A stretch of 64,000 bases of DNA, taken from an archaeon. Lineage in GTDB: Archaea > Nanobdellota > Nanobdellia > SCGC-AAA011-G17 > GW2011-AR17. The stretch spans positions 61,978 to 125,977 of the forward strand of contig JBDRRK010000008.1 of the NCBI GenBank assembly GCA_043825775.1, written 5' to 3'. The position numbers were made by a program, and so were the translations under genes. Below are positions 1 through 64,000 of this stretch, one piece after another. The first letter of the stretch is position 1, and the number at the start of each line of letters is the position of its first letter. Below the pieces are notes generated by a model. That model was not told where the DNA came from. It saw nothing but the letters and a program-made list of their open reading frames with translations, and searched no databases.

Positions 1-330
1 GGAATACTGTTACATGTGGACCTCCAACAATTATTTTTTGATTAGGTATGTTTTCCTTTATTATAGAAATCATTTCTTTTGTTTTCATATACCAAGGCGT
101 CATTATTGTTAAACCTACAATATCTGGTTTTTGTTCCTTTAGAATTTTGATGATATCTTCATATGAGTAGTGGAAAGCAGGGACATCTATTATTGAAACT
201 TCGTGTTTATCTCTAATTGCAGCTGCTAAATAGGCTAGGCCTAATGGTTCGCATGTTGGACCCATTTTTCCTAGTGCTTTTCCATATCTGTCTGCGGCAA
301 ACAACCCTGGATTTATTAGAGTTACTTTCA
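1..330 (-). CDS. B12-binding radical SAM domain protein, N-terminal part (partial; runs off window start)
   Basis: Reverse-complement translation from ATG at 330..328 gives MKVTLINPGLFAADRYGKALGKMGPTCEPLGLAYLAAAIRDKHEVSIIDVPAFHY...IVGGPHVTVF. This is the same N-terminal cobalamin-binding Rossmann architecture as the three full B12-rSAM ORFs in this window. No stop inside the window. Confidence 0.5.
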
Positions 331-418
331 TTAGATTTTAGATTAATCACTTATTTATAAAATTTTAGTAGGTTAGACCTAAATAACCTTTTTAAATAGA
401 AAACTTTTTTTTGAATCG

Positions 419-2059
419 ATGAAAAAGGAGATAAAGGGATTGCTATTATTGTTCTTAGTAATTACTTTAGTTAAGATTATATTTAGTTATTTCACTCCTG
501 CTCCAAGTGCCTTTTCTGATAATTATATCTATATTAGAACTGCTTGGGAGTTTTTTCATAATGGTGGCCTTTTTGTGAATGGAATTTCTTCATCTCCTCC
601 CCTTTATTCAATGTTGATTAGTATTGCTTATGTGTTTGAAGATATGGAAAATGTTTTTATTGCTATGAAAGTAATAAATTCCATTGTTTCTTCATTAGTT
701 GTTTTTCCTATTTACTTTTTGGCTAGAGATTTTTTGAGTTCAAAGAAAAGTAGAATTGTTGTTGTTTTGAGTGCTTTAATTGTTCCACACTTTCTTTTTC
801 CAAACTTTATCATGGCTGAAAATTTGTTTTTTCCTTTAGTTGCTTTTGTTATTTACTTTTTGTATTTGTCATTTAAGAAACAGAATTCAATGTTCTTTGT
901 TATTTCTGGTTTATTAATTGGTTTGAGTATTTTAACAAAAGCAATTGGATATGCGTTGATTCCTGCTTGTTTCTTTATATTTTTATTTTTACGAGGAAAG
1001 TTTAAGAATGTTATTTATCATTATTTAGCATTAGGGCTTTTGTTCATTCCTTACCAATATTGGAAAGCTGTTTCTAATCCTAAAATGCCCTTGGGCTATA
1101 GCAATTCTGGAACTATTGGGAAGGTTATTGCTAACCTTACAACAAATATTGCTTCTTTTATTAATTGGAATATAAATTATATTGGGTTTATTATGTTAGC
1201 TTTAGGGGTTGTGTTTGTTATTGTATTTTTAGCATTAATATTTACAAAGAAAGAGAAAGATTTTAAGACACTGTTTAGTGTTGTTGTGGTTGTTAGTTTT
1301 TTTACTGTGTTGCTGGCTGTAAATTCTAGTGCATTTAGTGTTAATGGAGCTCCTTACATTACTTGGCATGGTTTTACTTGGTATCTTGGAAGGCCTTTAG
1401 GTCGTTACATTGCTTCTGTATTGCCTTTTATTTTTTTAGTAGGGTTTATTGGTTTTCAAAAAAGGTTGATTAGTTATAGAAAATTTAAGATCTTTGCCTT
1501 GATATCAATTATTGTTTTGGCTATATCTACTTATCTCACATTGTCTTCATTGTTTCCTGTAAATAATAGTTCTCTTACTTTATTTGGTACTTTACAGTTA
1601 GGATTGAAGTATGTTTTTGCAGATTGGAGTTATTTCTTAATTGGATTAATATTTATACTGTTACCTTTAATTGCTATTTTTATTTACAAAAAGAAAAAAA
1701 TAGTTATTGGATTAGTATTTTTTTTTCTTTTAGTTAGTTGTTTATTAGCCTATAGTATTCATTTGTATAATATGGAGAGTTATTGGGCAAATAATGATCA
1801 GGTTATATTGGGAAAATGGATTGATGATAATTTAGAAGGGATTATTGTAATTGATACAAGAGATTGTGAATGGCATTCAAAAGAAGATATGAACAATTAT
1901 TTATGTACAGGAGATGATACTAGAAGTTCTGTTGTTGGGATGTGGGTGAACAATCCTGTTATTGTAAGTGATACTCCTGATGGAGATTATTTTGTTACAA
2001 TTAGAGATATGAATATGGAATTAGTAAAAGAAGTTGGTAAGTTTAAAGTTTATTCTTGA
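419..2059 (+). CDS. GT-C-type integral membrane glycosyltransferase (GT39/ArnT/PMT-like), putative
   Basis: 546 aa with more than 10 predicted TM helices followed by a soluble C-terminal domain of ~100 aa. The architecture is typical of lipid-linked-sugar-dependent GT-C enzymes. No specific motif confirmed. Confidence 0.45.
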   Translation: MKKEIKGLLLLFLVITLVKIIFSYFTPAPSAFSDNYIYIRTAWEFFHNGGLFVNGISSSPPLYSMLISIAYVFEDMENVFIAMKVINSIVSSLVVFPIYFLARDFLSSKKSRIVVVLSALIVPHFLFPNFIMAENLFFPLVAFVIYFLYLSFKKQNSMFFVISGLLIGLSILTKAIGYALIPACFFIFLFLRGKFKNVIYHYLALGLLFIPYQYWKAVSNPKMPLGYSNSGTIGKVIANLTTNIASFINWNINYIGFIMLALGVVFVIVFLALIFTKKEKDFKTLFSVVVVVSFFTVLLAVNSSAFSVNGAPYITWHGFTWYLGRPLGRYIASVLPFIFLVGFIGFQKRLISYRKFKIFALISIIVLAISTYLTLSSLFPVNNSSLTLFGTLQLGLKYVFADWSYFLIGLIFILLPLIAIFIYKKKKIVIGLVFFFLLVSCLLAYSIHLYNMESYWANNDQVILGKWIDDNLEGIIVIDTRDCEWHSKEDMNNYLCTGDDTRSSVVGMWVNNPVIVSDTPDGDYFVTIRDMNMELVKEVGKFKVYS

Positions 2060-2781
2060 ACTTTTGGTTTTTTTAGAAGTCTATAAGACATCATAAACCA
2101 TTGTGCTATTGCAAATAATACTGTCCAAACTGTTAGAATTACTACTAACCAATACATTTTATTTATGAATGCTGCTAGAGCAATTACAGCTGTTAATTGT
2201 GGATCTGTTGGAAAGAATTGTATGAATAACTTCAAGTACCATTTTGATTTTTCATTTTCAGCCATATCATTTGCAGCAGGTAGTCTCATAAATATTTGAT
2301 ATGTTAGGCTTCCATAGAAATAAAAAGCCATTATCAGTAATCCCATGATTAAAACCAAAGAATCTGTTGTTGCATAATAAACACCCAAGATAATTCCTAA
2401 AAATACTGCTAATTTACCAAACTCATCTGCATGATGATCAAACCAGTATCCAGTCATACTTGCTGTGTTCTTTACTCTTGCTAATGATCCATCAACAAAA
2501 TCAAATATATATCTAAGAATAATTAAAATTCCTCCTGCAACTAGGAACCAGTAGGAATATTCAGGTGGGAAAAAATAAGGATATAAACCTTCGAAAAAGA
2601 AGTATCCGTTTAAAATTGATAGTAAACCTACTGCCAATGTAATCTGATTAGGAGTCAGTTTTGTGTGTTTATGAATAAACCAAACCAAAGGTATTGTAAT
2701 TCTTCTTCCTAACTGCCTAAAGATTGGACCCTTCAAGTCGGCTTCCTTCACCATAGGATGATTCTTGTCTAGTATCGGCAT
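2050..2781 (-). CDS. CDP-alcohol phosphatidyltransferase family protein
   Basis: Signature D-G-x2-A-R-x8-G-x3-D-x3-D is present as DFVDGSLARVKNTASMTGYWFDHHADE. Multi-TM protein. Confidence 0.7.
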   Translation of the reverse strand: MPILDKNHPMVKEADLKGPIFRQLGRRITIPLVWFIHKHTKLTPNQITLAVGLLSILNGYFFFEGLYPYFFPPEYSYWFLVAGGILIILRYIFDFVDGSLARVKNTASMTGYWFDHHADEFGKLAVFLGIILGVYYATTDSLVLIMGLLIMAFYFYGSLTYQIFMRLPAANDMAENEKSKWYLKLFIQFFPTDPQLTAVIALAAFINKMYWLVVILTVWTVLFAIAQWFMMSYRLLKKPKVQE

Positions 2782-3541
2782 TTATATCACTTTGAGGTTT
2801 TTCTTTAAAAAGTTTTCTAAAATAATCTAATTCCGCATGAAAATCAACTTCAATCCATTTTTCACCATCAATTTCATGTGTATGGACATCATATCCCTTT
2901 TCATGTAAATGTGTAAAGGTTTCTAACCAAAAATTATTCATGTGTTGTTGACTCCTAACTAACTCTTCAAGAATATCTTTATAGACTTTAATATGTCTTT
3001 CTCCTGAGACCTTTACTAGTCCTGGAGATTCAGCATGTATTTCTGGATGTTCTATTTCTTTACTTACTCTTGAAGCTGTATTCCTTTCTGTTAGAGTCAC
3101 TTTCATATCAGAGGCTTGGTATTTTGCTAAATCTTTTTTTCTTATTGATAAGATTATTCCTTCACTTGAGTTTTGTACGAAATCTCTGAAAACTTCTGGT
3201 TCAAAAACATTATCCCCATTTGTTATCATAAAATCTCCAGTCATTTCTGGTTTTGCAAACCAAAGAGACACTAAATTGTTGGAAGTAGCATAAAAAGGAT
3301 TGTATATTGTTTTAATTTTTAATCCATTTTTTTCATAAGAAGATATTTTTGCTTCAATTTGATGAGCTAGATAACCTACAACTAAAACAACTTCATCTAT
3401 AACTCCTGATTTTTGTATACTATCTAATTGTCTTTCAAGAAGAGTCATACCTTCACCAAAGTCCACTAATGGTTTTGGAGTATTTCTTGTCAAAGGCATT
3501 AATCTTGTGCCTATTCCTGCTGCTAGAATTATTAGTTTCAT
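2717..3541 (-). CDS. Sugar/alcohol-phosphate nucleotidyltransferase (cytidylyltransferase-like)
   Basis: N-terminus MKLIILAAGIGTRLMPLTRNTPKPLV is the canonical G-x-G-T-R-L nucleotidyltransferase motif. Its 3' end overlaps the downstream CDP-alcohol phosphatidyltransferase by 65 nt. Confidence 0.65.
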   Translation of the reverse strand: MKLIILAAGIGTRLMPLTRNTPKPLVDFGEGMTLLERQLDSIQKSGVIDEVVLVVGYLAHQIEAKISSYEKNGLKIKTIYNPFYATSNNLVSLWFAKPEMTGDFMITNGDNVFEPEVFRDFVQNSSEGIILSIRKKDLAKYQASDMKVTLTERNTASRVSKEIEHPEIHAESPGLVKVSGERHIKVYKDILEELVRSQQHMNNFWLETFTHLHEKGYDVHTHEIDGEKWIEVDFHAELDYFRKLFKEKPQSDINADTRQESSYGEGSRLEGSNL

Positions 3542-3623
3542 TTCCCTCTTTAAAGGTTAGTAAAAAATTTATTTATAAGTTTTTCTCATCTATAATCTTG
3601 TTATTAAAGAAAAAGTAAAAAAA

Positions 3624-4547
3624 TTAAAGAGATTGGAGGTAGAGTTCTAATGCTCCTATCCCTATTGGTGCATGTGCTCCAGGCTGTGAATCAATAAATG
3701 ACCTTATTGATCTAGGATTGTCTCTCACAGGGATTAAAGGAAAGTGTTCCCATGCATCATGGGGTAGACCTCTTTCTTGCATGATTTCCCTTTTAGCTTT
3801 TGTATCATAGCCTTGTCCAGTCAATATTTGATAAGTTGCATTAGCATTTTCATTAAGTTGAATTAATTGTTCTGCTGTTGCTTTTGCTTCTACTAAACCA
3901 ACAAATTTTATTCCGGTTGGTCCAAGTAATGGCTGTGTTGCTTCAAAAACTCCAATCAACCCTTTGTATTCACAATCAATTTTATCTCCACCAAGCTCTC
4001 CTTTAAATTCATCTATTGCTGTAACTTCTAAAGGGTCTGCTTCAAGATTAGAAGGGAATGATACGGAACCACCAGGTGGAAGCCCATATAAACCACAAGC
4101 AAATCTTCTAATTCTTAATTCATTAACTTCTCCACCTCTAATTCCAACTAAAATCTTATTATCTCTTGTTCTTGTTACTCCAATCATTGCTAATTGGTAG
4201 AAAGGATTTTTTCCAAAAGCTCCGCCTCTTGCAGCTTGTATTTCATAAGATGGGATTCTCATTCCTTCTAAAGCTAAATGATTTCCAGGTTGTGTTAATG
4301 CTTCTGGATTTGTAAGTGTTAATACTTCTTCTTTCCAAGCAAGATCTTTTTCTGCTGTTATTCCTCTTAATTCTGCTAATGCTTCCCAATTAGTAGGATC
4401 ATATAAAGAAGAGTCTGCTTTTCCTTCAAAATCTACAGTTCTATCTTCTACTTCAAAAGAAGTGGTTGTGTCTTTTAATGATCTAATAATCCTAAATGAG
4501 TTGTCTTGTATAATTTTTAAGACTTGTTCTTGTGTTGCCTGTGCCAT
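3624..4547 (-). CDS. Hypothetical protein (compositionally GC-richer than its neighbours)
   Basis: 307-aa ORF, Gly/Pro-rich. No motif I can name from sequence. Confidence 0.4.
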   Translation of the reverse strand: MAQATQEQVLKIIQDNSFRIIRSLKDTTTSFEVEDRTVDFEGKADSSLYDPTNWEALAELRGITAEKDLAWKEEVLTLTNPEALTQPGNHLALEGMRIPSYEIQAARGGAFGKNPFYQLAMIGVTRTRDNKILVGIRGGEVNELRIRRFACGLYGLPPGGSVSFPSNLEADPLEVTAIDEFKGELGGDKIDCEYKGLIGVFEATQPLLGPTGIKFVGLVEAKATAEQLIQLNENANATYQILTGQGYDTKAKREIMQERGLPHDAWEHFPLIPVRDNPRSIRSFIDSQPGAHAPIGIGALELYLQSL

Positions 4548-4645
4548 TTTAGTGGAGGGTTTAAATGGTAATTTATTAATGTTATGTTTTAATAGTAGTC
4601 ATAGTTAGTAACTCTTATAAATAAAGTGTAAATATTGTTAATAAA

Positions 4646-5032
4646 ATGGAAGATGGAATAGATCCCAAATCAACAATGAGCGAAGAAGAAAGAATAGCTG
4701 CTATAGCCACTTTGCAAGAATATGTAAGTAAAAAAGTAGAAGTTTTATATTATTATAGGGAGAGTGTTTACTCAGGTAATTTTCCAATAGTAGAATTAAA
4801 ACCTGAAGGGATTGTATTTCAGTATAGCTCTATTGATGACTATATGGATACTCCTCCTAATGAAGAAATTCCAACACATGAAGGATTATGGAAATTTGTT
4901 GGTGAAAAAAGATTTGAAATAATAATAATGAAAATAAAGGAGTTTGAAACAGGAAAACTTCTCTATGAGAATAGAGAGGTTGGTCCAAATCAGGATGAGG
5001 ATCTTGAAGATAGAACTTTGAGTTCTAGTTAG
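4646..5032 (+). CDS. Hypothetical acidic protein
   Basis: 128-aa ORF in an intergenic slot. No recognisable motif. Confidence 0.3.
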   Translation: MEDGIDPKSTMSEEERIAAIATLQEYVSKKVEVLYYYRESVYSGNFPIVELKPEGIVFQYSSIDDYMDTPPNEEIPTHEGLWKFVGEKRFEIIIMKIKEFETGKLLYENREVGPNQDEDLEDRTLSSS

Positions 5033-5045
5033 TTCTAAAATAATT

Positions 5046-6857
5046 TTAATTTATATTATAATTCTCTTTTATATAAGACAACCAAATTTCCAGACTGTAA
5101 ATCATCCATAATCTTTGACCAAACATAGGGTCTTCCTTGTTCTGTTCTATCCAGCTGTTTAAATTATCAAGATTAAAGTATTTAGAAACACAATTGTTTG
5201 GATTTAGAATAACTATTTTCATCTTTTTAATAAAGTCCTCTCCAAACCATTTATTCAAAGGTAAAGGAAAGCCTTGTTTTTTTCTGTTAATTATTTCTTC
5301 AGGAATGTAGGTTTGTGCTATTCTCTTTAACATGAACTTAGGGATGTCATGATTTTCAGAAATTTCATTAAAAATTAAATTTAAAGATTCTTTTATTGAT
5401 TCTTTATTTTTGAATCTATTTTTGTGTTCAAATGGTAAGGAATAGACTTGTTGTACAAAATTATGATCCAAAAAAGGAACTCTTGCTTCTACTGCATTAG
5501 CCATACTAGATACATCACTTCTTAATAATAATCCAGGTAAGTGGACTTTTAAAAATAAGTAAGATATTTTATTGTAGTAATCCCTTGGACACTTTTCAAG
5601 ATAATATGAAAAAGTTTCTTTGAACTCTTTATAATATTCTGGTTTTAGTATTTGTTTTAAGTTATCGTCTTTAAAATATCCATAATTGTTCATAAAAAAA
5701 TCTAAAAAATTTGAATCATCATTGTGCTCTTTCATATAATCAAATGGAGACCTAAATATTCTTCCGTATCCAGCAAATATTTCATCTGCTCCTTCTCCAG
5801 CCAAAACTACTGTTGCTGTTTTTTTAATCTGTCTGAATAATAAGAATAAAGCAACTTCATTTGGAACTCCAATTGGTTCATCTTTGTATTTTAAGTATTC
5901 GTGCATACTTGAAAGATAATCTTCATTTTTTATTTCCAGTTCATTATGTAGTGTTTCATATTGATCTGCTACTTTCTTTGCAAATGGAGTTTCATCATAA
6001 CCTTCTTCTGAGAATTTTACAGTATAGGTGTTTATTTTCTTATTACTCTGTTTAGCCATTATTGCTGAGAGTAAACTTGAATCTAATCCACCAGATAATA
6101 TTGAACCGACCTCAACATCTGCAAGCATTCTGTATTCAGTGCTTTTAATTAACCCTTTTTCTATTTCATTTATCTGTGAATTAAAGGAAAGTAATGTTTC
6201 TTTATGGTGTACATCCCAATATTGATTTATTTCTAAAGAATTATTTGTTAAATCGTAAGTTAAAGAATATCCAGGTTTTAGTTTTTTTATTCCTGTAAAG
6301 AATGTATCTTCTTCTAAGACATACCTATATCTTAAGAATGAAGATATTGCCGATGGATTTATTCGAGTTGGTAGTTTGTGGGTTAATATGGCTTTTATTT
6401 CTGAAGAAAAGATAAATTTTTCTCCTTGTTTTTGATAGTAAAAAGGTTTTATCCCTAATCTGTCTCTTGAACAGAATAAAATATTTTTATTTTTATCATA
6501 AATACAAAAAGCCCACATACCATTGAAATGTTGTACACAATCTTGTCCAAATTTCTCGTACATGGCCAGGATTACTTCTGTGTCTGTGTTTGATTTGAAA
6601 TTGTAATCTTGGCAGTATTTTTCTTTTAATTCTTTAAAATTGTAAATCTCTCCATTAAAAACAATGTAAAAATTGTTGTTAAACATTGGCTGATTACCTT
6701 TTTCTGATAAGTCTATAATAGATAATCTTGTATGACCTAAAGAGAGATTTTCAAATATCATAGAATCGTTAAAATCAGGACCCCTATGAAGAATCTTTTG
6801 ATTCATAGAATTGATTAATTCTTTATCAGACCAGTTAAAACCATTAATCCCACACAT
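5046..6857 (-). CDS. asnB: Asparagine synthetase (glutamine-hydrolysing), AsnB family
   Basis: N-terminal MCGI (class II glutamine amidotransferase nucleophile Cys2). PP-loop SGGLDSS is present. 603 aa. Confidence 0.85.
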   Translation of the reverse strand: MCGINGFNWSDKELINSMNQKILHRGPDFNDSMIFENLSLGHTRLSIIDLSEKGNQPMFNNNFYIVFNGEIYNFKELKEKYCQDYNFKSNTDTEVILAMYEKFGQDCVQHFNGMWAFCIYDKNKNILFCSRDRLGIKPFYYQKQGEKFIFSSEIKAILTHKLPTRINPSAISSFLRYRYVLEEDTFFTGIKKLKPGYSLTYDLTNNSLEINQYWDVHHKETLLSFNSQINEIEKGLIKSTEYRMLADVEVGSILSGGLDSSLLSAIMAKQSNKKINTYTVKFSEEGYDETPFAKKVADQYETLHNELEIKNEDYLSSMHEYLKYKDEPIGVPNEVALFLLFRQIKKTATVVLAGEGADEIFAGYGRIFRSPFDYMKEHNDDSNFLDFFMNNYGYFKDDNLKQILKPEYYKEFKETFSYYLEKCPRDYYNKISYLFLKVHLPGLLLRSDVSSMANAVEARVPFLDHNFVQQVYSLPFEHKNRFKNKESIKESLNLIFNEISENHDIPKFMLKRIAQTYIPEEIINRKKQGFPLPLNKWFGEDFIKKMKIVILNPNNCVSKYFNLDNLNSWIEQNKEDPMFGQRLWMIYSLEIWLSYIKENYNIN

Positions 6858-6948
6858 ATCATTTTATTTTAGAGTTTGATTTATAAATATATTGAAGGTT
6901 TAATAGAGTTACAAAAACTATTTAAATAAGAATTTAGGATTTTTAAAG

Positions 6949-8505
6949 ATGAAAGTTTCATTTATTAATTTTTCAGCATTTGCATTTGGTACAAGGGCAA
7001 TTTCTAGTTATTTGAAGTCAAAAGGCCATAAAACCCAGATGTTATTCTTCCCGAATGTTAGTGACAGACAGATTAATGAGAAACTTCTAGAGAATATTTA
7101 TGAGATTGTAAAAGATTCTGATGTTATTGGTATATCTATTATGTGTTCTGATTACTTTGAGTCAATAAAGATTACAAAATACCTTAAAAAAAGGTTAAAT
7201 GTTCCAATTATTTGGGGTGGGCCACAACCAATAGCTGATCCTGAAGAGTGTATAAAACATTGTGATGGAGTTTGTATTGGGGAAGGAGAAGAAGCTTTTT
7301 TAGAATTAGTTGGAAAAATAAAGGGAAAAAAAGATTATTCAAAAGTTTCTAATTTTTGGTTTAAGAATAGTAAGAATCATCCTATGGAATTAGTTACTGA
7401 TTTAGATAAATACCCTTTTCCTGATTATGATTTTGAAAATCATTTTATTTATGATGAAAAAAAAAGAGTATTTAAGAAAATAGATAAGAATGATTTGATT
7501 AAGCATGTTTTTCTTAATAACTTTGTACAATATGGAAATTATAAGATGTATCATTTTGTTTCTACAAGGGGATGTCCTCATAATTGTACATATTGTGGGA
7601 ATAGTATTTTGAGAAGAAAGTATAAAGGGACATATGTTAGAAAAAGAAGTAATGTAAATGTTATTGCTGAGTTAAAATGGATTAAACAAAAATTTCCTTT
7701 TATCAATTATATTGCTTTTGAAGATGATACCTTTACAATAAGGAGTGATGAGGAGATTATTGAGTTCTCTAGAATGTACAAAAGAGAGATTGATTTACCT
7801 TTTCATCTATCAAGTACTGCTTTGACTCTAAATGAGACAAAGTTGAAGACTCTTTTGGATTGTGGTTTGACATCTGTAAGAATAGGAATACAGTCTGGAA
7901 GTGAAAGAATTTTGAAAGAAGTGTATAAAAGAAATATTCCTAATACAGCTACGATAAGATGTGCTAAGCTTTTACATAAATATAGGAAGAGGTTCAAGCA
8001 TCTAAATATATATGATTTTATTTTTGATAATCCTTTTGAAACTACTGAAGATTATATTGAAACAATAAAGTTAATTTCTAAATTGCCTAAACCTTATGTT
8101 GCTTTATATCATTCTCTGTCTTTTTATCCTGGTACTGAATTGTTGGATATGGCAAGGGATGCAGGATATATTCATGATGAAAAGGGGCAGGTATATAACA
8201 AGAGTACTAGAGCTGGTGAGTTCAATTATATTAGATTTTTTGCTACTAGCTATCCAATTATTCCAATTAGATTTCCAAAGTGGTTTTTAAGATATCTAAC
8301 TCGAGAAAAAAGGGTAAAAAATTGGAACAGAAAAAAGTTCAATCAATTATTCAGACCTCTTACTATCTTTGTTTTGTTTTCATCATACAGTATACAAAAA
8401 TTAAAAGGGGTTATAAGAAATGGAATAACTATTGATGAAATTAAAACCATCTCTCAAAGGGTTAAAGAACATTTCTTTACAAAATCTGTTGCTAGGAAGT
8501 TATAG
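6949..8505 (+). CDS. Cobalamin (B12)-binding radical SAM protein
   Basis: N-terminal B12-binding domain (…IGISIMCSDYF…PIIWGGPQP…). Radical SAM cluster motif CPHNCTYCGN is present. Confidence 0.8.
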   Translation: MKVSFINFSAFAFGTRAISSYLKSKGHKTQMLFFPNVSDRQINEKLLENIYEIVKDSDVIGISIMCSDYFESIKITKYLKKRLNVPIIWGGPQPIADPEECIKHCDGVCIGEGEEAFLELVGKIKGKKDYSKVSNFWFKNSKNHPMELVTDLDKYPFPDYDFENHFIYDEKKRVFKKIDKNDLIKHVFLNNFVQYGNYKMYHFVSTRGCPHNCTYCGNSILRRKYKGTYVRKRSNVNVIAELKWIKQKFPFINYIAFEDDTFTIRSDEEIIEFSRMYKREIDLPFHLSSTALTLNETKLKTLLDCGLTSVRIGIQSGSERILKEVYKRNIPNTATIRCAKLLHKYRKRFKHLNIYDFIFDNPFETTEDYIETIKLISKLPKPYVALYHSLSFYPGTELLDMARDAGYIHDEKGQVYNKSTRAGEFNYIRFFATSYPIIPIRFPKWFLRYLTREKRVKNWNRKKFNQLFRPLTIFVLFSSYSIQKLKGVIRNGITIDEIKTISQRVKEHFFTKSVARKL

Positions 8506-8552
8506 ATTCTTTTTAGCAGAAGAAGAGTTACAAAAACTATTTAAATATAAAT

Positions 8553-9404
8553 ATGAGAATAGGTAAAATGAAACCCAAAACTAATGTTTTTGTTGTATTC
8601 TGGTTGATTGGAATGATTAGTAGCCTTTTGGTTTTATTATATGTCAATAAGATTGTAGGTATAATTGGTTTGGTTTTCTTCAATATCCTCATTTTGTATG
8701 TTTTGTATAAGTATAGCTTTTTAATTGTTATTCATTCACATAAATATGGCTTGTTGAATAAAAAATTCTTTGAATCAAAATCAAAAGGATACATGAACGA
8801 GGATAATAGATGGAAAATTGCAAGAAAGACTATTATTGAGTTAGTAAATCCAAAAAAAGGTGAAAAAATCTTAGATATTGCTTGTGGTTATGGTTTTTCT
8901 TCAATAGAATGTGCTGTTAAGGGTGCTGATGTTACTTCTTTAGATATTTCAAAAACTGCTTTGGAGTGGACAAAGAGAATTGGCAAGAAAAAAGGAGTTA
9001 ATTTGAAAATAATTGAATCAGATGCTGTAAGCTTGAAAGGAGTTGAAGAAAAAAATTTTGATAAAGCTATCTATGCTAATATTACTGAACATCTGCTTAA
9101 TGAAGATACACTTAAATCATTTAAAAATTGTAATAAAATTTTAAAAGATAAAGGATATGTTTTTATCTACTGCCCAAATGGAAATCATTATTCTGAATAT
9201 ATTAGGTTAAAACCTATAGAAGGACATATTGGTTTAAAGAGTATGGAAGAATTAGTTGATTTATTAGAAAAAGCTGATTTTGATATTGTAAAAAAATATT
9301 ATAAACCTGGAGCTGTACCTATACTAAAGGAATTAGACATTTTATTTCAAGATTATATTCCAATCTTTAGAAAAAGATTGTGTATTGTTGCAAGGAAAAG
9401 ATGA
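8553..9404 (+). CDS. Class I SAM-dependent methyltransferase with N-terminal TM segment
   Basis: Motif I ILDIACGYGFSS is present. Hydrophobic N-terminus. Confidence 0.6.
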   Translation: MRIGKMKPKTNVFVVFWLIGMISSLLVLLYVNKIVGIIGLVFFNILILYVLYKYSFLIVIHSHKYGLLNKKFFESKSKGYMNEDNRWKIARKTIIELVNPKKGEKILDIACGYGFSSIECAVKGADVTSLDISKTALEWTKRIGKKKGVNLKIIESDAVSLKGVEEKNFDKAIYANITEHLLNEDTLKSFKNCNKILKDKGYVFIYCPNGNHYSEYIRLKPIEGHIGLKSMEELVDLLEKADFDIVKKYYKPGAVPILKELDILFQDYIPIFRKRLCIVARKR

Positions 9405-10330
9405 AAATTAAAAAAATTATATGGCCAGTAATCTCTATTATAATAATACTCGCTTTTGGGTATATTATCTATCAAAATTTTGCAGAGTTTAGTAAAATTT
9501 TAGACTATCCTTGGATTATTTTAATATTGGTCTTACTTAGTTCTATAGGTTTTTTTTTTAATGGTATGAAAATAAAATTTCTTGTAAAAAATTTTGGTGT
9601 TGATCTTGGAGTTATGGAATCTTATTGGCTTTCTGTTGTTACTTCTCTTGGAAATTATCTTACTCCATTTAGAGGAGGGGCGGCCTTAAGAGCATATTAC
9701 TTGAAAAAAAAATATCAATTTAGTTATATTGATTTTTTTGTTACTATGGCTGGAACTTATGTTATTATCCTGTTTGTAACTGCAATTTTAGGTCTGATTT
9801 GTCTTTTAGTGATGTATTTATTAAATATACCAACACCAAAAGAATTTATTATTTTATTTTTAGGAATTTTAGTTTTAACCATTTTAGTATTATTTGTAAA
9901 AATACCTCATAAAATAAACTCATCTAATTTTATTCTTCGTAAAATAAGCAAAGTTATCAAAGGTTGGAATCTAATTAAAAAAGATAAAAAATTAATATTA
10001 AAAGTAGGTTTAATGGATACTTTTTGTTATGTTATAGTTATATTAAAAGTATATATTTTGTTTGAAGTTTTAGATCAAGGAATCAGTTTTATTTCTAGTA
10101 CCTTATTAGGATTAATCCATGGTATTTCTACACTTATCACTATTACTCCTGCTGCTTTAGGGATTAGAGAAGTGGCTATTGCATATTCTGCTGAGCTACT
10201 TGGAATTGGTTTAAATGTTGGAGCTGTTGTTTCTATTATTGACAGAGTTATTTTAATCCTTACTTTGTTATTATTAGGTTTGATTTTTGGTAAGAAGTAT
10301 GTTGTTAAAAAGAATAGTGTAGTTCCATAA
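9380..10330 (+). CDS. Flippase-like multi-TM membrane protein (UPF0104 / lysyl-PG synthase TM-domain family)
   Basis: 316 aa with 8 or more TM helices. The AALGIREVA-type segment is typical of this family. Confidence 0.45.
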   Translation: MYCCKEKMKIKKIIWPVISIIIILAFGYIIYQNFAEFSKILDYPWIILILVLLSSIGFFFNGMKIKFLVKNFGVDLGVMESYWLSVVTSLGNYLTPFRGGAALRAYYLKKKYQFSYIDFFVTMAGTYVIILFVTAILGLICLLVMYLLNIPTPKEFIILFLGILVLTILVLFVKIPHKINSSNFILRKISKVIKGWNLIKKDKKLILKVGLMDTFCYVIVILKVYILFEVLDQGISFISSTLLGLIHGISTLITITPAALGIREVAIAYSAELLGIGLNVGAVVSIIDRVILILTLLLLGLIFGKKYVVKKNSVVP

Positions 10331-10347
10331 ACCTTTTAATATAGAAA

Positions 10348-11424
10348 TTGAAGAAAAAATACATGAAAGTTTGTTATGCTCCTACTTATGATTCTGAATA
10401 TTCCAGAGTTAAAATAATAAAACAAAGTTTGATTGATAATGGGGTTGAAATAATTGATTGTTCCTCTAAAAACAACACAGTTATTGGAAGAGGTATTGGT
10501 GCTTTCTTTAAACTATTGAAGAATAAAAGTAAATGTGATGTAATATTATTCGGTTTCTTTGGGCAACCATTAGTTCCCTTGATTAGACCATTTACTAAGA
10601 AGAAGATTGTTCTTGATGCTTTTATGTCAACTTATAATACTTATGTAGAAGATAAAAAGAAAGTTAAAAAAGGGGGCTTATTAAGTAAATTTCTTTTTTA
10701 TATGGATAAAGTATCATGTGAGAAGTCTGATTTGATTTTATTAGAGAATGATATTCATATATTATATTTTTGTAAGACATTTGGAATAAAAAGAGATAAG
10801 TTTTCAAGTGCTCTTGTTGGAGCTGATCAATCTTTATTCTACCCAAAACCTTCAAAAACAAATAAAAGGTTTACAGTAGAATTTCATGGTCTGTTTATTC
10901 CTTTACAAGGAGTAGAATATATTGTCGAAGCTGCGCATATTCTTAAGGATGAAGATATATTGTTTAAAATGGTTGGAAATGGACAGACATTTGATGCTTC
11001 AGTAGCTTTAGCTAATAAATTAGGTTTAAAAAATATGAAGTTTGAAGGTAGAAAGCCTTTAGAAGAGATGCCAAACTATATTTCAGGTGCAGATGTAGGT
11101 TTGGGTATTTTTGGTGAGACAAAGAAAACACAGTTTGTGATTCCTAATAAGGCATATGAAATAATGGCTATGGGAAAGCCATGTATTACTGCTGATACTC
11201 CTGCAATAAGGGAGATATTAGTAAATAAAAAAAGTGCAATGTTATGTCCTGCAAAGGATTCAAAAGCATTAGCAAAAGCAATACTTGAGTTAAAAAATAA
11301 CAAAGAGTTAAGAGATAAAATTGCAAAAGAAGGGTACAAGGTTTTTCAGGAACAATGTACCTATAAACAAATAGGTAAAAAATTAAAAAAAGATATGAAA
11401 AAATTAATTGAGGTGAAAAAATGA
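10348..11424 (+). CDS. Glycosyltransferase, GT-B fold (GT4-like)
   Basis: C-terminal half resembles GT4 donor-binding domains (…NKAYEIMAMGKPCITADTPAIREIL…). Overlaps the rmlD start by 4 nt. Confidence 0.5.
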   Translation: MKKKYMKVCYAPTYDSEYSRVKIIKQSLIDNGVEIIDCSSKNNTVIGRGIGAFFKLLKNKSKCDVILFGFFGQPLVPLIRPFTKKKIVLDAFMSTYNTYVEDKKKVKKGGLLSKFLFYMDKVSCEKSDLILLENDIHILYFCKTFGIKRDKFSSALVGADQSLFYPKPSKTNKRFTVEFHGLFIPLQGVEYIVEAAHILKDEDILFKMVGNGQTFDASVALANKLGLKNMKFEGRKPLEEMPNYISGADVGLGIFGETKKTQFVIPNKAYEIMAMGKPCITADTPAIREILVNKKSAMLCPAKDSKALAKAILELKNNKELRDKIAKEGYKVFQEQCTYKQIGKKLKKDMKKLIEVKK

Positions 11425-12281
11425 AAGTTTTAGTATTAGGTTCAGGAGGCCAACTTGGCCAGGATTTAGTTAAAGTATTACAAGAGAATAATGAAGATTA
11501 CTATGCAGCTACAAGAGAGGATGCAAATGTTACAAAAAAAGAAGAAATAAATAAACTTTTAGAAAGAGAAAATCCAAGTGCTGTTGTAAATTGTTCTGCT
11601 TTCCATGATTGTAATGTTTGTGAAGAAGAACCTGAAAATGCAATGGAAGTTAATGCTAAGAGTGTTATGAATATTGCAAAGAAATGTAAAGAAATGAATA
11701 TTAAATTTATGACAATAAGCACTGATTATGTTTTTAATGGTGAAAATGTTGAAGGTTATAGTGAAGATGATAAAGTTGATCCTATAATGTGGTATGGTAA
11801 AAGTAAATTAGCGGGTGAATGGTTATCAGCTGCATATAATGATAAAACTTTTGTTGTTAGAACCCAAAGTTTGTATGGACTGGCAGGACCAAAAGGAAAA
11901 GGGTTACATTTTGTTGATTTAATGCTTAAACTTTCTAAGGAAAGAGATGAATTGAAAGTTGATCAATGTAGAATGGCTCCAACTTGGACATACCCTCTTG
12001 CAAAGAATATGTATGAATTGTTGAAAACTGAACATTATGGGACATACCACATGAGTTGTCAAGGAATTACAACTTGGTATGAATTTGCTAAGAAGATTAT
12101 GGAATTGACAAACAATCCAGTAAAGATAACTCCAGTAGATAATAATTTTTATCCGAGAAAATTCAAAAGACCTGAGAATAGTTATTTAATCAATAAAAAA
12201 TTAAAAGAAATAAACCTTGATTTAATGCCATCTTGGGAAGATGCCTTAAAGGGTTATCTTCAACTTAAAGGTTTATTATAA
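11421..12281 (+). CDS. rmlD: dTDP-4-dehydrorhamnose reductase
   Basis: MKVLVLGSGGQLGQDL N-terminal Rossmann motif. Size and family match RmlD. Adjacent to rmlC. Confidence 0.7.
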   Translation: MKVLVLGSGGQLGQDLVKVLQENNEDYYAATREDANVTKKEEINKLLERENPSAVVNCSAFHDCNVCEEEPENAMEVNAKSVMNIAKKCKEMNIKFMTISTDYVFNGENVEGYSEDDKVDPIMWYGKSKLAGEWLSAAYNDKTFVVRTQSLYGLAGPKGKGLHFVDLMLKLSKERDELKVDQCRMAPTWTYPLAKNMYELLKTEHYGTYHMSCQGITTWYEFAKKIMELTNNPVKITPVDNNFYPRKFKRPENSYLINKKLKEINLDLMPSWEDALKGYLQLKGLL

Positions 12282-12904
12282 AGGAAGTTTTCAGATCTTT
12301 CATCGTCTGTCCAGGTTTTTATAGACAGACCTTCTTTATCTTTTTCAGTTATTAACTCTGTTGTTAGTGCTATTTCCTCAAATAATTGTTTAAGTTTTGG
12401 TTTGCATAAAGACCAATCAATATCTTTTGCTAATGGTGAAAGACCTGCTTCACATCCAGGACTATATTCTCCTGAACAAAAGTATTCAATTGCTGATTCT
12501 TCTGTAAAAAAGTTTCCGTGAGCAAAACCAGCTGGAACCCAAATCCATTCATCATAATCAGCTTCATGGTTTGCTGGCATATCATAAGCAATAATTTTAC
12601 TATAGGTTGGTGAACCTTTTCTAATATCAATAACCATATCTACCATTCTTCCCCTTAATGTTCGAACTAATTTACCCATATAAGGATTCCATTGAAAGTG
12701 CATTCCCCTTATTGTACCTTTTTTTGAATAACTTTCATTGGATTGAAAGAACTCAACTCCTTTCATAAAATCCAATTCTGGATGATTAGCAAAATCACTT
12801 TTTCTAAAATGCTCAGTAAAATATCCTCTATGATCGCAAAACCTAGCAAATCTTATTACTTTTACTTCAGGTATTTCCAAACTTTTTATTTCTAGAATTT
12901 TCAT
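12260..12904 (-). CDS. rmlC: dTDP-4-dehydrorhamnose 3,5-epimerase
   Basis: Cupin fold with RGMHFQ motif (RmlC RGLHFQ signature). About 210 aa. Confidence 0.8.
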   Translation of the reverse strand: MKILEIKSLEIPEVKVIRFARFCDHRGYFTEHFRKSDFANHPELDFMKGVEFFQSNESYSKKGTIRGMHFQWNPYMGKLVRTLRGRMVDMVIDIRKGSPTYSKIIAYDMPANHEADYDEWIWVPAGFAHGNFFTEESAIEYFCSGEYSPGCEAGLSPLAKDIDWSLCKPKLKQLFEEIALTTELITEKDKEGLSIKTWTDDERSENFLYNKPLS

Positions 12905-13038
12905 TTTATCCCTCCAGTATATCTGAAATTATATCTCTTTTTAAGAATTGCGAATTTACAATTAATATTTAATGCTAAATACATATGGAGTCTACATAAA
13001 TTTTATAAGTAGATATGGTAGAGAAATAAAAGGAGGGA

Positions 13039-14103
13039 TTGAATATGGCAAATATACTCGTTACCGGTGGAGCTGGTTATATAGGAATTGAGCTCTGTCG
13101 TCAACTTATTGAAAAGGGTCATAGTGTTACTATTGTAGATTTATGTTTCTTTGGTGAAAAAGCACTTGAAGTTTTAGATGGAAGATATAAATTAATTAAA
13201 GAAGATATTAGAGAACCAAGAAAAGAATGGTTTGAAGGTATTGATTATGTTTGTCATTTAGCTGGATTTAGTAATGATCCTATGGCTGCATTCAATCCGA
13301 ATGCAAATATGGAGATTAATCATATTGGAACTGTTAGGGTTGCTGAACTTGCAAAAGAGAGGGGTGTGAAAAAGTTTGTTTTTGCTTCTAGTGCAAGTGT
13401 TTATGATAAAGGTTTGGTGGAAAATCATGATGTAATGTATTTTGAGGACTCTGAAGTTGATCCATTACCAACATATTATTATTCAATAGCAAAAGTTAGA
13501 GCTGAGAATGATCTTAAGAGTATGGCTTCAAAGGATTTTTCTGTTTATGTTTTGAGACAAGGGACTATCTTTGGTTGGAGTGAGAAAATGAGATATGATC
13601 TTGTTGTTAATACTATGATTAAGACTGCAATATGTGAAGGTAAAATGAATGTTTTCCATGGAGGAGTTATGTGGAGACCTTTAGTAGATGTTTCAGATTG
13701 TGCAAGAGCTTATATTGCTTGTATGGAAATACATCATCCAAATGAAGTTGATTATTTTAATATTTTTAATATTGTTCAAGAAAACTATAGGATACTTGAT
13801 TTAGCTCATTATATTAAGCACGAACTGAAACAAGAAGGAATGGATGTAGAAGTTAATGTTCTGTATTCTAATGAACCTCAGAGGAGTTATAGAATGTCTG
13901 GGGCAAGAATTGAAAAGGCATTATCTTTCAAGCCTTTAATTGATGTTAGAACTTCAGTTAGAAAGATTATTCTAGAAATGAAGAATAAAAATATGAATAA
14001 TCAAAAAACATTGCATAATCCAATGTACTATAACATAGAATGGATGAAACATCTTGAAGAGATTAAAAAGATTCTAAAGCATGCAGATAGGATTCTTGAT
14101 TGA
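13039..14103 (+). CDS. NAD-dependent sugar epimerase/dehydratase (SDR family)
   Basis: ILVTGGAGYIGIEL Rossmann motif. Catalytic YxxxK context (YYYSIAK) is present. Confidence 0.75.
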   Translation: MNMANILVTGGAGYIGIELCRQLIEKGHSVTIVDLCFFGEKALEVLDGRYKLIKEDIREPRKEWFEGIDYVCHLAGFSNDPMAAFNPNANMEINHIGTVRVAELAKERGVKKFVFASSASVYDKGLVENHDVMYFEDSEVDPLPTYYYSIAKVRAENDLKSMASKDFSVYVLRQGTIFGWSEKMRYDLVVNTMIKTAICEGKMNVFHGGVMWRPLVDVSDCARAYIACMEIHHPNEVDYFNIFNIVQENYRILDLAHYIKHELKQEGMDVEVNVLYSNEPQRSYRMSGARIEKALSFKPLIDVRTSVRKIILEMKNKNMNNQKTLHNPMYYNIEWMKHLEEIKKILKHADRILD

Positions 14104-14127
14104 ACCATAAGATTATTAAATAGGGGT

Positions 14128-15078
14128 TTGTTAACGAAAAAGATGAAATTTGTTAAAGAGAAAATCAGAAATTTTTTAAAGATGTTTAAAGAGGATGAAG
14201 TAAATATACAAATCCAAACTACATCTATATGTAATGGTAAGTGTATTATTTGCCCTTATGTTGGTTCTTGGTATGATTCAAATCCTGGAGTTATGAGTGA
14301 TGAGGTGTTTGATAAGGTTTTAGAGGAGATTAAACCTTTGAAGATTGATAAATTTTGTCCTTATTTGATGAATGAGCCTCTTGCTGATCCAAAGATATTT
14401 GAAAGATTGGAGAAGATTAAAGAGCTGAAAAATTTTAATTATATTGAGTTTGCTACTAATGGCATATTACTTAATGAAGAAAGAGCTGAAAAATTGATTG
14501 ATGCTTTAAAGGATATTGAGCATAAGGTTTGTATTTCTTTTCATGGGACTAATAAAGAAAATTATAATGAAATAATGAAACTGGATTTTGATAAATCTAT
14601 TCATAATATCTGTAATTTTTTAGTAAAAGCTGATGGTAAGTTAAAAATTTGGGTTAGAGGTGGAGGTATGCCTTTGAAGAATGGTGCTCCTACTTGGTTT
14701 TCTGAAAAAGAATATAAAGATTTTTGGGAGAAGAAGTTTGAAAGTTTAAATTTGAAAAAACCACCTAAAATTGATTTCTTTACTTATATTGACAGAGCTG
14801 ATAATTTAACTGATAAAAGATTGTCTGCTAATTTTAGAAGAAAGTCTATGAAAGGGTTTAAATGTGATAGGATTGGGGGATGGTTGCATTTTAATTATGA
14901 AGGAGATATGATTATTTGTTGTATGGATTACCATAAAGAAGAGGTTTTAGGAAATATAACCAAGAATACACTTAATGAAATAAAGAATTCTTCAAGGATG
15001 AAAGAAGTTTTTGGTAAGGCTAAAGGAGAAATAGAAAGTTCTGATAATTTTATCTGCAAGAGATGCCTATTCCGATAA
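14128..15078 (+). CDS. Radical SAM protein
   Basis: CxxxCxxC motif SICNGKCIICPY. Additional C-terminal Cys cluster (CCMDYH…CKRC), possibly an auxiliary cluster. Confidence 0.65.
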   Translation: MLTKKMKFVKEKIRNFLKMFKEDEVNIQIQTTSICNGKCIICPYVGSWYDSNPGVMSDEVFDKVLEEIKPLKIDKFCPYLMNEPLADPKIFERLEKIKELKNFNYIEFATNGILLNEERAEKLIDALKDIEHKVCISFHGTNKENYNEIMKLDFDKSIHNICNFLVKADGKLKIWVRGGGMPLKNGAPTWFSEKEYKDFWEKKFESLNLKKPPKIDFFTYIDRADNLTDKRLSANFRRKSMKGFKCDRIGGWLHFNYEGDMIICCMDYHKEEVLGNITKNTLNEIKNSSRMKEVFGKAKGEIESSDNFICKRCLFR

Positions 15079-16183
15079 ATCTACTTACTCTTTTTGCTAT
15101 TGCTAATGATGAAGTTAATCCTGGAGAGCAAATTCCAACTAAGTTTATCATTCTATGATATTTAGTATCTGTAGCAATATGAAAGTCTTGTCCATTTGCA
15201 AGTACTGCTTGCATTCCTGCTTGATGTAAGTGTAATCTATCTTCTTTTATTCCTGGAAAGAAACCTACAATCTGTTCAAGAAAGAATGAGGTGGGTTTAA
15301 GATCTGAGCTAAGATCTGTGTGGCCTCCTTCATTATAAGGGCCTACTGTTATTTCTTTTCCGAAAGTAGGTGTTAGGTGTACTCCTACTGTTAATTGATT
15401 TGTTCCATCTGGTTTTGAAATGGTTGTTGGTGTAGGATAGACAAGTCTGGATACTCTTGTATTATTTGTTGGATAATATTTTGCAGATTCTCCTCTAACC
15501 TGGAATATTCTTAAAGGAAATTCAGGATTGACCATAAGTGCTATTTTGTCACTATCTAAACCTGCTGCATTTACTATATATCTTGTTGTGAATTTATATT
15601 CTCCAGATAGATTTTTTACTGCAATAATAAATTCTTTTCTAGTAGGAGTTATATCTATAACTTCTGTTCCTTTAAGATATAAATTATTAATGTTGGAAAG
15701 ATGTTGTAATCTTCTAACTAAAGAAGTTGGATCAATGATTCCAGATTTTGGAACATAAAGGGCAGAATAGACTTTTATATTGGGTTCTATCTCATTTACA
15801 TCTCTTCTATCTACTTCTACTGCCTCTACATTGTTTTCTTCTGCTCTTTGTAAAAGAGTTTCTAAAGTTTTATCTTCTTCTTTTTTTGTTGCTATAATTA
15901 GTTTACCTGTTCTTTTTGCAGGAATATTATGAGTTCTACAAAACTGATATAGAAGTTCGTTTCCTTCTACACATAATTCAACTTTTAATGGAGTTACTTC
16001 CTTATCATAATAAATACCTGCATGAATTACTCCAGAATTTCTTGAGGTTTGATTTTCTCCAGGAAAAGATTTATTTCTTTCTACTAAACATATTGGTTCA
16101 TCTGGTATATCTTCAGAAAGTTGATATGCTACTGCATTACCAATTACTCCTCCACCAATAATTGTAACATAACAATCTGTCAT
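15050..16183 (-). CDS. FAD-dependent oxidoreductase (DAO / L-2-hydroxyglutarate oxidase-like)
   Basis: N-terminal FAD Rossmann motif VTIIGGGVIGNAVAYQL. 377 aa. Confidence 0.6.
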   Translation of the reverse strand: MTDCYVTIIGGGVIGNAVAYQLSEDIPDEPICLVERNKSFPGENQTSRNSGVIHAGIYYDKEVTPLKVELCVEGNELLYQFCRTHNIPAKRTGKLIIATKKEEDKTLETLLQRAEENNVEAVEVDRRDVNEIEPNIKVYSALYVPKSGIIDPTSLVRRLQHLSNINNLYLKGTEVIDITPTRKEFIIAVKNLSGEYKFTTRYIVNAAGLDSDKIALMVNPEFPLRIFQVRGESAKYYPTNNTRVSRLVYPTPTTISKPDGTNQLTVGVHLTPTFGKEITVGPYNEGGHTDLSSDLKPTSFFLEQIVGFFPGIKEDRLHLHQAGMQAVLANGQDFHIATDTKYHRMINLVGICSPGLTSSLAIAKRVSRFIGIGISCR

Positions 16184-16992
16184 TCCTTTAATTTGCTCCC
16201 TTGTTCACAAGTTTTACATAATTCTAGATTGTATATTCCTTTTTTTGTGCCTTCTCTTATTTTTTGGTAGAAAGGTTTGTTCCAGATATCCATTAATTTT
16301 TCAGATTTTACGTTTCCGTACTTAACTTTACTTAAATAATCATTACAACATAAGATAACATTTCCATCATAGTCAATTGTGATGTTTGTCGAAGGGAAAA
16401 GACAATAATCATTCTTTATTTTTTCTTCAACTTTTATTAAATCTCCTCTGTTGAAGTAGGTTTTTAACTTGTTATATACTACTTTTACTCCATCTTCATG
16501 AATTTTCTTATATTCAATTAATTCATTGACATTTTCAAGTTCATCTTTAGAATGTTGAGCTATCATGAATCTGTTTGTTCCAGCCTTTACTAGTTCATTA
16601 TATTTTTCTATATTGATTAAATCACCATTTGTAAATATAACCAATTCTACTTTGGGGAGTTTTTCTTTTGCATACCTTATTAATTCTGGAAGTCTTTTAT
16701 CTAATAAAGGTTCTCCATAGAAATGTGGATGGATAGCTCCTTTGTAGTTTATTTCTGCTAGTTCATTGATTATTTTCTTGAATAGTTCAATATCCATCTC
16801 TTTTTTGTTTTCAATTAATCCTCTATCATAAATAGCATTTGGGCAGTATGAACATCTCCTATTGCACACTGTTGTTGTCTCTATTTCCACAATTGAAAAG
16901 GAATCAAATTTGTGATGCTTAAAGAAAATTCTACCTAAAAAAGGCTTTATCTTATTTGGTACAAGTCTTTTAGCAAAATTATATATTCCCAT
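16180..16992 (-). CDS. Radical SAM protein
   Basis: CNRRCSYCPN motif. C-terminal Cys pairs (CCNDY…CKTC). Confidence 0.7.
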   Translation of the reverse strand: MGIYNFAKRLVPNKIKPFLGRIFFKHHKFDSFSIVEIETTTVCNRRCSYCPNAIYDRGLIENKKEMDIELFKKIINELAEINYKGAIHPHFYGEPLLDKRLPELIRYAKEKLPKVELVIFTNGDLINIEKYNELVKAGTNRFMIAQHSKDELENVNELIEYKKIHEDGVKVVYNKLKTYFNRGDLIKVEEKIKNDYCLFPSTNITIDYDGNVILCCNDYLSKVKYGNVKSEKLMDIWNKPFYQKIREGTKKGIYNLELCKTCEQGSKLKE

Positions 16993-17015
16993 TATGTTGT
17001 ATCCATTTACTTCTT

Positions 17016-17651
17016 TTAAAAAGATTCTGTATTCTTTATGCAGAGTATTTGAAATGCTTTTTTTGGATTATTTCTTGTGATTAATTGAGTCAAATCTGAG
17101 ATAATCCTCCAAACAAATGTAGGTTTGTATTTAATATTTGTAAATTCTCCTCTTAATTGTTTCCATCCATTAATCCCTATTACCTTGTAGCCTCTTTTTT
17201 TCATTTCTTCTGCTGTCCATCCTGATTTGTGTATTTGGTAAGCATTGTTGTCATATTCTCCTTGATGAAGGAATCCATTTGGTGTAAATATTATTACTTT
17301 CTTTTTTGCAATCTTTTCCATTGAATCAATAAGTTTATTTCCTTCTTCTTTTGTTAAATGTTCAATTAGATCTGATGCAAGAACACAATCAAAAGAATTT
17401 TCATCAAAATTTTTATTTATCTCAAGGACATTTATTTGTTTGTAGGCATTATGGATTTGTTTTTGCTTGCTTTTTTCTATACTTGGAAAAAAATCATCAA
17501 CACCTACTGTTGAAAGGTTTTTTGAAAAGGGGTGTATTGGTGAATTGGAGCCACAGCCTACATCTAATAAAGATGAAGAATTGCCAACTGCTTTTTTCAA
17601 TTCATCTTCATATGTTTTAAAAATGCCCTTATAAATTCCTTTTAATCCCAT
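17016..17651 (-). CDS. Class I SAM-dependent methyltransferase
   Basis: Motif I LLDVGCGSNSPI is present. Confidence 0.6.
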   Translation of the reverse strand: MGLKGIYKGIFKTYEDELKKAVGNSSSLLDVGCGSNSPIHPFSKNLSTVGVDDFFPSIEKSKQKQIHNAYKQINVLEINKNFDENSFDCVLASDLIEHLTKEEGNKLIDSMEKIAKKKVIIFTPNGFLHQGEYDNNAYQIHKSGWTAEEMKKRGYKVIGINGWKQLRGEFTNIKYKPTFVWRIISDLTQLITRNNPKKAFQILCIKNTESF

Positions 17652-17726
17652 AAGGTTTCAGAAAAAGTTGACATTAATAAATATATCTACATAAGCTTTT
17701 TATACCCCTAATATAGAAAAAGAAAT

Positions 17727-19226
17727 ATGAGTGAGATTGATGGTTCTTTAAAAACCTTAGCCAAGGGAGCTGGTTTTGTGTTCTTTGGAATGATTTTTTC
17801 TAAGATTCTTACTTATTTATATAGGATAATTATTGCTAGGATAGGCCCTGAGGAATATGGTTTATTGTCTTTAGGATTGGCTTTTTTAGGGTTTATTACC
17901 TTATTTTCTATTTTTGGAATGCATTCAGGTATATTGAGATATGCCTCATATTATAGGGCTACAAAAGAAAAGGATAAACTAATGGGAGCTTTGCTTTCAG
18001 TTATTATTTTTGTATTGCCAGTTAGCATATTTCTTTCATTTTTAGGATTTATATTTGCGGAGAATATTGCAGTTTCAATATTTCACAATCCAGCTTTAAC
18101 TGGTATATTGAAGGTTTTGATGTTTAGTGCTCCTTTTATTGTTCTTAGTTCTATATTTTTGAATGTTACAAACGCATTTGAAAAAGCAGAATATGATATT
18201 ATTTCGAGGAGTTTTTTAGAAAATGTTCTTAAAGTTATTGGAACCTTTATTTTAGTCTATCTTGGATTTGGTATAATTGGTGCTACTTATGCCTATGTTA
18301 TTGCTGTGATGTGTGCTTTTTTGTTATCAGTTTTCTTTTTGAGGAAGGTTTTGAAAAGTTATAAATTTGAATTTAAAACAAGGGGACAATTAAGCCCAAT
18401 CTTTACTTATTCTTGGCCCTTATTATTGAATGGTTTTTTAGTATTTATCTACCAATGGACTGATACTTTTATGTTAGGTTATTTCAAAGATGTAGCACAG
18501 GTTGGAATTTATAACGTTGCTTTACCTACTGTAAATCTAATTCAGATGTTCCCTTATGGTATTACAGTTCTTTTTATTCCTATAATGACTAATTTTTATG
18601 TAAATGGAGATAAGGAAAAGTTTAATGAATTGTACTTTGCAACAACAAAGTGGATTTTGTTGGTAAATTCCTTAATTTTAGTTTGGTTGTTGTTTTTAGG
18701 AAAAGATATTCTTACTTACTTATTTGGAGTTGAGTATGTGGGTGGATATATTCCATTAATTATTCTCTCTATAGGTTATTTTATATTCTTCATTTCCCAT
18801 AATTCTTATAATTTGTTTTTAGTGTATAAGAAGACTAAATTATTATTCTTTATTACTTTCTTGGCTAGTATTTTGAATATTGTTTTGAATCTCTTATTAA
18901 TTCCAGATTATGGTTTAATTGGTGCTGCAATTGCAACAGGTATTTCATATATGTTTATTGGAATCCTTGTTTCTTATCAAGCATATAAATTTACTGGAGT
19001 TTTCCCCTTTAAAAAAGGTTTTTTTCCTATATTGCTAATGGCTTTTGTTAGTGGCGGAATAGTTTTCTTTATTTCCAGATTTGTTCCATCTAATCTTGTT
19101 TCTTTTATTGTATCTATTATTATTATTGGATTGTTGTATCTTTTGATGTTAATTATTTTCAAAGTCTTTGACAAAAATGACAGAATAATCATCGACGCAA
19201 TAAAGAGAAAAATTGGATTTGCATAA
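17727..19226 (+). CDS. Oligosaccharide/polysaccharide flippase (Wzx-like, MOP superfamily)
   Basis: 499 aa with about 12–14 TM helices. Located in a glycan cluster. Confidence 0.65.
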   Translation: MSEIDGSLKTLAKGAGFVFFGMIFSKILTYLYRIIIARIGPEEYGLLSLGLAFLGFITLFSIFGMHSGILRYASYYRATKEKDKLMGALLSVIIFVLPVSIFLSFLGFIFAENIAVSIFHNPALTGILKVLMFSAPFIVLSSIFLNVTNAFEKAEYDIISRSFLENVLKVIGTFILVYLGFGIIGATYAYVIAVMCAFLLSVFFLRKVLKSYKFEFKTRGQLSPIFTYSWPLLLNGFLVFIYQWTDTFMLGYFKDVAQVGIYNVALPTVNLIQMFPYGITVLFIPIMTNFYVNGDKEKFNELYFATTKWILLVNSLILVWLLFLGKDILTYLFGVEYVGGYIPLIILSIGYFIFFISHNSYNLFLVYKKTKLLFFITFLASILNIVLNLLLIPDYGLIGAAIATGISYMFIGILVSYQAYKFTGVFPFKKGFFPILLMAFVSGGIVFFISRFVPSNLVSFIVSIIIIGLLYLLMLIIFKVFDKNDRIIIDAIKRKIGFA

Positions 19227-19258
19227 TATTTAAAAAGGAAATTGCAAAAAATAAACTT

Positions 19259-20473
19259 ATGATAAAGGTTGTTTGCTTAACTGCTTCTGGAGTTATACAT
19301 GATCATCATGGTTGGTTTAATAACATGGCTAAAAACCCCCATATTGACCTTACAGCTATCATAGCTCCTAATTGGCCTTATCACAGAGGTGGAACTTCCT
19401 TTTTTAAATCCTTATTTGGTACATATAAGAGTGTAAATGCCGATGAGATGTATTTTAATAAAAAAGATAGAGTTTATGAGATTATTAAGAAAATGCCTTT
19501 ATTTCCAGGTAAGACTTTTTATTTTTATCCTACTTTGTTTTTTATGTTGAATAGATTAAATCCGGATGTTATTCATATTTCTTGTGAACCAGAATATGCT
19601 ATTTTGACACAGACTATTCTATGGAAGAAATTATTTAGGAAGAAAACAAAAATAGTTGTTTTTACTCATGAGAATATGTATTATCCTTACAAAGATAGAT
19701 TGTTTTACAATTTGTTTATTTACAAAGTTTTGGAAAGGTTTAATCTTAAGAATTTTGATGGAGCTACCTTAGCAACTAATGAAGTTGGTGGATTGTTAAG
19801 ATTAAAAGGGTTTCATAAACCAACAATAGTCGTTGGTAATCAGGTTGATGTTGATTTTTTTAAGAAGAAAGATGTTTCAAAATTAAAGAAAAGATTGGGA
19901 TTTAAAGATGAGATTGTGATCGGTTATTTTTCTAGGATAGAAGAGTCAAAAGGAATTCTTACTATTATAAGAGCGTTAGGTAAGATAAAAGACAAGAAAT
20001 TTAAGTTATTGGTTGTTGGTAGATGTGAAGAAGATTTTATGATAGAACTTAAAGAAAAAATTAGTTCTGTTGGTATTACTGATAAAGTTGTGTTTGTATC
20101 TGAAGTTCCTAGAAAAGAGGTTGTTGATTATATGAATTGTTCAGATATGATTATTATGGGAGGGTTGAGTACTAAGACTTGGGTTGAACAGTTTGGAAGA
20201 GTTAATGCTGAATCTATGGCTTGTGAAGTTCCAGTTATTGGAAGTAGTTCGGGAGGGATTCCAGAGGCTGTTAGTGAAGGAGGTTTGATTTTTAAAGAGG
20301 ATAATGATGAAGATTTAAAAAATAAAATTGGCAAGTTAATGGAGGATGCAGGATTAAGAAAAAAGTTAGGAAAATTAGGTAGGCAAAGAGTTCTAAATAA
20401 TTATTCAAATAAAAAATCAGCTGAGAATACATTAAAATTGTTTGAAAGGTTGTTACATAAAAAACTTTTTTGA
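19259..20473 (+). CDS. Glycosyltransferase family 4 (GT-B)
   Basis: C-terminal E-x7-E-like donor-binding region (EQFGRVNAESMACEVPVIGSSSGGIPE). Confidence 0.65.
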   Translation: MIKVVCLTASGVIHDHHGWFNNMAKNPHIDLTAIIAPNWPYHRGGTSFFKSLFGTYKSVNADEMYFNKKDRVYEIIKKMPLFPGKTFYFYPTLFFMLNRLNPDVIHISCEPEYAILTQTILWKKLFRKKTKIVVFTHENMYYPYKDRLFYNLFIYKVLERFNLKNFDGATLATNEVGGLLRLKGFHKPTIVVGNQVDVDFFKKKDVSKLKKRLGFKDEIVIGYFSRIEESKGILTIIRALGKIKDKKFKLLVVGRCEEDFMIELKEKISSVGITDKVVFVSEVPRKEVVDYMNCSDMIIMGGLSTKTWVEQFGRVNAESMACEVPVIGSSSGGIPEAVSEGGLIFKEDNDEDLKNKIGKLMEDAGLRKKLGKLGRQRVLNNYSNKKSAENTLKLFERLLHKKLF

Positions 20474-21412
20474 TTTTAGAAGAGATTCTACTTCTTTTGA
20501 AGAAAGAGTTCTGCTCTTTTGAATTATTCTTCTTTTTTTCAACATCTTTGGTAAAAGTTTTATTACTGCTATCCTTGATTTAATTGGAGTTAGGTTAAAT
20601 TTAGTTAAGTAGTAGAAAATTGATATAAATTGTCTAAGGATTATCTTTGGAGATTTTTTTATTAATAAGGAAGTAGGATAGTTCTTTAAGATTAAGAATA
20701 TCTTATTTTTATGTCCATGATATACTCCGACATTTGGAATTTTTTTAGTTGTTGCATTAACCTTATGATACACTTTAGCATTAGGAACGTATTGACATTT
20801 CCAGCCTCTTAATTGTAATCTAAATGCTAGATCTGTATCTTCTGCATATAGAAAAAAGTCAGAATCCAAGTAATCATCTTCAATTTTTATATCCTCTAAT
20901 GCTTCCTTCTTAAATAAAGCAGCTCCACCACAAGGGCCAAAAACTTCCTTAGAAGAATTAAAACCTTTGTCTATTTCATTGAATGCCTCATCAATAGAAC
21001 TTCCATCATCATAAAGGTTTAATCCGATTGAATTAATCCCATTCCTCCTATTGAAAAAAAGCATCTTGCAAGAGAACATACCCACATCTTTTTCTGATTG
21101 TTCTGCAAATTCTACATAATTCTTTAGAAAATCTCTATCTAACTCCGTATCATTATTTAATAATAAGATATACTCTCCTTTAGCAATGTGAATGCCTTGG
21201 TTATTTGGTTTAGGAAATCCAAGATTTTTATTATTCTTAATTATTTTATATTGTGGGAAATTCTTCTCTACATAGTCTATACCCTCATCAATGCTTCCAT
21301 TATCTACTATTATTACTTCATAATCTCTATATGATTGTTTCTCTATAGAGGGCAGACAATCCTTTAAATGGTCTAATCCATTCCAATTAACTATTATTAT
21401 TGAGACTTTCAT
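20453..21412 (-). CDS. Glycosyltransferase family 2
   Basis: MKVSIIIVNWNGLDHLKDCLPS, DNGS, and DxD-like (EDTDLAF) motifs are present. Confidence 0.75.
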   Translation of the reverse strand: MKVSIIIVNWNGLDHLKDCLPSIEKQSYRDYEVIIVDNGSIDEGIDYVEKNFPQYKIIKNNKNLGFPKPNNQGIHIAKGEYILLLNNDTELDRDFLKNYVEFAEQSEKDVGMFSCKMLFFNRRNGINSIGLNLYDDGSSIDEAFNEIDKGFNSSKEVFGPCGGAALFKKEALEDIKIEDDYLDSDFFLYAEDTDLAFRLQLRGWKCQYVPNAKVYHKVNATTKKIPNVGVYHGHKNKIFLILKNYPTSLLIKKSPKIILRQFISIFYYLTKFNLTPIKSRIAVIKLLPKMLKKRRIIQKSRTLSSKEVESLLKSKKFFM

Positions 21413-22812
21413 TTTTCCTCATATACACACAATACCCTATAACATTTCAATTCTGAAAAATTACCTCTTTGTATTTTATTACTCTCAAAAATAAATAAGG
21501 GTTGTTCAGGTAATTCCTGTATATTTCTTTTGTATCCAAAAGTAAAGAAGATTATCCTTAAATTCTCAAGTTTGGGTTTTTCTTCAAAATTGACTTCAAC
21601 ATAATTTTCTTCATTTGTAACATACTCATCCCACCAATAAAATTTATAGGTATTATCAAAATATCTTGAAATATATGAAGCATCAGGACCAAAAATAAAT
21701 TCTTTTTCTTCAAAATCAATTTTAATTTGAGCTGTGTCCTGCTCAAGTTGTTCATAATTCTCCCTGTATTCTTTGGATATTGACAACCCCCTATAAGCAA
21801 ATATAGACGATAAAACTATAAAAGAGATTAAAATAATTATAATTGTTTTCTTACTAGGCTTTGATCTTATAACCATTAGTATTAATAATGGAGAAAATAT
21901 AAATGCAAAATAGGAGAATCCTCCAAAAACTACCACTATGGTGGATACAAGACAAAGAAAAATTGTTTCATTAGCATATTTTTTAAATCTAAATCTTTTG
22001 ATTATGGCCCACAAAGATATTCCTAGTGCTGGAACTAAAACAATATACTCAAAATTATAAATAAAATATCTTAAGAATTTTCCAAAATCTGTAAATAACA
22101 TTAGTAATGGTGATGAACCTGAATTAGTGCTTGATGCTAAAACCCTTGCTACTATATTAGATGCAATTAATCTTGTCATTGAATGGAAAGGGTAACCAAA
22201 TAGTAAATAATCAAATATTAATTTAGGTAATAAACCAATACTAAATAATCCTAAAAATATAATGAGATATTTTAGTTCTATATCCCTAAAGAAGATTAAA
22301 ATAAATAAGAATACATAAATAAAAGTTAAAAAGTAAAATCCACAAGCAAAACCTAATAATAATCCAGATACTATCAAAGGAAATATTTTTTTAGTTTTAA
22401 TGAATTTTTCCAAAAAAAGATAAGATGAGATAAAAAATAATCCTGAAAAGAGCATAGGACTGTTTGTACCAATAATCCCTACTACTACAGGAAATAATAA
22501 AAATAATAATAATGCTAATTCGTTTTTTGTCTCCTTATAAAGAACTATTCCTATCAATAAGAGTATGATAAACCCTACCAGTTTAAATAAAAAATCTGAA
22601 TAATAGCTATTAAGAAGCTTCCCAATTAAAAAAGGAGAAAAGGCTGAATGGGCTGCAAATAATTGAATATTTGTTTCTCCTGTTGCTGCAAATTCAGCCA
22701 ATTTAAAATATTCATCAATATCACTTGTTGTGTATGCGTTTTCACTATAAATTAATTGAAAGAATAGTAATATTATTACTGCTGCTATTAATATAAAATA
22801 GACTTTTTTCAT
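21409..22812 (-). CDS. Multi-TM membrane protein with soluble C-terminal domain (possible GT-C-like)
   Basis: 467 aa. About 10 TM helices, then a C-terminal domain of ~150 aa. No motif I can name. Confidence 0.4.
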   Translation of the reverse strand: MKKVYFILIAAVIILLFFQLIYSENAYTTSDIDEYFKLAEFAATGETNIQLFAAHSAFSPFLIGKLLNSYYSDFLFKLVGFIILLLIGIVLYKETKNELALLLFLLFPVVVGIIGTNSPMLFSGLFFISSYLFLEKFIKTKKIFPLIVSGLLLGFACGFYFLTFIYVFLFILIFFRDIELKYLIIFLGLFSIGLLPKLIFDYLLFGYPFHSMTRLIASNIVARVLASSTNSGSSPLLMLFTDFGKFLRYFIYNFEYIVLVPALGISLWAIIKRFRFKKYANETIFLCLVSTIVVVFGGFSYFAFIFSPLLILMVIRSKPSKKTIIIILISFIVLSSIFAYRGLSISKEYRENYEQLEQDTAQIKIDFEEKEFIFGPDASYISRYFDNTYKFYWWDEYVTNEENYVEVNFEEKPKLENLRIIFFTFGYKRNIQELPEQPLFIFESNKIQRGNFSELKCYRVLCVYEEK

Positions 22813-22852
22813 TAAGGTTTTTGAATTATATCCATTTAAAACATTTATTAAT

Positions 22853-24076
22853 CTAAGAAGTATCTTTTAATATCAATCCTGCTACCTCTCTGCCAGAAAG
22901 AAGAGCTGTATTCATATTTCTTATTTTTGGGTAGGTTACTGCAATCCCTGAAAAATAAATATTATTTACCTGTTTTGGAGGCATATTTCTATGAAAATCC
23001 TTATCATAAATAGGACTTGCATACTTTTCCCTAAAAACTTTTGTCCATTTTATTTCAACGGGGAATTGTTCTGTTACCATATTCATGTATTCTTTGACAA
23101 TCTGTTCATCTGTTAGTTCTAGATCTTCCTCAGATCCTCCATATCTTAAAGCCCAAGTCACTTTGGTGTCATAACCATCATAGAGATAAGAATGTTGCAT
23201 TAGCATATGTACTCTTTTATTCAAAATATTTATCCAATAATGATCTGATAATAATTTTTCAGTTCCGAAAACTACAGATACACAAGGGCAGTACTTTATT
23301 TTTGATATTTTACTTACTATTTCTTCATCAAGATTTTTTTGTCTTTTCAAGAATGAAGGAAGAGGTATTGTTATTACTATTTTATCAAATTTTTCTCCAT
23401 CAATTGTTGTATTCTTACAGTCTATCTCTTGGATTGTTGCATTTTTTATTATTTTAACATTATTTTTCAGTAAAGTTTCTTCAAATGCATCAATAATTGC
23501 ATCAAGACCTTCAGTAGGATATCCAAAGTTGCCTGTTGCTTCTTTTGCAGTTAATCTGTTTGCAAACTGTTTTGCTGATATTTGTGATAATGGTATGTTA
23601 AACTTATTTCTTGCATACAAAGGAGTAAATAACTTCTCAGTTACTTCTTTTCCAGCTACTTGATTCAACCATTCTTCTGCGTTTTGGTCTTCTGGAATGT
23701 TATCAGGATTCAATAATGTGTATACATAAGATCCAAACATTCCATATCTCATCCTTCCATACAGAGTTAAGTAACTGAAATTCATTAGAGCAAGGGGGTT
23801 TGTAAAATTGTATATCTTTTCATTAACTAAAATTCCCATCTTAATCTTCTTCCATGTTAAATTTAAACCATATTTTTGCATATATTCTTTAGTTGTGTTA
23901 TCATGAGCAAATACATGATGATAGTGCATTGGAATTTTCTTTCCTTTATATTCAAAAGAAGAAGCCAAACCACCAAGATAAGAATTTTTTTCAAAAAGAG
24001 TTATTTCATGATTATTTGAAAGTATTTCTGCTGCAGATAATCCTGTCAATCCCCCACCTATAATAGCTATTTTCAT
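22853..24076 (-). CDS. FAD/NAD(P)-binding oxidoreductase (amine-oxidase / UDP-galactopyranose mutase-like)
   Basis: MKIAIIGGGLTGLSAAEIL dinucleotide-binding motif. 407 aa. Confidence 0.55.
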   Translation of the reverse strand: MKIAIIGGGLTGLSAAEILSNNHEITLFEKNSYLGGLASSFEYKGKKIPMHYHHVFAHDNTTKEYMQKYGLNLTWKKIKMGILVNEKIYNFTNPLALMNFSYLTLYGRMRYGMFGSYVYTLLNPDNIPEDQNAEEWLNQVAGKEVTEKLFTPLYARNKFNIPLSQISAKQFANRLTAKEATGNFGYPTEGLDAIIDAFEETLLKNNVKIIKNATIQEIDCKNTTIDGEKFDKIVITIPLPSFLKRQKNLDEEIVSKISKIKYCPCVSVVFGTEKLLSDHYWINILNKRVHMLMQHSYLYDGYDTKVTWALRYGGSEEDLELTDEQIVKEYMNMVTEQFPVEIKWTKVFREKYASPIYDKDFHRNMPPKQVNNIYFSGIAVTYPKIRNMNTALLSGREVAGLILKDTS

Positions 24077-25422
24077 TTTTCAAATGCATAATCAACTGAT
24101 CTTTTTAATAATGATTTAAAATGTGTCCAGGAGTTTACTTCTTTCATCATGAAGTATACAATTTTTGGACGGAAGTAGAATTCTAAGAAAGCTTTTCTTT
24201 GTAATTTTTTAAGTTCTTCTGATGTCATTCCTTCTGGAGCTAGTGGTGCTTTTGTATAGAATAATGAAGACCAATCTATTTTTGTTATTTTTCCTGATTC
24301 ACATAGTTGTTTTGTTGCTTCTGTTCCAGGTAAAGGCAAGAAAGTTGTAAAATGTGCTCTCTTTATATTAAGTTCTTTTGCAAATTTTATTGTTTGATTA
24401 ATAGTTTCCTTTGTTTCTGTAGGATACCCTAAGATAAAGAAAGCCATGATGTCAATGTTGTATTTGTTGATTAGATCTACTTTTTCTTTTATTGTTTCTA
24501 TTTTTAGATTCTTTTTCATGTCATTTAATATTTTTTGTGAACCTGATTCTATTCCTAATGTTATTGCATAACAACCACAGTCTTTTAGAGCTTGTAAAAC
24601 TTCATCATCTAATGTGTCTAAACGAACTCCATTTGGAAATGTTAGTGAAAATTTTAATCCTCTTTTCTTTACCTCTTCTGTGAATTCAAGAACTCTTGAT
24701 TTTAATTGTGTAAAAGTATCGTCTATAATATGTATTTCTTTAACTCCATATTTGTTTTGAAGCATTTCTATTTCATCTACAACATTTTGTGTTGATCTTG
24801 CTCTTAGTTTTCTTCCTGTTACCACATGACCCGCACAATAAGTACATTGATATGGGCAACCTCTTGAAGTTAATATTGGAGCTATTGGAAAGTTTCTATA
24901 TACCGCACCTTGTGGAGCTGTTGGGTATTTTGATGGATCCATCAGTTCCCAAATTGGCCAACCCAAAGAATCTAAGTCAGTTTCAAAATAAGATTCATTA
25001 ATTCCTTCCTTCCAAATTAAACCAGGAATTGTTTCTTTTGGTTCATTGTTTAACAACATTGGAAGACCTTTTTCTGCTTCTCCATGAAATGCAAAGTCTG
25101 CATCTGGAAAATCTTCAAAGATTTTTTCTTTTACACCAGATACATGTGCACCACCAAGAAGAATTTTTGATTTTCCTTTAATTGCTTCAATATACTTTTT
25201 TGTTGTTGCAACATCACAAGAAAACACTTGAAAACCTACATAATCTGGATTTTCTTTTTCATGGATTTTTTTTAATTGTTCTGGTGTTAATCTTTCCTTA
25301 ATCCCATCAATTATTACTGGTTCATGATCTGCATTTTTAACTGCTCTGGCTAGATATCCTAAGCTAACTGGTGGAACTACATAATGTGTATCACTGTTTG
25401 GACAGATTAAGAGTATTTTCAT
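24073..25422 (-). CDS. Cobalamin (B12)-binding radical SAM protein
   Basis: N-terminal B12-binding domain (MKILLICPN…). CPYQCTYCAG cluster motif is present. Confidence 0.8.
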   Translation of the reverse strand: MKILLICPNSDTHYVVPPVSLGYLARAVKNADHEPVIIDGIKERLTPEQLKKIHEKENPDYVGFQVFSCDVATTKKYIEAIKGKSKILLGGAHVSGVKEKIFEDFPDADFAFHGEAEKGLPMLLNNEPKETIPGLIWKEGINESYFETDLDSLGWPIWELMDPSKYPTAPQGAVYRNFPIAPILTSRGCPYQCTYCAGHVVTGRKLRARSTQNVVDEIEMLQNKYGVKEIHIIDDTFTQLKSRVLEFTEEVKKRGLKFSLTFPNGVRLDTLDDEVLQALKDCGCYAITLGIESGSQKILNDMKKNLKIETIKEKVDLINKYNIDIMAFFILGYPTETKETINQTIKFAKELNIKRAHFTTFLPLPGTEATKQLCESGKITKIDWSSLFYTKAPLAPEGMTSEELKKLQRKAFLEFYFRPKIVYFMMKEVNSWTHFKSLLKRSVDYAFEK

Positions 25423-25519
25423 GTTTTATTGCTTTGATTTGGGATATTTAAATAATTTGTGATGTTTAAAGATGCTCGAAAACCCAAATATATAAAAATT
25501 TAAAAAAAATCAATAAAGT

Positions 25520-27043
25520 ATGAAAAATAAGTATATCTACATTTTTTTGATTGTATTAATTTTATTTGGATGTTTTTTGAGATTTTACCATTTAGATCAA
25601 GAAACTTTATGGAATGATGAGCCTTATTATATGATTAGTGCTTTAAAATTTCATCATGAAAGTTATGAGGCTGGAAGTTTTTATGTTATGGAACATCCTC
25701 CATTGGCAAGGTGGATTTTAGGAATTCCAACAAAATGGATTGATTTAGATTATAGTGGTTTAAAAAATCTTGGAGCAAATATGTATGCTTCTGGTTTTTA
25801 TGTTAGTGACCTTTTGAAAGAAACTTATGTTCCTATTCGTTTTATGAATGCAATTATTGGAACTTTGGGAGTTTTGTTTATTATTTTAATTACTAGAAAA
25901 ATATTTGGTTTGTATGCTGGATTGTGGGCTGGTGCTTTGGCTGCTCTTTCATTTGATTTGATATCATATAGTAGACATACACTTACTGATGGTTGTGCTT
26001 TTACTTTTGCCCTAGGGACATTATTATTTTTTATATATTATTTGTATAACAAAACTGATAGAAGATATTGGTATCTTGTTTTATCTTTGTTATTTTTAAT
26101 TTTGGCTTTAGATAGCAGGAATTTTCATCCTTTGTTTTTAATTCCTATCTTGATAATTAGTCTATTTGTTATTAAAAGAAATAAAGAAGAAAGAGCAGAA
26201 AATATATTTGTTTCTGGATTAATCTTTGCTGCAACTTATGTTGCTTTGAAAGTAATATATCTTCCAGAAGCATTTAAGGCTGGACAAGAATTGTATGATG
26301 TTACAATTTTTAGTATATTGCAGTTTAATCTTCATAATATCTTCATTACTTTGTTCTTTAGAAATTCATACTTATTTATCCTTGTTTTATTGTTATTGTT
26401 GTTTGAGCTTTATTTGATTTATACTAATAATAAAGATAATTTGAAAGGTTTATTTTTGAGTAAAAAACCGGAAATGGTCGTGTTCATATTTTTTGTTATT
26501 TATTTCTTTGGTTTAGGGATTACAGAGTTTAGTTTGCAAGCAAGGCACTTACTTGTTGTATTTATTCCCTTGTTTATCTTTGGAGGATATATTTTAAAAA
26601 AATATTCTACTAAAAAGTTTTTTCTTGCTGTTATAGTTGGTTTATTGATATTGAATGTTTATTTGTTAATTTCTTATTTTCCTCATGAGACAAGTAATTA
26701 CATTAATTTTGGGGTGGATAAATATATTTCAGAAGGTTCTGATGATCCTGAGTATCTAGATGCTATTGCATTTTTGGAGAACGATGGAAATCCTAAGATA
26801 ATAACCAGCTTACCTAATATGTTAATATTCTATGAAAATGTAGATCCACTTGTCATGGCTTCTGATTCTAGATGTACTGAGGCTTTTTTTGAACAAATGA
26901 AAGAAGATGGCACATATATGATTGTTACTCATGGTTTTATTGAAAGATGTATTGAATTACAGATAGTTTGTCCAGGTGTTGATTTATATGAAAGAGAAAT
27001 TGTTTATACGACACAAAATTTAGAAGTTTCTCATTTCAAATAA
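25520..27043 (+). CDS. GT-C-type integral membrane glycosyltransferase (GT39/ArnT-like), putative
   Basis: 507 aa. Multi-TM N-terminal region plus soluble C-terminal domain. Architecture is similar to the 419..2059 ORF. Confidence 0.45.
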   Translation: MKNKYIYIFLIVLILFGCFLRFYHLDQETLWNDEPYYMISALKFHHESYEAGSFYVMEHPPLARWILGIPTKWIDLDYSGLKNLGANMYASGFYVSDLLKETYVPIRFMNAIIGTLGVLFIILITRKIFGLYAGLWAGALAALSFDLISYSRHTLTDGCAFTFALGTLLFFIYYLYNKTDRRYWYLVLSLLFLILALDSRNFHPLFLIPILIISLFVIKRNKEERAENIFVSGLIFAATYVALKVIYLPEAFKAGQELYDVTIFSILQFNLHNIFITLFFRNSYLFILVLLLLLFELYLIYTNNKDNLKGLFLSKKPEMVVFIFFVIYFFGLGITEFSLQARHLLVVFIPLFIFGGYILKKYSTKKFFLAVIVGLLILNVYLLISYFPHETSNYINFGVDKYISEGSDDPEYLDAIAFLENDGNPKIITSLPNMLIFYENVDPLVMASDSRCTEAFFEQMKEDGTYMIVTHGFIERCIELQIVCPGVDLYEREIVYTTQNLEVSHFK

Positions 27044-28194
27044 AGTTTTTCGAAATCTTTTACTACATTAGAAACTAAGTATTGTTTTGCTTTTTCTTTG
27101 TTATGTTCTTTTATTTGTTCTCTTAATTCTGTATTTTTTATCAATTTAGTTAGTGCCTGTTTTAATTGTTCTAAGTTTTTGTAATCATAAAGAAAACCTT
27201 CCTTTTCTGAGATTAAAAAAGATCCACCCTCTGTTTTTGTTGAAACTAAAGCACAAGATCTAGCCATTGCTTCTATTAGAACAATTCCGAATGCTTCCCA
27301 TTCACTAGGCAAGATAAATATTTCAGTTAAATCTAAATATTGTAATCTTTCTGTTTCTCCTACTCTTCCTGTAAATTTTATATGGTTTTCAACTCCTAGT
27401 TCTTTTGCTATATTTGTTAATCTGTTTATTTCATTATCAACTTCATTACCCATAATTAAGAATTGGATGTTTGGTTGAATTTTGATTAAATCTGGAAGAA
27501 CCCTTATTACTTGATCCATTCCTTTATATTTTTGAACTCTTCCTAAATAGGAAATTATAAATTTGTTTGTTATTTGGGGTTTAACTCTCTTGAAAATTGA
27601 TTCTGGTATTGAGTTTGGAATGAACTTTATATTTTTTAATCCAAATTTATTCATCCATTGGTATTGAGTTGGGTTTACTTGCACTGACTTGTGGTAGAGA
27701 AGGTTTATTGGATATTCTAATGTTCTGTAAATATCTCTTAATACTTTTTGCCACCAAGGATATGTATCCAAGGCCATGAAAGGTCCATGAGGGGTGTTGA
27801 TTAGTTTTGTTTTTGTAAATATTCTTCTTAATAGAACTGCTAAATCTTGGAATGGAAATCCAATGCTTTGTACATGTAAGACATCTAAATTATATTTCAA
27901 ATGTTTAAATGATAATCCTGGATTAAATTTTAAGTAGTATTTATATTTGAAGAACAGTCTGCTTCTGTGAAAGTATATTCCATCAATTGTTTCCTCTTTT
28001 TTAAAAATATTATTTTCTTTTCTGTCTGAAGTGAATATATGTATTTCATGTCCTCTTTTCTTTAGTTCTTTTGCTATGTTAAATGTTAATTCTTCCATCC
28101 CTCCTGTTGCAGGGTAGAAATAATTGGCCATGAATCCTATTTTCATAATGAAGAATTTTGGTTTTTTATTTATAAAGTTTAAGTAGAACTGCAC
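27031..28194 (-). CDS. Glycosyltransferase family 4
   Basis: EAFGIVLIEAMARSCALVSTKTEGG donor-binding motif is present. Confidence 0.7.
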   Translation of the reverse strand: MQFYLNFINKKPKFFIMKIGFMANYFYPATGGMEELTFNIAKELKKRGHEIHIFTSDRKENNIFKKEETIDGIYFHRSRLFFKYKYYLKFNPGLSFKHLKYNLDVLHVQSIGFPFQDLAVLLRRIFTKTKLINTPHGPFMALDTYPWWQKVLRDIYRTLEYPINLLYHKSVQVNPTQYQWMNKFGLKNIKFIPNSIPESIFKRVKPQITNKFIISYLGRVQKYKGMDQVIRVLPDLIKIQPNIQFLIMGNEVDNEINRLTNIAKELGVENHIKFTGRVGETERLQYLDLTEIFILPSEWEAFGIVLIEAMARSCALVSTKTEGGSFLISEKEGFLYDYKNLEQLKQALTKLIKNTELREQIKEHNKEKAKQYLVSNVVKDFEKLYLK

Positions 28195-28228
28195 AATCTT
28201 TATAAATTAAATTTCTAAAAATTACTCT

Positions 28229-29368
28229 ATGAGGATTGCAATTGTTAGTATGTTCTATAAACCTACTATTGGAGGCGTAGAGAAAGTAATTGAGGTTTTA
28301 GCAAAAAATTATATTTCTAAAGGACACAGTGTTGATGTTTATTGTTGTGATTGTGATAAAAATAAGAGAATTAAAAAGAAGTTTGAAATTATTGAAGGAG
28401 TTAGGGTTTATAGATCAAGGTACTGGTTAAGGTTATCATTTAATACACATATTTTTCCAGGAGTTATATGGGATTTAATGACAAAGAAATATGATGTTAT
28501 TCATTCCCATGTTGGTGCACATGATTATGTTCTTTTCGCTGGATTGGCATCAAAGTTAAAAGGGGTTCCACATGTTCATACTACTCACTGTCCTTGGACT
28601 GATAAGTTTAGACCTTTAGCTGTTCGTATTCCTCTCTTCTTTACTGATAATTTTTTTAATTATATTTCTTTTAATTTGTGTGATAAGATTATTGCAATTA
28701 CACCTTGGGAAGTTCCTATTTTGAAGAAATGGGTTAAGGAAGATAAAATACAAGTGTTGCATAATGGTATGGATGGAAGATTGTTCAAGAAAGTTGATGG
28801 AAGTTCTTTTAGGAAGAAAGTTATGAAAGATCCCAATAATAAGTTAGTTTTGTTTTTTGGTCGTTTACATCCAACAAAAGCCCCTGATAATTTTGCTAAG
28901 GTTGCAAGAATGATTTGTAATGAAAGAAATGATATTGAGTTTGCCATAATTGGTCCTGATGAAGGTGAAATGGAAAAAGTAAAAAAAATAGTTAATAATC
29001 ATGATAGGATACATGTTACAGGACCTTGGCCTTATGAGGAAATTGAATATATGTATCAAGGTTCTGATCTTTATGTTTTAAGCTCTTATAGAGAGGGTTT
29101 GCCTTTAACATTGTTTGAGGCTATGGCCTCTGGGTTACCAGTAGTTGCAACTCCTGTTAATGGTGTTCCTTATGAAATGAAGGAGGGAGTTAATGGTTAT
29201 TTGGTAGAGTATGGAGATTTAGAAGCTATGAAAGAAAAGATATTGAAGATATTAGGTGATGAGAAATTAGCAAAGAAGTTTTCAGAGAATAATATTGAAA
29301 AAGTTAGAGGATATACTTGGGATAATATTGCTGCTGCAACTTTGAAAATTTATCAGGAGGAAATATGA
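28229..29368 (+). CDS. Glycosyltransferase family 4
   Basis: REGLPLTLFEAMASGLPVVATPVNG motif is present. Confidence 0.75.
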   Translation: MRIAIVSMFYKPTIGGVEKVIEVLAKNYISKGHSVDVYCCDCDKNKRIKKKFEIIEGVRVYRSRYWLRLSFNTHIFPGVIWDLMTKKYDVIHSHVGAHDYVLFAGLASKLKGVPHVHTTHCPWTDKFRPLAVRIPLFFTDNFFNYISFNLCDKIIAITPWEVPILKKWVKEDKIQVLHNGMDGRLFKKVDGSSFRKKVMKDPNNKLVLFFGRLHPTKAPDNFAKVARMICNERNDIEFAIIGPDEGEMEKVKKIVNNHDRIHVTGPWPYEEIEYMYQGSDLYVLSSYREGLPLTLFEAMASGLPVVATPVNGVPYEMKEGVNGYLVEYGDLEAMKEKILKILGDEKLAKKFSENNIEKVRGYTWDNIAAATLKIYQEEI

Positions 29369-30738
29369 AAGTTTTGTTAGTCTATCCAAACATTGTAGAA
29401 TCTCCTAAAGATATCTCTATTGGTTTAGGCATATTGTCATCGTTGTTGAAGAAGAATAATCATGAGGTTGATTTAATTGATTGTACATTTGGAATCGATG
29501 ATGAGGAAATTGAAGATAAGGTTAAAGAGTTTAATCCTGATTTGGTTGGAGTTAGTGCAGCTACTAATGATTTTAATAATGCCATTAGAATTTGTAAATT
29601 AATTAAGAAGGTTAAAGATGTGAAAATAGTTTGTGGAGGTTATCATGCAACTGTTGCTCCGGAAGATATTTTTATGTATGACTGTTTTGATGTTGTTGCT
29701 ATTGGTGAAGCTGAGCGTTCTTTTTTGGAGTTGGTTGAGAATTTAGATAAAACTAATATTAAAAATATGTGGTTTAGGAATGATGGTGAAGTGATAAAAA
29801 ATGATGTGGGTGATTTGTTACAAGATTTAGATTCATTGCCTTTTCCAGATAGAGAACTGTTTGATTATCAAAAATATATTAATTCTAACAGAGGTTTGGC
29901 TACTTTTATGTCTAGTAAAGGTTGTCCATTCTTGTGTACTTATTGCATAAATAAAGTTTTAATTGGTAAGTATAAAGGCAAGGGAAAGTTTTTGAGGTTT
30001 AGAAGTGTTGACAATGTTTTAAAGGAGATTAAGGAAGTTGTTTCAGAATATAAAGTTAAAGAGATTGAATTTTATGATGATACTTTTACATTGGATAAAG
30101 AAAGGTTGAAAGATTTTTGTAAGAGATATAAGGAAGAGGTTGGTTTGCCTTTTTACATTAATGCTAGAGTTAATGCTGTTACTAAGGAAGATTTTGAACA
30201 TTTAAAAGATGCTGGTTGTGTTAGAGTTTCTATTGGTATTGAGGCTGGTGATGATTATATTAGAAATAAAGTATTGAAAAGAAACCAGAAAGAAGAAGAT
30301 ATAATTAATACATTTAAATGGGCTAAAGAGGTTAGTTTGAAGACATATTCTTTTAATATGATTGGTATTCCTTTTGAGGATATGGCTAGTATAAAGAAAA
30401 CAATTGCATTAAATAAAAAAATAAAACCTGATTATGTAGGTGTTTCAATATTTAATGCGTTTAAAGGAACTGAATTGTATGATCTTTGTTTGAAAAATGG
30501 TTGGTTAGCACAGGGTTATTCAAAATCTTATTTTCAGTCTACAAATGTAAAACATCCTAATTTTACATTGAAGAGGTTGAAGAAGATTAGAGATAGGTTT
30601 GGTTTTGAGGTGTATAAAGATTCAGACAAGAAAAGAGCTTATATTGATTTAATTGATAAGAAGATGACTAGAGTTCCAATGTATACTAAATTAAGAAGTG
30701 TTTTGATTGAAAAGGGAGTTAAGAAATGGGTGGAATAA
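29365..30738 (+). CDS. Cobalamin (B12)-binding radical SAM protein
   Basis: N-terminal B12-binding domain (MKVLLVYPN…GGYHAT). CPFLCTYCIN motif is present. Confidence 0.8.
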   Translation: MKVLLVYPNIVESPKDISIGLGILSSLLKKNNHEVDLIDCTFGIDDEEIEDKVKEFNPDLVGVSAATNDFNNAIRICKLIKKVKDVKIVCGGYHATVAPEDIFMYDCFDVVAIGEAERSFLELVENLDKTNIKNMWFRNDGEVIKNDVGDLLQDLDSLPFPDRELFDYQKYINSNRGLATFMSSKGCPFLCTYCINKVLIGKYKGKGKFLRFRSVDNVLKEIKEVVSEYKVKEIEFYDDTFTLDKERLKDFCKRYKEEVGLPFYINARVNAVTKEDFEHLKDAGCVRVSIGIEAGDDYIRNKVLKRNQKEEDIINTFKWAKEVSLKTYSFNMIGIPFEDMASIKKTIALNKKIKPDYVGVSIFNAFKGTELYDLCLKNGWLAQGYSKSYFQSTNVKHPNFTLKRLKKIRDRFGFEVYKDSDKKRAYIDLIDKKMTRVPMYTKLRSVLIEKGVKKWVE

Positions 30739-31604
30739 TAAGTGTTATAATTACTGCATATAAAGAAGAGAAAACTGTTGGAAAGGCAATTGAACAGTTT
30801 TTGAAACAAGATGTTCATGAAGTTATTGTTGCTTGTCCTGATGAAGGAACTAGAGAGGTTGTTGAGAGTTTTACTGATGAAAGAGTTAAATGGGTAAAAG
30901 ATCCAGGTAAAGGAAAGCCGATTGCGTTGAATATTTGTTTTTCAATTGCAGGAGGAGATTATTTGATATTGAGTGATGGTGATGTTTATGTTTCTGATAA
31001 TGCTGTTCAAGAGCTAATGAAAGAATTAGAGAAGGGTTATGGTGCTGTTACTGGAAGGCCTGTTTCTTTAAATTCAAGAGCTTCAATGATGGGATATTTT
31101 TCTCATTTACTGACTGATGTTGGTGCTCATGATACTAGAATGAAATATGTTAAGGATAAGAAGTTTATTGATGTCTCTGGATATTTGTATGGGATGAAGA
31201 AAGTTATTAAAGAAATTCCAGAAGATGCTCTTTCTGATGATGCTGTTATTTCACAGATGATTTCTATGAAAGGATATAGAATAGGTTATGCTCCTGAAGC
31301 TAAAGTGTTTATTAAATATCCTTCCAACTTTAAGGATTGGGTTATTCAGAAGAAAAGGAGTGCTGGGGGTTATAATCAATTGAAAGAATATTTTCCTGGG
31401 AATGAGAGAATGAGATCATTTTCTAAAGAGATTAAAGAGGGTTGGTACAAACCTTTTACTTATCCAAGGAGTGTTAAAGAGGTTGTTTGGACTGGATGGT
31501 TGTATGTTTGTAGATTGTATTTGTGGTTTAAGATTTACAAGGATATTGATGTTGGAAAGCAGGAATTTAGCAAAGTATGGGTTAGAGTGGATAGTACAAA
31601 GTAG
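30726..31604 (+). CDS. Glycosyltransferase family 2
   Basis: ISVIITAYKEEKTV N-terminus and SDGD (DxD) motif are present. Confidence 0.7.
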   Translation: MGGIISVIITAYKEEKTVGKAIEQFLKQDVHEVIVACPDEGTREVVESFTDERVKWVKDPGKGKPIALNICFSIAGGDYLILSDGDVYVSDNAVQELMKELEKGYGAVTGRPVSLNSRASMMGYFSHLLTDVGAHDTRMKYVKDKKFIDVSGYLYGMKKVIKEIPEDALSDDAVISQMISMKGYRIGYAPEAKVFIKYPSNFKDWVIQKKRSAGGYNQLKEYFPGNERMRSFSKEIKEGWYKPFTYPRSVKEVVWTGWLYVCRLYLWFKIYKDIDVGKQEFSKVWVRVDSTK

Positions 31605-31641
31605 GAAAAGTTTTATATATCTCAATAATTAATTCTATTCT

Positions 31642-33354
31642 ATGGAAATTGAAACTTTGAGACATAGTGCTGCTCATTTATTAGCAATGGCTGTAAAGGA
31701 ATTGTTCCCAGATGTTAAACTTGGAATAGGTCCGGCTATTGAGAATGGTTTCTATTATGATTTTGAGAAGGATGAACCTTTTACTCCTGAAGATTTAAAA
31801 AAAATAGAGGAGAAGATGAATGAGCTTTCAAGAAAGAATTTAAGTATAGAACAGGTTTCAATGTCTGATAAAGATTTAGAAGATTATTATGCAAAAGAAC
31901 CATATAAGAAAGAATTGGCTGAGGAATTAGATAAACCTACTTTTTACAAACAAGGAGATTTTATTGATTTGTGTAAAGGACCCCATGTTGAGAATACTAA
32001 GTATCTTAAATATTTTAAACTTATGAAAGTTTCTGGAGCATATTGGAAAGGTGATGCAAAAAATAAACAATTGCAAAGGATTTATGGTGTTGTTTTTGAA
32101 ACTAAAGAGCAGTTGAAAGAATACCTGACTTTATTAGAAGAATCTGAGAAAAGAAATCACATTAAACTAGGAAAAGAATTAGGATTGTTTTCATTTCACA
32201 AAGAAGGTCCAGGTTTTCCTTTTATGCAACCAAATGGGATGATTATTTGGAATGAAATTATGCATTTGTGGAAAACAAAACATAATGAATATGGTTATGA
32301 GGAAGTTAAAACTCCTATTATACTAAATAAGGAGTTATGGGTTACTTCTGGACATTGGGAAAATTATAGAGAGAATATGTATGAGACTAAGATTGATGAT
32401 ACTGAAGTTGCTATAAAACCAATGAATTGTCCAGGTGGAATATTGATGTATAATGAACGTTTACATTCTTATAGAGAGTTTCCTTTGAGGATTGCAGAGG
32501 TTGGTTTGGTTCATAGGCATGAGCTATCTGGAGTTTTAAATGGAATGTTTAGAGTTAGAGCATTTCACCAAGATGATGCTCATATTTACATGGAACAAAA
32601 ACAGATTCAGAAAGAAGTTTTGAATGTCTTAAAATTAACTGAGGAAATTTATGGTGCTTTTGGATTAGGTTTTGAATTAGAGTTAAGTACAAGGCCTGAG
32701 AAGTTTATTGGAGAAAAAAATAATTGGGATAAATCAGAAAAAGCATTGAAGAGTGCTTTGGAGAAATATGGTAAGGAATATAGATTGAATGAGGGAGATG
32801 GTGCTTTTTATGGTCCTAAGATTGATGTTCATATTAAAGATGCTTTAGGTAGAACTTGGCAGTGTGCTACAATACAATTAGATATGAACTTACCAGAAAG
32901 GTTTGATATGACCTATGAAGGTAAAGATGGAAAGAGACATAGACCAGTTATGATCCATAGAACAATATTAGGTTCAGTGGAAAGATTTATGGGAATATTG
33001 GTTGAACATTTTGGTGGGAAGTTTCCATTGTGGCTAAGTCCTGTTCAAGTGGTATTAATGAATGTTACTGATAGAAATTTGAAGTTTGCTAATTCTCTTG
33101 CTAAGAAGATGCAGAAAAAAGGAATTAGAGCTGAAGTTGATGATAGGAATGAAGGAATTTCTAAAAAAGTTAGAGATGCTCAAATGAAAAAAATACCCCT
33201 TATGATTACAATTGGTGATAAAGAGCAAGAAGCTAAAACACTTGCAGTTAGAACTAGAGATGGAAAGGTTAAGTTTGGAATGGATGTTAATGAGTTTATT
33301 AAGAAAGTTTCTAAGAATATTAAAGATGGCTCTTTAGAGTTTATTCTGGAATAA
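31642..33354 (+). CDS. thrS: Threonine--tRNA ligase, bacterial-type (N2 editing + catalytic + anticodon domains; no TGS domain)
   Basis: Starts in the editing domain (RHSAAHLLAMAV). Class II aaRS motifs are present (…FRVRAFHQDDAHIY…, …GGKFPLWLSP…). 570 aa. Confidence 0.9.
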   Translation: MEIETLRHSAAHLLAMAVKELFPDVKLGIGPAIENGFYYDFEKDEPFTPEDLKKIEEKMNELSRKNLSIEQVSMSDKDLEDYYAKEPYKKELAEELDKPTFYKQGDFIDLCKGPHVENTKYLKYFKLMKVSGAYWKGDAKNKQLQRIYGVVFETKEQLKEYLTLLEESEKRNHIKLGKELGLFSFHKEGPGFPFMQPNGMIIWNEIMHLWKTKHNEYGYEEVKTPIILNKELWVTSGHWENYRENMYETKIDDTEVAIKPMNCPGGILMYNERLHSYREFPLRIAEVGLVHRHELSGVLNGMFRVRAFHQDDAHIYMEQKQIQKEVLNVLKLTEEIYGAFGLGFELELSTRPEKFIGEKNNWDKSEKALKSALEKYGKEYRLNEGDGAFYGPKIDVHIKDALGRTWQCATIQLDMNLPERFDMTYEGKDGKRHRPVMIHRTILGSVERFMGILVEHFGGKFPLWLSPVQVVLMNVTDRNLKFANSLAKKMQKKGIRAEVDDRNEGISKKVRDAQMKKIPLMITIGDKEQEAKTLAVRTRDGKVKFGMDVNEFIKKVSKNIKDGSLEFILE

Positions 33355-33389
33355 CAAACTTTAAATATAATGCTAATAAAATTAATTCT

Positions 33390-33836
33390 ATGTTAGAAGA
33401 TATCAAAGAAAGGCTTGAAGTAGCAAAAGAGAAGAAAATAGAGGGAAAGTTTGTTTCTGCATTTTATATGGGTGAATTGAGTAATATTGAATGGCAGATT
33501 GATTTTTTTGATGGTAAAAAAATATATAGCCTGTTGCCAAATGGTGATATCAAAGAAGATACTCTATTTGGAGATGAGGAGTTAAAAGAGTTAGATTTGG
33601 ATGAAATAAAAGTTGATTTATTGCATGCTGAACAAGCTGTTGAAAAGATAAGAGATGAGAAGTATCCTCATATTGAAGCTGATAAGGTAATTGTTATTTT
33701 GAATAAAACTGATCAAACAATGTGGAATATTACTTGGTTGACTAAAGATTTTAAAATATTTAATGTTAAGATAGATGCTGATTCTGGTAAAGTGTTAAAA
33801 GAGAAGTGTGAAAGTGTTTTGAAGTTTAAAAGTTAA
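33390..33836 (+). CDS. Hypothetical acidic protein
   Basis: 148-aa ORF in an intergenic slot. No motif recognised. Confidence 0.3.
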   Translation: MLEDIKERLEVAKEKKIEGKFVSAFYMGELSNIEWQIDFFDGKKIYSLLPNGDIKEDTLFGDEELKELDLDEIKVDLLHAEQAVEKIRDEKYPHIEADKVIVILNKTDQTMWNITWLTKDFKIFNVKIDADSGKVLKEKCESVLKFKS

Positions 33837-33868
33837 GATTTATAAATAGATAATAAATTTCTTGGAGT

Positions 33869-34204
33869 ATGGAAATAACAATTTATGAACGAGGAGTGGC
33901 TCCAGAACAAAGTAATCCTTTTTATTGGGGAAATATTGAAGAAGCATTATTATCAGAAGGGATTGCACCTATAGATGATAGAGAATTGAGAGGTTTTACT
34001 TATGTGCTTGATGGTGTGAAGATTATTTGTGATTTATATTTTAATGGAGAGGATGAAGAACAAAGGATAAGATTTGATGGTGAAGATGAAGCAAGTATTA
34101 GGCAAGCTGAAGCTAAATTGAAAGTACTTATTCAGAATACTCCACAAAATAAAGGTTCAAATCCTAGTTTACTTGATATTCTTTTAAAATTTAAAGAAAA
34201 TTAA
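33869..34204 (+). CDS. Hypothetical acidic protein
   Basis: 111-aa ORF. No motif recognised. Confidence 0.3.
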   Translation: MEITIYERGVAPEQSNPFYWGNIEEALLSEGIAPIDDRELRGFTYVLDGVKIICDLYFNGEDEEQRIRFDGEDEASIRQAEAKLKVLIQNTPQNKGSNPSLLDILLKFKEN

Positions 34205-34584
34205 AGAAAAAAGATTGTATATATTACCCAAAGTAATAATACTATCCAGACAAGTATCAAAAGCCATGATTTCTTCATTAACTTCTTATCTTTAAGCATT
34301 TTCTTTGCCCAAGCTGTTGTATCTTTTCCGTATGCTGCAAATCCCATTAGGAATAAAGGCATTAGGAATAACATTGATGCAAATATATGAACTATTGTCA
34401 TTTCTTGTAATAGGATTACTAGTACAACAGCTGCCCAAACAAAAGCTACTATTAGGGTTAGAGCAGGTTTTGCAAATACTGCCTCAACAACTTTCATCCA
34501 CTTGCTTGGATTGATAAACAAAACTACAATTTTTATTAGTGCGAAACCAATAACAATCAAAGCCATTATTTCGATTGGTGTCAT
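34201..34584 (-). CDS. Small membrane protein (4 TM)
   Basis: 127 aa, strongly hydrophobic. Confidence 0.35.
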   Translation of the reverse strand: MTPIEIMALIVIGFALIKIVVLFINPSKWMKVVEAVFAKPALTLIVAFVWAAVVLVILLQEMTIVHIFASMLFLMPLFLMGFAAYGKDTTAWAKKMLKDKKLMKKSWLLILVWIVLLLWVIYTIFFL

Positions 34585-34618
34585 TATATCTCCTCCTTTT
34601 GTATTATAATATGTTTTG

Positions 34619-34819
34619 TTAATATAAATCTATTGTTTTTTCCTTAGAAGTAAATCCTTTCTTAATTCTTACATCTTTCTTAAAATGTTTTTTCAGAACT
34701 TTTAATAATTCTAGGTTTGCTTTTCCTTTTTCTGGTTGTGATTTTAAGTAAACAATGTAATGGTCTCCTTCCTTCTTTACTTCTTTTTTTCCTGAATTTG
34801 GTTTTACCCTAACTTTCAT
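34619..34819 (-). CDS. DUF167 (YggU/UPF0235)-like small protein
   Basis: MKVRVKPNSGKK…GKANLELLKVLKKHFKKDVRIKKGFTSKEKTIDL matches the DUF167 pattern (V.V.P…GKAN.eli..L…v.i..G..s..K.i.i). Confidence 0.5.
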   Translation of the reverse strand: MKVRVKPNSGKKEVKKEGDHYIVYLKSQPEKGKANLELLKVLKKHFKKDVRIKKGFTSKEKTIDLY

Positions 34820-34838
34820 ATTAATTTATAAATCTCTG

Positions 34839-35141
34839 ATGTTTATAAAAGTTAGAGGTGATATTATGAAACATGGTCAATTAAACAATCTGGCTTTTGC
34901 TTGGGTTTTTGCTATTTTTGGTGCTGTTGGTACTTTTGTCATTGGAGTTCTAGGACAACTAGGGATGTATATGGAAGGAGTTGTAGCTAATCAATTTTTA
35001 GAAGTTATGAATATTTCAAATCCATTTTATATCTTTGATTTGAGTACTTGGTATGGAACTTTGTTAGGAACTGTAGAAGCATTTGTGTTTTGGTTTTTGA
35101 TGGGTTATGTATTTGCTTTGTTATATAACAAATTTATTTAG
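34839..35141 (+). CDS. Small membrane protein
   Basis: 100 aa with 3 TM helices. Confidence 0.3.
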   Translation: MFIKVRGDIMKHGQLNNLAFAWVFAIFGAVGTFVIGVLGQLGMYMEGVVANQFLEVMNISNPFYIFDLSTWYGTLLGTVEAFVFWFLMGYVFALLYNKFI

Positions 35142-35852
35142 AAATTCCTCTTCAACAAAATGTAAATCTCCTGGGATGATTAAACATTGAGGATATTTTT
35201 TTATTTCTTTTACATTCTTTGCTTCTGTGTAGATTATAGTTGGTTCTTTTGATCCTAATTGTGCACAGACAATTACTTTTGTATCTTCTGTTAATACATT
35301 CTCTTTTCTTTTGGATTCTATATTTAATAAGAAGTTAATTGCTTCTTTAGCTTCCATGAACTTATCTTCTTTTGGTGCTAAATCTAATAAACATAATGTG
35401 TGTAAAGGTTTATTATTCTTAATTACCTCATAAGGAGCTTCAACATTTTCATTGTGGAATGGAATTGATGTTGTTTTTCCATATTTGTATAGTTCTAATC
35501 CCACAATGCCTACTGCTGTTAAAACTGAAGCATTTCCAATTATATTTACTTCAATGTTTTGTGCTTGTTGTAATAATGATAAATGAGTTGTTGCTGAAAA
35601 AGGATCTCCTATAACTAATAAAGATACATTTTTTTCTTTAGCTTCTGCGATAAGTTCTTCACCAGATTCAACAAAAGCTCTTTCTACTAGCTTGATTTCT
35701 TTGCCATATAATTCTTCTAATTTTTCTTTAGGAACTTGTAGTTTAGAGGTGTAGTTTTCCAAATAAATGGAGTCAGAGTTTTTGACTAGCTCTAGACCTT
35801 TTAGAGTTATATCCTTCTCGTCGTTAAGTCCTATACCAATTATGTTTAGCAT
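35121..35852 (-). CDS. dph5: Diphthine synthase (diphthamide biosynthesis methyltransferase)
   Basis: MLNIIGIGLNDEKDITLKGLELVKNSDSIYLENYTS tetrapyrrole-methylase-fold N-terminus typical of archaeal DphB. 243 aa. Confidence 0.85.
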   Translation of the reverse strand: MLNIIGIGLNDEKDITLKGLELVKNSDSIYLENYTSKLQVPKEKLEELYGKEIKLVERAFVESGEELIAEAKEKNVSLLVIGDPFSATTHLSLLQQAQNIEVNIIGNASVLTAVGIVGLELYKYGKTTSIPFHNENVEAPYEVIKNNKPLHTLCLLDLAPKEDKFMEAKEAINFLLNIESKRKENVLTEDTKVIVCAQLGSKEPTIIYTEAKNVKEIKKYPQCLIIPGDLHFVEEEFLNKFVI

Positions 35853-35928
35853 ATAGTTTTGAGAAAAATAATAGTTTATAAGGGTTTTGTAGTGACTTTG
35901 ACTCCTTTTTATGTGTTTAGTACTATTC

Positions 35929-37047
35929 TTACTTGACGCTACGCTCCGAGTTGTAAAGTTTTAAGTATCTGTTTATTTCTTTAGTTGATATTTCTTTTGA
36001 AAATCTATTTTCAAATTCAGTTAAAATACCTTTTCTAAATTTGTAAGTATCTGCATGCTTTGAATAGGCTAACCAGCCCTCTAAAAAATCATAGATTTTA
36101 TCATACTCAATAACTCCCTTTTTATATTTAATTGTATATAATTTAAATTTGGATTTAAATCTTCTTTTATTTTTCTTTTGAATAATCTTATGATTTGGAA
36201 AAATCTTGAAACCTAAAAAGTCTGTTCCTCCTTGTAATGGAAATATTTTTGTTTTATCTGGATGTAGTTCTATATCTAATTTATTCATTAGAAATGATTC
36301 TATTTTCTCTTTGTAATTTTCTAAGCTTTCTTTTGATTTGTCAAGAATGACGAAATCATCAACATAACGAATGTAGTATTTTACTTTAAGTTTATGTTTT
36401 ACAAAAGAATCCAGTTCATTGAGGTAAAGATTCGCAAAGAATTGGGAGGTTAAGTTGCCAAGAGGCATGCTTTTTTCTGTTCGCCCCCTCCCCCCAATTG
36501 GATTTTGAAGGATAATTTTTATTAACCACAAAACTCTTGAATCTTTGATTTTCTTTTGTATTATTTCAAATAAAATTTTGTGATTAATATTCTCAAAATA
36601 CTTTTTTATATCTGCCTTAAGTACATATGCTTTTGAAATGTTATTATTTGTTACTTTTCTCTTGAAATAATCAAACCTTTCAATTGCTTTTAAAGAACCC
36701 TTGTTAATTTGATTTGCATATGAATCTAAGATAAAACCTTTTTCAAATATTGGGGCTATTATACTGTAGAGTGCGTGATGGATAACTCTATCTCTAAAAA
36801 TAGATTTGCTGATTTTTCTTGTTTTTGGATCTCTTATTATGAAATTTACAAGAGGCTTGGGCCTATAGATATGAAAAATTAATTCTGAATGGAGCAAAGA
36901 GAGATTGTTTTTAAGATTTCTTTTGAATTCAATTACATAGTCCTTTGTTGTCTTATTCTTTCTTGCTCTTTTGAATGCAAGTTTTAGGTTTTGAATACTA
37001 CACAATTCCTGCCATAAATCTCTTGTCATTATGAAATGCCTCAGCAT
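35929..37047 (-). CDS. Diversity-generating retroelement reverse transcriptase (DGR RT)
   Basis: RT motifs ADIKKYFENINH (domain 2), IRYVDDFVIL (YxDD) and the DGR-specific LGNLTSQ ([I/L]GxxxSQ) are present. The six-frame ORF runs to 37182 only because it reads through the template repeat. The likely true start is the ATG at 37047 (MLRHFIMT…), 13 nt downstream of the TR. Confidence 0.85.
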   Translation of the reverse strand: MLRHFIMTRDLWQELCSIQNLKLAFKRARKNKTTKDYVIEFKRNLKNNLSLLHSELIFHIYRPKPLVNFIIRDPKTRKISKSIFRDRVIHHALYSIIAPIFEKGFILDSYANQINKGSLKAIERFDYFKRKVTNNNISKAYVLKADIKKYFENINHKILFEIIQKKIKDSRVLWLIKIILQNPIGGRGRTEKSMPLGNLTSQFFANLYLNELDSFVKHKLKVKYYIRYVDDFVILDKSKESLENYKEKIESFLMNKLDIELHPDKTKIFPLQGGTDFLGFKIFPNHKIIQKKNKRRFKSKFKLYTIKYKKGVIEYDKIYDFLEGWLAYSKHADTYKFRKGILTEFENRFSKEISTKEINRYLKLYNSERSVK

Positions 37048-37060
37048 ATCTTGGACTATT

Positions 37061-37157
37061 CCACGAAGCCAATTGTTAGCATTGTCAACGTTCCTGTCAT
37101 TAGCATTGAAGTTGGAATCGTTGTCAAAGTTGTTCAACCTGCAAAGCCTCGCAACAG
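37061..37157 (-). repeat. DGR template repeat (TR), 97 nt
   Basis: 97-nt imperfect direct repeat of 37499..37595. It retains adenines on the coding (minus) strand and encodes 10 Asn AAY codons (…LCRLNNFDNDSNFNANDRNVDNANNWLRG). Confidence 0.8.
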
Positions 37158-37338
37158 ATAGCTCATTTACTGTATTTTGCACTGCTGTTTCAACCCTATA
37201 ATTCGAAAATTATGTGTCACAGCTGTATTTCATGACAGATTAACTGCCTTAGCAAAAGAGCATGTAGTCCAACACTACTACTCCATAAGAGAAGCAATGC
37301 TGAGACAAAGAAAATAAAAAGATAATAGTTAATAAAAA

Positions 37339-38154
37339 TTATTGTTTTTTTAGCTCTAATAAAATCATTTCTTCCAATCCGGATAGATTCAAATCTTTCA
37401 ATACTAAACTTATCTGTTCTGAAGAATATGTTTCTGATTTAGGCTGTGAAATTTCCTGCGGAGTTTTTTGCGTGTCGCCTACGGCGCTGTTAGGTACCCC
37501 ACGAAGCCAATCGCCAGCATTGTCAACGTCCCTGCCATTCGCAACGAAGTTGGAATCGAAGACAAAGCCGTTCAACCCGCAAAGCCCCGCAACAGCACCA
37601 TCTTCTGGAATTGTATCCATAACATATGTGTGTGTTGAAGTCCAGATTCTTGTTGACCTTTTTCCTGCATCTTTTAACATTTTAAAATTAGCTGCAAGAG
37701 TTTTATCTCTACCAAAAGGGACATGAACTAATTTTTGCTCTTCTGGATTTAAATCAGAAAGTGAAGGATCTGAAATATTCACTTCAAATCTATCATAAGC
37801 ATTATTCGGTTTTATGAACCTCACTTTTGAAAGATCTACTGTTACTATCCCCTGTCCAAGAGCCTTTCTTAACTCTTGTTGTGCAGGGTTATAACTTCCA
37901 GTTGTTCTCAGCTGGGAAATTGCATCATCTAAATTTCTTAGTATTAATGGATATTTTGAAAAAGTCAAACCTTGCCTTGTGTATATAGGATTGTCTCCAG
38001 TTATGTACCATTTGTTTTTCGTAACTGCATTATCCAAACCTACATTGTTAATTTCTCTTCTTCTTGCATTTGTTATTTTCAAAGCTCTGTCCAGACTTTT
38101 GAATTTGTCTGCATTTTGTGCAAACGAACCTTGTATCTCATATGTTTGTGCCAT
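37339..38154 (-). CDS. DGR target (variable) protein with C-terminal variable repeat
   Basis: 271-aa ORF on the same strand as the RT. Its 3' region contains the VR (…LCGLNGFVFDSNFVANGRDVDNAGDWLRG…). The WLRG end and Asn/Asp-rich variable scaffold resemble C-type-lectin/FGE-fold DGR targets. Confidence 0.75.
   Translation of the reverse strand: MAQTYEIQGSFAQNADKFKSLDRALKITNARRREINNVGLDNAVTKNKWYITGDNPIYTRQGLTFSKYPLILRNLDDAISQLRTTGSYNPAQQELRKALGQGIVTVDLSKVRFIKPNNAYDRFEVNISDPSLSDLNPEEQKLVHVPFGRDKTLAANFKMLKDAGKRSTRIWTSTHTYVMDTIPEDGAVAGLCGLNGFVFDSNFVANGRDVDNAGDWLRGVPNSAVGDTQKTPQEISQPKSETYSSEQISLVLKDLNLSGLEEMILLELKKQ
37499..37595 (-). repeat. DGR variable repeat (VR), 97 nt, inside the target gene
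   Basis: 82/97 identical to the TR. Fourteen of the 15 mismatches are at positions that are A in the TR coding strand. The first 13 nt on the plus strand (3' end on the coding strand, GGCTTCGTGG) are identical. Confidence 0.8.
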
Positions 38155-38305
38155 TTTCTTTTATTTGGGGAGATTTTACTCATTTATAAAAGTTTTGTTT
38201 TTGTTACCACTTTAATATTACAACTCTCTCCAAAGGAGAGCTGGTAACAAACACTAATCGAGCATAAAAAAGACTCAAAGGCTACTCTCTCTACCAATCC
38301 AAAAG

Positions 38306-38315
38306 CTATATAAAT
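38306..38315 (+). promoter_or_regulatory. Putative archaeal TATA box upstream of the Pop5–psmA–exosome operon
   Basis: ctatataaat lies about 66 nt upstream of the Pop5 ATG. No TSS data. Confidence 0.25.
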
Positions 38316-38380
38316 GATGATATATTCTTTGCTCGAGTAAAGAGAAAGAGAATAAGAATAACAAATATTCTCGTTTTAAA

Positions 38381-38728
38381 ATGAAATTAAAACCGTTGAT
38401 GCCCAGTTTAAGGGAAAAGAAGCGTTATATTGCTTTTGAAATTAAATCAAAGGAAAAATTATCCTTTAATGAGGCAAAACAGGCTATAGAGGACAAGATG
38501 AAGGAATTTATCGGTACACTAGGTATGGCAAATGCTGGACCAATATTCCTAAATGATTGGGAAGATAATAAAGGAATTGTTCGAGTTAATTCGAAATTCG
38601 TTGATCATACTAAAGCTTCATTGGCTTTGATTAAAGAAGTTAATGGTAAAAAAGTTTTATTCCAGAGCATAGGTGTTTCTGGAGTTATTGACAGATTAAG
38701 AAAGTCATATTTTAAAGGAGGAAAATAA
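38381..38728 (+). CDS. rnp2: RNase P protein component Pop5 (Rpp14 homologue)
   Basis: MKLKPLMPSLREKKRYIAFEI… matches the archaeal Pop5 N-terminus (LPP(S/T)LREK.RY.AFE). Sits in the conserved position upstream of psmA in the exosome superoperon. Confidence 0.75.
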   Translation: MKLKPLMPSLREKKRYIAFEIKSKEKLSFNEAKQAIEDKMKEFIGTLGMANAGPIFLNDWEDNKGIVRVNSKFVDHTKASLALIKEVNGKKVLFQSIGVSGVIDRLRKSYFKGGK

Positions 38729-38729
38729 A

Positions 38730-39434
38730 ATGCAAGAAGGTTCACATCAAATGATGGGTTACGACAGGGCTTCAACAATGTTCAGTCCTGATGGTAGATT
38801 ATTACAGGTAGAGTATGCTAAAGAGGCTGTAAAACAAGGTTCAACTGCAATTGGAATAGTGTGTAAAGATGGTGCTATTTTAATCGCTGATAAGAGAGTT
38901 TCTGATGAATTGATTATTTCAGATGCTGTTGAAAAGATTTTTCAAGTGGATAAGCATATTGGTGCTACTGCTGTTGGTTATGTTATGGACGGTAGAGTAT
39001 TGATTGAAAGAGCTCAATTAATTGCACAACAACACATGGTTACTTATTCAGTTCCAATGGAAACATTGAATTTGGTAAAAGAAGTTTCTGATATAAAACA
39101 GTCTTATACACAGTATGGTGGAGCAAGACCTTTTGGTGTTTCAGTATTGTTTGTAGGTGTTGATGATACAGGACCTTTACTGTATGTTACAGAACCAACT
39201 GGTATATTTTTTCAGTACAAAGCTACTGCTGTTGGAGAAAACTCAGATGCAATCAAACAAATTTTGAGAAAAGAGTATAATGAAAATATGTCTGTTGAGG
39301 ATGGTATCAAATTAGCAGTTAAAGCATTGAAAAAAGTTATGGTAAAAGATTTTGATGCAAAAAGAATTGATGGTGCTCTAATTTCACAGGCAACAAAAGA
39401 ATATTCAGTTATTGATAGGAAGAAGTTGAAATAA
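38730..39434 (+). CDS. psmA: Proteasome subunit alpha
   Basis: GYDRASTMFSPDGRLLQVEYA α-subunit signature is present. 234 aa. Confidence 0.9.
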   Translation: MQEGSHQMMGYDRASTMFSPDGRLLQVEYAKEAVKQGSTAIGIVCKDGAILIADKRVSDELIISDAVEKIFQVDKHIGATAVGYVMDGRVLIERAQLIAQQHMVTYSVPMETLNLVKEVSDIKQSYTQYGGARPFGVSVLFVGVDDTGPLLYVTEPTGIFFQYKATAVGENSDAIKQILRKEYNENMSVEDGIKLAVKALKKVMVKDFDAKRIDGALISQATKEYSVIDRKKLK

Positions 39435-39435
39435 A

Positions 39436-40137
39436 ATGGTAAATGTAGACAAAGCAATAATTGCAAGGATAAAGAAAGAAGGAGAGATCTTTGAGATTTT
39501 AGTAGATTGTGACAATGCTTTGGCTTATAGAGCAGGTACTATCGAGAGCCTAGATGATGTTCTTGCAACAAAAGATATATTTAAAGATGTAAAAAAAGGT
39601 GAAAAGGCATCAGAAACGGATATGCAGAAGTTGTTTCATACAACAGATGCTATTGAAGTTGCTAAAATCATTCTAAAAAAAGGTGATATACAATTAACTG
39701 CAGATTATAGAAATAATTTAAGAGAAGAAAAAAGAAAACAAATTATTTCTTTTATTCACAGAAATGCAGTTGATGCAAAAACAGGTTTTCCACATCCTCC
39801 ACAAAGAATTGAAGATGCAATCGAGCATTGTAAATGTAAGGTTGATGAATTTAAATCTGTTGATGCACAAGTTCAAGAAATTGTGAACAAAATTAGAGAA
39901 ATATTACCCATTAGATTTGAAGTTAGAGAATTACAAATAACTATTCCTGCTGCTTATACTGGGCAGGCTTATGGTGTTTTGAAAAAGTTTGGTAAGGTTT
40001 TAAAAGAAGATTGGTTGAATGATGGAAAGCTAAGTATGGTTTTAGAAATACCAGCTGGTTTGCAAGAGAATCTTGAAAATGAAATGAATGGTTTAACAAA
40101 AGGTGATGTTGATATTAAGATTTTAAAGAAAAAATAG
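39436..40137 (+). CDS. Ribosome maturation protein SDO1/SBDS homologue
   Basis: MVNVDKAIIARIKKEGEIFEILVDCDNALAYRAG is typical of the SBDS N-terminal FYSH domain. Conserved superoperon position. Confidence 0.8.
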   Translation: MVNVDKAIIARIKKEGEIFEILVDCDNALAYRAGTIESLDDVLATKDIFKDVKKGEKASETDMQKLFHTTDAIEVAKIILKKGDIQLTADYRNNLREEKRKQIISFIHRNAVDAKTGFPHPPQRIEDAIEHCKCKVDEFKSVDAQVQEIVNKIREILPIRFEVRELQITIPAAYTGQAYGVLKKFGKVLKEDWLNDGKLSMVLEIPAGLQENLENEMNGLTKGDVDIKILKKK

Positions 40138-40148
40138 GAGACAAAAAA

Positions 40149-40850
40149 ATGAGTAAATTATTAGTAGAAGACAAACAAATTGTGGTTCCAGGGGATATCC
40201 TAGCTGAAGGAATGGATTATCTACCATCATATGGAGCTACTAGAGACAATGATAAAATTGTTTCAATGCAAGTGGGATTGGCTAGTATTAATGGAAGAGT
40301 AATTAAAATTATTCCTCTAAGTGGAAGATATGTTCCAAAAAAAGACGACACAGTTATTGGTTATGTTAAGGATCTAACTTTTAGTTCTTGGTTTATTGAT
40401 GTAGGCTATGCTTATGATGGAAACTTAAACATGAAAGAAGCTACCTCTGATTTTATTGAAAGAGGAGCAAGTTTGAGTAAATATTTCAAACCAGGAGATA
40501 TATTAATAACAAAGATAGTTAATGTGACAAAAGAAAAAGCAATTGATCTATCAATGAAAGGACCAGGCTTAAGAAAAATAACTTCCGGAAAGGTTATTGA
40601 AATTACTCCTTCAAAGGTTCCAAGAGTTGTTGGAAAACAAGGAAGCATGATTTCAATGATTAAAGAGAAAACAGGTTGCTCAATATTTGCTGGTCAGAAT
40701 GGAAGAATTTGGATTAGTGGTGAGAATCCTGAAATGGAACTTGTTGCAACTAAGGCAATTAATTTGATTGATGAAAGGTCACATGTAACAGGCTTAACTG
40801 ATTTAGTTAAAGAGTTCTTAGACAGTAATGTTAAGGAGAATAAAAAATGA
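40149..40850 (+). CDS. rrp4: Exosome complex RNA-binding subunit Rrp4 (S1 + KH)
   Basis: N-terminal VVPGDILAEG, S1 and KH (GKQGSMISMIKEKTG) segments are present. Confidence 0.85.
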   Translation: MSKLLVEDKQIVVPGDILAEGMDYLPSYGATRDNDKIVSMQVGLASINGRVIKIIPLSGRYVPKKDDTVIGYVKDLTFSSWFIDVGYAYDGNLNMKEATSDFIERGASLSKYFKPGDILITKIVNVTKEKAIDLSMKGPGLRKITSGKVIEITPSKVPRVVGKQGSMISMIKEKTGCSIFAGQNGRIWISGENPEMELVATKAINLIDERSHVTGLTDLVKEFLDSNVKENKK

Positions 40851-41554
40851 AATATACAAAAAGGCATGATGGAAGGAAATTTGATGAAATTCGGCCTATA
40901 GAAGCTAAAGTTGGTGTTGTGAAAAATGCTTTAGGTTCTGCAATGTTTAAATGTGGAAAAACTATTGCAGTAGCTGCTGTTTATGGACCAAAAGAATTGT
41001 TTCCTAAACCTTTACAAGATCCTAATAAGGGTAAATTAAGATGTACATATAATATGATGGCTTTTTCAGGTGCTGGAGACAGAGTTAGACCTGGACCAAG
41101 CAGAAGGAGTAAGGAAATTGGTGTAGTAACTGAAAATGCATTAAATACTGTTTTAGATTTATCAGCATTTCCAAAAACAATTGTTGATGTACACATTGAA
41201 TTGATTCAAACAGATGCAGGAACAAGATGTGCAGGTATTACTGCTGCTGCAATGGCATTAGCTGATGCAGGATTTAGAATGAAAGATATGGTTGCTGCAG
41301 TTGCTTGTGGTGTTGTTGGTGGAACTCCTTTAGTAGACTTAGATAAAGTTGAAGAGGATTATGAACATGGTTCTGTTGATATACCAATCGCAATGATGCC
41401 AAGAACTGGAGAAATAACTTTACTTCAGTTAGATGGTGAAGTGGATAAAGAAGACTTAATGAAAGCTATTGAACTTGCTAAAGTTGGATGTATGCAAGTT
41501 TATGAAGTACAGAAAAAAGCCTTGAAAGCAAAATATGAGGGGGCAAAAAAATGA
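40847..41554 (+). CDS. rrp41: Exosome complex exonuclease Rrp41 (RNase PH family)
   Basis: RNase PH fold (…RHDGRKFDEIRPIEAKVGVV…DAGTRCAGITAA…). Translationally coupled to rrp4 and rrp42. Confidence 0.85.
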   Translation: MKYTKRHDGRKFDEIRPIEAKVGVVKNALGSAMFKCGKTIAVAAVYGPKELFPKPLQDPNKGKLRCTYNMMAFSGAGDRVRPGPSRRSKEIGVVTENALNTVLDLSAFPKTIVDVHIELIQTDAGTRCAGITAAAMALADAGFRMKDMVAAVACGVVGGTPLVDLDKVEEDYEHGSVDIPIAMMPRTGEITLLQLDGEVDKEDLMKAIELAKVGCMQVYEVQKKALKAKYEGAKK

Positions 41555-42321
41555 TATCAAAAGCATATATCCAAGATATTGTAAAAAAAGGATTTAGAGA
41601 AGATGGAAGAAAATTTGATGAATATAGGTCTATTGAAATTGAATATGGTATTTCTTCAAAATCTGCAGAAGGTAGTGCAAGAGTAAAAATTGGAGATACT
41701 GAAGTTGTTGCAGGAGTAAAAATGGATACTGGTAAGCCATATCCTGACAAACCTAATGAAGGTTCAATAATGGTTAATGTTGAATTAGTACCTTTAGCTT
41801 CTGAATTATATGAGGCTGGTCCTCCAGATATTAATGCAATTGAATTGTCAAGAGTTGTTGACAGAGGAATTAGAGAATGTCATGCAATTAACTTTGAAAA
41901 ATTGTGCATTGAAGAAGGAGAAAAAGTTTGGATGATTTTCATAGACATCTATCCAATAAATGCAGATGGTAATTTAGCAGATGCTTGTGCATTAGCTGCT
42001 ATGGCTGCTTTGAAAGATGCAAAGTTTCCAACATTAACTGATGGAATTGTTGATTATAAAACAAAAACCAATAATCCATTACCTCTACAAAAAGATCCAG
42101 TAGAGTGTACAGTATGGAAAGTAGCTGATAATTTTTTAATAGACCCAACTATTGATGAAGAATTCGCATCTGATGCAAGATTAACCTTTGCTTTCACTAA
42201 TGAAGGTAAAATTGCTGCTATGCAAAAGGGTGGACAGAGTCCATTAACTGCAGAAGACATTGATAGGATGGCTATACTTGCTGCTAAAAAAACAGAAGAG
42301 TTAAGGAGTAAACTGAAATAA
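41551..42321 (+). CDS. rrp42: Exosome complex subunit Rrp42 (inactive RNase PH-like)
   Basis: …[18 protein letters not shown]… RNase PH-like. Follows rrp41. Confidence 0.85.
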
Positions 42322-42530
42322 TGGAAAAACTAACAAAATACGAAAAAGCTAGAATAATTGGTGCAAGGGCATTGCAAATTGCTATGGGTGCTCCAATCTT
42401 GTTAAAGATGAAAAAAGCGGATTTTGAAGCTTTGAGGTTTAATCCAATAGAGATTGCAAAGGAAGAGTTTGACAAAGATATATTGCCCTTAACAATAAGA
42501 AGACCTTTACCTGATAAATTAGGTAAATAA
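42321..42530 (+). CDS. rpoK: DNA-directed RNA polymerase subunit K (Rpo6/Rpb6 homologue)
   Basis: [21 protein letters not shown] is the Rpb6/RpoK signature. 69 aa. Confidence 0.8.
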
Positions 42531-43160
42531 TTATTTTTTTCTTTTCTTAATTTTAGATAATTTTTTCTTAAATTCTTCTATTTCTTTTTTAGCTTTATAA
42601 GAAATCTTTTCGTGTTCTAAAGGAAATTTTTTTACTTTTTTACCCCATTTATCAAAATAACAGAAATATTTTATTTGATCTCTTATTTGTTCTGCTTTCA
42701 TATCTTGAGAATATCCTAAAGTTATTATTATTTCTGGGTCAATATCGTCAGGAATTTCTAATAATTGTTGTACTTTTTCATTGTCAAATGCTCCAACCCA
42801 ACATGAGCCTAAACCTAAATCATAAGCTGCTAATTGGATTGCATATGCTACATTTGCACAGTTTTGTATTGAATACATCTTTCCCAATTCAGCATAGTGA
42901 TCCTTAACTGTTTTGTAATCATTGCAGATAACTATGTATATTGGTGCTTCAACCATCCAATATTGTTCTAATGCTGCTTCTGCTAATTGTTGTCTCATTT
43001 CTGAGTCTGTAACTATAACAAATTTCCAGTTTTGTAAATTTCCAGAAGAAGGTGCATGTTTTGCTAAATCAAGAATCTCACCTACTAAAGATAATGGAAC
43101 TTTTTTATCTTTATACCTTCTAATTGATCTTCTTCCCCGAATAGTATCTTCAAAATGCAT
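42531..43160 (-). CDS. Nitroreductase family protein
   Basis: RRSIRRY…APSSGNLQNWKFVIV is typical of NADH/FMN nitroreductase. Confidence 0.7.
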   Translation of the reverse strand: MHFEDTIRGRRSIRRYKDKKVPLSLVGEILDLAKHAPSSGNLQNWKFVIVTDSEMRQQLAEAALEQYWMVEAPIYIVICNDYKTVKDHYAELGKMYSIQNCANVAYAIQLAAYDLGLGSCWVGAFDNEKVQQLLEIPDDIDPEIIITLGYSQDMKAEQIRDQIKYFCYFDKWGKKVKKFPLEHEKISYKAKKEIEEFKKKLSKIKKRKK

Positions 43161-43195
43161 ATTTTAATTATATCTCAGAAAGTATTTAAAGGTTT

Positions 43196-44068
43196 TTATG
43201 GATTTTGAATTGCTTCTTTAAGTTGTTGTGCACTTGCATTTTCTTGTTTTTTTGCAACTTTAACTGCTTGTTTTGCTTGATTTACCCTATTTTTTATATC
43301 TTTTTCTAAATTATCAAGTTGTGAACTCAATTGGCTAATATTATTTAAAAATTGTTTTCTTTCATCCTGCATCTGTCTTGCTTCTATTTCAAGTGATTGT
43401 AATTCTGTTAATTTCTGTACAAAATTATCTAGTGTATCTTGAGGATTTGTCTCTTGTATTGCTAAATCAATATCATACATTGCTTTGGGTATTAATGCCT
43501 CTATCTCTGCAACCTTTTTTCTAATATTATCTACATCTTGTTGATCATTAAGCTCCATTGATTGTAAGGTCATTAAAAGACTATTATATTTACCAATTTT
43601 TTCAGAAACATTATTCTTTACAGGATTTACTATATGTGCGTAATCCAACCCATTTAAAGAGTTTTGTTCTTTTTCAAGATCTGAAAGATTGGATATTGTT
43701 TTTCTTTTTAGTAAAGATATTGTTTTTCTGTCTTCATTTAAACTTTTTCTTAAAGACTGTACATTAGAGTCAATTTTTTTTATTCCTTCTTTATATACCT
43801 TTAATGAATTTGTATCAACTTTTGATGGAGGTTTCTCTATTTTTCCAGAAGGCCTTACAAATTCTGCATGACCTAATCCTTCTAAAATACTTGAAGTGGT
43901 ATTACTAATACTGGAAAAAAATCCATCCTCTCTTTTAGATCTTCTAATTTCAAGTTTTGCAAGTCGGCTAACACTTCTACCTACCCTTGTAAAAAAACCC
44001 CAGAATATTATAAATGCAATAAATATTACAATAAAAATTAATATATTACTGACAAAACTTGAGGCCAT
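43196..44068 (-). CDS. Membrane-anchored coiled-coil protein, function unknown
   Basis: N-terminal TM (ILIFIVIFIAFIIFWGFF), then about 240 aa of heptad-like Q/E/K/L-rich sequence. Confidence 0.4.
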   Translation of the reverse strand: MASSFVSNILIFIVIFIAFIIFWGFFTRVGRSVSRLAKLEIRRSKREDGFFSSISNTTSSILEGLGHAEFVRPSGKIEKPPSKVDTNSLKVYKEGIKKIDSNVQSLRKSLNEDRKTISLLKRKTISNLSDLEKEQNSLNGLDYAHIVNPVKNNVSEKIGKYNSLLMTLQSMELNDQQDVDNIRKKVAEIEALIPKAMYDIDLAIQETNPQDTLDNFVQKLTELQSLEIEARQMQDERKQFLNNISQLSSQLDNLEKDIKNRVNQAKQAVKVAKKQENASAQQLKEAIQNP

Positions 44069-44106
44069 AACAAGTTTTAAATACCTCTTGATTTATAATT
44101 ATTTCT

Positions 44107-45870
44107 ATGAAATACGCAGATTTAGTTAGTATTTATCTAGCTTTAGAAAAGACAAGTAAAAGACTAGAAAAGACTTACATAATCTCTGAATTTTTAAAAA
44201 AAGTGCCTAAAGGAGATATAAGAGAGGTAATTTATTTGCTTCAGGGCAAGGTATTTGCTCCTTGGGATGATAGAAAATTAGGAATGAGTTCTAGACTATT
44301 GGTTAAAGTTATTGCACAATCAACTGGTAATTCCACTCAAAAGATTGAGAAGATGTGGAGTAAAAAAGGAGATTTAGGAAAGGTTGCTGAAGAGATGATG
44401 GAAAATAAGAAGCAAAAAACATTATTTTCAACTTCATTGACTCTAAGGAAAGTTGTGGATAATATTTCTAAATTGTCTGAGATGGAAGGACAGGGAACTG
44501 TGAATAGAAAAGTAGGGTTGATATCTGAGTTATTAAGTGGTGCTACAAAAGATGAAGCAAGGTTTATTATCAGAACTGTTTTAGAGGATTTAAGAACTGG
44601 TGTTGGGGATGGAACAATAAGAGATGCTATTGTTTGGGCCTTTAATCCTGAAATTGTTAAAGAATTATTTGAAATTGGAGAAAATGTTGAACAGAAGAAG
44701 AAAATAAAAGAGGATGCAAGAGAAAGATATAATAAAATACTTAGTGAAGTGCAAGATGCTTTTGATGTTACTAATGATTTTGGTTTGATTATTGAAAGAA
44801 TGCAAGAGAAAGGAATGGATGGTTTGAAAGGTTTAGATATGATTGTTGGTAAGCCCATTAAAGTTATGTTGTATCAAAAAGCAAAAGATATTGAAGATGG
44901 TTTTAATATTGTTGGTAAACCAGCTATGATTGAGCCTAAAATTGATGGTTTTCGTATGCAAATACATAGGAATAAAGAGGAAATAAGATGTTTTACAAGG
45001 AGATTGGAAGATGTTTCTAAACAATTTCCAGATGTTATTAAATTAGTAAAAACACATGTTCGTTCTAAAGATTATATACTAGATTGTGAAATATTAGGTA
45101 TAGACCCTGAAACAAAAAGAGCTATTCCTTTTCAAAATATTTCTCAAAGGATTAAGAGAAAGTATGATATTGAAAAAATGATTAAAACACTCCCTGTAGT
45201 AATTAATATTTTTGATATTATTGAATTGAATGGAGAGAACTTACTTTCTAAAGAATTTGAATATAGAAGAAAGAAGCTTAATGCAATTATAAAATCAGAA
45301 AAGGGTAAAATAGAATTAATTGAGCAGTTAATAACTTCTGATGTAAAGAAAGCTGAAAAGTATTATCAAGATTGTTTACAGAAAGGACATGAAGGAATAA
45401 TGATGAAAAATACCAAAGGAATTTATAAACCTGGAAGTAGAGTTGGTTATGGTGTTAAAGTAAAGCCAGTTATGGAATCTTTAGATCTTGTAATTACAAA
45501 AGCTGAATGGGGTGAAGGTAAAAGATCTAAATGGTTAAGTTCGTTTACACTTGCTTGTAGAAGTGATGATAAGTTATTAGAAATTGGTAAGGTTGGAACT
45601 GGGATTAAAGAGAAGACTGAAGAAGGAGTTAGTTTTCAAGAACTTACTGATGAATTAAAACCTTTAATTATTGAAGAGCATGGTAAAAGTATTAGTGTAA
45701 AACCTAGGTTAGTTGTTGAAATTAACTTTGAGGAGATACAAAAGAGTCCAAGTTATAATTCCGGATATGCTTTAAGGTTCCCAAGAGTGATTAGATTAAG
45801 GGAAGATAAAGGGGTTAGAGATATTAGCACTTTAAAAGAAATTGAAAGGTTTTATCGAGAGCAAAAATAG
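44107..45870 (+). CDS. lig: ATP-dependent DNA ligase
   Basis: Adenylation motif I EPKIDGFR (KxDG) is present. Archaeal/eukaryotic ligase length (587 aa). Motifs EGIMMK and C-terminal OB domain are present. Confidence 0.9.
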   Translation: MKYADLVSIYLALEKTSKRLEKTYIISEFLKKVPKGDIREVIYLLQGKVFAPWDDRKLGMSSRLLVKVIAQSTGNSTQKIEKMWSKKGDLGKVAEEMMENKKQKTLFSTSLTLRKVVDNISKLSEMEGQGTVNRKVGLISELLSGATKDEARFIIRTVLEDLRTGVGDGTIRDAIVWAFNPEIVKELFEIGENVEQKKKIKEDARERYNKILSEVQDAFDVTNDFGLIIERMQEKGMDGLKGLDMIVGKPIKVMLYQKAKDIEDGFNIVGKPAMIEPKIDGFRMQIHRNKEEIRCFTRRLEDVSKQFPDVIKLVKTHVRSKDYILDCEILGIDPETKRAIPFQNISQRIKRKYDIEKMIKTLPVVINIFDIIELNGENLLSKEFEYRRKKLNAIIKSEKGKIELIEQLITSDVKKAEKYYQDCLQKGHEGIMMKNTKGIYKPGSRVGYGVKVKPVMESLDLVITKAEWGEGKRSKWLSSFTLACRSDDKLLEIGKVGTGIKEKTEEGVSFQELTDELKPLIIEEHGKSISVKPRLVVEINFEEIQKSPSYNSGYALRFPRVIRLREDKGVRDISTLKEIERFYREQK

Positions 45871-45964
45871 ATTTTCATCTGAGGTTTGGATGAATTTTCC
45901 TTATTTTAAGTGGTAAAAAATAGATAGGTTTAAATATGAGTTTTCATTCTCCAGATATAGTTGT

Positions 45965-46834
45965 GTGTTACAACTGAAAAGAGGGGTTTTCCCAAGAGGA
46001 GGGATTTATATGATTGTCAAAGAAGACTTTTTAAACAATTTAAGGCAACTATTCAGCTTAAATTTATATGAAGTAAAAATTTGGACTGCTTTGTTGTCAA
46101 GAGGAATTTCTACTGCTGGTGAACTATCTGAAATAGGTGATGTTCCAAGAAGTAGGGCATATGATATTCTTGAGAGTTTAGAGAAAAAAGGATTTATTGT
46201 AATGAAGTTAGGTAAACCAATTAATTATATTGCAGTTGAACCTCAAGAAGTTCTTGAAAGAGCAAAAAAACTTGTAAATAAAAATGCAAAAGATCAAGTT
46301 AAGAAATTGGATAGTTTGAAAGGTGGAGAACTATTGAAAGAACTAGATTTGTTGCATAAACAAGGTGTAGAATTTATTGAACCAAGTGATTTAAGTGGAG
46401 CTCTAAGAGGTAGACATAATATTTATACACATATGGAAACTTTAGTAAAAAATGCAAAACAATCTGTTTATATTATGACTTCATCTAAAGGTATGGTTAG
46501 AAAAGTTGAAGCAATGAAACCAGTATTGCAAGCACTTGCTAAGAAAGGAGTTGATATTAGAATTGCAGCTCCAATTGATAAAGAAGATATGGAAGTTGCT
46601 AAAGAGTTAATGGAGTTTTCTAAAGTTAGACATACTGATAAGGTTAATGCTAGATTTTGTGTTGTAGACAACAAAGAATTGATGTTTATGGTAACAGATG
46701 ATAAAGAAGTACATCCAAGCTATGATATTGGAGTTTGGGTAACTACTCCTTTCTTTGCAGAAGCTCTTGGAAATATGTATGATATTTCCTGGAAAAACAT
46801 GAAAGATGCAAATACTAAAGTGAAAACCTTATAA
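45965..46834 (+). CDS. TrmB-family transcriptional regulator (winged HTH), putative
   Basis: YEVKIWTALLSRGISTAGELSEIGDVPRSRAYDILESLEKKGFI is a TrmB-type wHTH. The true start may be the internal Met at 46010. Confidence 0.55.
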   Translation: MLQLKRGVFPRGGIYMIVKEDFLNNLRQLFSLNLYEVKIWTALLSRGISTAGELSEIGDVPRSRAYDILESLEKKGFIVMKLGKPINYIAVEPQEVLERAKKLVNKNAKDQVKKLDSLKGGELLKELDLLHKQGVEFIEPSDLSGALRGRHNIYTHMETLVKNAKQSVYIMTSSKGMVRKVEAMKPVLQALAKKGVDIRIAAPIDKEDMEVAKELMEFSKVRHTDKVNARFCVVDNKELMFMVTDDKEVHPSYDIGVWVTTPFFAEALGNMYDISWKNMKDANTKVKTL

Positions 46835-46857
46835 ATTTCTTTTTCTTCTTAATTTAT

Positions 46858-47745
46858 ATGAAAGTAAATAATTATTTCTTTGCAGGATTAGATTTTATAT
46901 TTGATAAAAATGATAATATATGGTTTTTAGAAGCAAACTATGCTCCACATGGTGCTAAGAATATTAAAAAAACTAGTGGTAAGGAAGAGATTACTAAAGA
47001 AATTGCAAGATTAATGAATAAAGATAAAGGTGAAAAGTGTGTTTTGGTCTCTAGAAGCTTAACTGGTAAAGAAGAGGGAGAGAATAGTGCCTGGTTTGCA
47101 TTGGAACTAGCTAAATATGTAAAAAATTTAAGATTATGTTATTGTGATGAAAATCAAAATAGAAAAGGTAAAATGAAAGATATTAATGGGAATTTTTTTA
47201 GTCCAAGTATTATTTTTAGGTATAATAGACCTTTAACAAGTGCTTTTGAGAAAAAAGCATTGGTTATTAATTCTAATAAGGTTAGAAATTTAGTTAATAA
47301 TAAGATGTTGACCTTAAAAGTTGTTAGAGAGAATACAAAGGTTAATGTTCCAAAAACATTTTATGTTAAAGATACAAAAGAATTGAAAGAGTTGATTTCT
47401 GTTAATAGGGATGTGTTTAAAGAGGGTTATGTTGTAAAACCCATTGACCAAAGTCAAGGAAGAGGGGTTTATGTACTGAAAAAAGGAGAAAGAGTCCCGC
47501 AAATTAAAGAAAAAGAAATTGTTGAAGAGAGAATTGTTCCTAAATTGTTACATCAACATTATTGGGACGTTAGAGTGTTTGTGATAAATGGCAAGTACAT
47601 AGGTGGGGAAATGCGTAAGTCTAGAACAAGGGTTACTAATGTTTCTAGAGGTGGAAAACCTTCAAAATTACCAAAAAAACTACATGATAGATTGAAAAAA
47701 CCAGCCCTAGAAATTGTTAAAGCTATTGATAGGTATTGTGAATAA
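46858..47745 (+). CDS. ATP-grasp-like protein (RimK/GshB-type motifs in apparently permuted order)
   Basis: YVVKPIDQSQGRGVYVLK, DVRVFVING and NVSRGGK are central ATP-grasp motifs. The usual C-terminal …iwFLEANyaPhG strand-motif occurs at the N-terminus (residues 11–33). Confidence 0.45.
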   Translation: MKVNNYFFAGLDFIFDKNDNIWFLEANYAPHGAKNIKKTSGKEEITKEIARLMNKDKGEKCVLVSRSLTGKEEGENSAWFALELAKYVKNLRLCYCDENQNRKGKMKDINGNFFSPSIIFRYNRPLTSAFEKKALVINSNKVRNLVNNKMLTLKVVRENTKVNVPKTFYVKDTKELKELISVNRDVFKEGYVVKPIDQSQGRGVYVLKKGERVPQIKEKEIVEERIVPKLLHQHYWDVRVFVINGKYIGGEMRKSRTRVTNVSRGGKPSKLPKKLHDRLKKPALEIVKAIDRYCE

Positions 47746-48760
47746 TTATAGACCTTTGTTTAATCACTTCTGATTTTAATTGTTTTAACTTTGCAGCTTC
47801 TGTTTTTGGCCTTGGAGCAAATTTGGATGTGTTTAGTACTTCTGGTTTAATTTCTTTTATAAGATTTAGAGTTGCTTGAAAATCTAATTTACTTTCTGTG
47901 GGATAGCCAAGAATAATATCTGTTAAAATATGAATCTCTGGTATTTCTTTTCTAAATGTCTTTACTATTTTTTTGAATTGTTCTACTGTGTATTTTCTTT
48001 TCATTTCCTTTAGAACTTTATTTGATCCTGATTGTACTGGAATATGTAAAATTTTAATTATTCTATCAGATTTGTAAACTTCTATTAATTCATTTAGGAT
48101 AGGCAGAACATGTTCTGGATTCGCCATTCCCATTTTTACTTTAAAATTTCCTCCAAGGGATATTATTTTTTTTAGTAAAGATATTATATTTGTGTTAATA
48201 TCTTTTCCATAACAACCACAATCTTGAGATGTTAAATGTATTATTTTGTAATCCTTTACTTGCTCTATTTCTTTTAATATTTCTTCTTCTGTATAGGACT
48301 TTAATGACCCTCTTGCAAATTTTACACTACAATAAGCACAGTTTCCTAAGCATCCTTGAGAGATAGGAATAATTGCAATGTCTTTAGAGCTTCTGACTAG
48401 GGGAATATTTAATCTATTTTCCTTTTGGGTTGAAAAGTTTTCTAGAAGATTATCTTTTATTTGTGAAGCTATTTTTGTTATTGTGTTTGTGTCAAAAAAA
48501 CCTTTAACTTTAGGAGTTAATTCCTTTAAATCTATCATTTTTGGTAAACAACCACCAACATAGACTGGCTTTTTATGCTGATTTATGTAAGAGATTACTC
48601 TATTTTGAGTTCTGGATTTGACTCCACAAGTATTTACTATTATTATATCAGCTTTTTTTTCTTCTGTAAGTTCAAATCCTTGTTCTTTTAGAATTCCTTC
48701 TATATTTTCTGAATCCCTTTTGTTTAATGCACAGCCAAAGGTTTTTACGAATACTTTCAT
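47723..48760 (-). CDS. Radical SAM methylthiotransferase (MiaB/MtaB/RimO family)
   Basis: MTTase N-terminal domain (MKVFVKTFGCALNKRDSE…). Radical SAM motif CLGNCAYCSV is present. Short (345 aa). Confidence 0.7.
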   Translation of the reverse strand: MKVFVKTFGCALNKRDSENIEGILKEQGFELTEEKKADIIIVNTCGVKSRTQNRVISYINQHKKPVYVGGCLPKMIDLKELTPKVKGFFDTNTITKIASQIKDNLLENFSTQKENRLNIPLVRSSKDIAIIPISQGCLGNCAYCSVKFARGSLKSYTEEEILKEIEQVKDYKIIHLTSQDCGCYGKDINTNIISLLKKIISLGGNFKVKMGMANPEHVLPILNELIEVYKSDRIIKILHIPVQSGSNKVLKEMKRKYTVEQFKKIVKTFRKEIPEIHILTDIILGYPTESKLDFQATLNLIKEIKPEVLNTSKFAPRPKTEAAKLKQLKSEVIKQRSIIIHNTYQ

Positions 48761-48807
48761 GAGGGTATGTTCTTGAGTGTATATTTAAAAAAGTTTGGGG
48801 CGAAAGA

Positions 48808-48817
48808 TTTATAAATA
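48808..48817 (+). promoter_or_regulatory. Putative TATA box upstream of the Tfx-like regulator and giant surface protein gene
   Basis: tttataaata lies about 36 nt upstream of the 48853 ATG. Confidence 0.3.
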
Positions 48818-48852
48818 ATGATATAAGTATTATAAGTTATATTACTTATACT

Positions 48853-49044
48853 ATGAGTCTGACAAAGAAAGAATTGGAAGTATTGGAGTTAAAGAAAAAA
48901 GGGTTTACTCAGATTCAAATAGCTAAGAAGCTGAATATTTCACAGCCAGCTGTTTCTTCATTTTATAGAAATGCAATGTTGAAGATTAAGGATAGTTATG
49001 AAACTGTAAAGCTAGCAAAAAAACTTAGGATAAAAGATGAATAG
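48853..49044 (+). CDS. Tfx-like / sigma70-region-4-type HTH DNA-binding protein
   Basis: LTKKELEVLELKKKGFTQIQIAKKLNISQPAVSSF is a LuxR/Tfx-type HTH. Overlaps the start of the giant ORF by 8 nt. Confidence 0.5.
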   Translation: MSLTKKELEVLELKKKGFTQIQIAKKLNISQPAVSSFYRNAMLKIKDSYETVKLAKKLRIKDE

Positions 49045-52000
49045 GGAACTAATGAAATACATGATTGTATTGATTTTGGTAGTTGGAGGCGTATTAGTTT
49101 TCTTTGGAGACTTTACGGGTTATACTTTCATTGAGCCAAATACTATTGAGTTTGATATTAATAATTCTTGGAATCTTTCAAATGGGTTTACAAGAGTTAG
49201 TCAGGGAATAGATATATTTGATAATGATATTATTATTGTAGAAAATAAATCAGTTGTTGATTTAACTAGTTATAATTTAACTAATGGAACTATTTATGTT
49301 GATTTAGTTATTGATGAAATGGTTGTTGATAGTGAGATAGTTAATTATGGTTCTAATGAGACTACACCTCCCAAAATTGTTGAAGAACCAGTGAATGAAA
49401 CCATTGTTGATACTGAACCAGTGAATGAAACAATTCCTGAAGAACCTTTAATTATTCTTGATGAGATAATAGAAACTCTAGATGGAACTAATGCTCCAAC
49501 ACATACACAGCCTCTGTTGAATGCTTCAAGTAATAATAATTTAACAACTGATAACTTAACAGTATATAACCAATCAACTGCTGATTTGGATGGTGATTCT
49601 GTTAAAAATATTTACAACTGGTATATGAATGGAAGTTCAATTACTGTTTTGAACATGCCTTTTGAAGGAGGTTCTTTGAATGGAAGTGGTGTTGCTGATG
49701 GTGCAAAGGATTATTCTGGATATAATAATAATGGTACAATCAATGGACCTGTTTGGTTAAGAGATGGAGGCTATGATGGATTTGGAGCTTACAAGTTTAA
49801 TGGAATTGATGAAGAGATAGATATTCCTTATGATAGTTCTTTTGATTTCAATAAAACTGGGGAGTTTACAGTTATGGCTTGGATTAAAACTGATACTTTA
49901 GTTAATGATAATGGAGATATTGTAAATCATTATATTATTACTAATAATAATCGTTCTTGGTCTCTACAGATTAGAACTAATGTTGCTAGATTTGTTGCTT
50001 GTGAAAATGGTTCTCTAGTAAGTTGTCAATATGCTACTGGAACAACCAGTATTGGTAGTAATAGCCCTTGGATTCATCTTACAGGAAAATGGGATGGAAG
50101 TAATATTTATGTTTATGTTAATGGGGAAAGTGATGATGCTACTCCTCCGGCTTTAACCTCATTGTATCCTATTGATTCTAGTAGATCTTTAGAAATTGGT
50201 TTTGATAGAGTTTCTGATGATTTTAATGGAAGTATTGATCAAGTTATGATTTTTAATAGAAGTTTATCTGATGAACAGATTAGATTAATGTATCAAAATA
50301 GAACAGATATGATACATTCAGCTGAAACTAAATTGAATGAAAATTGGACTTCAATTATTACTCCAAATGATGGTTGGGTTGATGGTACTTCTCTAATAAG
50401 TAATTCATTAGTTATAACTGGTGCGGCTAATAATGTTCCAAGGGTATCTAGTATTTTGTTGAACTCTACTTCAAGTAGGAATAATACAAATGGTTCATTG
50501 CAAGTATCATGGGTTTTCTCAGATGATGATGGTGGAGATTCTGAAATGGATAATGAAACTCAATGGTATCAAAGAATGACTAATGGAAGTGTTATTAAAA
50601 ATACTACATTTACTAATCTTACATTTATTAGTGCTGGAAATCTGACTCCAACAGAGACTTTGAATTTCTCAGTAAGAGTTTATGATGGAACAGACTGGAG
50701 TGCATGGAGTTCCAATGCTAGTATTTATATTACAAAGTATAATAATTTATCAAATGTATCCTTAGGGATATATCCTAGTCCATTAAATATAAATCAGAAT
50801 ATATATGGATATTGTAATTTTACTGATATTGATGGGGATTATGAAGGCTTAGGAAAATATAGATGGTGGAAAAATGGAACTACACTACTTGAAGAAAGAG
50901 ATCTTTCACAATTATTTTTGATGCACTTTGATTTAGAAGGTTCTGCTTATAACAATACAGTGGATAATGAAAGTGCTGTAAATGTTACTGGACTGACTAA
51001 CTTTGTTGGAAAATATGATAGAGATGCATTTGTAACTACAGGAGATAGACTTCAGTTTAGAAGTGCTGGAAATATAAACAAAAGTTCTGGAACCATATTG
51101 TTCTGGCTACAACCTAATTGGAATGATACTGATGAGATTAATGAAAGGCCATTTATAGAAGATTCTAATGGTGATTTTTATATTTACTTTGAACCAGTTT
51201 CAGATCAAATAAAAGTTAATATTACTGTTAATACTACTTATATATTAACAACAAACACAAGTGCATTGAGTGGAGTATTGAATGATAATGAATGGATACA
51301 TGTTGCTATAATGTGGAATTTGAGTACTGATTTAGTTCAGGTTTATTTGAATAATACATTATATGCTAATAATACTGAAGATGTTGATTGGAATACTTCT
51401 TATCCAAATATTGGAACAAATATTGATATTGGACAGACAAATACTGGATCAAGAAGTATAAACTCTCATTTAGATGAATATGCAATATATGATAAACCAT
51501 TGTTGAGGAAACACCTAAGTGATTTTATTAATAGAAGTTTCCCAATAATGAATAATGAAATTTTCTTAGATAGTATCAATATCCAAGATGGAGATAATAT
51601 TACATTTGAATGTGTTCCTTATGATGACATTGAATATGGATTAGGAATTAATTATACAGTAACCATACCAAGCAATACTATTAGTAACACATATGCAAAT
51701 TTAGCTAAATCTATTATTGCTGGAGATGGTGTTGTAGAGTTTGTTGCAAATTTCAGTTCAAATTATGGAATTGAGGCTATATGGCTTGAAATAAATGAGA
51801 GTGGAACTACAACTGCAACAAATGAAAGAGAATTTGGGTATTTAATTGATGATTTAAGTTACTTTGATTGGGCAAATGATTTCAGAACAAATGAAAGTGA
51901 TGATGTTAATATTGTAGAAACTACATCTGGATATATCTTGTATGCAGGAAATATTTCATATAATTTTACAACACCAAATACAGATTATGTTTATGTACGA

Positions 52001-54832
52001 AGATATATAGACTCTATAAATCTAAGTGATTATTTCCAATTACATTATTATATGAAGGCTGATACTGCAAATGTAGTCCAAACAAGAATAAATGTTTATA
52101 ATACAAGTTCGGATGGAACTATGACTTCTTGTGATTACCCTAATTATCCAAATATAGGTACAACTGGATGGCAAAAAGTAACTTTAAACATTTCCTCTTT
52201 TAATAAAACAGACTGTGATTTAGGGAGTATTAGCTTGATAAAACTTACAGTTAATGATATAACTGATACTGATACTTTTAGTGGCTCCTTTTTAATAGAT
52301 GAAATTTATCTTACCAATGGAAGCAATAAACCTACTGATGGCCAGATTAAATTTAATTATAAACCATTAACTGATTTAAGTTCCAATGAAAATGTTACAT
52401 TGAGAATATTTGCAAGGGATGTTACTGGATATAATACTTCTACTGTTTGGTATAATCTAACTGTTGATGGAGATGTTCCTAACCTCCTTAATTTTACATA
52501 TTCCAATGATTATGGTTATTCATATAATACAATTATCTTAAATGGTACTTTTAATGATACTACAACACCTGATTATTTTTGGTTTGAAGTTGAAATAGAT
52601 GGTGCAAGGCATAATACTAGTTCAAGGCCTATTGGTTATTATCTTGATACTTTTGATGATCCTAATTGGTTGTATGCCTCTGGATTGGTTAAAGGAACAA
52701 ATGTAAGTGTTGAAAGGGTTGAATCAGGATTTATAGATAAGGGTATGAATATTAGTTATAATTACCCTGATTCTGAAGCAACTGATTACTTCTTTTTAGA
52801 ACATAAAATGAACCCAATGGTTGTTGCTGATTATGATGAATTAAAATTCCAAATAAAATCTGATAATTTGAAGTATCACCAAATGAGAATGGATTTATGG
52901 TGCGAAGATGAAAAAGCTCCTGAAGAATATAGAGTTGTAGCAAGACAACATTTAGCAAGAACTACTGATTGGGAAGAGGTTGATTTCAAAGAAGCTGAAT
53001 TCTTTGTTGATTCTCCAACATGTTCAATAAACTCAACTAATATAACCACAATGAAATTACAGTTTGGGGATTATAATAATAGTGATAGTGGGGGGGGTAA
53101 TTTAACTATAGATGAAATGTATTTTATTAAAAGAGATAAACCTATTTCTAATATAGGCCAAGTTCCTTTTATATTTGAATGGGTAAATCATAATGAATCT
53201 GGAAACTTTTCATTTAGGATTTGGTTTAATGATAGTACTGGACATGAAAACAAAAGTAATTGGATAAATATTACTCAAAAAACATTTAGTTCTGCTACAG
53301 GAATTATTGCAGTTGATAATGGCTCAATATTAGATGAAATCTCAAATTGGAAGGATAATACTATACAAACTAATTATACCTCTCCAAGTTATGAAGAAAA
53401 ATTAAAATTTAAGAATATAACTCTTGATTTATTAGATGGAATTAAAAATAATAATATAAATGAAAGTAAATTAAATGATGTTGCAGGACAGTTAGATTCA
53501 TTTGGATATGAACTAGTAAATTATAGTGATAATGTTACAGGATATAATTATTATATTATAAGGGAGAATAGTATAAGTAAGGGTTGGGGTGGCTTTGTCT
53601 TTAATCCTCACACATATTCAAATTTAATTTTAGAATCTCCACATCCAATTTGGGATACAAATTCAAGTATTGTTAGCTCAATTATTTTCACAGAGATGTT
53701 TCCTAAGGCATTAGTTGTTTCTACATCTTATAGATATGCGAATCCAAATGATATTAGTGATGCGGGGCATAGTGAGGATATGCTATTTGCTGCAGTTCAT
53801 GACGCATTGATTGAAAATACAACTGATTCAATTGTTATGCAAATACATGGGTATAGTGCAAGTGGATTGAATGATTCTACTTGGCAAGTTATTATTAGTG
53901 ATGGAGTTGGTTTAGAAAAAACCCAAGAAATGAATGATTTGGTTAATAATCTTTCTAATGCACAATACAAAACCTGTGTTTGGAATTACAATTGTAGTTT
54001 CTATAGTGCTACTAATGAGGCTAGTGCCCATGATACAAAAAGATCAGGTGGACAGTTTATACATGTTGAGTTAAATACATCAATTAGAGTTTATGATAAT
54101 GAAAGAGAAAACATAACTAGGATATTGACTGACTTTAGAGAATGGTTACCTCCTAATGTTACTTTAGTTAGCCCTAGTGATACTGCAACATTTAATACAA
54201 GCAATATTACTTTTGAATGTAATGCTACTGATGCAAAGAATGTTACAAAGATTACTCTTTATATCAATAGTAGTACTGGTTTTGATAGCAATAGTTCAAG
54301 TATAATGAATACAAATATTACAAATGTAAGCTTTGTTGAATATTTACCTGCTGGATCTTATACTTGGAATTGTTTGGGAAGAGATTTAAGTGGTAATGTT
54401 AATTTTGCAAGTAGTAATTTTACATTTACTATAAATGGAAGTGCTGTCACTGAAACTACTACTCCTGAAACAACAACTGGATCTTCAAGCTCTTCAGGTA
54501 CTGAATCAAGAGATATCTCTGAAAATAAAACAGAAAAAGAGGAGTTTATTGAAGAGGAAGAGAAGGAAATTAAAGAAGATGAAAGTATTGTTGAAGAGAT
54601 TATTGAAGAAGAAATTGAGGAAGAGGGAAGAATTTTAGAAAATTATTATTCTCAAATTGGAGCAGGGGTAATTGTAATTTTCCTTATTGTCATTTTATTA
54701 TTTTTAGTTATAATACTAATCAAGAGATTGAAAAATAGAAAGAAATCTGATTCATTACATAGGAAATTAGTTCTTTACTTAAAGAAAAGAAAAAGAAATA
54801 AGAGAAAGGTTAAGAGAAAGATATCTTATTGA
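49037..54832 (+). CDS. Giant N-glycosylation-sequon-rich cell-surface protein with LamG/ConA-like lectin domains, N- and C-terminal TM segments
   Basis: 1931 aa. N-terminal hydrophobic segment (YMIVLILVVGGVLVFFG) and C-terminal TM (GAGVIVIFLIVILLFLVIILI) followed by a K/R-rich tail. Thr/Ser linker and acidic EEE stalk precede it. At least two LamG-like jelly-roll regions (…FTVMAWIKTD…WIHLTGKWDG…VYVNGE… and …GTILFWLQPNW…WIHVAIMWN…VYLNNTLY…). Dozens of N-x-S/T sequons. Confidence 0.7.
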   Translation: MNRELMKYMIVLILVVGGVLVFFGDFTGYTFIEPNTIEFDINNSWNLSNGFTRVSQGIDIFDNDIIIVENKSVVDLTSYNLTNGTIYVDLVIDEMVVDSEIVNYGSNETTPPKIVEEPVNETIVDTEPVNETIPEEPLIILDEIIETLDGTNAPTHTQPLLNASSNNNLTTDNLTVYNQSTADLDGDSVKNIYNWYMNGSSITVLNMPFEGGSLNGSGVADGAKDYSGYNNNGTINGPVWLRDGGYDGFGAYKFNGIDEEIDIPYDSSFDFNKTGEFTVMAWIKTDTLVNDNGDIVNHYIITNNNRSWSLQIRTNVARFVACENGSLVSCQYATGTTSIGSNSPWIHLTGKWDGSNIYVYVNGESDDATPPALTSLYPIDSSRSLEIGFDRVSDDFNGSIDQVMIFNRSLSDEQIRLMYQNRTDMIHSAETKLNENWTSIITPNDGWVDGTSLISNSLVITGAANNVPRVSSILLNSTSSRNNTNGSLQVSWVFSDDDGGDSEMDNETQWYQRMTNGSVIKNTTFTNLTFISAGNLTPTETLNFSVRVYDGTDWSAWSSNASIYITKYNNLSNVSLGIYPSPLNINQNIYGYCNFTDIDGDYEGLGKYRWWKNGTTLLEERDLSQLFLMHFDLEGSAYNNTVDNESAVNVTGLTNFVGKYDRDAFVTTGDRLQFRSAGNINKSSGTILFWLQPNWNDTDEINERPFIEDSNGDFYIYFEPVSDQIKVNITVNTTYILTTNTSALSGVLNDNEWIHVAIMWNLSTDLVQVYLNNTLYANNTEDVDWNTSYPNIGTNIDIGQTNTGSRSINSHLDEYAIYDKPLLRKHLSDFINRSFPIMNNEIFLDSINIQDGDNITFECVPYDDIEYGLGINYTVTIPSNTISNTYANLAKSIIAGDGVVEFVANFSSNYGIEAIWLEINESGTTTATNEREFGYLIDDLSYFDWANDFRTNESDDVNIVETTSGYILYAGNISYNFTTPNTDYVYVRRYIDSINLSDYFQLHYYMKADTANVVQTRINVYNTSSDGTMTSCDYPNYPNIGTTGWQKVTLNISSFNKTDCDLGSISLIKLTVNDITDTDTFSGSFLIDEIYLTNGSNKPTDGQIKFNYKPLTDLSSNENVTLRIFARDVTGYNTSTVWYNLTVDGDVPNLLNFTYSNDYGYSYNTIILNGTFNDTTTPDYFWFEVEIDGARHNTSSRPIGYYLDTFDDPNWLYASGLVKGTNVSVERVESGFIDKGMNISYNYPDSEATDYFFLEHKMNPMVVADYDELKFQIKSDNLKYHQMRMDLWCEDEKAPEEYRVVARQHLARTTDWEEVDFKEAEFFVDSPTCSINSTNITTMKLQFGDYNNSDSGGGNLTIDEMYFIKRDKPISNIGQVPFIFEWVNHNESGNFSFRIWFNDSTGHENKSNWINITQKTFSSATGIIAVDNGSILDEISNWKDNTIQTNYTSPSYEEKLKFKNITLDLLDGIKNNNINESKLNDVAGQLDSFGYELVNYSDNVTGYNYYIIRENSISKGWGGFVFNPHTYSNLILESPHPIWDTNSSIVSSIIFTEMFPKALVVSTSYRYANPNDISDAGHSEDMLFAAVHDALIENTTDSIVMQIHGYSASGLNDSTWQVIISDGVGLEKTQEMNDLVNNLSNAQYKTCVWNYNCSFYSATNEASAHDTKRSGGQFIHVELNTSIRVYDNERENITRILTDFREWLPPNVTLVSPSDTATFNTSNITFECNATDAKNVTKITLYINSSTGFDSNSSSIMNTNITNVSFVEYLPAGSYTWNCLGRDLSGNVNFASSNFTFTINGSAVTETTTPETTTGSSSSSGTESRDISENKTEKEEFIEEEEKEIKEDESIVEEIIEEEIEEEGRILENYYSQIGAGVIVIFLIVILLFLVIILIKRLKNRKKSDSLHRKLVLYLKKRKRNKRKVKRKISY

Positions 54833-54996
54833 GGAAAAGAATAGAAAAAAGAGAATCAAACAAAAAATAGCAAGACTAAAAGAAAATAGAAAGATTGAAT
54901 TAGCAGAATTAGATAAAAAGATTAGAAATTCCAAATCTATGATAAATAAAGAGAAAAAATCAATTAAAAAAAGAATAAAAGAACAGATTAAGTATC

Positions 54997-55734
54997 TTAA
55001 ATCAAAGGTCTAAGTATTAATTTATCTTCATCATATTCTTTTATATTTTTTATTGTGTCATTAACAACTAAAGCAAAAACATCTTCTTTGGTTCCATAAT
55101 CTAATCTAAACCCATATTCATATTGTTTTAATTTTTCTATATTGATATCTTTTTCTTTAATTAGAATTAAATCGCAACCTCTTTTCATTAGTTTTATTCC
55201 TGCTTCTATTGAAGATTCATCTTGTAGTAAAAGCCCTACTGTTCCTTGTATTCCTACTGGAAGTCCACCTAGGCCCATATGTTTTTTATTGTAGATATGA
55301 GCTTGATTGTTAAATACCTCTATAAAAATTTCAGTTTCTGGATTTTTTAGTTTAACTTTTGCATTTGTTTTCTCTACTATATATGCTCCTACCTCTCTCT
55401 CTATTTCTGGAGATTTTAAGAATATTTTATCTGATCTTTTACAGCTTACTCTAAAAGTTCCTTTTTCATAAAGTTTTAGAGCTTCTTTTTTCATTATTTC
55501 TAAATCTAATGTAATAGGCTTTATGTATGAGAAAGAGTGGATTCCAAAAACATCTTTTAATTTTGGACATTCTTGTTCTGTAATAATTAATATTCGTCCT
55601 CTTACTCTTTGAACTTTTTCATACTCTACATTATTCTTTTTTAGGCAGGATTTTATGTTGTTTTGGAGTTTTTTTTCAAATAAATGTCTGTTTCCACCTT
55701 TCAAGGCTATTTCTCCATATTTTACTAGTATCAT
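54997..55734 (-). CDS. THUMP-domain protein related to the ThiI N-terminal half (PP-loop degenerate)
   Basis: MILVKYGEIALKGGNRHLFEKKL is a ThiI-type N-terminus. The segment aligning to the PP-loop (vLLSGGIDS…MKRG) reads GLLLQDESSIEAGIKLMKRG. The ORF stops about 130 aa short of a full ThiI. Confidence 0.5.
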   Translation of the reverse strand: MILVKYGEIALKGGNRHLFEKKLQNNIKSCLKKNNVEYEKVQRVRGRILIITEQECPKLKDVFGIHSFSYIKPITLDLEIMKKEALKLYEKGTFRVSCKRSDKIFLKSPEIEREVGAYIVEKTNAKVKLKNPETEIFIEVFNNQAHIYNKKHMGLGGLPVGIQGTVGLLLQDESSIEAGIKLMKRGCDLILIKEKDINIEKLKQYEYGFRLDYGTKEDVFALVVNDTIKNIKEYDEDKLILRPLI

Positions 55735-56750
55735 TTTATCTCTGTTTCAATTTCATCTAAATCACAGAAGTTTGTTGTGAAGTTGTAAGCTCCTGTGTTT
55801 AGGAATGTTATCGTGTCTCCAATTTTTGGGTTTTCTAAATATACTTTGTATCTAAATAGATCCATTGAACAAGGAGTTAATCCTTTAATTACATAAGGTT
55901 TTCCATTTCCTTCTCCTTCTACTAGGAGTTTTACAGGGACTATTAAAGCATCCATATCTGAATTATATACAGATGCATTTACTGTTATGTTGTTTTCATC
56001 TATTGATAAAATTTCAGTTTGTAATTTTATTGCTGGTGCTGAAATAAACCTTCCAGGTTCAATTATTAGTTTTATATTATTTTTAGTTAAGAATGTTCTG
56101 AATTCTTGGATTTTTGTTATTATTGAATCTATTACTTTTACATTTGTATTTGCATAATCTGATGGTAATCCTCCACCAATGTTGATGTAATCTATATCAT
56201 TTAGTGTTTGTTGTTCTAGAAGGTTTTCTATTTCATATTTTAGAGACCATTCAGCCATGTTTTGTGTTTTTCTGTGAAAATGTATCCCTAGTTTGTCTAT
56301 GTTTGTGTTTGCTCTTAGTAATGGGATTAATTCATTAATTCTTTTTGAAGTCATTCCAAAAACAAAGTATTTTTCTGTCTTCAATGTTCTTTCTTTTAGC
56401 TTTAATCTTAGTAGAAGATATACTGGAGTAGGATTTTTTTCTAAGTAAGATAGTAATGTGTTTAAATCTGTCTCATTATCTACTATAAAGAATGTAATGT
56501 TTTGTTGTATTAATTCATTAATATCTTGTTCATTCCAGGCTTGTGCTAAAAATATTACTTTGCTTTTATCTTGAATATGTTTTAATTCATTCTTGAAGTG
56601 TATTGAGAAAAAAGACTTAGTGTTTTCCTCTAATATCTTAGTAATTAAAGGATTTGTTTTAGAACTGTATGAAACTAGATCACAGAGGTTTTCAACTACT
56701 TTATATTGTTTTAATGCTATTTCCTTAGATAGTATAAATTTTGGTTTCAT
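55731..56750 (-). CDS. PLP-dependent decarboxylase, fold-type III (Orn/Arg/DAP/carboxy(nor)spermidine decarboxylase family)
   Basis: INIGGGLP (Gly-rich loop), EPGRF and GLTPCSMD (GxxCxxxD active-site Cys) motifs are present. Translationally coupled to deoxyhypusine synthase. Confidence 0.6.
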   Translation of the reverse strand: MKPKFILSKEIALKQYKVVENLCDLVSYSSKTNPLITKILEENTKSFFSIHFKNELKHIQDKSKVIFLAQAWNEQDINELIQQNITFFIVDNETDLNTLLSYLEKNPTPVYLLLRLKLKERTLKTEKYFVFGMTSKRINELIPLLRANTNIDKLGIHFHRKTQNMAEWSLKYEIENLLEQQTLNDIDYINIGGGLPSDYANTNVKVIDSIITKIQEFRTFLTKNNIKLIIEPGRFISAPAIKLQTEILSIDENNITVNASVYNSDMDALIVPVKLLVEGEGNGKPYVIKGLTPCSMDLFRYKVYLENPKIGDTITFLNTGAYNFTTNFCDLDEIETEIK

Positions 56751-57679
56751 AGTAGTCCTTCTTCTTGTAGTTGTTCTAGTGATTTTATCATTGCTAATGG
56801 AAATGTAAAGGTTACATCTCCTATTACAGTTGCAATGTCTGAATCATCTTTTACTTTACCCCAAGACTTTGCTTCATTTGTAGTTGCTCCTGACATTGAA
56901 CCAGATGTTTTGTGAGCTGTTGTCATGTAGACTGCATACTCAGCTCCACCATTTAATAGAGTACATAAAATTGCATGGTGCTTTGATATTGAGCCTCCAA
57001 GAGCTATAACTCCTTTCTTTTCATCTTGAGATGTTGTTAATAAAATATTTCCAAAGTCTTTTACTACATCAATTACAAAGTCTGGATGGTTTTGTTGGAA
57101 AAGATATAAATGGAATCCAAAAGCTCCATCTGTTATTGCAGGACAGAAGATTGGAATGTTGTTCTTTGCTGCTTGGTATAGAATAGAGTTTTCATCTTCA
57201 AGTCTTAAACCTAATTCTCTAAATAATTCAGAAGGAGTCCATCTTTTTTGTTTTTGGTATAATTCAGTAAATATTGGGTTTATCTTATCTTCAAAGTTCA
57301 TATAGGCCTCAGTGTTAATGTTGATGTTCCCTATTCTATTGATTCCTTGTTCATGAAGTTCTACATCATCTGCTTCAAAGTTTCCTACTTCAAATTTCTC
57401 TCCTGTTGCTTTCATGAAATCTTCTTCTAAACCACCTACTGTCGTTACTATAACATCAGCCATTTTTAATTGGATTAATTGTGCAAAAAAACCACGTAAT
57501 CCAGATGTAACCATGTTTGAAGTGAATGTTAGATATATTTTTGCATTGTCTTTCTTCATTTTAACAATAACATCAGATGCTCTTGATAGTTCTATACTCT
57601 GGAATCCTAAGTGTTTAAAGCTACCAACTAGTTCATTCACAGATATTCCTTTTTTCCATTTTAGATCTTGTACTTTCAT
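56747..57679 (-). CDS. dys: Deoxyhypusine synthase
   Basis: 310-aa protein with DHS-type sequence (…GGLEEDFMKATG…; …ALGGSISKHHAI… NAD/spermidine-binding region). Confidence 0.8.
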   Translation of the reverse strand: MKVQDLKWKKGISVNELVGSFKHLGFQSIELSRASDVIVKMKKDNAKIYLTFTSNMVTSGLRGFFAQLIQLKMADVIVTTVGGLEEDFMKATGEKFEVGNFEADDVELHEQGINRIGNININTEAYMNFEDKINPIFTELYQKQKRWTPSELFRELGLRLEDENSILYQAAKNNIPIFCPAITDGAFGFHLYLFQQNHPDFVIDVVKDFGNILLTTSQDEKKGVIALGGSISKHHAILCTLLNGGAEYAVYMTTAHKTSGSMSGATTNEAKSWGKVKDDSDIATVIGDVTFTFPLAMIKSLEQLQEEGLL

Positions 57680-57827
57680 TTTATAGAAACCTCACTAAGT
57701 AAATTAATAAAGAATTAACTTCCGGACTTTCTAACTGAATCCATATAGTGGAGAATATAGGTTCTGTTTAAAAAGGTTTCTAAAAAGTAAATTATTTAAA
57801 GTATTCAACTATAGATTATATAGTGGG

Positions 57828-59900
57828 GTGATTAGATTCTTAAAGATTAAAAAAAGAAGTGGTAAAATAGTTAGGTTTCAGAGGAATAAAATAAAGAATT
57901 CTATCTTAAATGCTATGAAGGATTTAAATAGAATTGATGCTAATGTTGCTGAAGAATTAACTAAAGAGAGTATAAGGAGATTGGATGCTAGATTTGTTAA
58001 AACTACCCCTACAACTGAAGATGTTCAAGATATTGCTGAAGATGTATTAATTTCTTATGATTTAAGTGATTTAGCTAAAAGTTATATACTATACAGGGCC
58101 CGGCACAAGGGGTTCCAGGATGTAAAAAATTTAATTGGAATAAAAAAGGATGTGTTGAAGTTATCTATTAATGCGATAACAGTGTTGGAGAAACGATATT
58201 TATTGAGAAATACTAAAGGAGAGTTAATTGAGACGCCGAAACAGATGTTTCAGCGAGTAGCGAAGCATGTTGCTTCTATTGAAAAAGAGAAATTGAGAAA
58301 GAGATACTCGAAAGAGTTTTATGAGATTATGAGTAATCTGGAATTCCTGCCGAATACGCCCTGTTTAGTAAATTCAGGTAATAAAATGGGGCAGTTAGCT
58401 GCTTGTTTTGTATTACCTATAGAAGATTCTATGGAAAGTATTTATGAAAGTTTAAAAAATTCCGCTTTGATTTTTCAATCTGGTGGGGGAGTGGGTTATG
58501 ATTTTTCTAAATTGAGAAGAAAAGGTGCTTTAATTAATAGCACAAATGGTCAAAGTTCTGGACCTGTTTCCTTTATGAATATTTTTGACAAAAGCTCTGA
58601 TGTTATTAAAAGAGGTGGAATAAGAAGAGGTGCTTCAATTGGAGTGTTAAGAGTAGACCATCCAGATATCTTAGAATTTGTTAATGCTAAAGCATATGGG
58701 GGTTTTGAAAATTTTAATATTTCTGTTGCTGTTACTGATGATTTTATGAAAAAAGTAATTTCTAATGAGTATTATTATCTCAAATATCCTTGGAGTGAAT
58801 TTGGAAATGAGAAGGTATCAAAACTAAAGGCAAGGGATGTTTTTGAAATGATTTGTGCGAATGCATGGAGTAATGGTGATCCCGGACTTGTTTTTATTGA
58901 TGAAATAAATAGAAAACATGTTTTAAAAAAATTAGGAAGAATAAGGACTACAAATCCTTGTGGGGCTGTTGATTTACTTGACAATGAATCTTGTGTGTTG
59001 GGTTCTGTAAATCTTTCAAAGATGATTAAAGATGGAAGGGTTGATTGGATTAAACTGGATAGGACTATTAGATTAGGTGTTAGATTTTTAGATAATATGA
59101 TTGATGTTAATAAATATCCTTTAAAAGAAGTTGAAAAGATTACCAAAGCAAATAGAAAGATTGGTTTAGGGATTATGGGTTGGGCTGATTTTTTGCTTGA
59201 ACTAGAAGTGAAATATGATTCTTATGAAGGCTTAGAATTGGCAAAAAAAGTTATGAGTTTTATTAAAAAAACAGCTGAAGAGGAGTCTATAAGCCTGGGA
59301 AAAGAAAAAGGTTTTTTTAAGAATTACAAAAAAAGTTCTTTAAAGAAAAAAAGAAGGAATGCTACTTTGTTGTCTATTGCACCTACTGGAAGTATTAGTT
59401 TAATTGCAGGTTGTAGTTCTGGTATTGAACCTCTATTTGGTTTAGCTTATGTTAGAAGCATTTTATCTGGTGCAGACTTATTTGAAATGAATAAAAGATT
59501 TGAAGAATATTTAAGATATAGAGGATTGTATAGCAAAGACTTAGTTACAAATGTTGCTAAGGCAGGTTCTTTGAAAAATTTAAATGTTCCAAAAGAAGTT
59601 AAAAATTTATTTGTAACTGCATTTGATGTCAAACCTGAATGGCATGTAAAGATGCAAGCTGTTTTCCAGAAATATGTTGATAATGCAGTTTCAAAGACTG
59701 TAAATTTACCTAAGAGTGCTACTGTAGAGGATATTAAAAGAATTTATGTTCAAGCCTTTAGATTAAATTGTAAAGGAATTACTGTTTATAGGGATGGAAG
59801 TAGGGATAATCAGGTGTTAAATTTGGGAGATAAAAAAGATTTGATTAGAGTCAATGAAGATTATTCTGGTGGATGCTTATTTAGAGATTGTCATTTTTAA
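57828..59900 (+). CDS. nrdJ: Adenosylcobalamin-dependent ribonucleotide reductase (class II) with N-terminal ATP-cone
   Basis: ATP-cone (IKKRSGKIVRFQRNKI), catalytic TNPCGA… and class II RNR core (…NPCGAVDL…, …GGGVGYDFS…) are present. 690 aa. Confidence 0.85.
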   Translation: MIRFLKIKKRSGKIVRFQRNKIKNSILNAMKDLNRIDANVAEELTKESIRRLDARFVKTTPTTEDVQDIAEDVLISYDLSDLAKSYILYRARHKGFQDVKNLIGIKKDVLKLSINAITVLEKRYLLRNTKGELIETPKQMFQRVAKHVASIEKEKLRKRYSKEFYEIMSNLEFLPNTPCLVNSGNKMGQLAACFVLPIEDSMESIYESLKNSALIFQSGGGVGYDFSKLRRKGALINSTNGQSSGPVSFMNIFDKSSDVIKRGGIRRGASIGVLRVDHPDILEFVNAKAYGGFENFNISVAVTDDFMKKVISNEYYYLKYPWSEFGNEKVSKLKARDVFEMICANAWSNGDPGLVFIDEINRKHVLKKLGRIRTTNPCGAVDLLDNESCVLGSVNLSKMIKDGRVDWIKLDRTIRLGVRFLDNMIDVNKYPLKEVEKITKANRKIGLGIMGWADFLLELEVKYDSYEGLELAKKVMSFIKKTAEEESISLGKEKGFFKNYKKSSLKKKRRNATLLSIAPTGSISLIAGCSSGIEPLFGLAYVRSILSGADLFEMNKRFEEYLRYRGLYSKDLVTNVAKAGSLKNLNVPKEVKNLFVTAFDVKPEWHVKMQAVFQKYVDNAVSKTVNLPKSATVEDIKRIYVQAFRLNCKGITVYRDGSRDNQVLNLGDKKDLIRVNEDYSGGCLFRDCHF

Positions 59901-59988
59901 AAAAGGAGGTATTCAAAATGGAATGTGGATGTTGTTCAGCAAAGAAGAAGGTTAAAAAGAAGAAGAAATAAAAAAAATAGAAAAAGAT

Positions 59989-60342
59989 TTATCTTTTCTT
60001 TTTCTTCACTTTTCTTTTAACTGTTTTCTTAGCTTTCTTTTTAGCGGATTTTTTCTTCACTGCTTTTTTCTTTACTGCTTTTTTCTTAGCTTTTTTCTTT
60101 CGTTTCTTGCCGCCTCTAGCCATTTTAGCTTCAGCTACATTTCCTTGCTTGTCAATGTAGTACAAGAATCCAGATTTTCTTTCTACACCTGATTTGTATA
60201 CTACTTCTTGTTTGAAACTGCCTTTCATTCCTGGCCTTTTCATTTTTACTCTAGCTACATTACCTTTTTTATCTAAGAAGTATAAGTAACCAGACTCTCT
60301 TTTTATATTACATTTACATACAACTTTTCCCATAGGGTTCAC
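59989..60342 (-). CDS. Small tandem-repeat protein with Lys-rich tail (candidate nucleic-acid-binding protein)
   Basis: Two copies of an ~40-aa unit (ESGYLYFLDKKGNVARVKM / KSGFLYYIDKQGNVAEAKM), followed by KKRKKKAKKKAVKKKAVKKKSAKKKAKK. Confidence 0.5.
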   Translation of the reverse strand: MNPMGKVVCKCNIKRESGYLYFLDKKGNVARVKMKRPGMKGSFKQEVVYKSGVERKSGFLYYIDKQGNVAEAKMARGGKKRKKKAKKKAVKKKAVKKKSAKKKAKKTVKRKVKKKKR

Positions 60343-60441
60343 CTCGAAGTTTAATAATATTTTATATGTCTAAATAGTTTATAAAGTTTGTGATTTCTCG
60401 TCGGAGGAAGTTTTATATATGTTTTAGTATTCCTCAGTAGT

Positions 60442-61203
60442 ATGTGGGTACACAATATTAATCCAGTTTTAGTAACTCTCTTTGGAATGGAGATTAGATA
60501 TTATGGTCTCGTCTATGTATTAGGGTTTTTATTTGGGATTTGGTGGTTGATTAGGAATAGGAAAGAGATTGGATTTTCTAAAGATGAAGTTTATGACCTT
60601 ATGTTTTATGTTATGTTAGGTGGGGTTATTGGAGCTAGGTTAATCCATGTTTTTATTTGGGAACCTTCATATTATTTGAGTAATCCCCTCGAGATATTGA
60701 TGTTTTGGAAAGGTGGTATGGCTTTTCATGGTGGTTTAATTGGTGGCTTATTTGGAGGTTGGTTGTATCATAGAAAGAAGAAATTTAGGTTTTTACAGGT
60801 AGCTGATATGTTATCTTTTCCATTACTCATTGCTGGAGCATTAGGTAGAATTGCTAATTTTATTAATGGGGAACTGGTTGGTACTTATAGCAATCTACCT
60901 TGGTGTGTTGATTTTGGAGATGGTTGTAGACATCCAGTACAGTTGTATAGTTCCTTGAAAAGGTTTGTTATTGCAGGTATTGTTTTGTTGATTTCTAGAG
61001 GGAAACATAAAGATGGATTTGTATTTTTCTTAACTATTATGTTATTAGGGTTAGGGAGGTTTGGTATTGATTTTCTTAGAGAGGATATATTATATTTGTG
61101 GCTTAGTATAGGCCAGTGGAGTTCTGCTTTGATATTTATTGTTGGTTTGGTTGTGTTAATTAAATGGTATAGGGTGGAAATAGTAAAGCTTTTAAAGAAA
61201 TAA
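60442..61203 (+). CDS. lgt: Prolipoprotein diacylglyceryl transferase homologue
   Basis: YGLVYVLGFLFGIWW and HPVQLYSSL (Lgt signature H-P-x-x-L-Y-E/S region) are present. 7-TM, 253 aa. Confidence 0.65.
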   Translation: MWVHNINPVLVTLFGMEIRYYGLVYVLGFLFGIWWLIRNRKEIGFSKDEVYDLMFYVMLGGVIGARLIHVFIWEPSYYLSNPLEILMFWKGGMAFHGGLIGGLFGGWLYHRKKKFRFLQVADMLSFPLLIAGALGRIANFINGELVGTYSNLPWCVDFGDGCRHPVQLYSSLKRFVIAGIVLLISRGKHKDGFVFFLTIMLLGLGRFGIDFLREDILYLWLSIGQWSSALIFIVGLVVLIKWYRVEIVKLLKK

Positions 61204-61215
61204 TTCTCAGAGAAA

Positions 61216-61614
61216 TTGATGGTAACTTGTGATCAATGTGATGGAGAATGCTGTAGAGATGTTACGGTAGAGTTAGACGAACCAGAAGATATGAAAGATT
61301 GGGAAGATATTAGATGGATGGTTGCTCATGAAAATGTTTCTGTATATCTTGATAATGAAGATGATTGGGTTGTTGAGTTTAGAACACCTTGTACACAATT
61401 GGATAAAAATAATAAATGTAAGATTTATAACAAAAGGCCTGATATGTGTAAAAATCATGAAGAGGATAATTGTGTAAAGAATGGAGAAGGAGATGTACAC
61501 AAACTTAAATTTGATACTATTGAAGAAGTTGATGAGTATATTGAGAAAGTTGCTAAACCTAAGATTGAATATGTCAAATCTGTAAAGGCTAAAAAAGCTA
61601 AGAAGTCCCAGTAG
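61216..61614 (+). CDS. YkgJ/UPF0153-type Cys-rich (CxxCxxCC) putative Zn/Fe-binding protein
   Basis: CDQCDGECC N-terminal motif and additional downstream Cys residues (CTQ…CKIYNKRPDMCKNHEEDNC). Confidence 0.5.
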   Translation: MMVTCDQCDGECCRDVTVELDEPEDMKDWEDIRWMVAHENVSVYLDNEDDWVVEFRTPCTQLDKNNKCKIYNKRPDMCKNHEEDNCVKNGEGDVHKLKFDTIEEVDEYIEKVAKPKIEYVKSVKAKKAKKSQ

Positions 61615-62029
61615 AACCAAAAGCATTTCCACTTCTTTTTGTTTCTTCAAGATCTTCTACTGGTTCCCATTCAACTCTTTCATGTTTATTGATTATCATT
61701 TGGGCTATTCTATCTCCTTTTTTTATTTCAAAAGGTTGTTCTCCCCAATTGATTAGAATTGCATGTATTTCACCACGATAATCAGCATCAATTGTTCCAA
61801 CTCCATTAACACATCCTATCCCTTTGTGAAAGGCATGTCCTGATCTAGGCCTTATCTGTGCTTCATAACCTTGAGGCATTGCAATTTTAATTCCAGTTGG
61901 TATTCCCTTAAATTTTCCAGGTTCTAATGTGAAATCTATTCTTGATCTTAAATCTACAGCTGCTGCCCCTTCTGTTTCGTAAAAAGGGGTTGGTAAATCC
62001 TTGTCTATATTTACTATTTTTACTTTCAT
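61598..62029 (-). CDS. dut: dUTP diphosphatase
   Basis: dUTPase motifs RSG, GTIDADYRGE and C-terminal R..GAFGSTG are present. Confidence 0.8.
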   Translation of the reverse strand: MKVKIVNIDKDLPTPFYETEGAAAVDLRSRIDFTLEPGKFKGIPTGIKIAMPQGYEAQIRPRSGHAFHKGIGCVNGVGTIDADYRGEIHAILINWGEQPFEIKKGDRIAQMIINKHERVEWEPVEDLEETKRSGNAFGSTGTS

Positions 62030-63792
62030 TGGTAATAATACCTTCCTTGTTTTCTTTGAGTTTTATCAAGCTGTGAATCAATTTTATTTATTCTTGGTCT
62101 TTGTGTTTCTTGATCCATTCTATAAGTAATATCTAACATTTTTAGGACTTCATTCATTCCTTCTTTCTTTGACAGAGGACCTAGGACATGACCCTCTTTT
62201 CCTGGCTTACCTTTAAAGACAAGCATTGAATCTCCTACATAATCAATGAATTGCACGTCATGGTCTACTACAATAGCACATTTTTCTTTTTTTATCATAA
62301 AATCTTTTATTATTTCTGCTACTTTTAATCTATCTTCTACGTCAATGAATGCTGAAGGCTCATCAAAAGCATATACATCTGCATCTTTAGATAATGTGAT
62401 TGCAATATGTAATTTTTGTAATTCTCCTCCAGAGAGTTTAAAGGCATCATTATCTAAAATATTTTGTAAGTTTAATTTTTCAAGAACATTTTGTTTATAC
62501 CAACCTGAAGAGAATAAATCCTTTGCCTCTTCCATTAATATTTGACGAACTGTTCCTTGTATTCCTTTAATATACTGAGGTTTATAAGAAATTTTTATTC
62601 CTTCAATCTGTCCTTTTGTTGGTTTTTCAATTCCTGCCAATAATTTTAAGAATGTTGTTTTTCCTAATCCATTTGCTCCCATCACTGCTAGGATTTCTCC
62701 TTTTTGAACATTTCCAGAATTTATCTTTAATTTAAAAGTTTCAAATTCTTTTTCTAGTTCTGGGAATGTAAATAAAATTGGTTGATTTGCTCTTCTTTCT
62801 GCTGATCCTGAGAATTTTATTGCATAGTCTCTGAATCTTATATTATCGTCAGGAAGATATCCATCTAAATATTCATTAATTCCTCTTCTAACTGATTTTG
62901 ATTGTGAAATTATTCCGTAAGCTGCTGGCTCTCCATAAACAATTTGTATTTCATCTGAAATATAGTCTAAAGTTGCTAAGTCATGTTCTACAACCATTAC
63001 TGAGACTTCAGGAGTTGCAAGTCTCCTTAATAACTTAGCTACTTTTATTCTTGTGGTTATATCTAAAAAAGAGGCTGGCTCATCAAAGAATAAAAAGTTT
63101 GCATCTTTGATTGCTGTTGCTATTATTGCGAGTTTTTGTAATTCTCCTCCAGAGAGCTTTGCAATATCCCTATCTTTTAAATGATCTAATGCGAGTTCTT
63201 TTAGTAAGTCGTTTCCTGTTCCTTTTGTATCTATTTTTTTTACTAATTCACTTACAGTTCCCTTGAATAATTCTGGAATTAATTCTATTCTTTGGGGTTT
63301 GTAAGCAATTTTTATTTCTTTATTGTATAATTTTTTAAAATATTCTCCTAACGAAACAGTAGAATAATTGTTTATTACTTGCTGAGCCAAAGGATCTACA
63401 TTAAGCTCTCCTAAATTAGGGATGAATGCTCCAGATAATATTTGTAATGCTGTTGATTTACCAATCCCATTTCTTCCAAGTATTCCTACGACCTTTCCTT
63501 CTTTAGGTATTGGTAAGTGAAATAATTCAAATGCGTTTTTTCCATATCTGTGGATGGGTTCTTCTTTTAGTGCTTCTGGTAAGTTTATTATTTTAATACA
63601 TTCAGTAGGACAACGTTTTGGACATATTCCACAACCTGTGCAGAGTTGTTCATCAATTATTGGTTTCTTATCTATTCCTTCTAGAATACATTCTCCTCCA
63701 GTTCTATTTACAGGGCAGTATTTGGCACATAATAAAACACAACCCTTGCCATTGATACATTTTGATTTTTCAATAATTGCTATTCTTGACAT
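62026..63792 (-). CDS. abcE1: ABCE1 (RNase L inhibitor homologue, ribosome-recycling ATPase)
   Basis: N-terminal 2×[4Fe-4S] ferredoxin-like domain (CxxCxxC…CP repeated) followed by two ABC ATPase domains (GRNGIGKST / [16 protein letters not shown] ×2). Confidence 0.9.
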
Positions 63793-63865
63793 GGTTTTTA
63801 GGGAGAAATAAGAATTTATAAGGGTTGGGGTAAGTTATTTAAAGCATAGATAGTTATTTTTTCTT

Positions 63866-64000
63866 ATGAAATGTGCGATTTGTAAGGAAAAGGTTGAGAA
63901 GACTTTTCTAGGAAAGATTAGAGGAACTTTTGTTGGAAAAAAAGTTGTTTGTCCTAAATGTCAGAAAGAGCATGGTGACAAGATTAAAGAAAAGATTTGA
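63866..64000 (+). CDS. Small zinc-ribbon protein (2× CxxC), putative
   Basis: MKCAICKEKVEKTFLGKIRGTFVGKKVVCPKCQKEHGDKIKEKI* is 44 aa with two CxxC pairs. Below the ORF-track size cut-off; ends at the window edge. Confidence 0.3.
   Translation: MKCAICKEKVEKTFLGKIRGTFVGKKVVCPKCQKEHGDKIKEKI

Follow-up and report, generated by a model that had tools for sequence, protein, structure and literature searches.

What do B12-binding-domain radical SAM (rSAM) enzymes do when several of them are encoded among the glycosyltransferase genes of one archaeon? In this study, we analyzed a 64,000-nucleotide stretch of DNA (the window) from a low-GC archaeal MAG, in which positions 1–31604 form a dense glycan-assembly island (Table 1). 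The initial annotation had described an island of approximately 31 kb rich in B12-type rSAM genes, and Pfam domain scans and motifs bore this out. Three B12-type rSAM genes are complete, and a fourth is represented by its N-terminus; these and two rSAM/SPASM genes lie among GT2, GT4, and GT-C transferases, a Wzx-type flippase, RmlC/RmlD, an SDR, AsnB, two methyltransferases, and two flavoenzymes, and every one of these previously listed families was confirmed, as were the Radical_SAM and SPASM domains of the two SPASM-type enzymes.

The right edge of the island, at the ThrRS gene, had been placed correctly, whereas the proposed left edge is not the end of the island. On the source contig, the island runs at least 9.6 kb further leftward, and this segment adds two B12-type rSAMs and one SPASM rSAM, along with another Wzx-like flippase, a methyltransferase, and an AglJ-like GT2 bearing C-terminal TM segments. 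In all, the surface-glycan island spans at least 41 kb, of which positions 1–31604 form the right-hand three quarters, and contains at least nine rSAM genes (at least six B12-type and at least three SPASM-type). The four B12-type genes counted earlier are all present in the window, but this number is an undercount for the island.

Table 1 Genes of the island within the window, its right-hand boundary, and a distal cobalamin-dependent gene
Product	Position	Strand	Assignment
B12_0, B12-binding/rSAM, 471 aa in full	2–331	-	only first 110 residues in window
GT-C fold glycosyltransferase, PMT_2/ArnT-like	419–2059	+	PF13231, 43 bits; ~13 TM segments (hydropathy scan)
CDP-alcohol phosphotransferase, membrane protein	2050–2781	-	PF01066
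Sugar or alcohol-phosphate nucleotidylyltransferase	2717–3541	-	PF00483; overlaps preceding gene
Soluble protein, 307 aa, no family	3624–4547	-	no Pfam, NCBIfam, or PDB match
Acidic protein, 128 aa, no family	4646–5032	+	no Pfam or NCBIfam match
AsnB-type glutamine-dependent amidotransferase	5046–6857	-	TIGR01536, 470.6 bits (cut-off 267); Asn_synthase + GATase_7 (Pfam)
B12_1, B12-binding/rSAM, 518 aa	6949–8505	+	PF02310, 53.7 bits; PF04055, 73.3 bits; CPHNCTYC
Class I SAM methyltransferase	8553–9404	+	Methyltransf_25/11; N-terminal hydrophobic anchor, residues 9–61
Flippase-like LPG_synthase_TM membrane protein	9380–10330	+	PF03706, 89.5 bits; TIGR00374, 67 (cut-off 43)
GT4 glycosyltransferase	10348–11424	+	PF00534
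RmlD-type dTDP-4-dehydrorhamnose reductase	11421–12281	+	PF04321, 268 bits
RmlC-type 3,5-epimerase	12260–12904	-	PF00908, 132 bits
SDR sugar epimerase or dehydratase	13039–14103	+	PF01370, 120 bits; GalE, RmlB families under cut-offs
SPASM_1, rSAM/SPASM	14128–15078	+	PF04055 + PF13186; CNGKCIIC motif; no PDB relative found
DAO-family FAD oxidoreductase	15050–16183	-	PF01266, 175 bits; L-2-hydroxyglutarate oxidase model, 226 bits (under cut-off 299)
BtrN-like rSAM dehydrogenase, SPASM/twitch	16180–16992	-	BtrN 4m7t, E 1.5e-35
Class I SAM methyltransferase	17016–17651	-	PF08241
Wzx-type flippase	17727–19226	+	PF01943, 102 bits; ~14 TM segments
GT4 glycosyltransferase	19259–20473	+	PF00534, 107 bits
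GT2 glycosyltransferase	20453–21412	-	PF00535, 86.5 bits
9-TM membrane protein	21409–22812	-	weak DUF2142 match under cut-off; hydropathy scan
AmOx, amine-oxidase/phytoene-desaturase-fold flavoenzyme	22853–24076	-	PF01593; NF005560, 267 bits (cut-off 252)
B12_2, B12-binding/rSAM, 449 aa	24073–25422	-	PF02310, 47 bits; PF04055, 94 bits
GT-C fold glycosyltransferase, PMT/PMT_2	25520–27043	+	PF13231 + PF02366; nine TM segments
GT4 glycosyltransferase	27031–28194	-	PF00534, 121.5 bits
GT4 glycosyltransferase, start of GT4-B12_3-GT2 operon	28229–29368	+	PF00534, 131 bits
B12_3, B12-binding/rSAM, 457 aa	29365–30738	+	PF02310, 80.5 bits; PF04055, 90.5 bits
GT2 glycosyltransferase, final gene of island	30726–31604	+	PF00535 + PF13506; GT21-like matches
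ThrRS	31642		right edge of island
Adenosylcobalamin-dependent ribonucleotide reductase	57828–59900		TIGR02504, 688 bits (cut-off 400)

Several functions had been absent from the initial list. The adjacent nucleotidylyltransferase and CDP-alcohol phosphotransferase are one example; the former matches GlmU, AglF, and IPCT/DIPPS, every one under cut-off, and the latter weakly matches archaetidylinositol-phosphate synthase (46.7 vs 180 bits) and AF2299. The LPG_synthase_TM protein and the 9-TM membrane protein are others. The 9-TM protein is possibly a GT-C or polymerase-like enzyme, and its relative (29% identity) adjoins the B12_2-flavoenzyme pair in locus L005.

The source organism is archaeal, as indicated by its proteasome alpha subunit, ATP-dependent DNA ligase, and TrmB. 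The named homologues belong to Nanoarchaeia, Woesearchaeota, Pacearchaeota, and Aenigmatarchaeota, which fits the earlier guess of a DPANN-type genome and makes a DPANN lineage the most likely host. Since the window encodes a cobalamin-dependent ribonucleotide reductase, the organism uses B12.

The B12-binding-domain assignment held in the HMM search. B12_1, B12_2, and B12_3 each exceed the Pfam gathering scores for PF02310 and PF04055 and have a CxxxCxxC motif, with GGx[H/Q] in the Rossmann domain. The B12_0 fragment corresponds to the B12-binding domain (PF02310, 67 bits), and the full gene on the source contig (L085, 8498–9913) also encodes the Radical_SAM domain. All six B12-type proteins show the class-B architecture, in which the rSAM core comes after an N-terminal Rossmann B12-binding domain. 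Pairwise identities among these paralogues are only 24–36%; therefore, each probably catalyzes a different step.

No island rSAM reached an NCBIfam cut-off. Half of the six B12-type proteins, namely B12_2, B12_3, and B12_0 (252 bits vs cut-off 577.6), scored highest against HpnJ, a proposed ring-contraction enzyme acting on lipid-linked glucosamine (PMC13459092). Among the solved relatives, AprD4 and MgmA were the best; AprD4 is a sugar enzyme, and MgmA, like the further relatives TokK, TsrM, OxsB, and CysS, is a true B12 enzyme. AprD4 dehydrates sugar 1,2-diols and binds no B12, and a published review states that methylases of this group cannot be told from non-methylases by any structural feature (PMC12931638). 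In a Foldseek search with the AF2 model of B12_2 (pLDDT 87), the B12 methylase MgmA tied with AprD4. Because of this tie, and because the nearest characterized relatives (HpnJ, AprD4, and BtrN) perform sugar chemistry other than methylation, cobalamin use and C-methylation by the island rSAMs are plausible only. The earlier interpretation is thus partly supported: the glycan-island context holds, and C-methylation of the GenK/Fom3 type is no more than a candidate activity. One of the three SPASM/twitch enzymes is a homologue of the cyclitol dehydrogenase BtrN, with 33% identity over 232 aligned residues at full length, and its rSAM cysteines and its four auxiliary-cluster cysteines align with those of BtrN 4m7t.

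The substrates might alternatively be lipids, with the B12-type rSAMs acting as GrsA/B-type enzymes of lipid ring or bridge formation. Gene context lends no support to this reading. Relatives of B12_1, B12_2, and B12_3 sit in glycosyltransferase-rich loci of DPANN archaea and anaerobic bacteria (L088 and L089 for B12_1), and no lipid-synthesis locus was found among them. We scanned 127 ORFs neighboring rSAMs at least 40% identical to B12_2 in 12 loci. They included 24 GT2, seven PMT_2, five GT4, five SDR, approximately ten methyltransferase, and five Amino_oxidase proteins, along with 12 further rSAMs (seven with a B12 domain), and the 25 commonest families did not include any lipid-synthesis family. 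Against the glycan reading, one B12_2 homologue carries a fused PAP2 lipid-phosphatase domain, and its locus contains few glycan genes. The fold neighbors of AmOx (AF2 model pLDDT 94) are mixed, including the sugar enzyme UDP-galactopyranose mutase and the isoprenoid enzyme phytoene desaturase, and do not settle its substrate.

The AmOx gene overlaps the end of the B12_2 gene by 4 nt, and this proximity is conserved. AmOx adjoins the B12_2 orthologue in L002, L005, L006, and L015, is two genes apart in L007, and has counterparts close to other B12 paralogues in L033, L079, and L086. In a manual list comparison, 13 of the 30 top B12_2 homologues were on a contig equal in size to that of a top AmOx homologue. 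B12_2 beside or near a phytoene-desaturase-fold flavoenzyme is a cassette conserved in archaea and bacteria, and the archaeal loci also contain an adjoining polytopic membrane protein. The GT4-B12_3-GT2 order likewise recurs in a related DPANN-type locus, that of the B12_3 orthologue P0147 (68% identity), followed by PMT_2 and LPG_synthase_TM genes, with an STT3/AglB oligosaccharyltransferase gene within 5 kb. Orthologues of the final GT2 (51–52% identity) come after a GT4 gene in L008 and L015.

Overall, we consider a surface-glycan island with rSAM tailoring of sugars, in a probable DPANN archaeon, to be the correct reading with a probability of roughly three in four. By homology, assembly of the glycan uses lipid carriers. 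Cytoplasmic GT4 and GT2 transferases are encoded together with an AglJ-like dolichyl-phosphate hexose synthase, whose gene lies just upstream of the window. RmlC/RmlD, the SDR, the nucleotidyltransferase, and AsnB are the precursor enzymes. Two Wzx-type flippases and the flippase-like LPG_synthase_TM-type protein are also present, as are two PMT_2-type GT-C transferases, perhaps joined by two further polytopic membrane proteins of the same class. The rSAM genes, interleaved with those of the transferases and often linked to them by overlapping start and stop codons, form a tailoring layer. As judged from sequence, the encoded enzymes probably act on sugar units by radical chemistry, putting unusual modifications on surface sugars, and polyprenyl-phosphate-linked sugars are more likely substrates than nucleotide-sugars. 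The BtrN-like enzyme may oxidize a secondary alcohol to a ketone; further candidate reactions are C-methylation, AprD4-like deoxygenation or dehydration, and HpnJ/Cds-like ring contraction yielding a carbocycle. Neither an initiating phosphoglycosyltransferase in the region read nor AglB in the window was found; the glycan may therefore end up on a protein, a lipid, or a polymer.

The clustering of B12-type rSAM genes is far beyond chance: all six lie within approximately 41 kb and none in the remaining 32 kb of the window, and only 13,533 of 1.84 billion library representatives match any of them at E ≤ 1e-10. The description of this richness as unusual needs qualification, because multi-rSAM loci recur widely. 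Of the related genome loci at least 12 kb long (59 in total), 27 contain at least two such genes and ten at least four; glycosyltransferase-rich loci with two to five B12-type rSAMs include L002, L004, L086, L087, and L088. B12_1 has 1,834 representatives at E ≤ 1e-30, and B12_2 has more than 5,000 homologues, with identities of approximately 50% in bacteria. Orthologues of B12_3 with 70–76% identity are common in metagenomes, and its named homologues (59–66%) are from DPANN archaea. Multi-rSAM glycan loci of this type are widespread yet undescribed.

The region from position 1 to 31604 of the window is gene-dense, with gaps of at most 135 bp between genes in the ORF listing and Pfam scans. 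The initial annotation described it as a surface-glycan island rich in B12-type radical SAM (rSAM) enzymes, with at least four such proteins and two other rSAMs, and the set of proteins that it listed is present. Its inventory was not complete, as it lacked a nucleotidyltransferase/CDP-alcohol phosphotransferase pair, an LPG_synthase_TM protein and a 9-TM membrane protein. The ORFs of the first of these share up to 65 nt, read in different frames (2717–2781), and occur in the same gene order as the domains of the fused IPCT/DIPPS of Thermococcales; they may represent a split form of this bifunctional design.

Position 1 of the window corresponds to position 9583 of the source contig (L085), on which the leftward reading covered 9.6 kb. 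On this contig, B12_0, which is cut by the window edge, is a complete 471-aa B12-binding/radical SAM protein. The full-length match of the AglJ-like GT2 upstream scored 149 bits, short of the cut-off of 325. The four B12-type genes originally counted are therefore real but too few, since the island, extending over at least 41 kb, has at least six B12-type and at least three SPASM-type rSAMs. The six B12-type paralogues share 24–36% pairwise identity and are old paralogues, not recent duplicates. The composition gives no sign of a recent horizontal transfer of the island, as its GC content (26–32%) differs little from that of the remaining window (28–33%). A seventh rSAM gene in the window lies beyond the island and encodes a MiaB/RimO-like methylthiotransferase, presumably for housekeeping tRNA or protein modification.

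Features of the glycan island, its upstream part and the remaining window (positions in window coordinates)
Feature	Position	Strand	Description
GT2 with C-terminal TM segments	upstream 9.6 kb		AglJ/dolichyl-phosphate hexose transferase-like
Two further B12-rSAMs	upstream 9.6 kb		492 aa and at least 483 aa
Second Wzx-like flippase	upstream 9.6 kb		
11-TM protein	upstream 9.6 kb		
Methyltransferase	upstream 9.6 kb		
Third SPASM rSAM	upstream 9.6 kb		
B12_0 N-terminus	331 down to 2	-	first 110 residues, B12-binding domain, 67 bits
PMT_2-type GT-C transferases (n = 2)	419–2059, 25520–27043		Pfam
Nucleotidyltransferase and CDP-alcohol phosphotransferase	2050–3541		overlapping
Protein	3624–4547		no match in Pfam, NCBIfam or PDB
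Protein	4646–5032		no match in Pfam or NCBIfam
AsnB	5046–6857		TIGR01536 passed
B12_1	6949–8505	+	518 aa, PF02310 and PF04055
Class I methyltransferase	8553–9404		hydrophobic N-terminal anchor
LPG_synthase_TM	9380–10330		flippase-like
GT4 (n = 4)	10348–11424, 19259–20473, 27031–28194, 28229–29368		Pfam
RmlD and RmlC	11421–12904		
SDR	13039–14103		
SPASM_1	14128–15078	+	Radical_SAM and SPASM
DAO flavoenzyme	15050–16183		
SPASM_2	16180–16992	-	Radical_SAM and SPASM
Class I methyltransferase	17016–17651		
Wzx	17727–19226		
GT2 (n = 2)	20453–21412, 30726–31604		Pfam
9-TM membrane protein	21409–22812		
AmOx	22853–24076	-	amine-oxidase/phytoene-desaturase fold; passes NF005560, a family titled just "hypothetical protein"
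B12_2	24073–25422	-	449 aa, PF02310 and PF04055
B12_3	29365–30738	+	457 aa, PF02310 and PF04055
ThrRS	31642		right boundary of the island
TP_methylase	35121–35852		may be a diphthine synthase (candidate)
Reverse transcriptase	35929–37182	-	RVT_1, 417 aa
RT-16 RNA motif	37153–37303		Rfam RF03019, 73 bits (gathering score 50)
MiaB/RimO-like methylthiotransferase	47723–48760	-	UPF0004 and Radical_SAM
1,931-aa ORF	49037–54832	+	Laminin_G_3 and Big_7 domains, hydrophobic C-terminal region
Ribonucleotide reductase	57828–59900	+	class II with ATP-cone
Lgt homologue	60442–61203	+	PF01790, E 3e-64

The assignment of B12-binding domains was upheld by the HMM search: PF02310 was matched at 47–80.5 bits by the three complete proteins in the window (B12_1, B12_2 and B12_3) and at 67 bits by the partial B12_0, above the gathering score of 32.1. 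PF04055 was matched by the same three complete proteins at 73–94 bits, also above its gathering score. They carry the CxxxCxxC motif (CPHNCTYC, CPYQCTYC and CPFLCTYC), as do the upstream paralogues, and a GGx[H/Q] motif in the Rossmann domain. None of the island rSAMs reached a curated NCBIfam cut-off, and thus none receives a functional name. The best NCBIfam family for B12_0 (252 bits), B12_2 (176 bits) and B12_3 (162 bits) is HpnJ (TIGR03471), matched near full length, while the HpnJ scores across all six proteins (106.7–252.5 bits) stay below the cut-off of 577.6. BchE, ApyD, the ladderane-lipid protein, MgmA, PhpK, BzaD and others follow with lower scores. Neither hpn genes nor a squalene-hopene cyclase gene occur in the window or the upstream 9.6 kb. 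The AprD4 model (NF033070) gave 38–101 bits against a cut-off of 500, and the methylase models KedN5, PhpK, HpnR (29–140 versus 650 bits), MgmA (44–132 versus 360 bits), Trp 2-C-MT and RiPP C-MT were all far under their cut-offs, as was the ladderane-lipid model. The Tes model (NF045702) was matched by no B12-type protein; one upstream SPASM protein scored 34 bits against 450.

The best PDB sequence matches of B12_2 and B12_3 are AprD4 (6fd2, E ~1e-22, rSAM core only) and MgmA/QCMT (9ccb; PMC12931638; PMC11796369). AprD4 acts as a 1,2-diol dehydratase on a sugar without binding cobalamin, and MgmA is a B12-dependent C-methylase (PMC12931638). At their N-termini, the island proteins align with the cobalamin domains of TokK, TsrM, OxsB, MgmA and 4q37. 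With the AlphaFold model of B12_2 (pLDDT 87), Foldseek retrieved MgmA (E 2.0e-22) and AprD4 (E 2.2e-22; TM 0.74–0.76), both over the full length. By these domain, alignment and fold matches, the B12-type proteins clearly have a class-B-like, class I architecture. The non-methylating HpnJ, BchE and ladderane enzyme are indistinguishable from methylases by structural features, and the largest B12-rSAM cluster is unexplored, having no characterised member according to a 2026 review (PMC12931638).

Judged by alignment, SPASM_2 is a full-length homologue of BtrN. It matches BtrN (4m7t) with an E value of 1.5e-35 and 33% identity over 232 aligned residues, residues 27–265 aligning to 20–258 of the 270-aa BtrN chain. 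The two proteins have the same length, and all seven cysteines of the rSAM and auxiliary [4Fe-4S] clusters align. BtrN is a radical SAM dehydrogenase that oxidises a cyclitol hydroxyl group in butirosin biosynthesis. In contrast, the BtrN-like enzyme in the glycan island has a methyltransferase and the DAO flavoenzyme as neighbours, with no aminoglycoside pathway or partner aminotransferase; neither an aminotransferase nor a DOI synthase, as a 2-deoxystreptamine context would have, is present in the island. The PDB search returned no solved relative of SPASM_1.

Homologues of the island rSAMs are numerous and occur in both archaea and bacteria. More than 5,000 homologues of B12_2 are detectable, including proteins of ~60% identity in DPANN archaea and ~50% identity in Schekmanbacteria, Omnitrophota, Aminicenantes, Parcubacteria and Desulfobacteraceae. 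The B12_1 family comprises 1,834 cluster representatives at E ≤ 1e-30. B12_3 has many metagenome orthologues at 70–76% identity, and its named homologues (59–66% identical) are from DPANN archaea. A Pfam scan of 127 neighbouring ORFs in 12 loci with an rSAM at least 40% identical to B12_2 yielded 24 GT2 proteins, 12 additional radical SAM proteins (7 with a B12 domain), about 10 class I methyltransferases, 7 PMT_2 proteins, and 5 each of GT4, SDR epimerase/dehydratase and Amino_oxidase; lipid-synthesis families were absent from the 25 commonest in this census. Together with the single loci described below, the census indicates that the equivalent clusters in relatives are rich in glycosyltransferases and are not lipid loci, in line with the glycan assignment of the initial annotation.

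A locus in Schekmanbacteria contains three B12-rSAMs, two GT4 genes, PMT_2, the pair of B12_2 and AmOx, a SPASM rSAM and Wzx. In the locus of P0147, an orthologue of B12_3 (68% identity) in another genome, the order GT4-rSAM-GT2 is kept and followed by PMT_2 and LPG_synthase_TM, and the oligosaccharyltransferase gene STT3/AglB lies within 5 kb. An IS605 OrfB/TnpB gene (Cas12f-like) is found in this locus between PMT_2 and LPG_synthase_TM, next to AglB (JGI 3300072015, genes at 10859–12115). AmOx, five B12-rSAMs, GT2, GT4 and PMT genes occur together in L086, and the bacterial locus L087 has two B12-rSAMs with GT2, SDR, WecG and a PIG-L deacetylase. Relatives of B12_1 are located between GT4 and GT2 genes (L089); in L088, one is part of a run of five B12-rSAMs adjoining Wzx, GT2, PMT_2 and GT4. 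Several B12-rSAMs per locus are a common pattern: among 59 related loci of at least 12 kb, 27 have two or more such ORFs, 16 have three or more and 10 have four or more. Four loci in Bathyarchaeota and unclassified bacteria (L025, L050, L055 and L056) hold four to seven B12-rSAM paralogues in 11–21 kb with few or no BLAST-detectable glycosyltransferases; these arrays may serve a pathway other than that of the glycan islands. P0111, a bacterial B12_2 homologue (47% identity; L003, 8001–10139), has an N-terminal fusion to a PAP2 lipid phosphatase and is followed by a UbiE-type methyltransferase gene. This fusion hints that the family acts on lipid-phosphate-linked substrates.

The flavoenzyme AmOx, encoded beside B12_2, adjoins the B12_2 orthologue in four other loci (L002, L005, L006 and L015) and is two genes away in L007, while AmOx-like genes are found near other B12 paralogues in L033, L079 and L086. 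A manual comparison of the hit lists placed 13 of the 30 best B12_2 homologues on contigs equal in length to that of a top AmOx homologue. The fold search with the AmOx model gave similar scores (TM 0.76–0.81) for protoporphyrinogen oxidase, phytoene desaturase, UDP-galactopyranose mutase and amine oxidases, so that enzymes of both sugar and isoprenoid substrates are among its neighbours. AmOx could oxidise or isomerise the same intermediate as the rSAMs.

Genes for a proteasome alpha subunit, an ATP-dependent DNA ligase, TrmB and deoxyhypusine synthase lie elsewhere in the window and show that the host is an archaeon. The closest named homologues of B12_2, B12_3 and AmOx are from Nanoarchaeia, Woesearchaeota, Pacearchaeota and Aenigmatarchaeota, a taxonomy that fits a DPANN lineage. 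The ribonucleotide reductase exceeds the cut-off of the NrdJ model (TIGR02504, 688 versus 400 bits); this match to an adenosylcobalamin-dependent enzyme shows that the organism uses cobalamin and depends on it. No genes for corrin synthesis or uptake were seen among the scanned ORFs of the window. Three side observations concern the same part of the window. A reverse transcriptase is encoded in this DPANN-type archaeon, and an RT-16 RNA motif overlaps the 5′ end of its gene. This archaeal genome also has a clear homologue of Lgt, the bacterial prolipoprotein diacylglyceryl transferase. Furthermore, the 1,931-aa protein with Laminin_G/Ig-like domains is probably a giant surface protein; that it is a target glycosylated by the island is speculation.

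Homology shows the island to be a lipid-carrier-based glycan assembly system. It has a set of glycosyltransferases, flippases and GT-C enzymes: four GT4 and two GT2 proteins (a further GT2 upstream), Wzx (another upstream), LPG_synthase_TM and two PMT_2 proteins. No AglB/STT3 or initiating phosphoglycosyltransferase turned up in a scan that covered every ORF of 100 aa or more at 1–34000, selected larger ORFs at 34–64 kb and the gene table of the upstream 9.6 kb. The GT4 and GT2 enzymes are cytoplasmic and the GT-C transferases act outside the membrane, with the dolichyl-phosphate (Dol-P) hexose synthase and the flippases as further components. The rSAM genes are interleaved with the glycan genes, often overlapping at start and stop codons, and their products would tailor sugars on nucleotides or, more likely, on polyprenyl phosphate. 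We infer the action on carrier-linked sugars because the rSAM genes lie beside AglJ-like GT2 and GT-C genes, because HpnJ provides a precedent, acting after the GT2 enzyme HpnI on lipid-linked glucosamine (PMC13459092), and because of the PAP2 fusion. Candidate reactions are the oxidation of an alcohol to a ketone by the BtrN-like enzyme, C-methylation, deoxygenation and ring contraction.

Which of these reactions the B12-type proteins catalyze can be approached from two sides. In the reading of the initial annotation, extended here to all six, they would be methylcobalamin C-methyltransferases of the GenK/Fom3/TokK type that produce multiply C-methylated sugars, a sub-case of glycan tailoring, which we consider the best explanation overall. 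C-methylation throughout is possible but short of probable. The class I architecture, the PF02310 matches above the gathering score, the conserved GGxH and the alignment of the N-terminal domains with the cobalamin binders TokK, OxsB, TsrM and MgmA argue for it, as do the position of MgmA at the head of the Foldseek list for B12_2, the cobalamin use indicated by NrdJ and the fact that C-methyltransferases are the largest characterised B12-rSAM group (PMC12931638). However, every curated methylase model stayed far under its cut-off, the non-methylase HpnJ was the best model for three of the six proteins, AprD4 tied with MgmA in the fold search, and ordinary SAM methyltransferases are already available in the island (two, or three with the upstream part). 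About equally likely, and likewise tentative, is that some or all of the proteins work without cobalamin or do not methylate, catalyzing AprD4-like dehydration or HpnJ/Cds-like ring contraction to a cyclitol. AprD4, which binds no B12 (PMC12931638), is the best PDB sequence match of B12_2 and B12_3 and structurally a co-best match; HpnJ leads for B12_0, B12_2 and B12_3. The gene context is also consistent with such rearrangements: HpnJ follows the GT2 enzyme HpnI (PMC13459092), the island rSAMs flank the AglJ-like Dol-P-hexose synthase and GT2 genes, and in L087 two rSAMs of this kind occur together with GT2 and a PIG-L-type deacetylase. On the other hand, only the rSAM core aligns with AprD4 in sequence, whereas the N-terminal domains find their matches in true cobalamin binders, the HpnJ and AprD4 scores all stay far under the family cut-offs, and the chemistry of HpnJ was itself inferred just from a knockout (PMC13459092).

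Two further readings place the substrates outside glycans. The rSAMs might modify membrane lipids or the isoprenoid carrier in the manner of Grs, Gmm, Cgm and Ted, with the B12_2-flavoenzyme pair acting on isoprenoid chains, for example in the remodelling of host-derived lipids in a DPANN cell. Lipid tailoring in archaea does depend on B12-rSAMs, and hydroxyarchaeol is the product of a protein of the phytoene-desaturase family (bioRxiv 10.1101/2025.10.20.683597); AmOx has the phytoene desaturase/HpnE fold, PAP2 is fused to one B12_2 homologue, and a CDP-alcohol phosphotransferase lies within the island. We nevertheless consider lipid modification unlikely: the neighbourhoods in archaea and bacteria alike consist mostly of glycosyltransferases, flippases and sugar-nucleotide enzymes, with no prenyltransferase, GGR, Tes or other lipid gene, the same families are ~50% identical in bacteria that have no isoprenoid membrane lipids, and the B12 proteins do not match the Tes model and are far under the ladderane cut-off. 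In view of the PAP2 fusion and the partner with a phytoene-desaturase fold, the enzymes may still act on the isoprenoid carrier. Alternatively, part of the island might be a RiPP cluster, with B12-rSAM/SPASM enzymes maturing a peptide and AsnB serving as a lasso-type cyclase; SPASM domains are a usual feature of peptide maturases. ApyD, a RiPP rSAM, is the best match of one upstream paralogue and ranks in the top three for the other four complete B12_2-like paralogues, and AsnB scores 224 bits against the lasso cyclase model. That score, however, is far from the lasso cut-off of 525, while AsnB passes the asparagine synthase model (470 versus 267); gaps of at most 135 bp leave no space for a precursor gene, the island has no peptidase/protease or ABC exporter, SPASM_2 is a BtrN homologue and not a peptide maturase, and the linkage to glycosyltransferases is conserved across phyla. 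We therefore rejected a RiPP cluster as very improbable on account of the AsnB scores, the lack of precursor space and the conserved glycosyltransferase context.

Several known systems resemble parts of the island. The hopanoid module HpnI-HpnK-HpnJ likewise has an rSAM with a B12-binding domain, which acts after a GT2 enzyme on a lipid-linked amino sugar; in contrast, the island has scores of 162–252 bits for the proteins with HpnJ as best hit (cut-off 577.6), no hopanoid genes, an archaeal host and six paralogues instead of one. AprD4 from the apramycin pathway has the same two-domain layout and a sugar substrate but belongs to a secondary-metabolite pathway, not to a surface glycan. The class I B12 methylases (MgmA/QCMT, TokK, GenK and Fom3) have the same layout, a Rossmann cobalamin domain at the N-terminus and then the rSAM TIM barrel, at an identity of ~20%, and act on antibiotics or proteins, whereas the island substrates are presumably glycan intermediates. 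GT2, GT4, Wzx, GT-C, Rml and an AglJ-like Dol-P-hexose synthase are shared with archaeal agl clusters and bacterial Wzx-dependent or ArnC/ArnT-type three-component loci, and AglB adjoins the related P0147 locus. The literature search brought up no agl or O-antigen cluster reported to include radical SAM tailoring enzymes, while the island has at least nine rSAMs. Grs, Gmm, Cgm, Ted and Cds are also archaeal rSAMs, all but Cds with B12 domains. To our knowledge, their genes have not been described in glycosyltransferase clusters. Conversely, island-type neighbourhoods have no lipid genes; the comparison by family models covered Tes, ladderane, HpnJ, HpnR and similar ones. Cds has been proposed to contract lipid-linked glucose to a cyclitol (PMC13459092; bioRxiv 10.1101/2025.10.20.683597).

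The island is a surface-glycan locus whose tailoring is dominated by rSAMs of uncharacterised families, a pattern that recurs in DPANN archaea and many anaerobic bacteria. Glycan islands as such are well known, and the tailoring of sugars by rSAMs is known from aminoglycosides (GenK, BtrN and AprD4) and from hopanoid and calditol head groups. Our literature search found no account of B12-rSAM-rich glycan clusters in archaea, DPANN or polysaccharide loci, and the island proteins in public MAGs are annotated merely as "radical SAM protein". We tentatively propose, with a probability of about 0.3, that glycan biosynthesis in DPANN archaea and anaerobic bacteria includes a widespread layer, so far overlooked, of radical tailoring of lipid-linked sugars, in which cassettes make C-alkylated, deoxygenated or carbocyclic (cyclitol-like) units. 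Under this proposal, polyprenyl-phosphate hexoses would be converted by conserved cassettes (the Dol-P-hexose synthase with flanking rSAMs, the B12_2-flavoenzyme pair and the GT4-B12_3-GT2 operon), and GT-C enzymes would then place the units on the surface.

The presence of several large, conserved rSAM families within glycan-assembly operons of archaea and bacteria points to testable substrates, namely nucleotide- and polyprenyl-phosphate-linked sugars. C-alkylated or carbocyclic sugars, should the products prove to be new, would represent new glycan chemistry and possible biomarkers. If radical tailoring of lipid-linked sugars takes place as proposed, the product of this island and its nine or more rSAMs would rank among the known glycans most heavily modified by radical chemistry, and part of the largest unexplored B12-rSAM group would gain a function. 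Should the genome be as small as is usual for DPANN, the island, with its 41 kb or more and nine or more iron-sulfur enzymes, would be a large outlay on the surface coat, the contact face of the cell with its host. Six of them may in addition require cobalamin, which the cell would have to scavenge.

Follow-up and report, generated by a model that had tools for sequence, protein, structure and literature searches.

The locus lies in a 64,000-nt stretch of archaeal DNA (the window; positions are counted from its first letter), and the question that it raises is whether positions 35929-38154 hold a working diversity-generating retroelement (DGR) and, if so, what the stretch between its target gene and its TR contributes. 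In a first-pass annotation, the region had been read as a target gene with a VR, a 181-nt spacer, a TR and a reverse transcriptase (RT), in that order and all on the minus strand, and had been called an unusually minimal example. The locus is very probably an intact chromosomal DGR of the Nanoarchaeota/DPANN 'AvpA type'. Within its clade the cassette is ordinary and adds one example to a well-catalogued class, since DGRs of the same type have already been described in Nanoarchaeota/DPANN archaea; the new point is that the 'spacer' is a conserved RNA, RT-16, tied to the 5' edge of the DGR TR.

Composition of the cassette

Every element of the cassette was recovered by ORF translation and repeat search where it had been placed before, and the peptides quoted at that time (LGNLTSQ, IRYVDDFVIL, ADIKKYFENINH and the TR- and VR-encoded peptides) were all present in the translations. 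The elements are as follows.

37339-38154, minus strand: target gene, 271 aa, AvpA-like variable protein with a C-type-lectin fold
37495-37595, minus strand: VR (97-nt core 37499-37595, homology extending to 37495)
37494-37503, minus strand: IMH-like 3' end of the VR, CGTGGGGTAC (TR equivalent CGTGGAATAG)
37476-37486, minus strand: GC-rich hairpin CGCC-GTA-GGCG (trinucleotide loop) in the target ORF, 8 nt past the IMH
37057-37157, minus strand: TR, with 30 adenines, 10 AAY codons and 18 variable codons, none of which can become a stop
35929-37029, minus strand: DGR RT, 366 aa from ATG 37029 (MTRDLWQ...)

The RT matched Pfam RVT_1 (7.6e-21) and PHROG 1423 (4e-113). More than 7,500 relatives were found at E<1e-10, the top ones (60-78% identical) in Woesearchaeota/Nanoarchaeota MAGs; with this many relatives, and with a conserved structured RNA in place of the spacer, the description as unusually minimal found no support. 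The best match among solved structures was 8ub7_A (328-aa 'Reverse transcriptase', E 2.3e-42), which is the Bordetella phage bRT according to the preprint on its complex (bioRxiv 10.1101/2023.10.23.563531); the best group II RT gave E 2.4e-26 and a retron RT E 4e-6. The LGNLTSQ motif aligned with IGSLTSQ of bRT ([I/L/V]GxxxSQ DGR motif), and the ORF was intact, with YVDD and all other motifs aligned to bRT. When the RT was compared with group II and retron models, as had been proposed, both stayed below their cut-offs: the NCBIfam group II RT/maturase model TIGR04416 gave 171.6 bits (E 2e-50) against a cut-off of 300, and the retron St85 model 65 bits against 235. ATG 37029 is the more likely start and matches the homologues; a 417-aa annotation from GTG 37182 was rejected, since the TR accounts for its N-terminal 51 codons, in a reading frame that homologues do not keep. 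Two further observations concern RT annotation among relatives: a few sources name homologues 'retron-type' or 'maturase', and in locus L002 a separate 55-aa ORF is present where the 417-aa annotation would read through.

The direct repeat was 97 nt long (37061-37157 against 37499-37595, 85% identity), and the VR spans target codons 187-220 of 271. A seed-10 repeat search overlooks heavily diversified VRs, and another repeat search was used instead. On recounting along the minus strand, 15 mismatches were obtained, and TR adenines account for 14 (10 A>G and 4 A>T, so that 14 of the 27 adenines in the 97-nt core were substituted; binomial P for at least 14 of 15 mismatches at A, 1.9e-7), and the only non-adenine mismatch of the core was a synonymous T>G (GCT>GCG). 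Homology continued for 4 nt beyond the core (TR AATA, VR GGTA), giving 101 nt with 16 of 17 mismatches at A; across 11 TR/VR pairs of the clade the figure was 141 of 151. No further copy of either repeat end was found elsewhere in the 64-kb window (shuffles expect 0 matches), and a single VR is therefore present. The AA (TR) to GG (VR) difference at the IMH was seen in 11 of 11 TR/VR pairs, and PMC4372165 gives a TGGGGT/TGGAAT pair at the same place in DUSEL4 Nanoarchaeota DGRs. In relatives the hairpin occupied the same place with stems of 5-7 bp (4 bp here) and GAA, GTA, GCA or AGA loops, the stems covarying (CGCC/GGCG, CGGC/GCCG, GCCC/GGGC); the IMH/IMH* pair and the hairpin, with covarying stems, were conserved in 10 relatives.

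Fold comparison showed the VR to form the last strands of a C-type-lectin fold that is structurally AvpA-like, in agreement with the type of fold expected by the first-pass annotation, and a C-terminal extension of about 50 aa, composed of a disordered linker and two helices, followed the VR. Searches of the target in Pfam, NCBIfam, PHROGs and by profile against PDB sequences returned nothing meaningful, and AvpA, which was missed by the sequence profile, was reached by fold comparison only (12% identity over the structural alignment); the target is a sequence family distinct from AvpA within the same fold subclass. A word-indexed protein search gave a single target homologue, and an exhaustive HMMER search was needed. 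In the sole second assembly of the locus found (L003, a Logan contig from SRR26275510), the target protein was identical to that of the window.

Adenine-specific mismatches, a bRT-like RT, the codon design of the TR and the C-type-lectin-fold target thus sustain the earlier reading as a DGR cassette, together with the RT motif, the 3' position of a VR with AAY codons and the IMH/IMH* pair with its hairpin. The fold subclass, the internal VR followed by a hairpin-bearing extension of about 50 aa and the TGGGGT/TGGAAT pair place it with the Nanoarchaeota AvpA type. The locus resembles the DUSEL4 Nanoarchaeota DGRs and AvpA (Paul et al. 2015, PMC4372165; Handa et al. 2016, PMC5006420, PDB 5IOO) in the target-VR/TR/RT order, the short TR, the DPANN host, the TGGGGT versus TGGAAT difference, a GC hairpin with a trinucleotide loop in the target ORF (GTA here, GRA in the nanoarchaeal DGRs) and a VR followed by an extension of about 46-50 aa predicted as two helices. 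With BPP-1 it shares a homologous RT (E 2e-42, LTSQ motif), adenine-specific TR/VR differences, a C-type-lectin-fold target, IMH/IMH* and a hairpin after the VR. It differs from BPP-1 in its TR (101 nt, against 134), in a VR that is not at the C terminus, in a 10-bp helix closing the RNA, in having no detectable avd and in being cellular, not phage-borne.

The RT-16 RNA and its pairing around the TR

The length given for the spacer was correct, 181 nt separating the target stop codon from the TR; its treatment as featureless was not, as it matched the Rfam family RT-16. The RNA features are listed here.

37153-37306, minus strand: RT-16 structured RNA (Rfam RF03019 match 37153-37303 plus 3 bases of the closing-helix 5' arm)
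37329-37338, minus strand: candidate archaeal TATA box TTTTTATTAA; the closing helix begins about 28 nt downstream
37297-37306, minus strand: helix A 5' arm GUCUCAGCAU, pairing with 37038-37047
37038-37047, minus strand: helix A 3' arm, pairing with 37297-37306
37265-37272, minus strand: helix B, RT-16 strand UUGGACUA, in the invariant GG.CUACA.GC box
37051-37058, minus strand: helix B, template-side strand UAGUCCAA, from the UA that ends the TR/VR homology, right after IMH* GGAA
37252-37261, minus strand: helix C 5' strand GCUCUUUUGC, 3 nt past the candidate primer strand; outer helix of the Rfam model
37161-37170, minus strand: helix C 3' strand GUAAAUGAGC, stopping 3 nt short of the TR

RT-16 (RF03019) was matched with 73.3 bits (gathering score 50) over the full model, 1-158 at 37303-37153, so that it fills the spacer and reaches the 5' edge of the TR. 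The end of RT-16 fell at the TR start or at most 15 nt inside it in 8 of 8 archaeal loci with an Rfam match and a detected TR; nhmmer added L008, and RT-16 adjoined the TR 5' edge in all nine archaeal relatives in which both were detected. The spacer was also weakly matched by the related family RT-11, with UGGACUACACGC, AUAAAA and UGAAGCGGCAGUG as common blocks. In bacterial (Clostridia) relatives of the RT, the equivalent RNA was RT-14, directly 3' of the TR, and sarcin-ricin-type loops were common to RT-10, RT-14 and RT-16. In Weinberg et al. 2017 (PMC5737381), only RT-10 was linked to a DGR and many RT motifs were guessed to be retrons, whereas RT-16 is tied here to DGRs and the TR 5' edge, and RT-14 to the TR 3' edge in DGRs of Clostridia. 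No paper connecting RT-16 to DGRs was found in the literature searched, and the accessible portions of PMC4372165 and PMC5006420 contained no discussion of a role for the region upstream of the TR. The TATA-like box had counterparts in relatives, TTTATTAA standing at the same distance in L001, L002, L004, L010 and L011 and variants of it in L005 and L006; judged by its sequence and position, it is a candidate promoter for a TR-RT transcript.

Three covarying helices link RT-16 to the TR. Helix A (10 bp) closes the entire RT-16 and TR unit, and its arms changed in concert among relatives (GUCUUGGCA/UGCCAGGAU, AGCCUUGCG/CGCAAGGCU, CCCUAGAGAGC/GUUCUCUAGGG and ACCUAGAG/CUCUAGGU): 81.6% of cells were paired, compensatory changes were present in 5 of 9 pairs, and cognate arms paired better than non-cognate ones (weighted score, permutation p<2e-4). 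For this helix a longest-run complementarity test was uninformative, because AT-rich sequence and G·U pairs yield runs of 6-8 nt by chance and arms were clipped, and RNAduplex shuffle z-scores on long windows were weak for the same AT-rich/G·U reason. In helix B, the invariant UUGGRCUA box of RT-16 is paired with the sequence just 3' of the TR (88% paired, 3 of 8 pairs compensatory, permutation p<1e-4); the box columns were invariant across 20 loci and the distal pairs covaried, and in many relatives the helix contained a recurrent A×C or C×A mismatch, 3-4 bp away from the end at which priming is proposed. Helix C was 89-95% paired, with compensatory changes in 7 of 10 pairs.

Taken jointly in an unfitted MAFFT alignment of 20 distinct loci, the helices had 86.5% of cells paired, against 32-48% when partners were slid, and compensatory changes in 16 of 28 pairs, against 9.7±1.7 in shuffles (0 of 500 shuffles reached the observed value). 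When the 275-nt unit was folded without constraints, helices A, B and C were held together in both the MFE and the centroid structures. RNAalifold independently found helices B and C, the short stem-loop and the long stem; helix A was absent from its output, its divergent arms being shifted against one another in the MAFFT alignment. In the lower part of the P1 hairpin of the Rfam model, the helix A 5' arm is paired with the primer strand, an arrangement mutually exclusive with helices A and B, and either fold, or a switch between the two, is therefore possible.

Possible roles of RT-16

According to established DGR biology, the TR would be transcribed and then reverse-transcribed with misincorporation opposite adenines, and the cDNA would replace the VR; up to 18 codons (about 1e16 variants) would be rewritten on the ligand-binding face of the target. 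At this locus the transcript would start about 28 nt past the TATA-like box, at the 5' arm of the closing helix, as covariation and colinearity suggest. The structured RNA of BPP-1 (Sp) lies 3' of its TR. Here it lies 5' of the TR, as it does in 9 of 9 archaeal relatives with both elements, and RT-16 may take the role of Sp from this upstream position.

In Sp, the order is a stem-loop, the primer strand to A56, 2 nt, the stop strand, a short stem-loop, A80/A81, a single-stranded ring and a long stem (bioRxiv 10.1101/2023.10.23.563531). The same order of elements is followed in RT-16, with a linker of 2-3 nt, an A-rich stretch and a long interrupted stem. The UUGGACUA box and the sequence just 3' of the TR would form the template:primer duplex, and by likeness to A56 of Sp, A37265 is the candidate priming nucleotide of helix B. 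The strand 3 nt later, with the sequence just 5' of the TR (helix C), would form the stop duplex, a candidate counterpart of the avd:Sp duplex of BPP-1 ('cPRT Stop'). Helices C and B thus set a duplex by the TR 5' end and a duplex at the TR 3' end, with 3 nt between them on the primer-bearing strand, and both covary; the short stem-loop, the conserved A-rich stretch and the long interrupted stem would follow. The 10-bp closing helix (37306-37297 with 37047-37038) would hold the ends together, in effect replacing the covalent TR-Sp link of BPP-1. A priming role for RT-16 is suggested by pairing, covariation and analogy with BPP-1.

The Avd accessory protein is common in DGRs, although not universal. 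That avd is lacking nearby, as reported in the first-pass annotation, was upheld: no Avd-family Pfam match was obtained among 13 small ORFs of the window at E≤0.01 (several had no Pfam match of any kind), and the target-RT interval contained no ORF. Avd may have diverged beyond the Pfam signal or may be encoded elsewhere in the genome; with none encoded nearby, RNA and RT may suffice alone, and by analogy RT-16 could be a circularly permuted, possibly Avd-independent, self-priming RNA. The full proposal, whose chances we consider evenly balanced, is that the cis RNA of this large archaeal DGR clade is that of the Bordetella phage in circularly permuted form: RT-16 would be an Sp-like priming, stop and RT-binding module placed 5' of the TR and joined to the TR 3' end by the closing helix, priming would occur at the invariant CUA|CA box (A37265) without Avd, and an extended P1 hairpin would serve as an on/off switch by sequestering both the primer strand and the closing arm. 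The two template adenines beside the proposed primer were GG in every VR (11 pairs), which fits non-transfer of the IMH region without proving it.

The strongest competing explanation, possible but clearly less probable, keeps the DGR and makes RT-16 only a leader, an RT-binding scaffold or an element of translational control, with priming elsewhere (from target DNA, from a trans primer or, as in BPP-1, from RNA 3' of the TR, here inside the RT mRNA). Between the helix A 3' arm and the RT start codon there are 8 nt, and the arm overlaps an in-frame ATG upstream of that codon, so that the helix could control RT translation; the placement of the primer strand within P1 in the Rfam consensus and the helix B mismatch, recurrent in most relatives, point the same way. 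[quoted passage not shown] The box that pairs with the TR 3' flank, invariant in 20 loci and with covarying distal pairs, also speaks against this account, as does the way in which the primer strand, 3-nt linker, stop strand and later elements reproduce the spacing and order of Sp.

Activity and chromosomal setting

A decayed or frozen DGR, in which the target was once diversified and the VR/TR differences are historical, is improbable. Such an account would fit the identical target proteins in the two assemblies, the one non-adenine mismatch and the VR hairpin stem of 4 bp, shorter than in relatives; against it, the RT is intact with its motifs aligned to bRT, stops cannot arise from the TR, which retains its 10 AAY codons, the IMH/IMH* pair is preserved, as are RT-16 and helices A, B and C, and the single non-adenine change is synonymous.

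It is very unlikely that an integrated virus or some other mobile element carries the cassette, whose chromosomal, non-prophage setting, already proposed in the first-pass annotation, is borne out by housekeeping flanks and by a relative that has the same synteny with other genes in the slot. The flanking genes are the following.

35121-35852, minus strand: TP_methylase protein (the diphthine synthase of the first-pass annotation)
38381 onward: Pop5, proteasome alpha, SBDS, Rrp4 and two RNase PH subunits

Some mobility could be read from the three closest cassettes (window, L001 and L002), which lie in three different neighbourhoods, from the other genes in the slot of the syntenic relative and from two RT-16 pattern matches in IMG/VR. 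However, the genes scanned on both sides are cellular housekeeping genes (threonyl-tRNA synthetase, diphthine synthase, Pop5, proteasome, SBDS, exosome and DNA ligase), none of them with a virus or integrase signature, and a prophage was rejected. The insert consists of two genes and the RNA, nothing more. With the same patterns, 2.9 million viral contigs yielded only one distant RT relative (35%), and metagenome contigs 83. Transfer RNA genes are the commonest integration site, and none is present in the 64-kb window. The cassette occupies a variable slot of a conserved chromosomal backbone. Neither of the two ORFs in the slot of the syntenic relative is AvpA-like.

An RT of a group II intron or retron beside an ordinary duplication, to which the TIGR04416 E-value and the 'retron-type' or 'maturase' labels of some homologues might point, has a negligible probability and both were rejected, given scores below the family cut-offs, an E-value for bRT 16 orders of magnitude better than for any other solved relative, no match to group II intron or retron RNA families anywhere in the window by Rfam scan, an adjacent RNA that runs directly into a TR with a matching VR, and adenine-specific mismatches.

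Taken alone, the cassette leaves the knowledge of DPANN DGRs unchanged. What is gained is a function for RT-16, until now an orphan family; it and, on the same reasoning, RT-14 are template-flanking RNAs of DGRs, not retron RNAs. One RT and a self-contained RNA of about 275 nt with defined helices may work without Avd as a minimal reverse-transcription unit, which would be of interest for engineering DGR-based targeted mutagenesis. A natural permutation of this kind would also help to separate the essential features of the Bordetella RNP architecture (geometry) from the incidental ones (connectivity).

Cassette and reverse transcriptase

The cassette is a genuine diversity-generating retroelement (DGR) of the Nanoarchaeota AvpA type, apparently intact as far as its sequence indicates. 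It lies where the first-pass annotation had placed it, and the 271-aa minus-strand target ORF and 97-nt VR and TR of that annotation were recovered at the same positions:

37339..38154, minus strand: target ORF, 271 aa
37499-37595 (VR) and 37061-37157 (TR), minus strand: direct repeat of 97 nt, from the repeat search
ending at 35929, minus strand: RT-containing ORF

Alignment of 37061..37157 with 37499..37595, as the first-pass annotation had proposed, gave 15 differences on the coding strand, 14 of them at TR adenines (10 A>G and 4 A>T; p = 1.9e-7, given 27 A in 97 nt), the only other being a synonymous T>G. Pooled over 11 TR/VR pairs (the window's and those of ten relatives), 141 of 151 mismatches were at A. 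Repeat homology extends 4 bases past the 97 nt (AATA in the TR, GGTA in the VR), and no further copies of either repeat end were found within the 64-kb window. The TR contains 10 AAY codons, the kind singled out earlier, and 18 variable codons, with none able to become a stop; it could specify about 2e16 protein variants. The TR- and VR-encoded peptides and the RT motifs quoted previously are all present in the translations. A relative locus, L009, has two VRs (49-115 and 2151-2217) for a single TR (2559-2625), in two target genes separated by about 2.1 kb; these VRs differ from the TR at adenines only (11 and 13 mismatches).

The 3' ends of the repeats are CGTGGGGTAC (VR) and CGTGGAATAG (TR), and 8 nt downstream of the VR end the target ORF contains a GC hairpin whose loop has three bases. 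This end pair and in-ORF hairpin are common to ten related archaeal loci, and the DUSEL4 Nanoarchaeota DGRs are described with the same TGGGGT/TGGAAT pair and an in-ORF triloop hairpin (PMC4372165).

The target protein, identical in a second assembly of the locus, had no match in Pfam, NCBIfam or PHROG; an exhaustive search returned 167 relatives, 64 of which were used to build a structure model (pLDDT 90.2). In the model the VR (residues 187-220) is predicted to form the last strands of the fold, followed by an extension of about 50 aa comprising a disordered linker and two helices, the same layout as that described for AvpA (PMC5006420).

The RT matches Pfam RVT_1. Its closest solved structure was the 328-aa RT of PDB 8ub7 (E 2.3e-42, PLGNLTSQFFANLY aligned against PIGSLTSQLFANVY), which the preprint describing the complex lets us identify as Bordetella phage bRT (bioRxiv 10.1101/2023.10.23.563531); group II RTs reached 2e-26 and a retron RT 4e-6. 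A group II intron or retron RT was rejected, as the NCBIfam models for both score far below their cut-offs, and no group II or retron RNA families were found in the window. The earlier reading as a DGR is thus upheld by the adenine-biased mismatches, the bRT-like RT, the TR codon design and the IMH pair with its hairpin.

The likely RT start, judged from sequence, is the ATG at 37029. A 417-aa public annotation (35929-37182, minus strand) was discarded, its GTG start lying upstream of the TR in a frame that is not kept in relatives; with that start the TR is translated as an Asn-rich N-terminal extension, an artefact probably shared by many RT homologues of 390-440 aa. More than 7,500 homologues were found at E<1e-10, the top ones sharing 60-78% identity and, if a name is given, belonging to Woesearchaeota and Nanoarchaeota MAGs, the affiliation also of the host's proteasome alpha subunit.

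The absence of avd noted earlier agrees with the lack of any detectable Avd-family Pfam match among those of the window's small ORFs that were scanned. Relatives of the RT are numerous, and published accounts of the clade's DGRs describe short TRs and orphan targets without recognisable domains (PMC4372165, PMC5006420), so the features for which the locus had been called an unusually minimal example are the norm of the clade; the cassette itself is a kind of element already known there.

A variable chromosomal slot

The genomic setting is as follows:

one flank: threonyl-tRNA synthetase, DUF167 protein and TP_methylase protein (diphthine synthase in the first-pass annotation)
35853-38380: slot holding the DGR cassette
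other flank: Pop5, proteasome alpha, SBDS, Rrp4, two RNase PH subunits and DNA ligase

Exactly the same gene backbone is found in a relative whose proteasome subunit is 84% identical (loci L104 and L105, GCA_018652905.1), but there the TP_methylase-Pop5 interval holds two unrelated ORFs on the opposite strand without Pfam match (246 and 245 aa in L104, 3941-5423; 257 aa in L105), so the content of the slot varies. L001 and L002, the closest cassettes, lie in other neighbourhoods, and 2.9 million viral contigs yielded just one distant relative of the RT and two matches to an RT-16 pattern. The housekeeping flanks, kept in the syntenic relative, and the near-absence from viral contigs support the earlier view of the cassette as chromosomal rather than prophage-borne; the different genes in the relative's slot and the other settings of the closest cassettes mark it as accessory, in a variable slot. 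The two RT-16 core-pattern matches are on IMG/VR contigs (L107:9401-9461, L108:2042-2098), which may be genuine archaeal viruses or DPANN contigs classed as viral in error. Elsewhere in the window (49037-54832, plus strand) a gene encodes a probable large surface protein of 1,931 aa that carries Laminin_G_3, Big_7 and Ig-like domains; a Laminin_G/fibrinogen protein of >1,450 aa is also encoded nearby in the syntenic relative.

RT-16 RNA and long-range helices

The target-TR interval has the 181 nt reported earlier, but it is not a featureless spacer, since it matched Rfam RT-16 (73.3 bits; gathering score 50). RT-16 was described as an orphan motif near RT genes, such motifs being perhaps retron RNAs according to its authors, who made a DGR link for RT-10 only (PMC5737381); no paper linking RT-16 to DGRs was found in the literature searched. 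Both an Rfam hit and a detected TR were present in eight archaeal relatives; in 8/8 the end of RT-16 falls at the reported TR start or ≤15 nt inside it, and a ninth RT-16/TR locus (L008) was added by nhmmer profile. A conserved TATA-like TTTATTAA lies about 28 nt upstream of the 5' end of the RT-16 unit.

A sub-threshold Rfam RT-11 match (37180-37299, minus strand; 40.7 bits) has UGGACUACACGC, AUAAAA and UGAAGCGGCAGUG blocks in common with RT-16; the two families, both without clan in Rfam, look homologous. Among other loci, RT-16-like matches are found about 1.3 kb ahead of the RT on the other strand (L030, L031:1598-1722, minus strand) or about 650 nt from it (L039, L040); L063 has two matches. 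In L006 (767-1528) the elements are about 1.1 kb apart.

Three helices were proposed from inspection of nine loci and then tested on an unfitted MAFFT alignment of 20 distinct loci:

helix A, minus strand: GUCUCAGCAU (37306-37297) with AUGCUGAGGC (37047-37038), enclosing RT-16 and TR; 81.6% of cells paired, compensatory changes in 5/9 pairs
helix B, minus strand: UUGGACUA (37272-37265) with UAGUCCAA (37058-37051), joining the invariant GG.CUACA.GC box to sequence directly 3' of the TR; 88% paired, 3/8 pairs
helix C, minus strand: GCUCUUUUGC (37261-37252) with GUAAAUGAGC (37170-37161), stopping 3 nt short of the TR and forming the Rfam model's outer helix; 89-95% paired, 7/10 pairs

Together 86.5% of cells were paired, against 32-48% with partners slid 1-3 columns, and 16 of 28 pairs were compensatory, against 9.7±1.7 in shuffles (observed value reached in 0/500). 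Cognate arms paired better than non-cognate ones (helix B, p<1e-4; helix A, p<2e-4). Helix A arm pairs are wholly different in relatives (e.g. AGCCUUGCG/CGCAAGGCU and CCCUAGAGAGC/GUUCUCUAGGG), and helix B is interrupted by an A×C or C×A mismatch in most of them. All three helices are in the unconstrained MFE and centroid structures of the 275-nt unit (z = -2.5), and RNAalifold independently gave helices B and C together with a short stem-loop, a long stem and a helix between the two TR ends. This last helix has 5 bp (GCGAG/UUCGU; columns 302-306 and 410-414 of alignment A2; about 37154-37150 with 37068-37064 in the window, minus strand) and covaries from A-U to C-G via synonymous codon changes.

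A proposed permuted Sp-like RNA

Sp of Bordetella phage BPP-1 lies downstream of the TR and comprises, in order, a stem-loop, a primer strand ending at A56 that pairs with the TR 3' end, two nt, a 'cPRT Stop' strand pairing just upstream of the TR, a short stem-loop, two A-minor adenosines, a single-stranded ring and a long stem with internal loops (bioRxiv 10.1101/2023.10.23.563531). RT-16 follows the same order, with the P1 stem-loop, UUGGACUA ending at A37265, CAU, the helix C strand, a short stem-loop (37248-37234), conserved AUGAAAUACA and a long interrupted stem, 3' of which it runs into the helix C partner strand and then the TR. Unlike Sp, RT-16 precedes the TR. By this analogy we read the RT-16 and TR unit as a circular permutation of a BPP-1-type DGR RNA, in which helix A would substitute for the covalent TR-Sp junction and A37265 would prime cDNA synthesis. 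An extended P1 hairpin, conserved and mutually exclusive with helices A and B, pairs the helix A 5' arm with the primer strand and could be a switch, or the sole real fold of the segment. To RT-16 as a 5'-located Sp-like DGR RNA, in its full permuted and self-priming form, we give about an even chance.

In support of the permutation, Clostridia relatives of the RT (about 40% identity) have the equivalent RNA, RT-14, directly 3' of the TR; RT-14 is thus apparently another DGR RNA that flanks the template, here on the canonical (Sp) side. RT-14 begins at the TR 3' edge, downstream of the RT gene, in L014:2332-2606 and L015:2333-2567 and also in L013 and L017-L019; the RT-14 of L014 contains GAUUUAUUCCU, complementary to AGGGAUAAAUC located immediately ahead of the TR, and then runs on into a short stem-loop and an A-run. 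Sarcin-ricin-type loops have been reported in RT-10, RT-14 and RT-16, which also supports the permutation. A published DGR RNA survey looked at the 40 nt before and the 100 nt after the TR, in a set made up mainly of Avd-containing DGRs together with five archaeal genomes, and a 40-nt upstream window would miss the RT-16 arrangement. The part of this analysis worth pursuing is RT-16 as a candidate Sp-like DGR RNA located 5' of its template.

Follow-up and report, generated by a model that had tools for sequence, protein, structure and literature searches.

The window, a 64,000-nucleotide stretch of DNA within a 174.7-kb contig of a DPANN archaeon, carries on its minus strand a locus that is probably best explained, as a whole, as a self-contained, four-part DGR cassette that functions without Avd and consists of a target gene with its VR, an RT-16 RNA, the TR, and the RT. 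The cassette occupies ~2.2 kb (target, ~150-nt RNA, TR, and RT) and is flanked by the housekeeping genes dph5 and pop5. A DGR-clade RT, an adenine-directed TR/VR pair with the VR in a coding target, and an IMH/IMH* pair with a hairpin are all present, and since architecture A DGRs have no accessory genes, the missing avd does not disqualify the cassette as a DGR. On comparative sequence evidence, the role assigned to the orphan Rfam family RT-16 is that of 5' domain in the RNA carrying the DGR template, joined to the template 3' flank by a covarying helix. The features of the cassette are as follows:

37339..38154, minus strand: DGR target gene, 271 aa, the single VR-bearing gene in the window
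37499..37595, minus strand: VR, 97 nt, 85% identical to the TR
37496..37500, minus strand: IMH, GGGGU, at the VR 3' end (GGAAU at the equivalent TR position)
37465..37486, minus strand: target-site hairpin CGCC-GUA-GGCG (37476-37486), then CGCAAAAAA, within the target ORF
37308..37338, minus strand: 14%-GC leader with TATA-like runs, from the target stop codon to the start of the RNA element
37297..37307, minus strand: helix A0 5' strand (UGUCUCAGCAU)
37277..37298, minus strand: RT-16 P1 hairpin (the MFE fold pairs 37291-37298 with 37277-37284)
37265..37275, minus strand: helix A 5' strand (GUGUUGGACUA), with an invariant terminal A
37262..37264, minus strand: conserved CAY linker (CAU)
37153..37303, minus strand: Rfam RT-16 RNA (RF03019), full-length match, 73.3 bits
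37161..37261, minus strand: RT-16 P2 domain (P2, 37252-37261/37161-37170; P3, 37219-37223/37184-37188)
37061..37157, minus strand: TR, 97 nt, with 27 adenines
37058..37062, minus strand: IMH*, GGAAU
37048..37058, minus strand: helix A 3' strand (UAGUCCAAGAU), beginning at the U of GGAAU
37037..37047, minus strand: helix A0 3' strand (AUGCUGAGGCA), which takes in a Shine-Dalgarno-like GAGG and ATG 37047, the first in frame
35929..37029, minus strand: DGR RT, probable start ATG 37029 (366 aa), alternative ATG 37047 (372 aa)

The TR (37061-37157) and the VR (37499-37595) form a 97-nt direct repeat with 85% identity, and 14 of the 15 mismatches, read on the minus strand, replace a TR adenine with another base in the VR, the remaining one being T>G. 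All 27 TR adenines fall at codon position 1 or 2, and a stop is unreachable by mutation from any TR codon. The VR is placed near the C-terminus of the target and is followed by a tail of ~50 aa; the 271-aa target protein has no Pfam or PDB sequence match, and a search of the window for further remote VRs or targets found none. The target-site hairpin begins 10 nt downstream of the IMH, and among 68 VRs from relatives, nearly all have a GC-rich hairpin of 4-6 bp with a G-N-A triloop, together with an A-tract, after the IMH. Within the IMH*, the G, A, A, and U are invariant across 46 loci. It is very improbable that the cassette is an inactive relic, as the identical sequence of the sole other assembly covering the locus might be taken to imply: the RT is intact (catalytic YVDD and DGR motif LGNLTSQ), the VR differs almost solely at TR adenines, none of which occupies a third codon position or can create a stop, and every cis element is conserved.

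The nanoarchaeal DGRs reported previously (DUSEL4, SCGC AAA011-G17; PMC4372165) have an RT lineage in common with the window, with the RTs of two AAA011-G17 loci (L038 and L065) being 53-58% identical to the window RT. The IMH/IMH* pair reported for them is identical to that of the window (IMH TGGGGT, IMH* TGGAAT), and in both the target gene contains a GC hairpin whose 3-nt loop is G-N-A, and the order is target(VR)-TR-RT, although the hairpin loop is GUA in the window and GRA in the nanoarchaeal DGRs (PMC4372165). Paul et al. (2015) flagged small ORFs between RT and target because their pI and size suggested a possible likeness to Avd (PMC4372165), whereas the same interval in the window contains the structured RT-16 RNA and no small ORF of that kind.

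The RT is a bRT-type enzyme. By sequence, the PDB entry that matches it best is 8ub7_A (bRT; E 2e-42), which is also the best fold match of its AF2 model (pLDDT 87; TM 0.85). The motifs LGNLTSQ and YVDD are invariant in the RT family alignment, and we take [LIV]GxxxSQ and YxDD to be marks of the DGR-clade RT. The six-frame RT ORF (35929..37182, minus strand, GTG start, 417 aa) passes through the TR, and the public annotation of the gene is this 417-aa form (P0001). The preliminary description of this DNA held that the ORF spans the TR only through a chance open frame, a view borne out by the relatives: of 43 loci, 18 have the RT frame open across the TR, near the 1 in 3 predicted by chance, and the other 25 have it closed by a stop inside the TR or downstream of it. 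It is scarcely credible that the public annotation is correct, with the RT translated from GTG 37182 and the TR encoding an N-terminal extension, even though the frame from this GTG through the TR is open and about 9 of 33 aligned homologues are annotated with similar Asn-rich N-terminal extensions. Such translation was rejected given the closed frames of the relatives and given the closest relative, where the RT begins at MTRDLW and the upstream ATG equivalent to 37047 is out of frame; moreover, the alignment with bRT starts only at residue 9 of the 372-aa form (spanning residues 9-337), and the extension from GTG 37182 is the VR reading frame inherited by the TR. The start had been placed at ATG 37047, which does give a 372-aa RT beginning 13 nt after the TR, but the evidence favours another ATG in the same frame, at 37029; a Shine-Dalgarno-like GAGG (37039-37042) lies 9 nt ahead of it. 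The RT most likely starts at ATG 37029 (366 aa), after the TR, and the earlier choice is probably 18 nt too far upstream. The annotation error is systematic, in that gene callers take TRs as RT N-terminal extensions (417 aa here) or as separate small genes. At the other end of the protein, a C-terminal tail of ~35 aa has two confident helices (335-371) in the AF2 model and a conserved F..EISTKEINR; that this tail compensates for the absent Avd is unsupported, the tails of many Avd-less relatives being as short as those of Avd-containing ones.

No avd gene is encoded locally, in agreement with the preliminary description. The models used were Pfam PF22296 (bAvd) and PF05635 (23S_rRNA_IVP), NCBIfam NF033474 (DivGenRetAVD) and TIGR02436, and a custom HMM of 38 Avd sequences; PF22296, PF05635, and NF033474 recognise the positive controls, loci L040 and L050 (PF22296, E 1e-10 to 1e-12; NF033474, 5e-18). 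With the three HMM sources that detect these controls (Pfam, NCBIfam, and custom), Avd, expected to be a basic four-helix-bundle protein of about 110-130 aa, went unmatched when the 64-kb window was screened as its 104 ORFs of 70-260 aa and as a six-frame translation, and the 10 kb beyond the window start gave no match either; neither a missed short avd-like ORF nor an Avd domain fused to the RT or the target was found. Comparison with other archaeal DGRs revealed a cis Avd in only 2 of 80 related loci, with no Avd within +/-6 kb in 77 of the 80, and 38 Avd clusters of matching type compared with >6,600 RT clusters. An unrecognised conserved small accessory ORF was likewise rejected, since all-against-all clustering of 1,121 ORFs of 60-260 aa from 80 loci yielded only targets and unrelated neighbours as recurrent, and no recurrent small accessory ORF near the cassette. 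The closest relative has the identical four-part layout in another genomic context, likewise without Avd. The cassette belongs to a very large lineage of archaeal DGRs that numbers thousands of members and in which cis-encoded Avd is exceptional.

The Avd-less state of the cassette is a known situation for many DGRs: avd is found in about 74% of DGRs and is not universal, and about 29% of DGRs are Avd-less in Wu et al. 2018 (PMC5758913), so that the cassette is an ordinary member of its lineage. The window resembles the 'Architecture A1' (TR-RT core) of Wu et al. 2018 (PMC5758913) in having the TR immediately upstream of the RT and no avd, HRDC, MSL, or CH1 gene. While 90% of the CPR/DPANN set of Wu et al. 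has architecture B3, TR-(avd)-RT (PMC5758913), the lineage sampled here is overwhelmingly avd-less. The existence of an Avd-independent mechanism was only inferred by Wu et al. 2018 (PMC5758913). An accessory protein, Avd-like or other, that is required and acts in trans from elsewhere in the genome is unlikely. The Bordetella phage system requires Avd (PMC5758913; bioRxiv 10.1101/2023.10.23.563531), an Avd-less relative (L065, Nanoarchaeota AAA011-G17) encodes a four-helix-bundle protein of PF05635 at a distance of 2 kb from its RT, and the portion of the genome inspected amounts to ~74 kb, all of which would suit such a protein; however, the control-validated searches of the window and the 10 kb beyond its start were empty, as were 77 of the 80 related loci, the same four-part cassette occurs in unrelated genomic contexts, and Wu et al. 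report no success when they used profiles to look for avd in the remainder of avd-less genomes (PMC5758913).

The spacer between the target gene and the TR (37158-37338) measures 181 nt, too small for Avd. It had been described as containing no minus-strand ORF longer than ~8 codons, which holds for ATG starts but not when alternative starts are allowed, the longest ORF then being a 26-codon TTG ORF (37297..37217) and the longest stop-free run 40 codons. This ORF and a 46-aa plus-strand ORF (37177-37317) were both rejected as genes, having no family match and lying within or antisense to structured RNA. Nor is the spacer especially AT-rich, as had been supposed, its GC content being 32.6% versus 30.0% for the window; the RT-16 part reaches 37%, and a very high AT content (14% GC) is confined to the 35 nt that follow the stop codon of the target. 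The leader at 37308-37338 is a candidate archaeal promoter, judged from its TATA-like runs and from CTTTTTAT-like motifs, which are frequent in relatives 20-40 nt upstream of the GUCY start and which, the genome being AT-rich, are weak promoter evidence.

The match of the spacer to Rfam RT-16 (RF03019) covers model positions 1-158 of 158 and scores 73.3 bits against a gathering score of 50 (E 1.8e-9 over the whole window); Rfam RT-10 had no match in the window. The RNA shares its strand with the RT, whose ATG follows 106 nt downstream, an arrangement common to relatives, and the 3' strand of P2 stops 3 nt short of the TR. RT-16 is also found in the closest relative, occurs in 16 of 20 loci with each match ending at the TR 5' end, and, by nhmmer, abuts the TR 5' end in about 70 of 80 related DPANN loci. 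The earlier proposal that the spacer is the 5' part of the TR-containing RNA is strongly supported, RT-16 having the strand sense of the TR, adjoining it directly, and pairing with its 3' flank. Weinberg et al. 2017 only speculated that RT motifs belong to retrons or DGRs (PMC5737381), and RT-16 is mentioned in the searchable literature only in Rfam-wide lists. The RT-16 model ends at the TR and is therefore without helices A and A0, whose 3' strands lie past the TR.

Helix A, a covarying long-range helix absent from the Rfam RT-16 model, is formed by the 8-11 nt before the RT-16 CAYG linker, which pair with the sequence from the U of the IMH* (GGAAU), directly 3' of the TR. Across 46 loci, with the 3' anchor set by the end of TR/VR homology rather than by pairing, 77.9% of cells were paired compared with 61.9% in shuffles, and the covariation score was 0.534 compared with 0.253; none of 500 shuffles, which ignore phylogeny, reached either observed value, and slid registers were 25-44% paired. 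Pair 11-31, for example, is UA in 30 loci, CG in 15, UG in 1, and unpaired in none, and G-U pairs are frequent (e.g., 14 at pair 8-34), as would be expected for pairing in RNA of this strand and not in DNA. Helix A, P2, and P3 were recovered de novo by RNAalifold on TR-deleted constructs; some loci (e.g., L016, L018, L021) are poor in the ungapped helix A register and need a bulge. The linker C and A oppose the AA of the IMH* in a 2x2 internal loop, and the linker Y pairs with the G of GGAAU (column pair 110-277). Since its 3' strand runs from the invariant U of the IMH* and its 5' strand to the invariant A-CAYG, helix A is tied to the template 3' end, and together with P2 of RT-16 it turns the TR into a ~95-nt loop held at a junction. 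Helix A0 is an outer extension of helix A that covers the RT ribosome-binding region; its cognate flank duplexes average -19.1 kcal/mol versus -12.4 kcal/mol for non-cognate ones, and for 24 of 46 loci the cognate partner is among the three best.

Possible sequestration of the RT Shine-Dalgarno region and start codon raises the question of whether helices A and A0 serve mainly in translational control of the RT, with no role in positioning the template. This is quite unlikely, despite the purine-rich A0 3' strand (GCUGAGGC here; GCUGGGAC, CUAGGA, and CUAAGAC in relatives) that in most loci precedes the RT ATG by 7-12 nt, and despite the span of A0 in the window across ATG 37047 as well, since helix A is retained where RT-16 and the TR are opposite in strand to the RT and away from its start codon (L013, L023, L027, L028, L048), and since its strands start exactly at the invariant IMH* U and end at the invariant A-CAYG. 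Translational control and template positioning are mutually compatible roles for these helices.

Aenigmarchaeota relatives with avd (L040, L050, L084, L087, L089) have RTs about 50% identical to that of the window and a TR with an extra ~28-55-nt stem-loop insert ahead of the last homology block. Most of them share RT-16 upstream of the TR (71 bits in L087, 59 in L040, 52 in L050, and 51 in L089, with 42, below threshold, in the Avd-containing L086 and no match in L084), and L040 and L050 share helix A. The idea that RT-16 replaces Avd was rejected on these grounds, and since Avd-containing relatives mostly keep RT-16 and helix A, the RNA architecture alone does not explain Avd-independence.

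Relative to the Bordetella phage BPP-1 DGR (mtd-avd-TR-brt; PDB 8ub7), the window has a homologous RT (E 2e-42, TM 0.85), and adenine-specific TR-to-VR differences and IMH/IMH* logic are found in both. The RNA flanking the TR pairs across it in both the BPP-1 RNA (bioRxiv 10.1101/2023.10.23.563531) and the window, leaving the TR as a loop between two neighbouring duplexes. Unlike BPP-1, the window is without avd, has its structured RNA 5' of the TR instead of in a 140-nt spacer 3' of the TR, and has a TR-RT gap of only 13-31 nt. The structured 3' spacer of BPP-1-type RNA, with its priming strand and Avd-binding stem-loop, is absent, and no counterpart of that stem-loop was identified in the window RNA. 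The strand pairing beside the template 3' end comes from upstream, and the connectivity is therefore like a circular permutation of the BPP-1 RNA.

A retron identity was rejected, as the RT is of DGR type, the TR/VR logic is present, and the element has no effector gene and no known msDNA; retron RTs match the window RT at E 1e-6 or worse in sequence and at TM 0.44-0.52 in fold. Retron msr-msd RNA has an a1/a2 closing helix with a branch nucleotide beside it. By analogy, and in topology only, the window RNA appears similar, in that the 5' flank pairs with the template 3' flank and an invariant unpaired CA lies directly 3' of the 5' strand, beside the template 3' end.

The RNA architecture suggests a testable model of Avd-independent priming. 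A single transcript from near 37307 would carry RT-16, the TR, and the RT mRNA; the folded RNA would set the TR 3' end for initiation of cDNA synthesis and hold the TR 5' end against P2, which would serve as a stop, the fold thereby acting as a functional analogue of the template:primer duplex and 'cPRT Stop' of the Bordetella phage DGR RNA. The RT would initiate without Avd, and A0 formation and RT translation would exclude each other on one RNA molecule. A more specific version, tentative and somewhat unlikely as it stands, is Avd-independent, retron-like (circularly permuted) DGR cis-priming, in which the helix A 5' strand from RT-16 would be the primer strand, the invariant terminal A or the adjacent C-A would donate the 2'-OH opposite the AA of the IMH*, and P2 would be the stop.

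The window provides a clean, compact example for the question of how cDNA synthesis is initiated in the roughly one quarter of DGRs that are without Avd. The RNA model offers concrete nucleotides that can be mutated, and possibly a minimal two-component DGR for engineering. If Avd-independent cis-priming is true, a 366-aa RT and a ~280-nt RNA would constitute a complete minimal diversity generator.

The housekeeping genes of the window (GC content 30%) are archaeal (proteasome alpha, SBDS, Rrp4/41/42, Pop5, RpoK, ThrRS, and diphthine synthase), and the closest homologues of the reverse transcriptase (RT) belong to DPANN archaea, among them Woesearchaeota and Nanoarchaeota. The cassette is a real diversity-generating retroelement (DGR), arranged as follows:

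Between dph5 (35121-35852) and pop5 (38381-38728), minus strand: the DGR cassette
35929-37182, minus strand: six-frame RT ORF (GTG start, 417 aa), passing through the template repeat (TR)
37339-38154, minus strand: target ORF (271 aa) bearing the variable repeat (VR)

The TR (37061-37157) and VR (37499-37595) form a 97-nt direct repeat with 85% identity, and 14 of the 15 mismatches (read on the minus strand) replace a TR adenine with another base in the VR. Each of the 27 adenines of the TR falls in the first or second position of its codon, and mutation of any of them never yields a stop. This is the only VR in the window. The RT contains the motifs LGNLTSQ and YVDD. Among solved structures, the Bordetella phage bRT (8ub7_A) is its closest match both in sequence (E 2e-42 over query residues 9-337) and, for its AlphaFold model (pLDDT 87), in fold (TM 0.85). 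The IMH of the VR (GGGGU; TR counterpart, IMH*, GGAAU) is followed by a GC hairpin (triloop GUA) and then by an A-tract, an arrangement also seen 3' of 68 VRs in relatives and already described for nanoarchaeal DGRs (PMC4372165). Since the target ORF extends ~50 codons beyond the VR, the hairpin and A-tract are coding sequence; this C-terminus (37342-37495, minus) has only a faint UBA-like Pfam match (E 0.06). Elsewhere in the window, a 63-aa LuxR/GerE-type HTH gene lies directly upstream of, and overlaps, the gene for a 1,931-aa, very acidic protein (pI 4.3) with a hydrophobic N-terminal segment, probably a giant surface protein (both within 48853-54832, plus). Next to the DGR region lies a large cell-surface glycan cluster: positions 419-31604, together with L081, make up ~40 kb rich in glycosyltransferases, B12-binding radical-SAM enzymes, sugar epimerases, and polysaccharide-synthesis genes.

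The passage of the RT ORF through the TR was attributed in the preliminary description to a coincidence of frame, and the relatives bear this out: the frame is open across the TR in 18 of the 43 with a TR just upstream of the RT, close to the chance expectation of ~1/3. Asn-rich, TR-derived N-termini are annotated in ~9 of 33 aligned homologues and are absent from the remainder; the public annotation of the window RT (P0001) is the 417-aa form. The read-through is without meaning. The start previously proposed, ATG 37047, does yield a 372-aa RT beginning 13 nt past the TR, but ATG 37029 (366 aa) is preferred as the probable start, with 37047 as the alternative. This placement rests on the closest relative (locus L083, RT P0002, 78% identical), in which the counterpart of ATG 37047 is out of frame and the RT begins MTRDLW, equivalent to ATG 37029; on the commonest spacing in the family, 27-29 nt past the U of IMH* (+11 for 37047 and +29 for 37029); and on a GAGG 9 nt upstream of ATG 37029. 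TRs are a systematic source of annotation error: gene callers add them to the N-terminus of the RT (e.g., P0001) or of the accessory variability determinant, Avd (e.g., P0125, 172 aa; P0144, 154 aa), or call them as small genes of their own (e.g., the 55-aa gene at L083 4837-5004).

The reported lack of a local avd gene is upheld by profile searches in which positive controls from two Aenigmarchaeota loci (L040 and L050) were detected alongside, scoring above threshold for Pfam PF22296 ('bAvd-like') and matching NCBIfam NF033474. None of 104 ORFs in the window (70-260 aa, delimited by stops, six frames) matches PF22296, PF05635, NF033474, or TIGR02436, and a 38-sequence Avd HMM finds nothing better than E = 1.9 in the six-frame translation of the window. 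No Avd domain is fused to the RT or the target. An accessory factor such as Avd might instead be encoded in trans elsewhere in the genome, but this is unlikely, given that no Avd was found in the window or in the 10 kb beyond its start. Among 80 related loci, surveyed with up to 6 kb of flank per side, only L040 and L050 have an Avd in cis, and the sole candidate for a trans-acting Avd-like gene near any Avd-less locus is a PF05635 four-helix-bundle gene (23S rRNA IVS protein family; E 8e-36) 2 kb downstream of the RT in the nanoarchaeal locus L065 (9097-9477, minus; SCGC AAA011-G17, contig AQRL01000028, which also bears a second DGR, L038). No other small-ORF family recurs beside related cassettes; that of the closest relative consists of target, RNA, TR, and RT alone, in a neighbourhood unrelated to that of the window. 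Database clusters number 38 for control-type Avd versus >6,600 for the RT. According to Wu et al. (PMC5758913), 74% of DGRs carry avd and 29% have the accessory-less 'architecture A', in whose genomes they detected no avd at other sites. The absence of Avd is thus real locally, typical of the lineage, and not new. The element is an ordinary representative of a very large archaeal DGR lineage; this lineage, the accessory-less architecture, and the Rfam RNA were all already known. In one RT subfamily (L010, L011, L013-L016, L018, L021-L023, L026-L029), a 110-200-aa C-terminal extension contains a Pfam HTH_40 domain (PF14493, E 1e-16 to 1e-17), in many cases with a Cys-rich module behind it, and may be a fused accessory domain. 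A further locus, L086 (GCA_016783545.1, JADHWJ010000009.1), has an avd homologue (PF22296) after a sub-threshold RT-16 match (42 bits), with no adjoining RT gene and an HD-domain gene next on the other strand, and may be a decayed DGR.

The 181-nt spacer between target and TR (37158-37338) contains no minus-strand ATG ORF longer than 8 codons and none of Avd size, as described previously, although a 26-codon TTG ORF and a 40-codon stop-free run are present. Its characterization as AT-rich does not hold (32.6% GC versus 30% for the window) except for the first 35 nt past the target stop codon (14% GC). The proposal that the TR RNA begins with this spacer as its 5' portion has good support from a match to the full Rfam RT-16 model (RF03019; 37153-37303, minus; 73.3 bits against a gathering score of 50; E 1.8e-9 for the whole window). 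RT-16 scores above threshold in 16 of 20 relatives tested, every match stopping at the first nucleotides of the TR, and by nhmmer profile 70 of 80 loci contain it, about nine of them with RT-16 and its TR opposite in strand to the RT, as in most loci with the HTH_40 extension. RT-16 was defined as one of 19 'RT' motifs near RT genes, for which retron or DGR membership was only speculated (PMC5737381), and the searchable literature mentions it only in Rfam-wide lists. A second, weak Rfam match, RT-11 (RF03106; 37180-37299, minus; 40.7 bits versus a gathering score of 143.5), has the GGACUACAYGC linker and ACAGC...UGAAGC..GCAGUG helix in common with RT-16, so the two look like related DGR 5' RNA modules of different lineages.

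The window has long-range pairing that the Rfam model lacks: an inverted repeat is present (37292-37307 versus 37037-37052), and in the minimum free energy fold of 37020-37345 (z = -2.4) sequence past the TR is paired with the 5' end of the RNA. The elements of the RNA are:

37297-37307 with 37037-47, minus strand: helix A0
37291-98 with 37277-84, minus strand: P1
37265-75 with 37048-58, minus strand: helix A
37262-64, minus strand: CAU linker
37252-61 with 37161-70, minus strand: P2 (TR starts 3 nt past it)

In 17 loci inspected, the 6-10 nt directly 5' of the conserved RT-16 CAYGC linker are complementary to sequence starting at the U of GGAAU, with compensatory changes (GGACUA/UAGUCC, GGGCUA/UAGCCC, GGCCA/UGGCC, GGAUCA/UGAUCC, GGAGCCA/UGGCUCC). 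With anchors not chosen by pairing (the CAYG motif for the 5' strand; for the 3' strand, the point at which A-biased TR/VR homology ends, plus the following AAT), 77.9% of cells pair across 46 loci, compared with 61.9 +/- 1.5% after shuffling, and the covariation score is 0.534 versus 0.253 (0/500 shuffles reach either value, although the shuffle ignores phylogeny); registers slid by 1-3 nt give 25-44% pairing. The innermost pair is an invariant A-U, and the second is UA in 30 loci, CG in 15, UG in one, and unpaired in none. Frequent G-U pairs indicate an RNA of the TR-sense strand. RNAalifold, applied to a fresh MAFFT alignment of 24 constructs minus the TR interior, recovers helix A, P2, and P3 unaided and adds a Y-G pair; in the 2x2 internal loop that this leaves, the C-A of CAYG and the A-A of GGAAU, both invariant, lie opposite each other. 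The locus-specific flank pairing outside this core, A0, averages -19.1 kcal/mol for cognate duplexes versus -12.4 for non-cognate ones, with the cognate partner in the top three of 46 for 24 loci. In one subgroup that includes the Avd-containing Aenigmarchaeota loci, the TR carries a 28-55-nt insert with a stem-loop, missing from the VR (L040 5584-5640; L050 5089-5150; L084 about 3947-3975; also L033, L038, L039, L054, L071), between its mutagenic part and a last VR-homologous block of ~26 nt, after which come GAAU and helix A. The insert, which a cDNA would have to skip, might be an Avd-binding stem-loop.

The TR forms a loop of ~95 nt, with P2 directly at its 5' end and helix A continuing straight on from its 3' end. 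Helix A may set the template 3' end in position for initiation, possibly as a cis-primer, while P2 would confine the cDNA to the TR and A0, whose purine-rich 3' strand precedes the RT ATG by 7-12 nt, could link RNA folding with RT translation. A purely translational role for helix A is quite improbable, as the helix is kept where RT-16 and the TR do not adjoin the RT (L013, L023, L027, L028, L048). In the Bordetella phage particle (bioRxiv 10.1101/2023.10.23.563531), the TR loops out between two duplexes spaced 2 nt apart: the template:primer duplex (TR 117-129 with Sp 47-56, A56 priming) and a 'cPRT Stop' duplex of sequences up- and downstream of the TR. This two-duplex geometry recurs in the archaeal RNA, but there the strand that pairs beside the template 3' end is supplied by upstream sequence, and a 3' spacer would not fit. 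The a1/a2 stem of retrons likewise derives the strand next to the template 3' end from upstream, a feature that the archaeal RNA has in common with it. The RNA alone does not explain the missing Avd, because Avd-containing relatives mostly retain RT-16, and L040 and L050 retain helix A. The analysis adds two elements: RT-16 is placed functionally as the 5' domain of the template RNA of DGRs, and a covarying helix, absent from the Rfam model, closes the template and provides a concrete, testable model for Avd-independent initiation.
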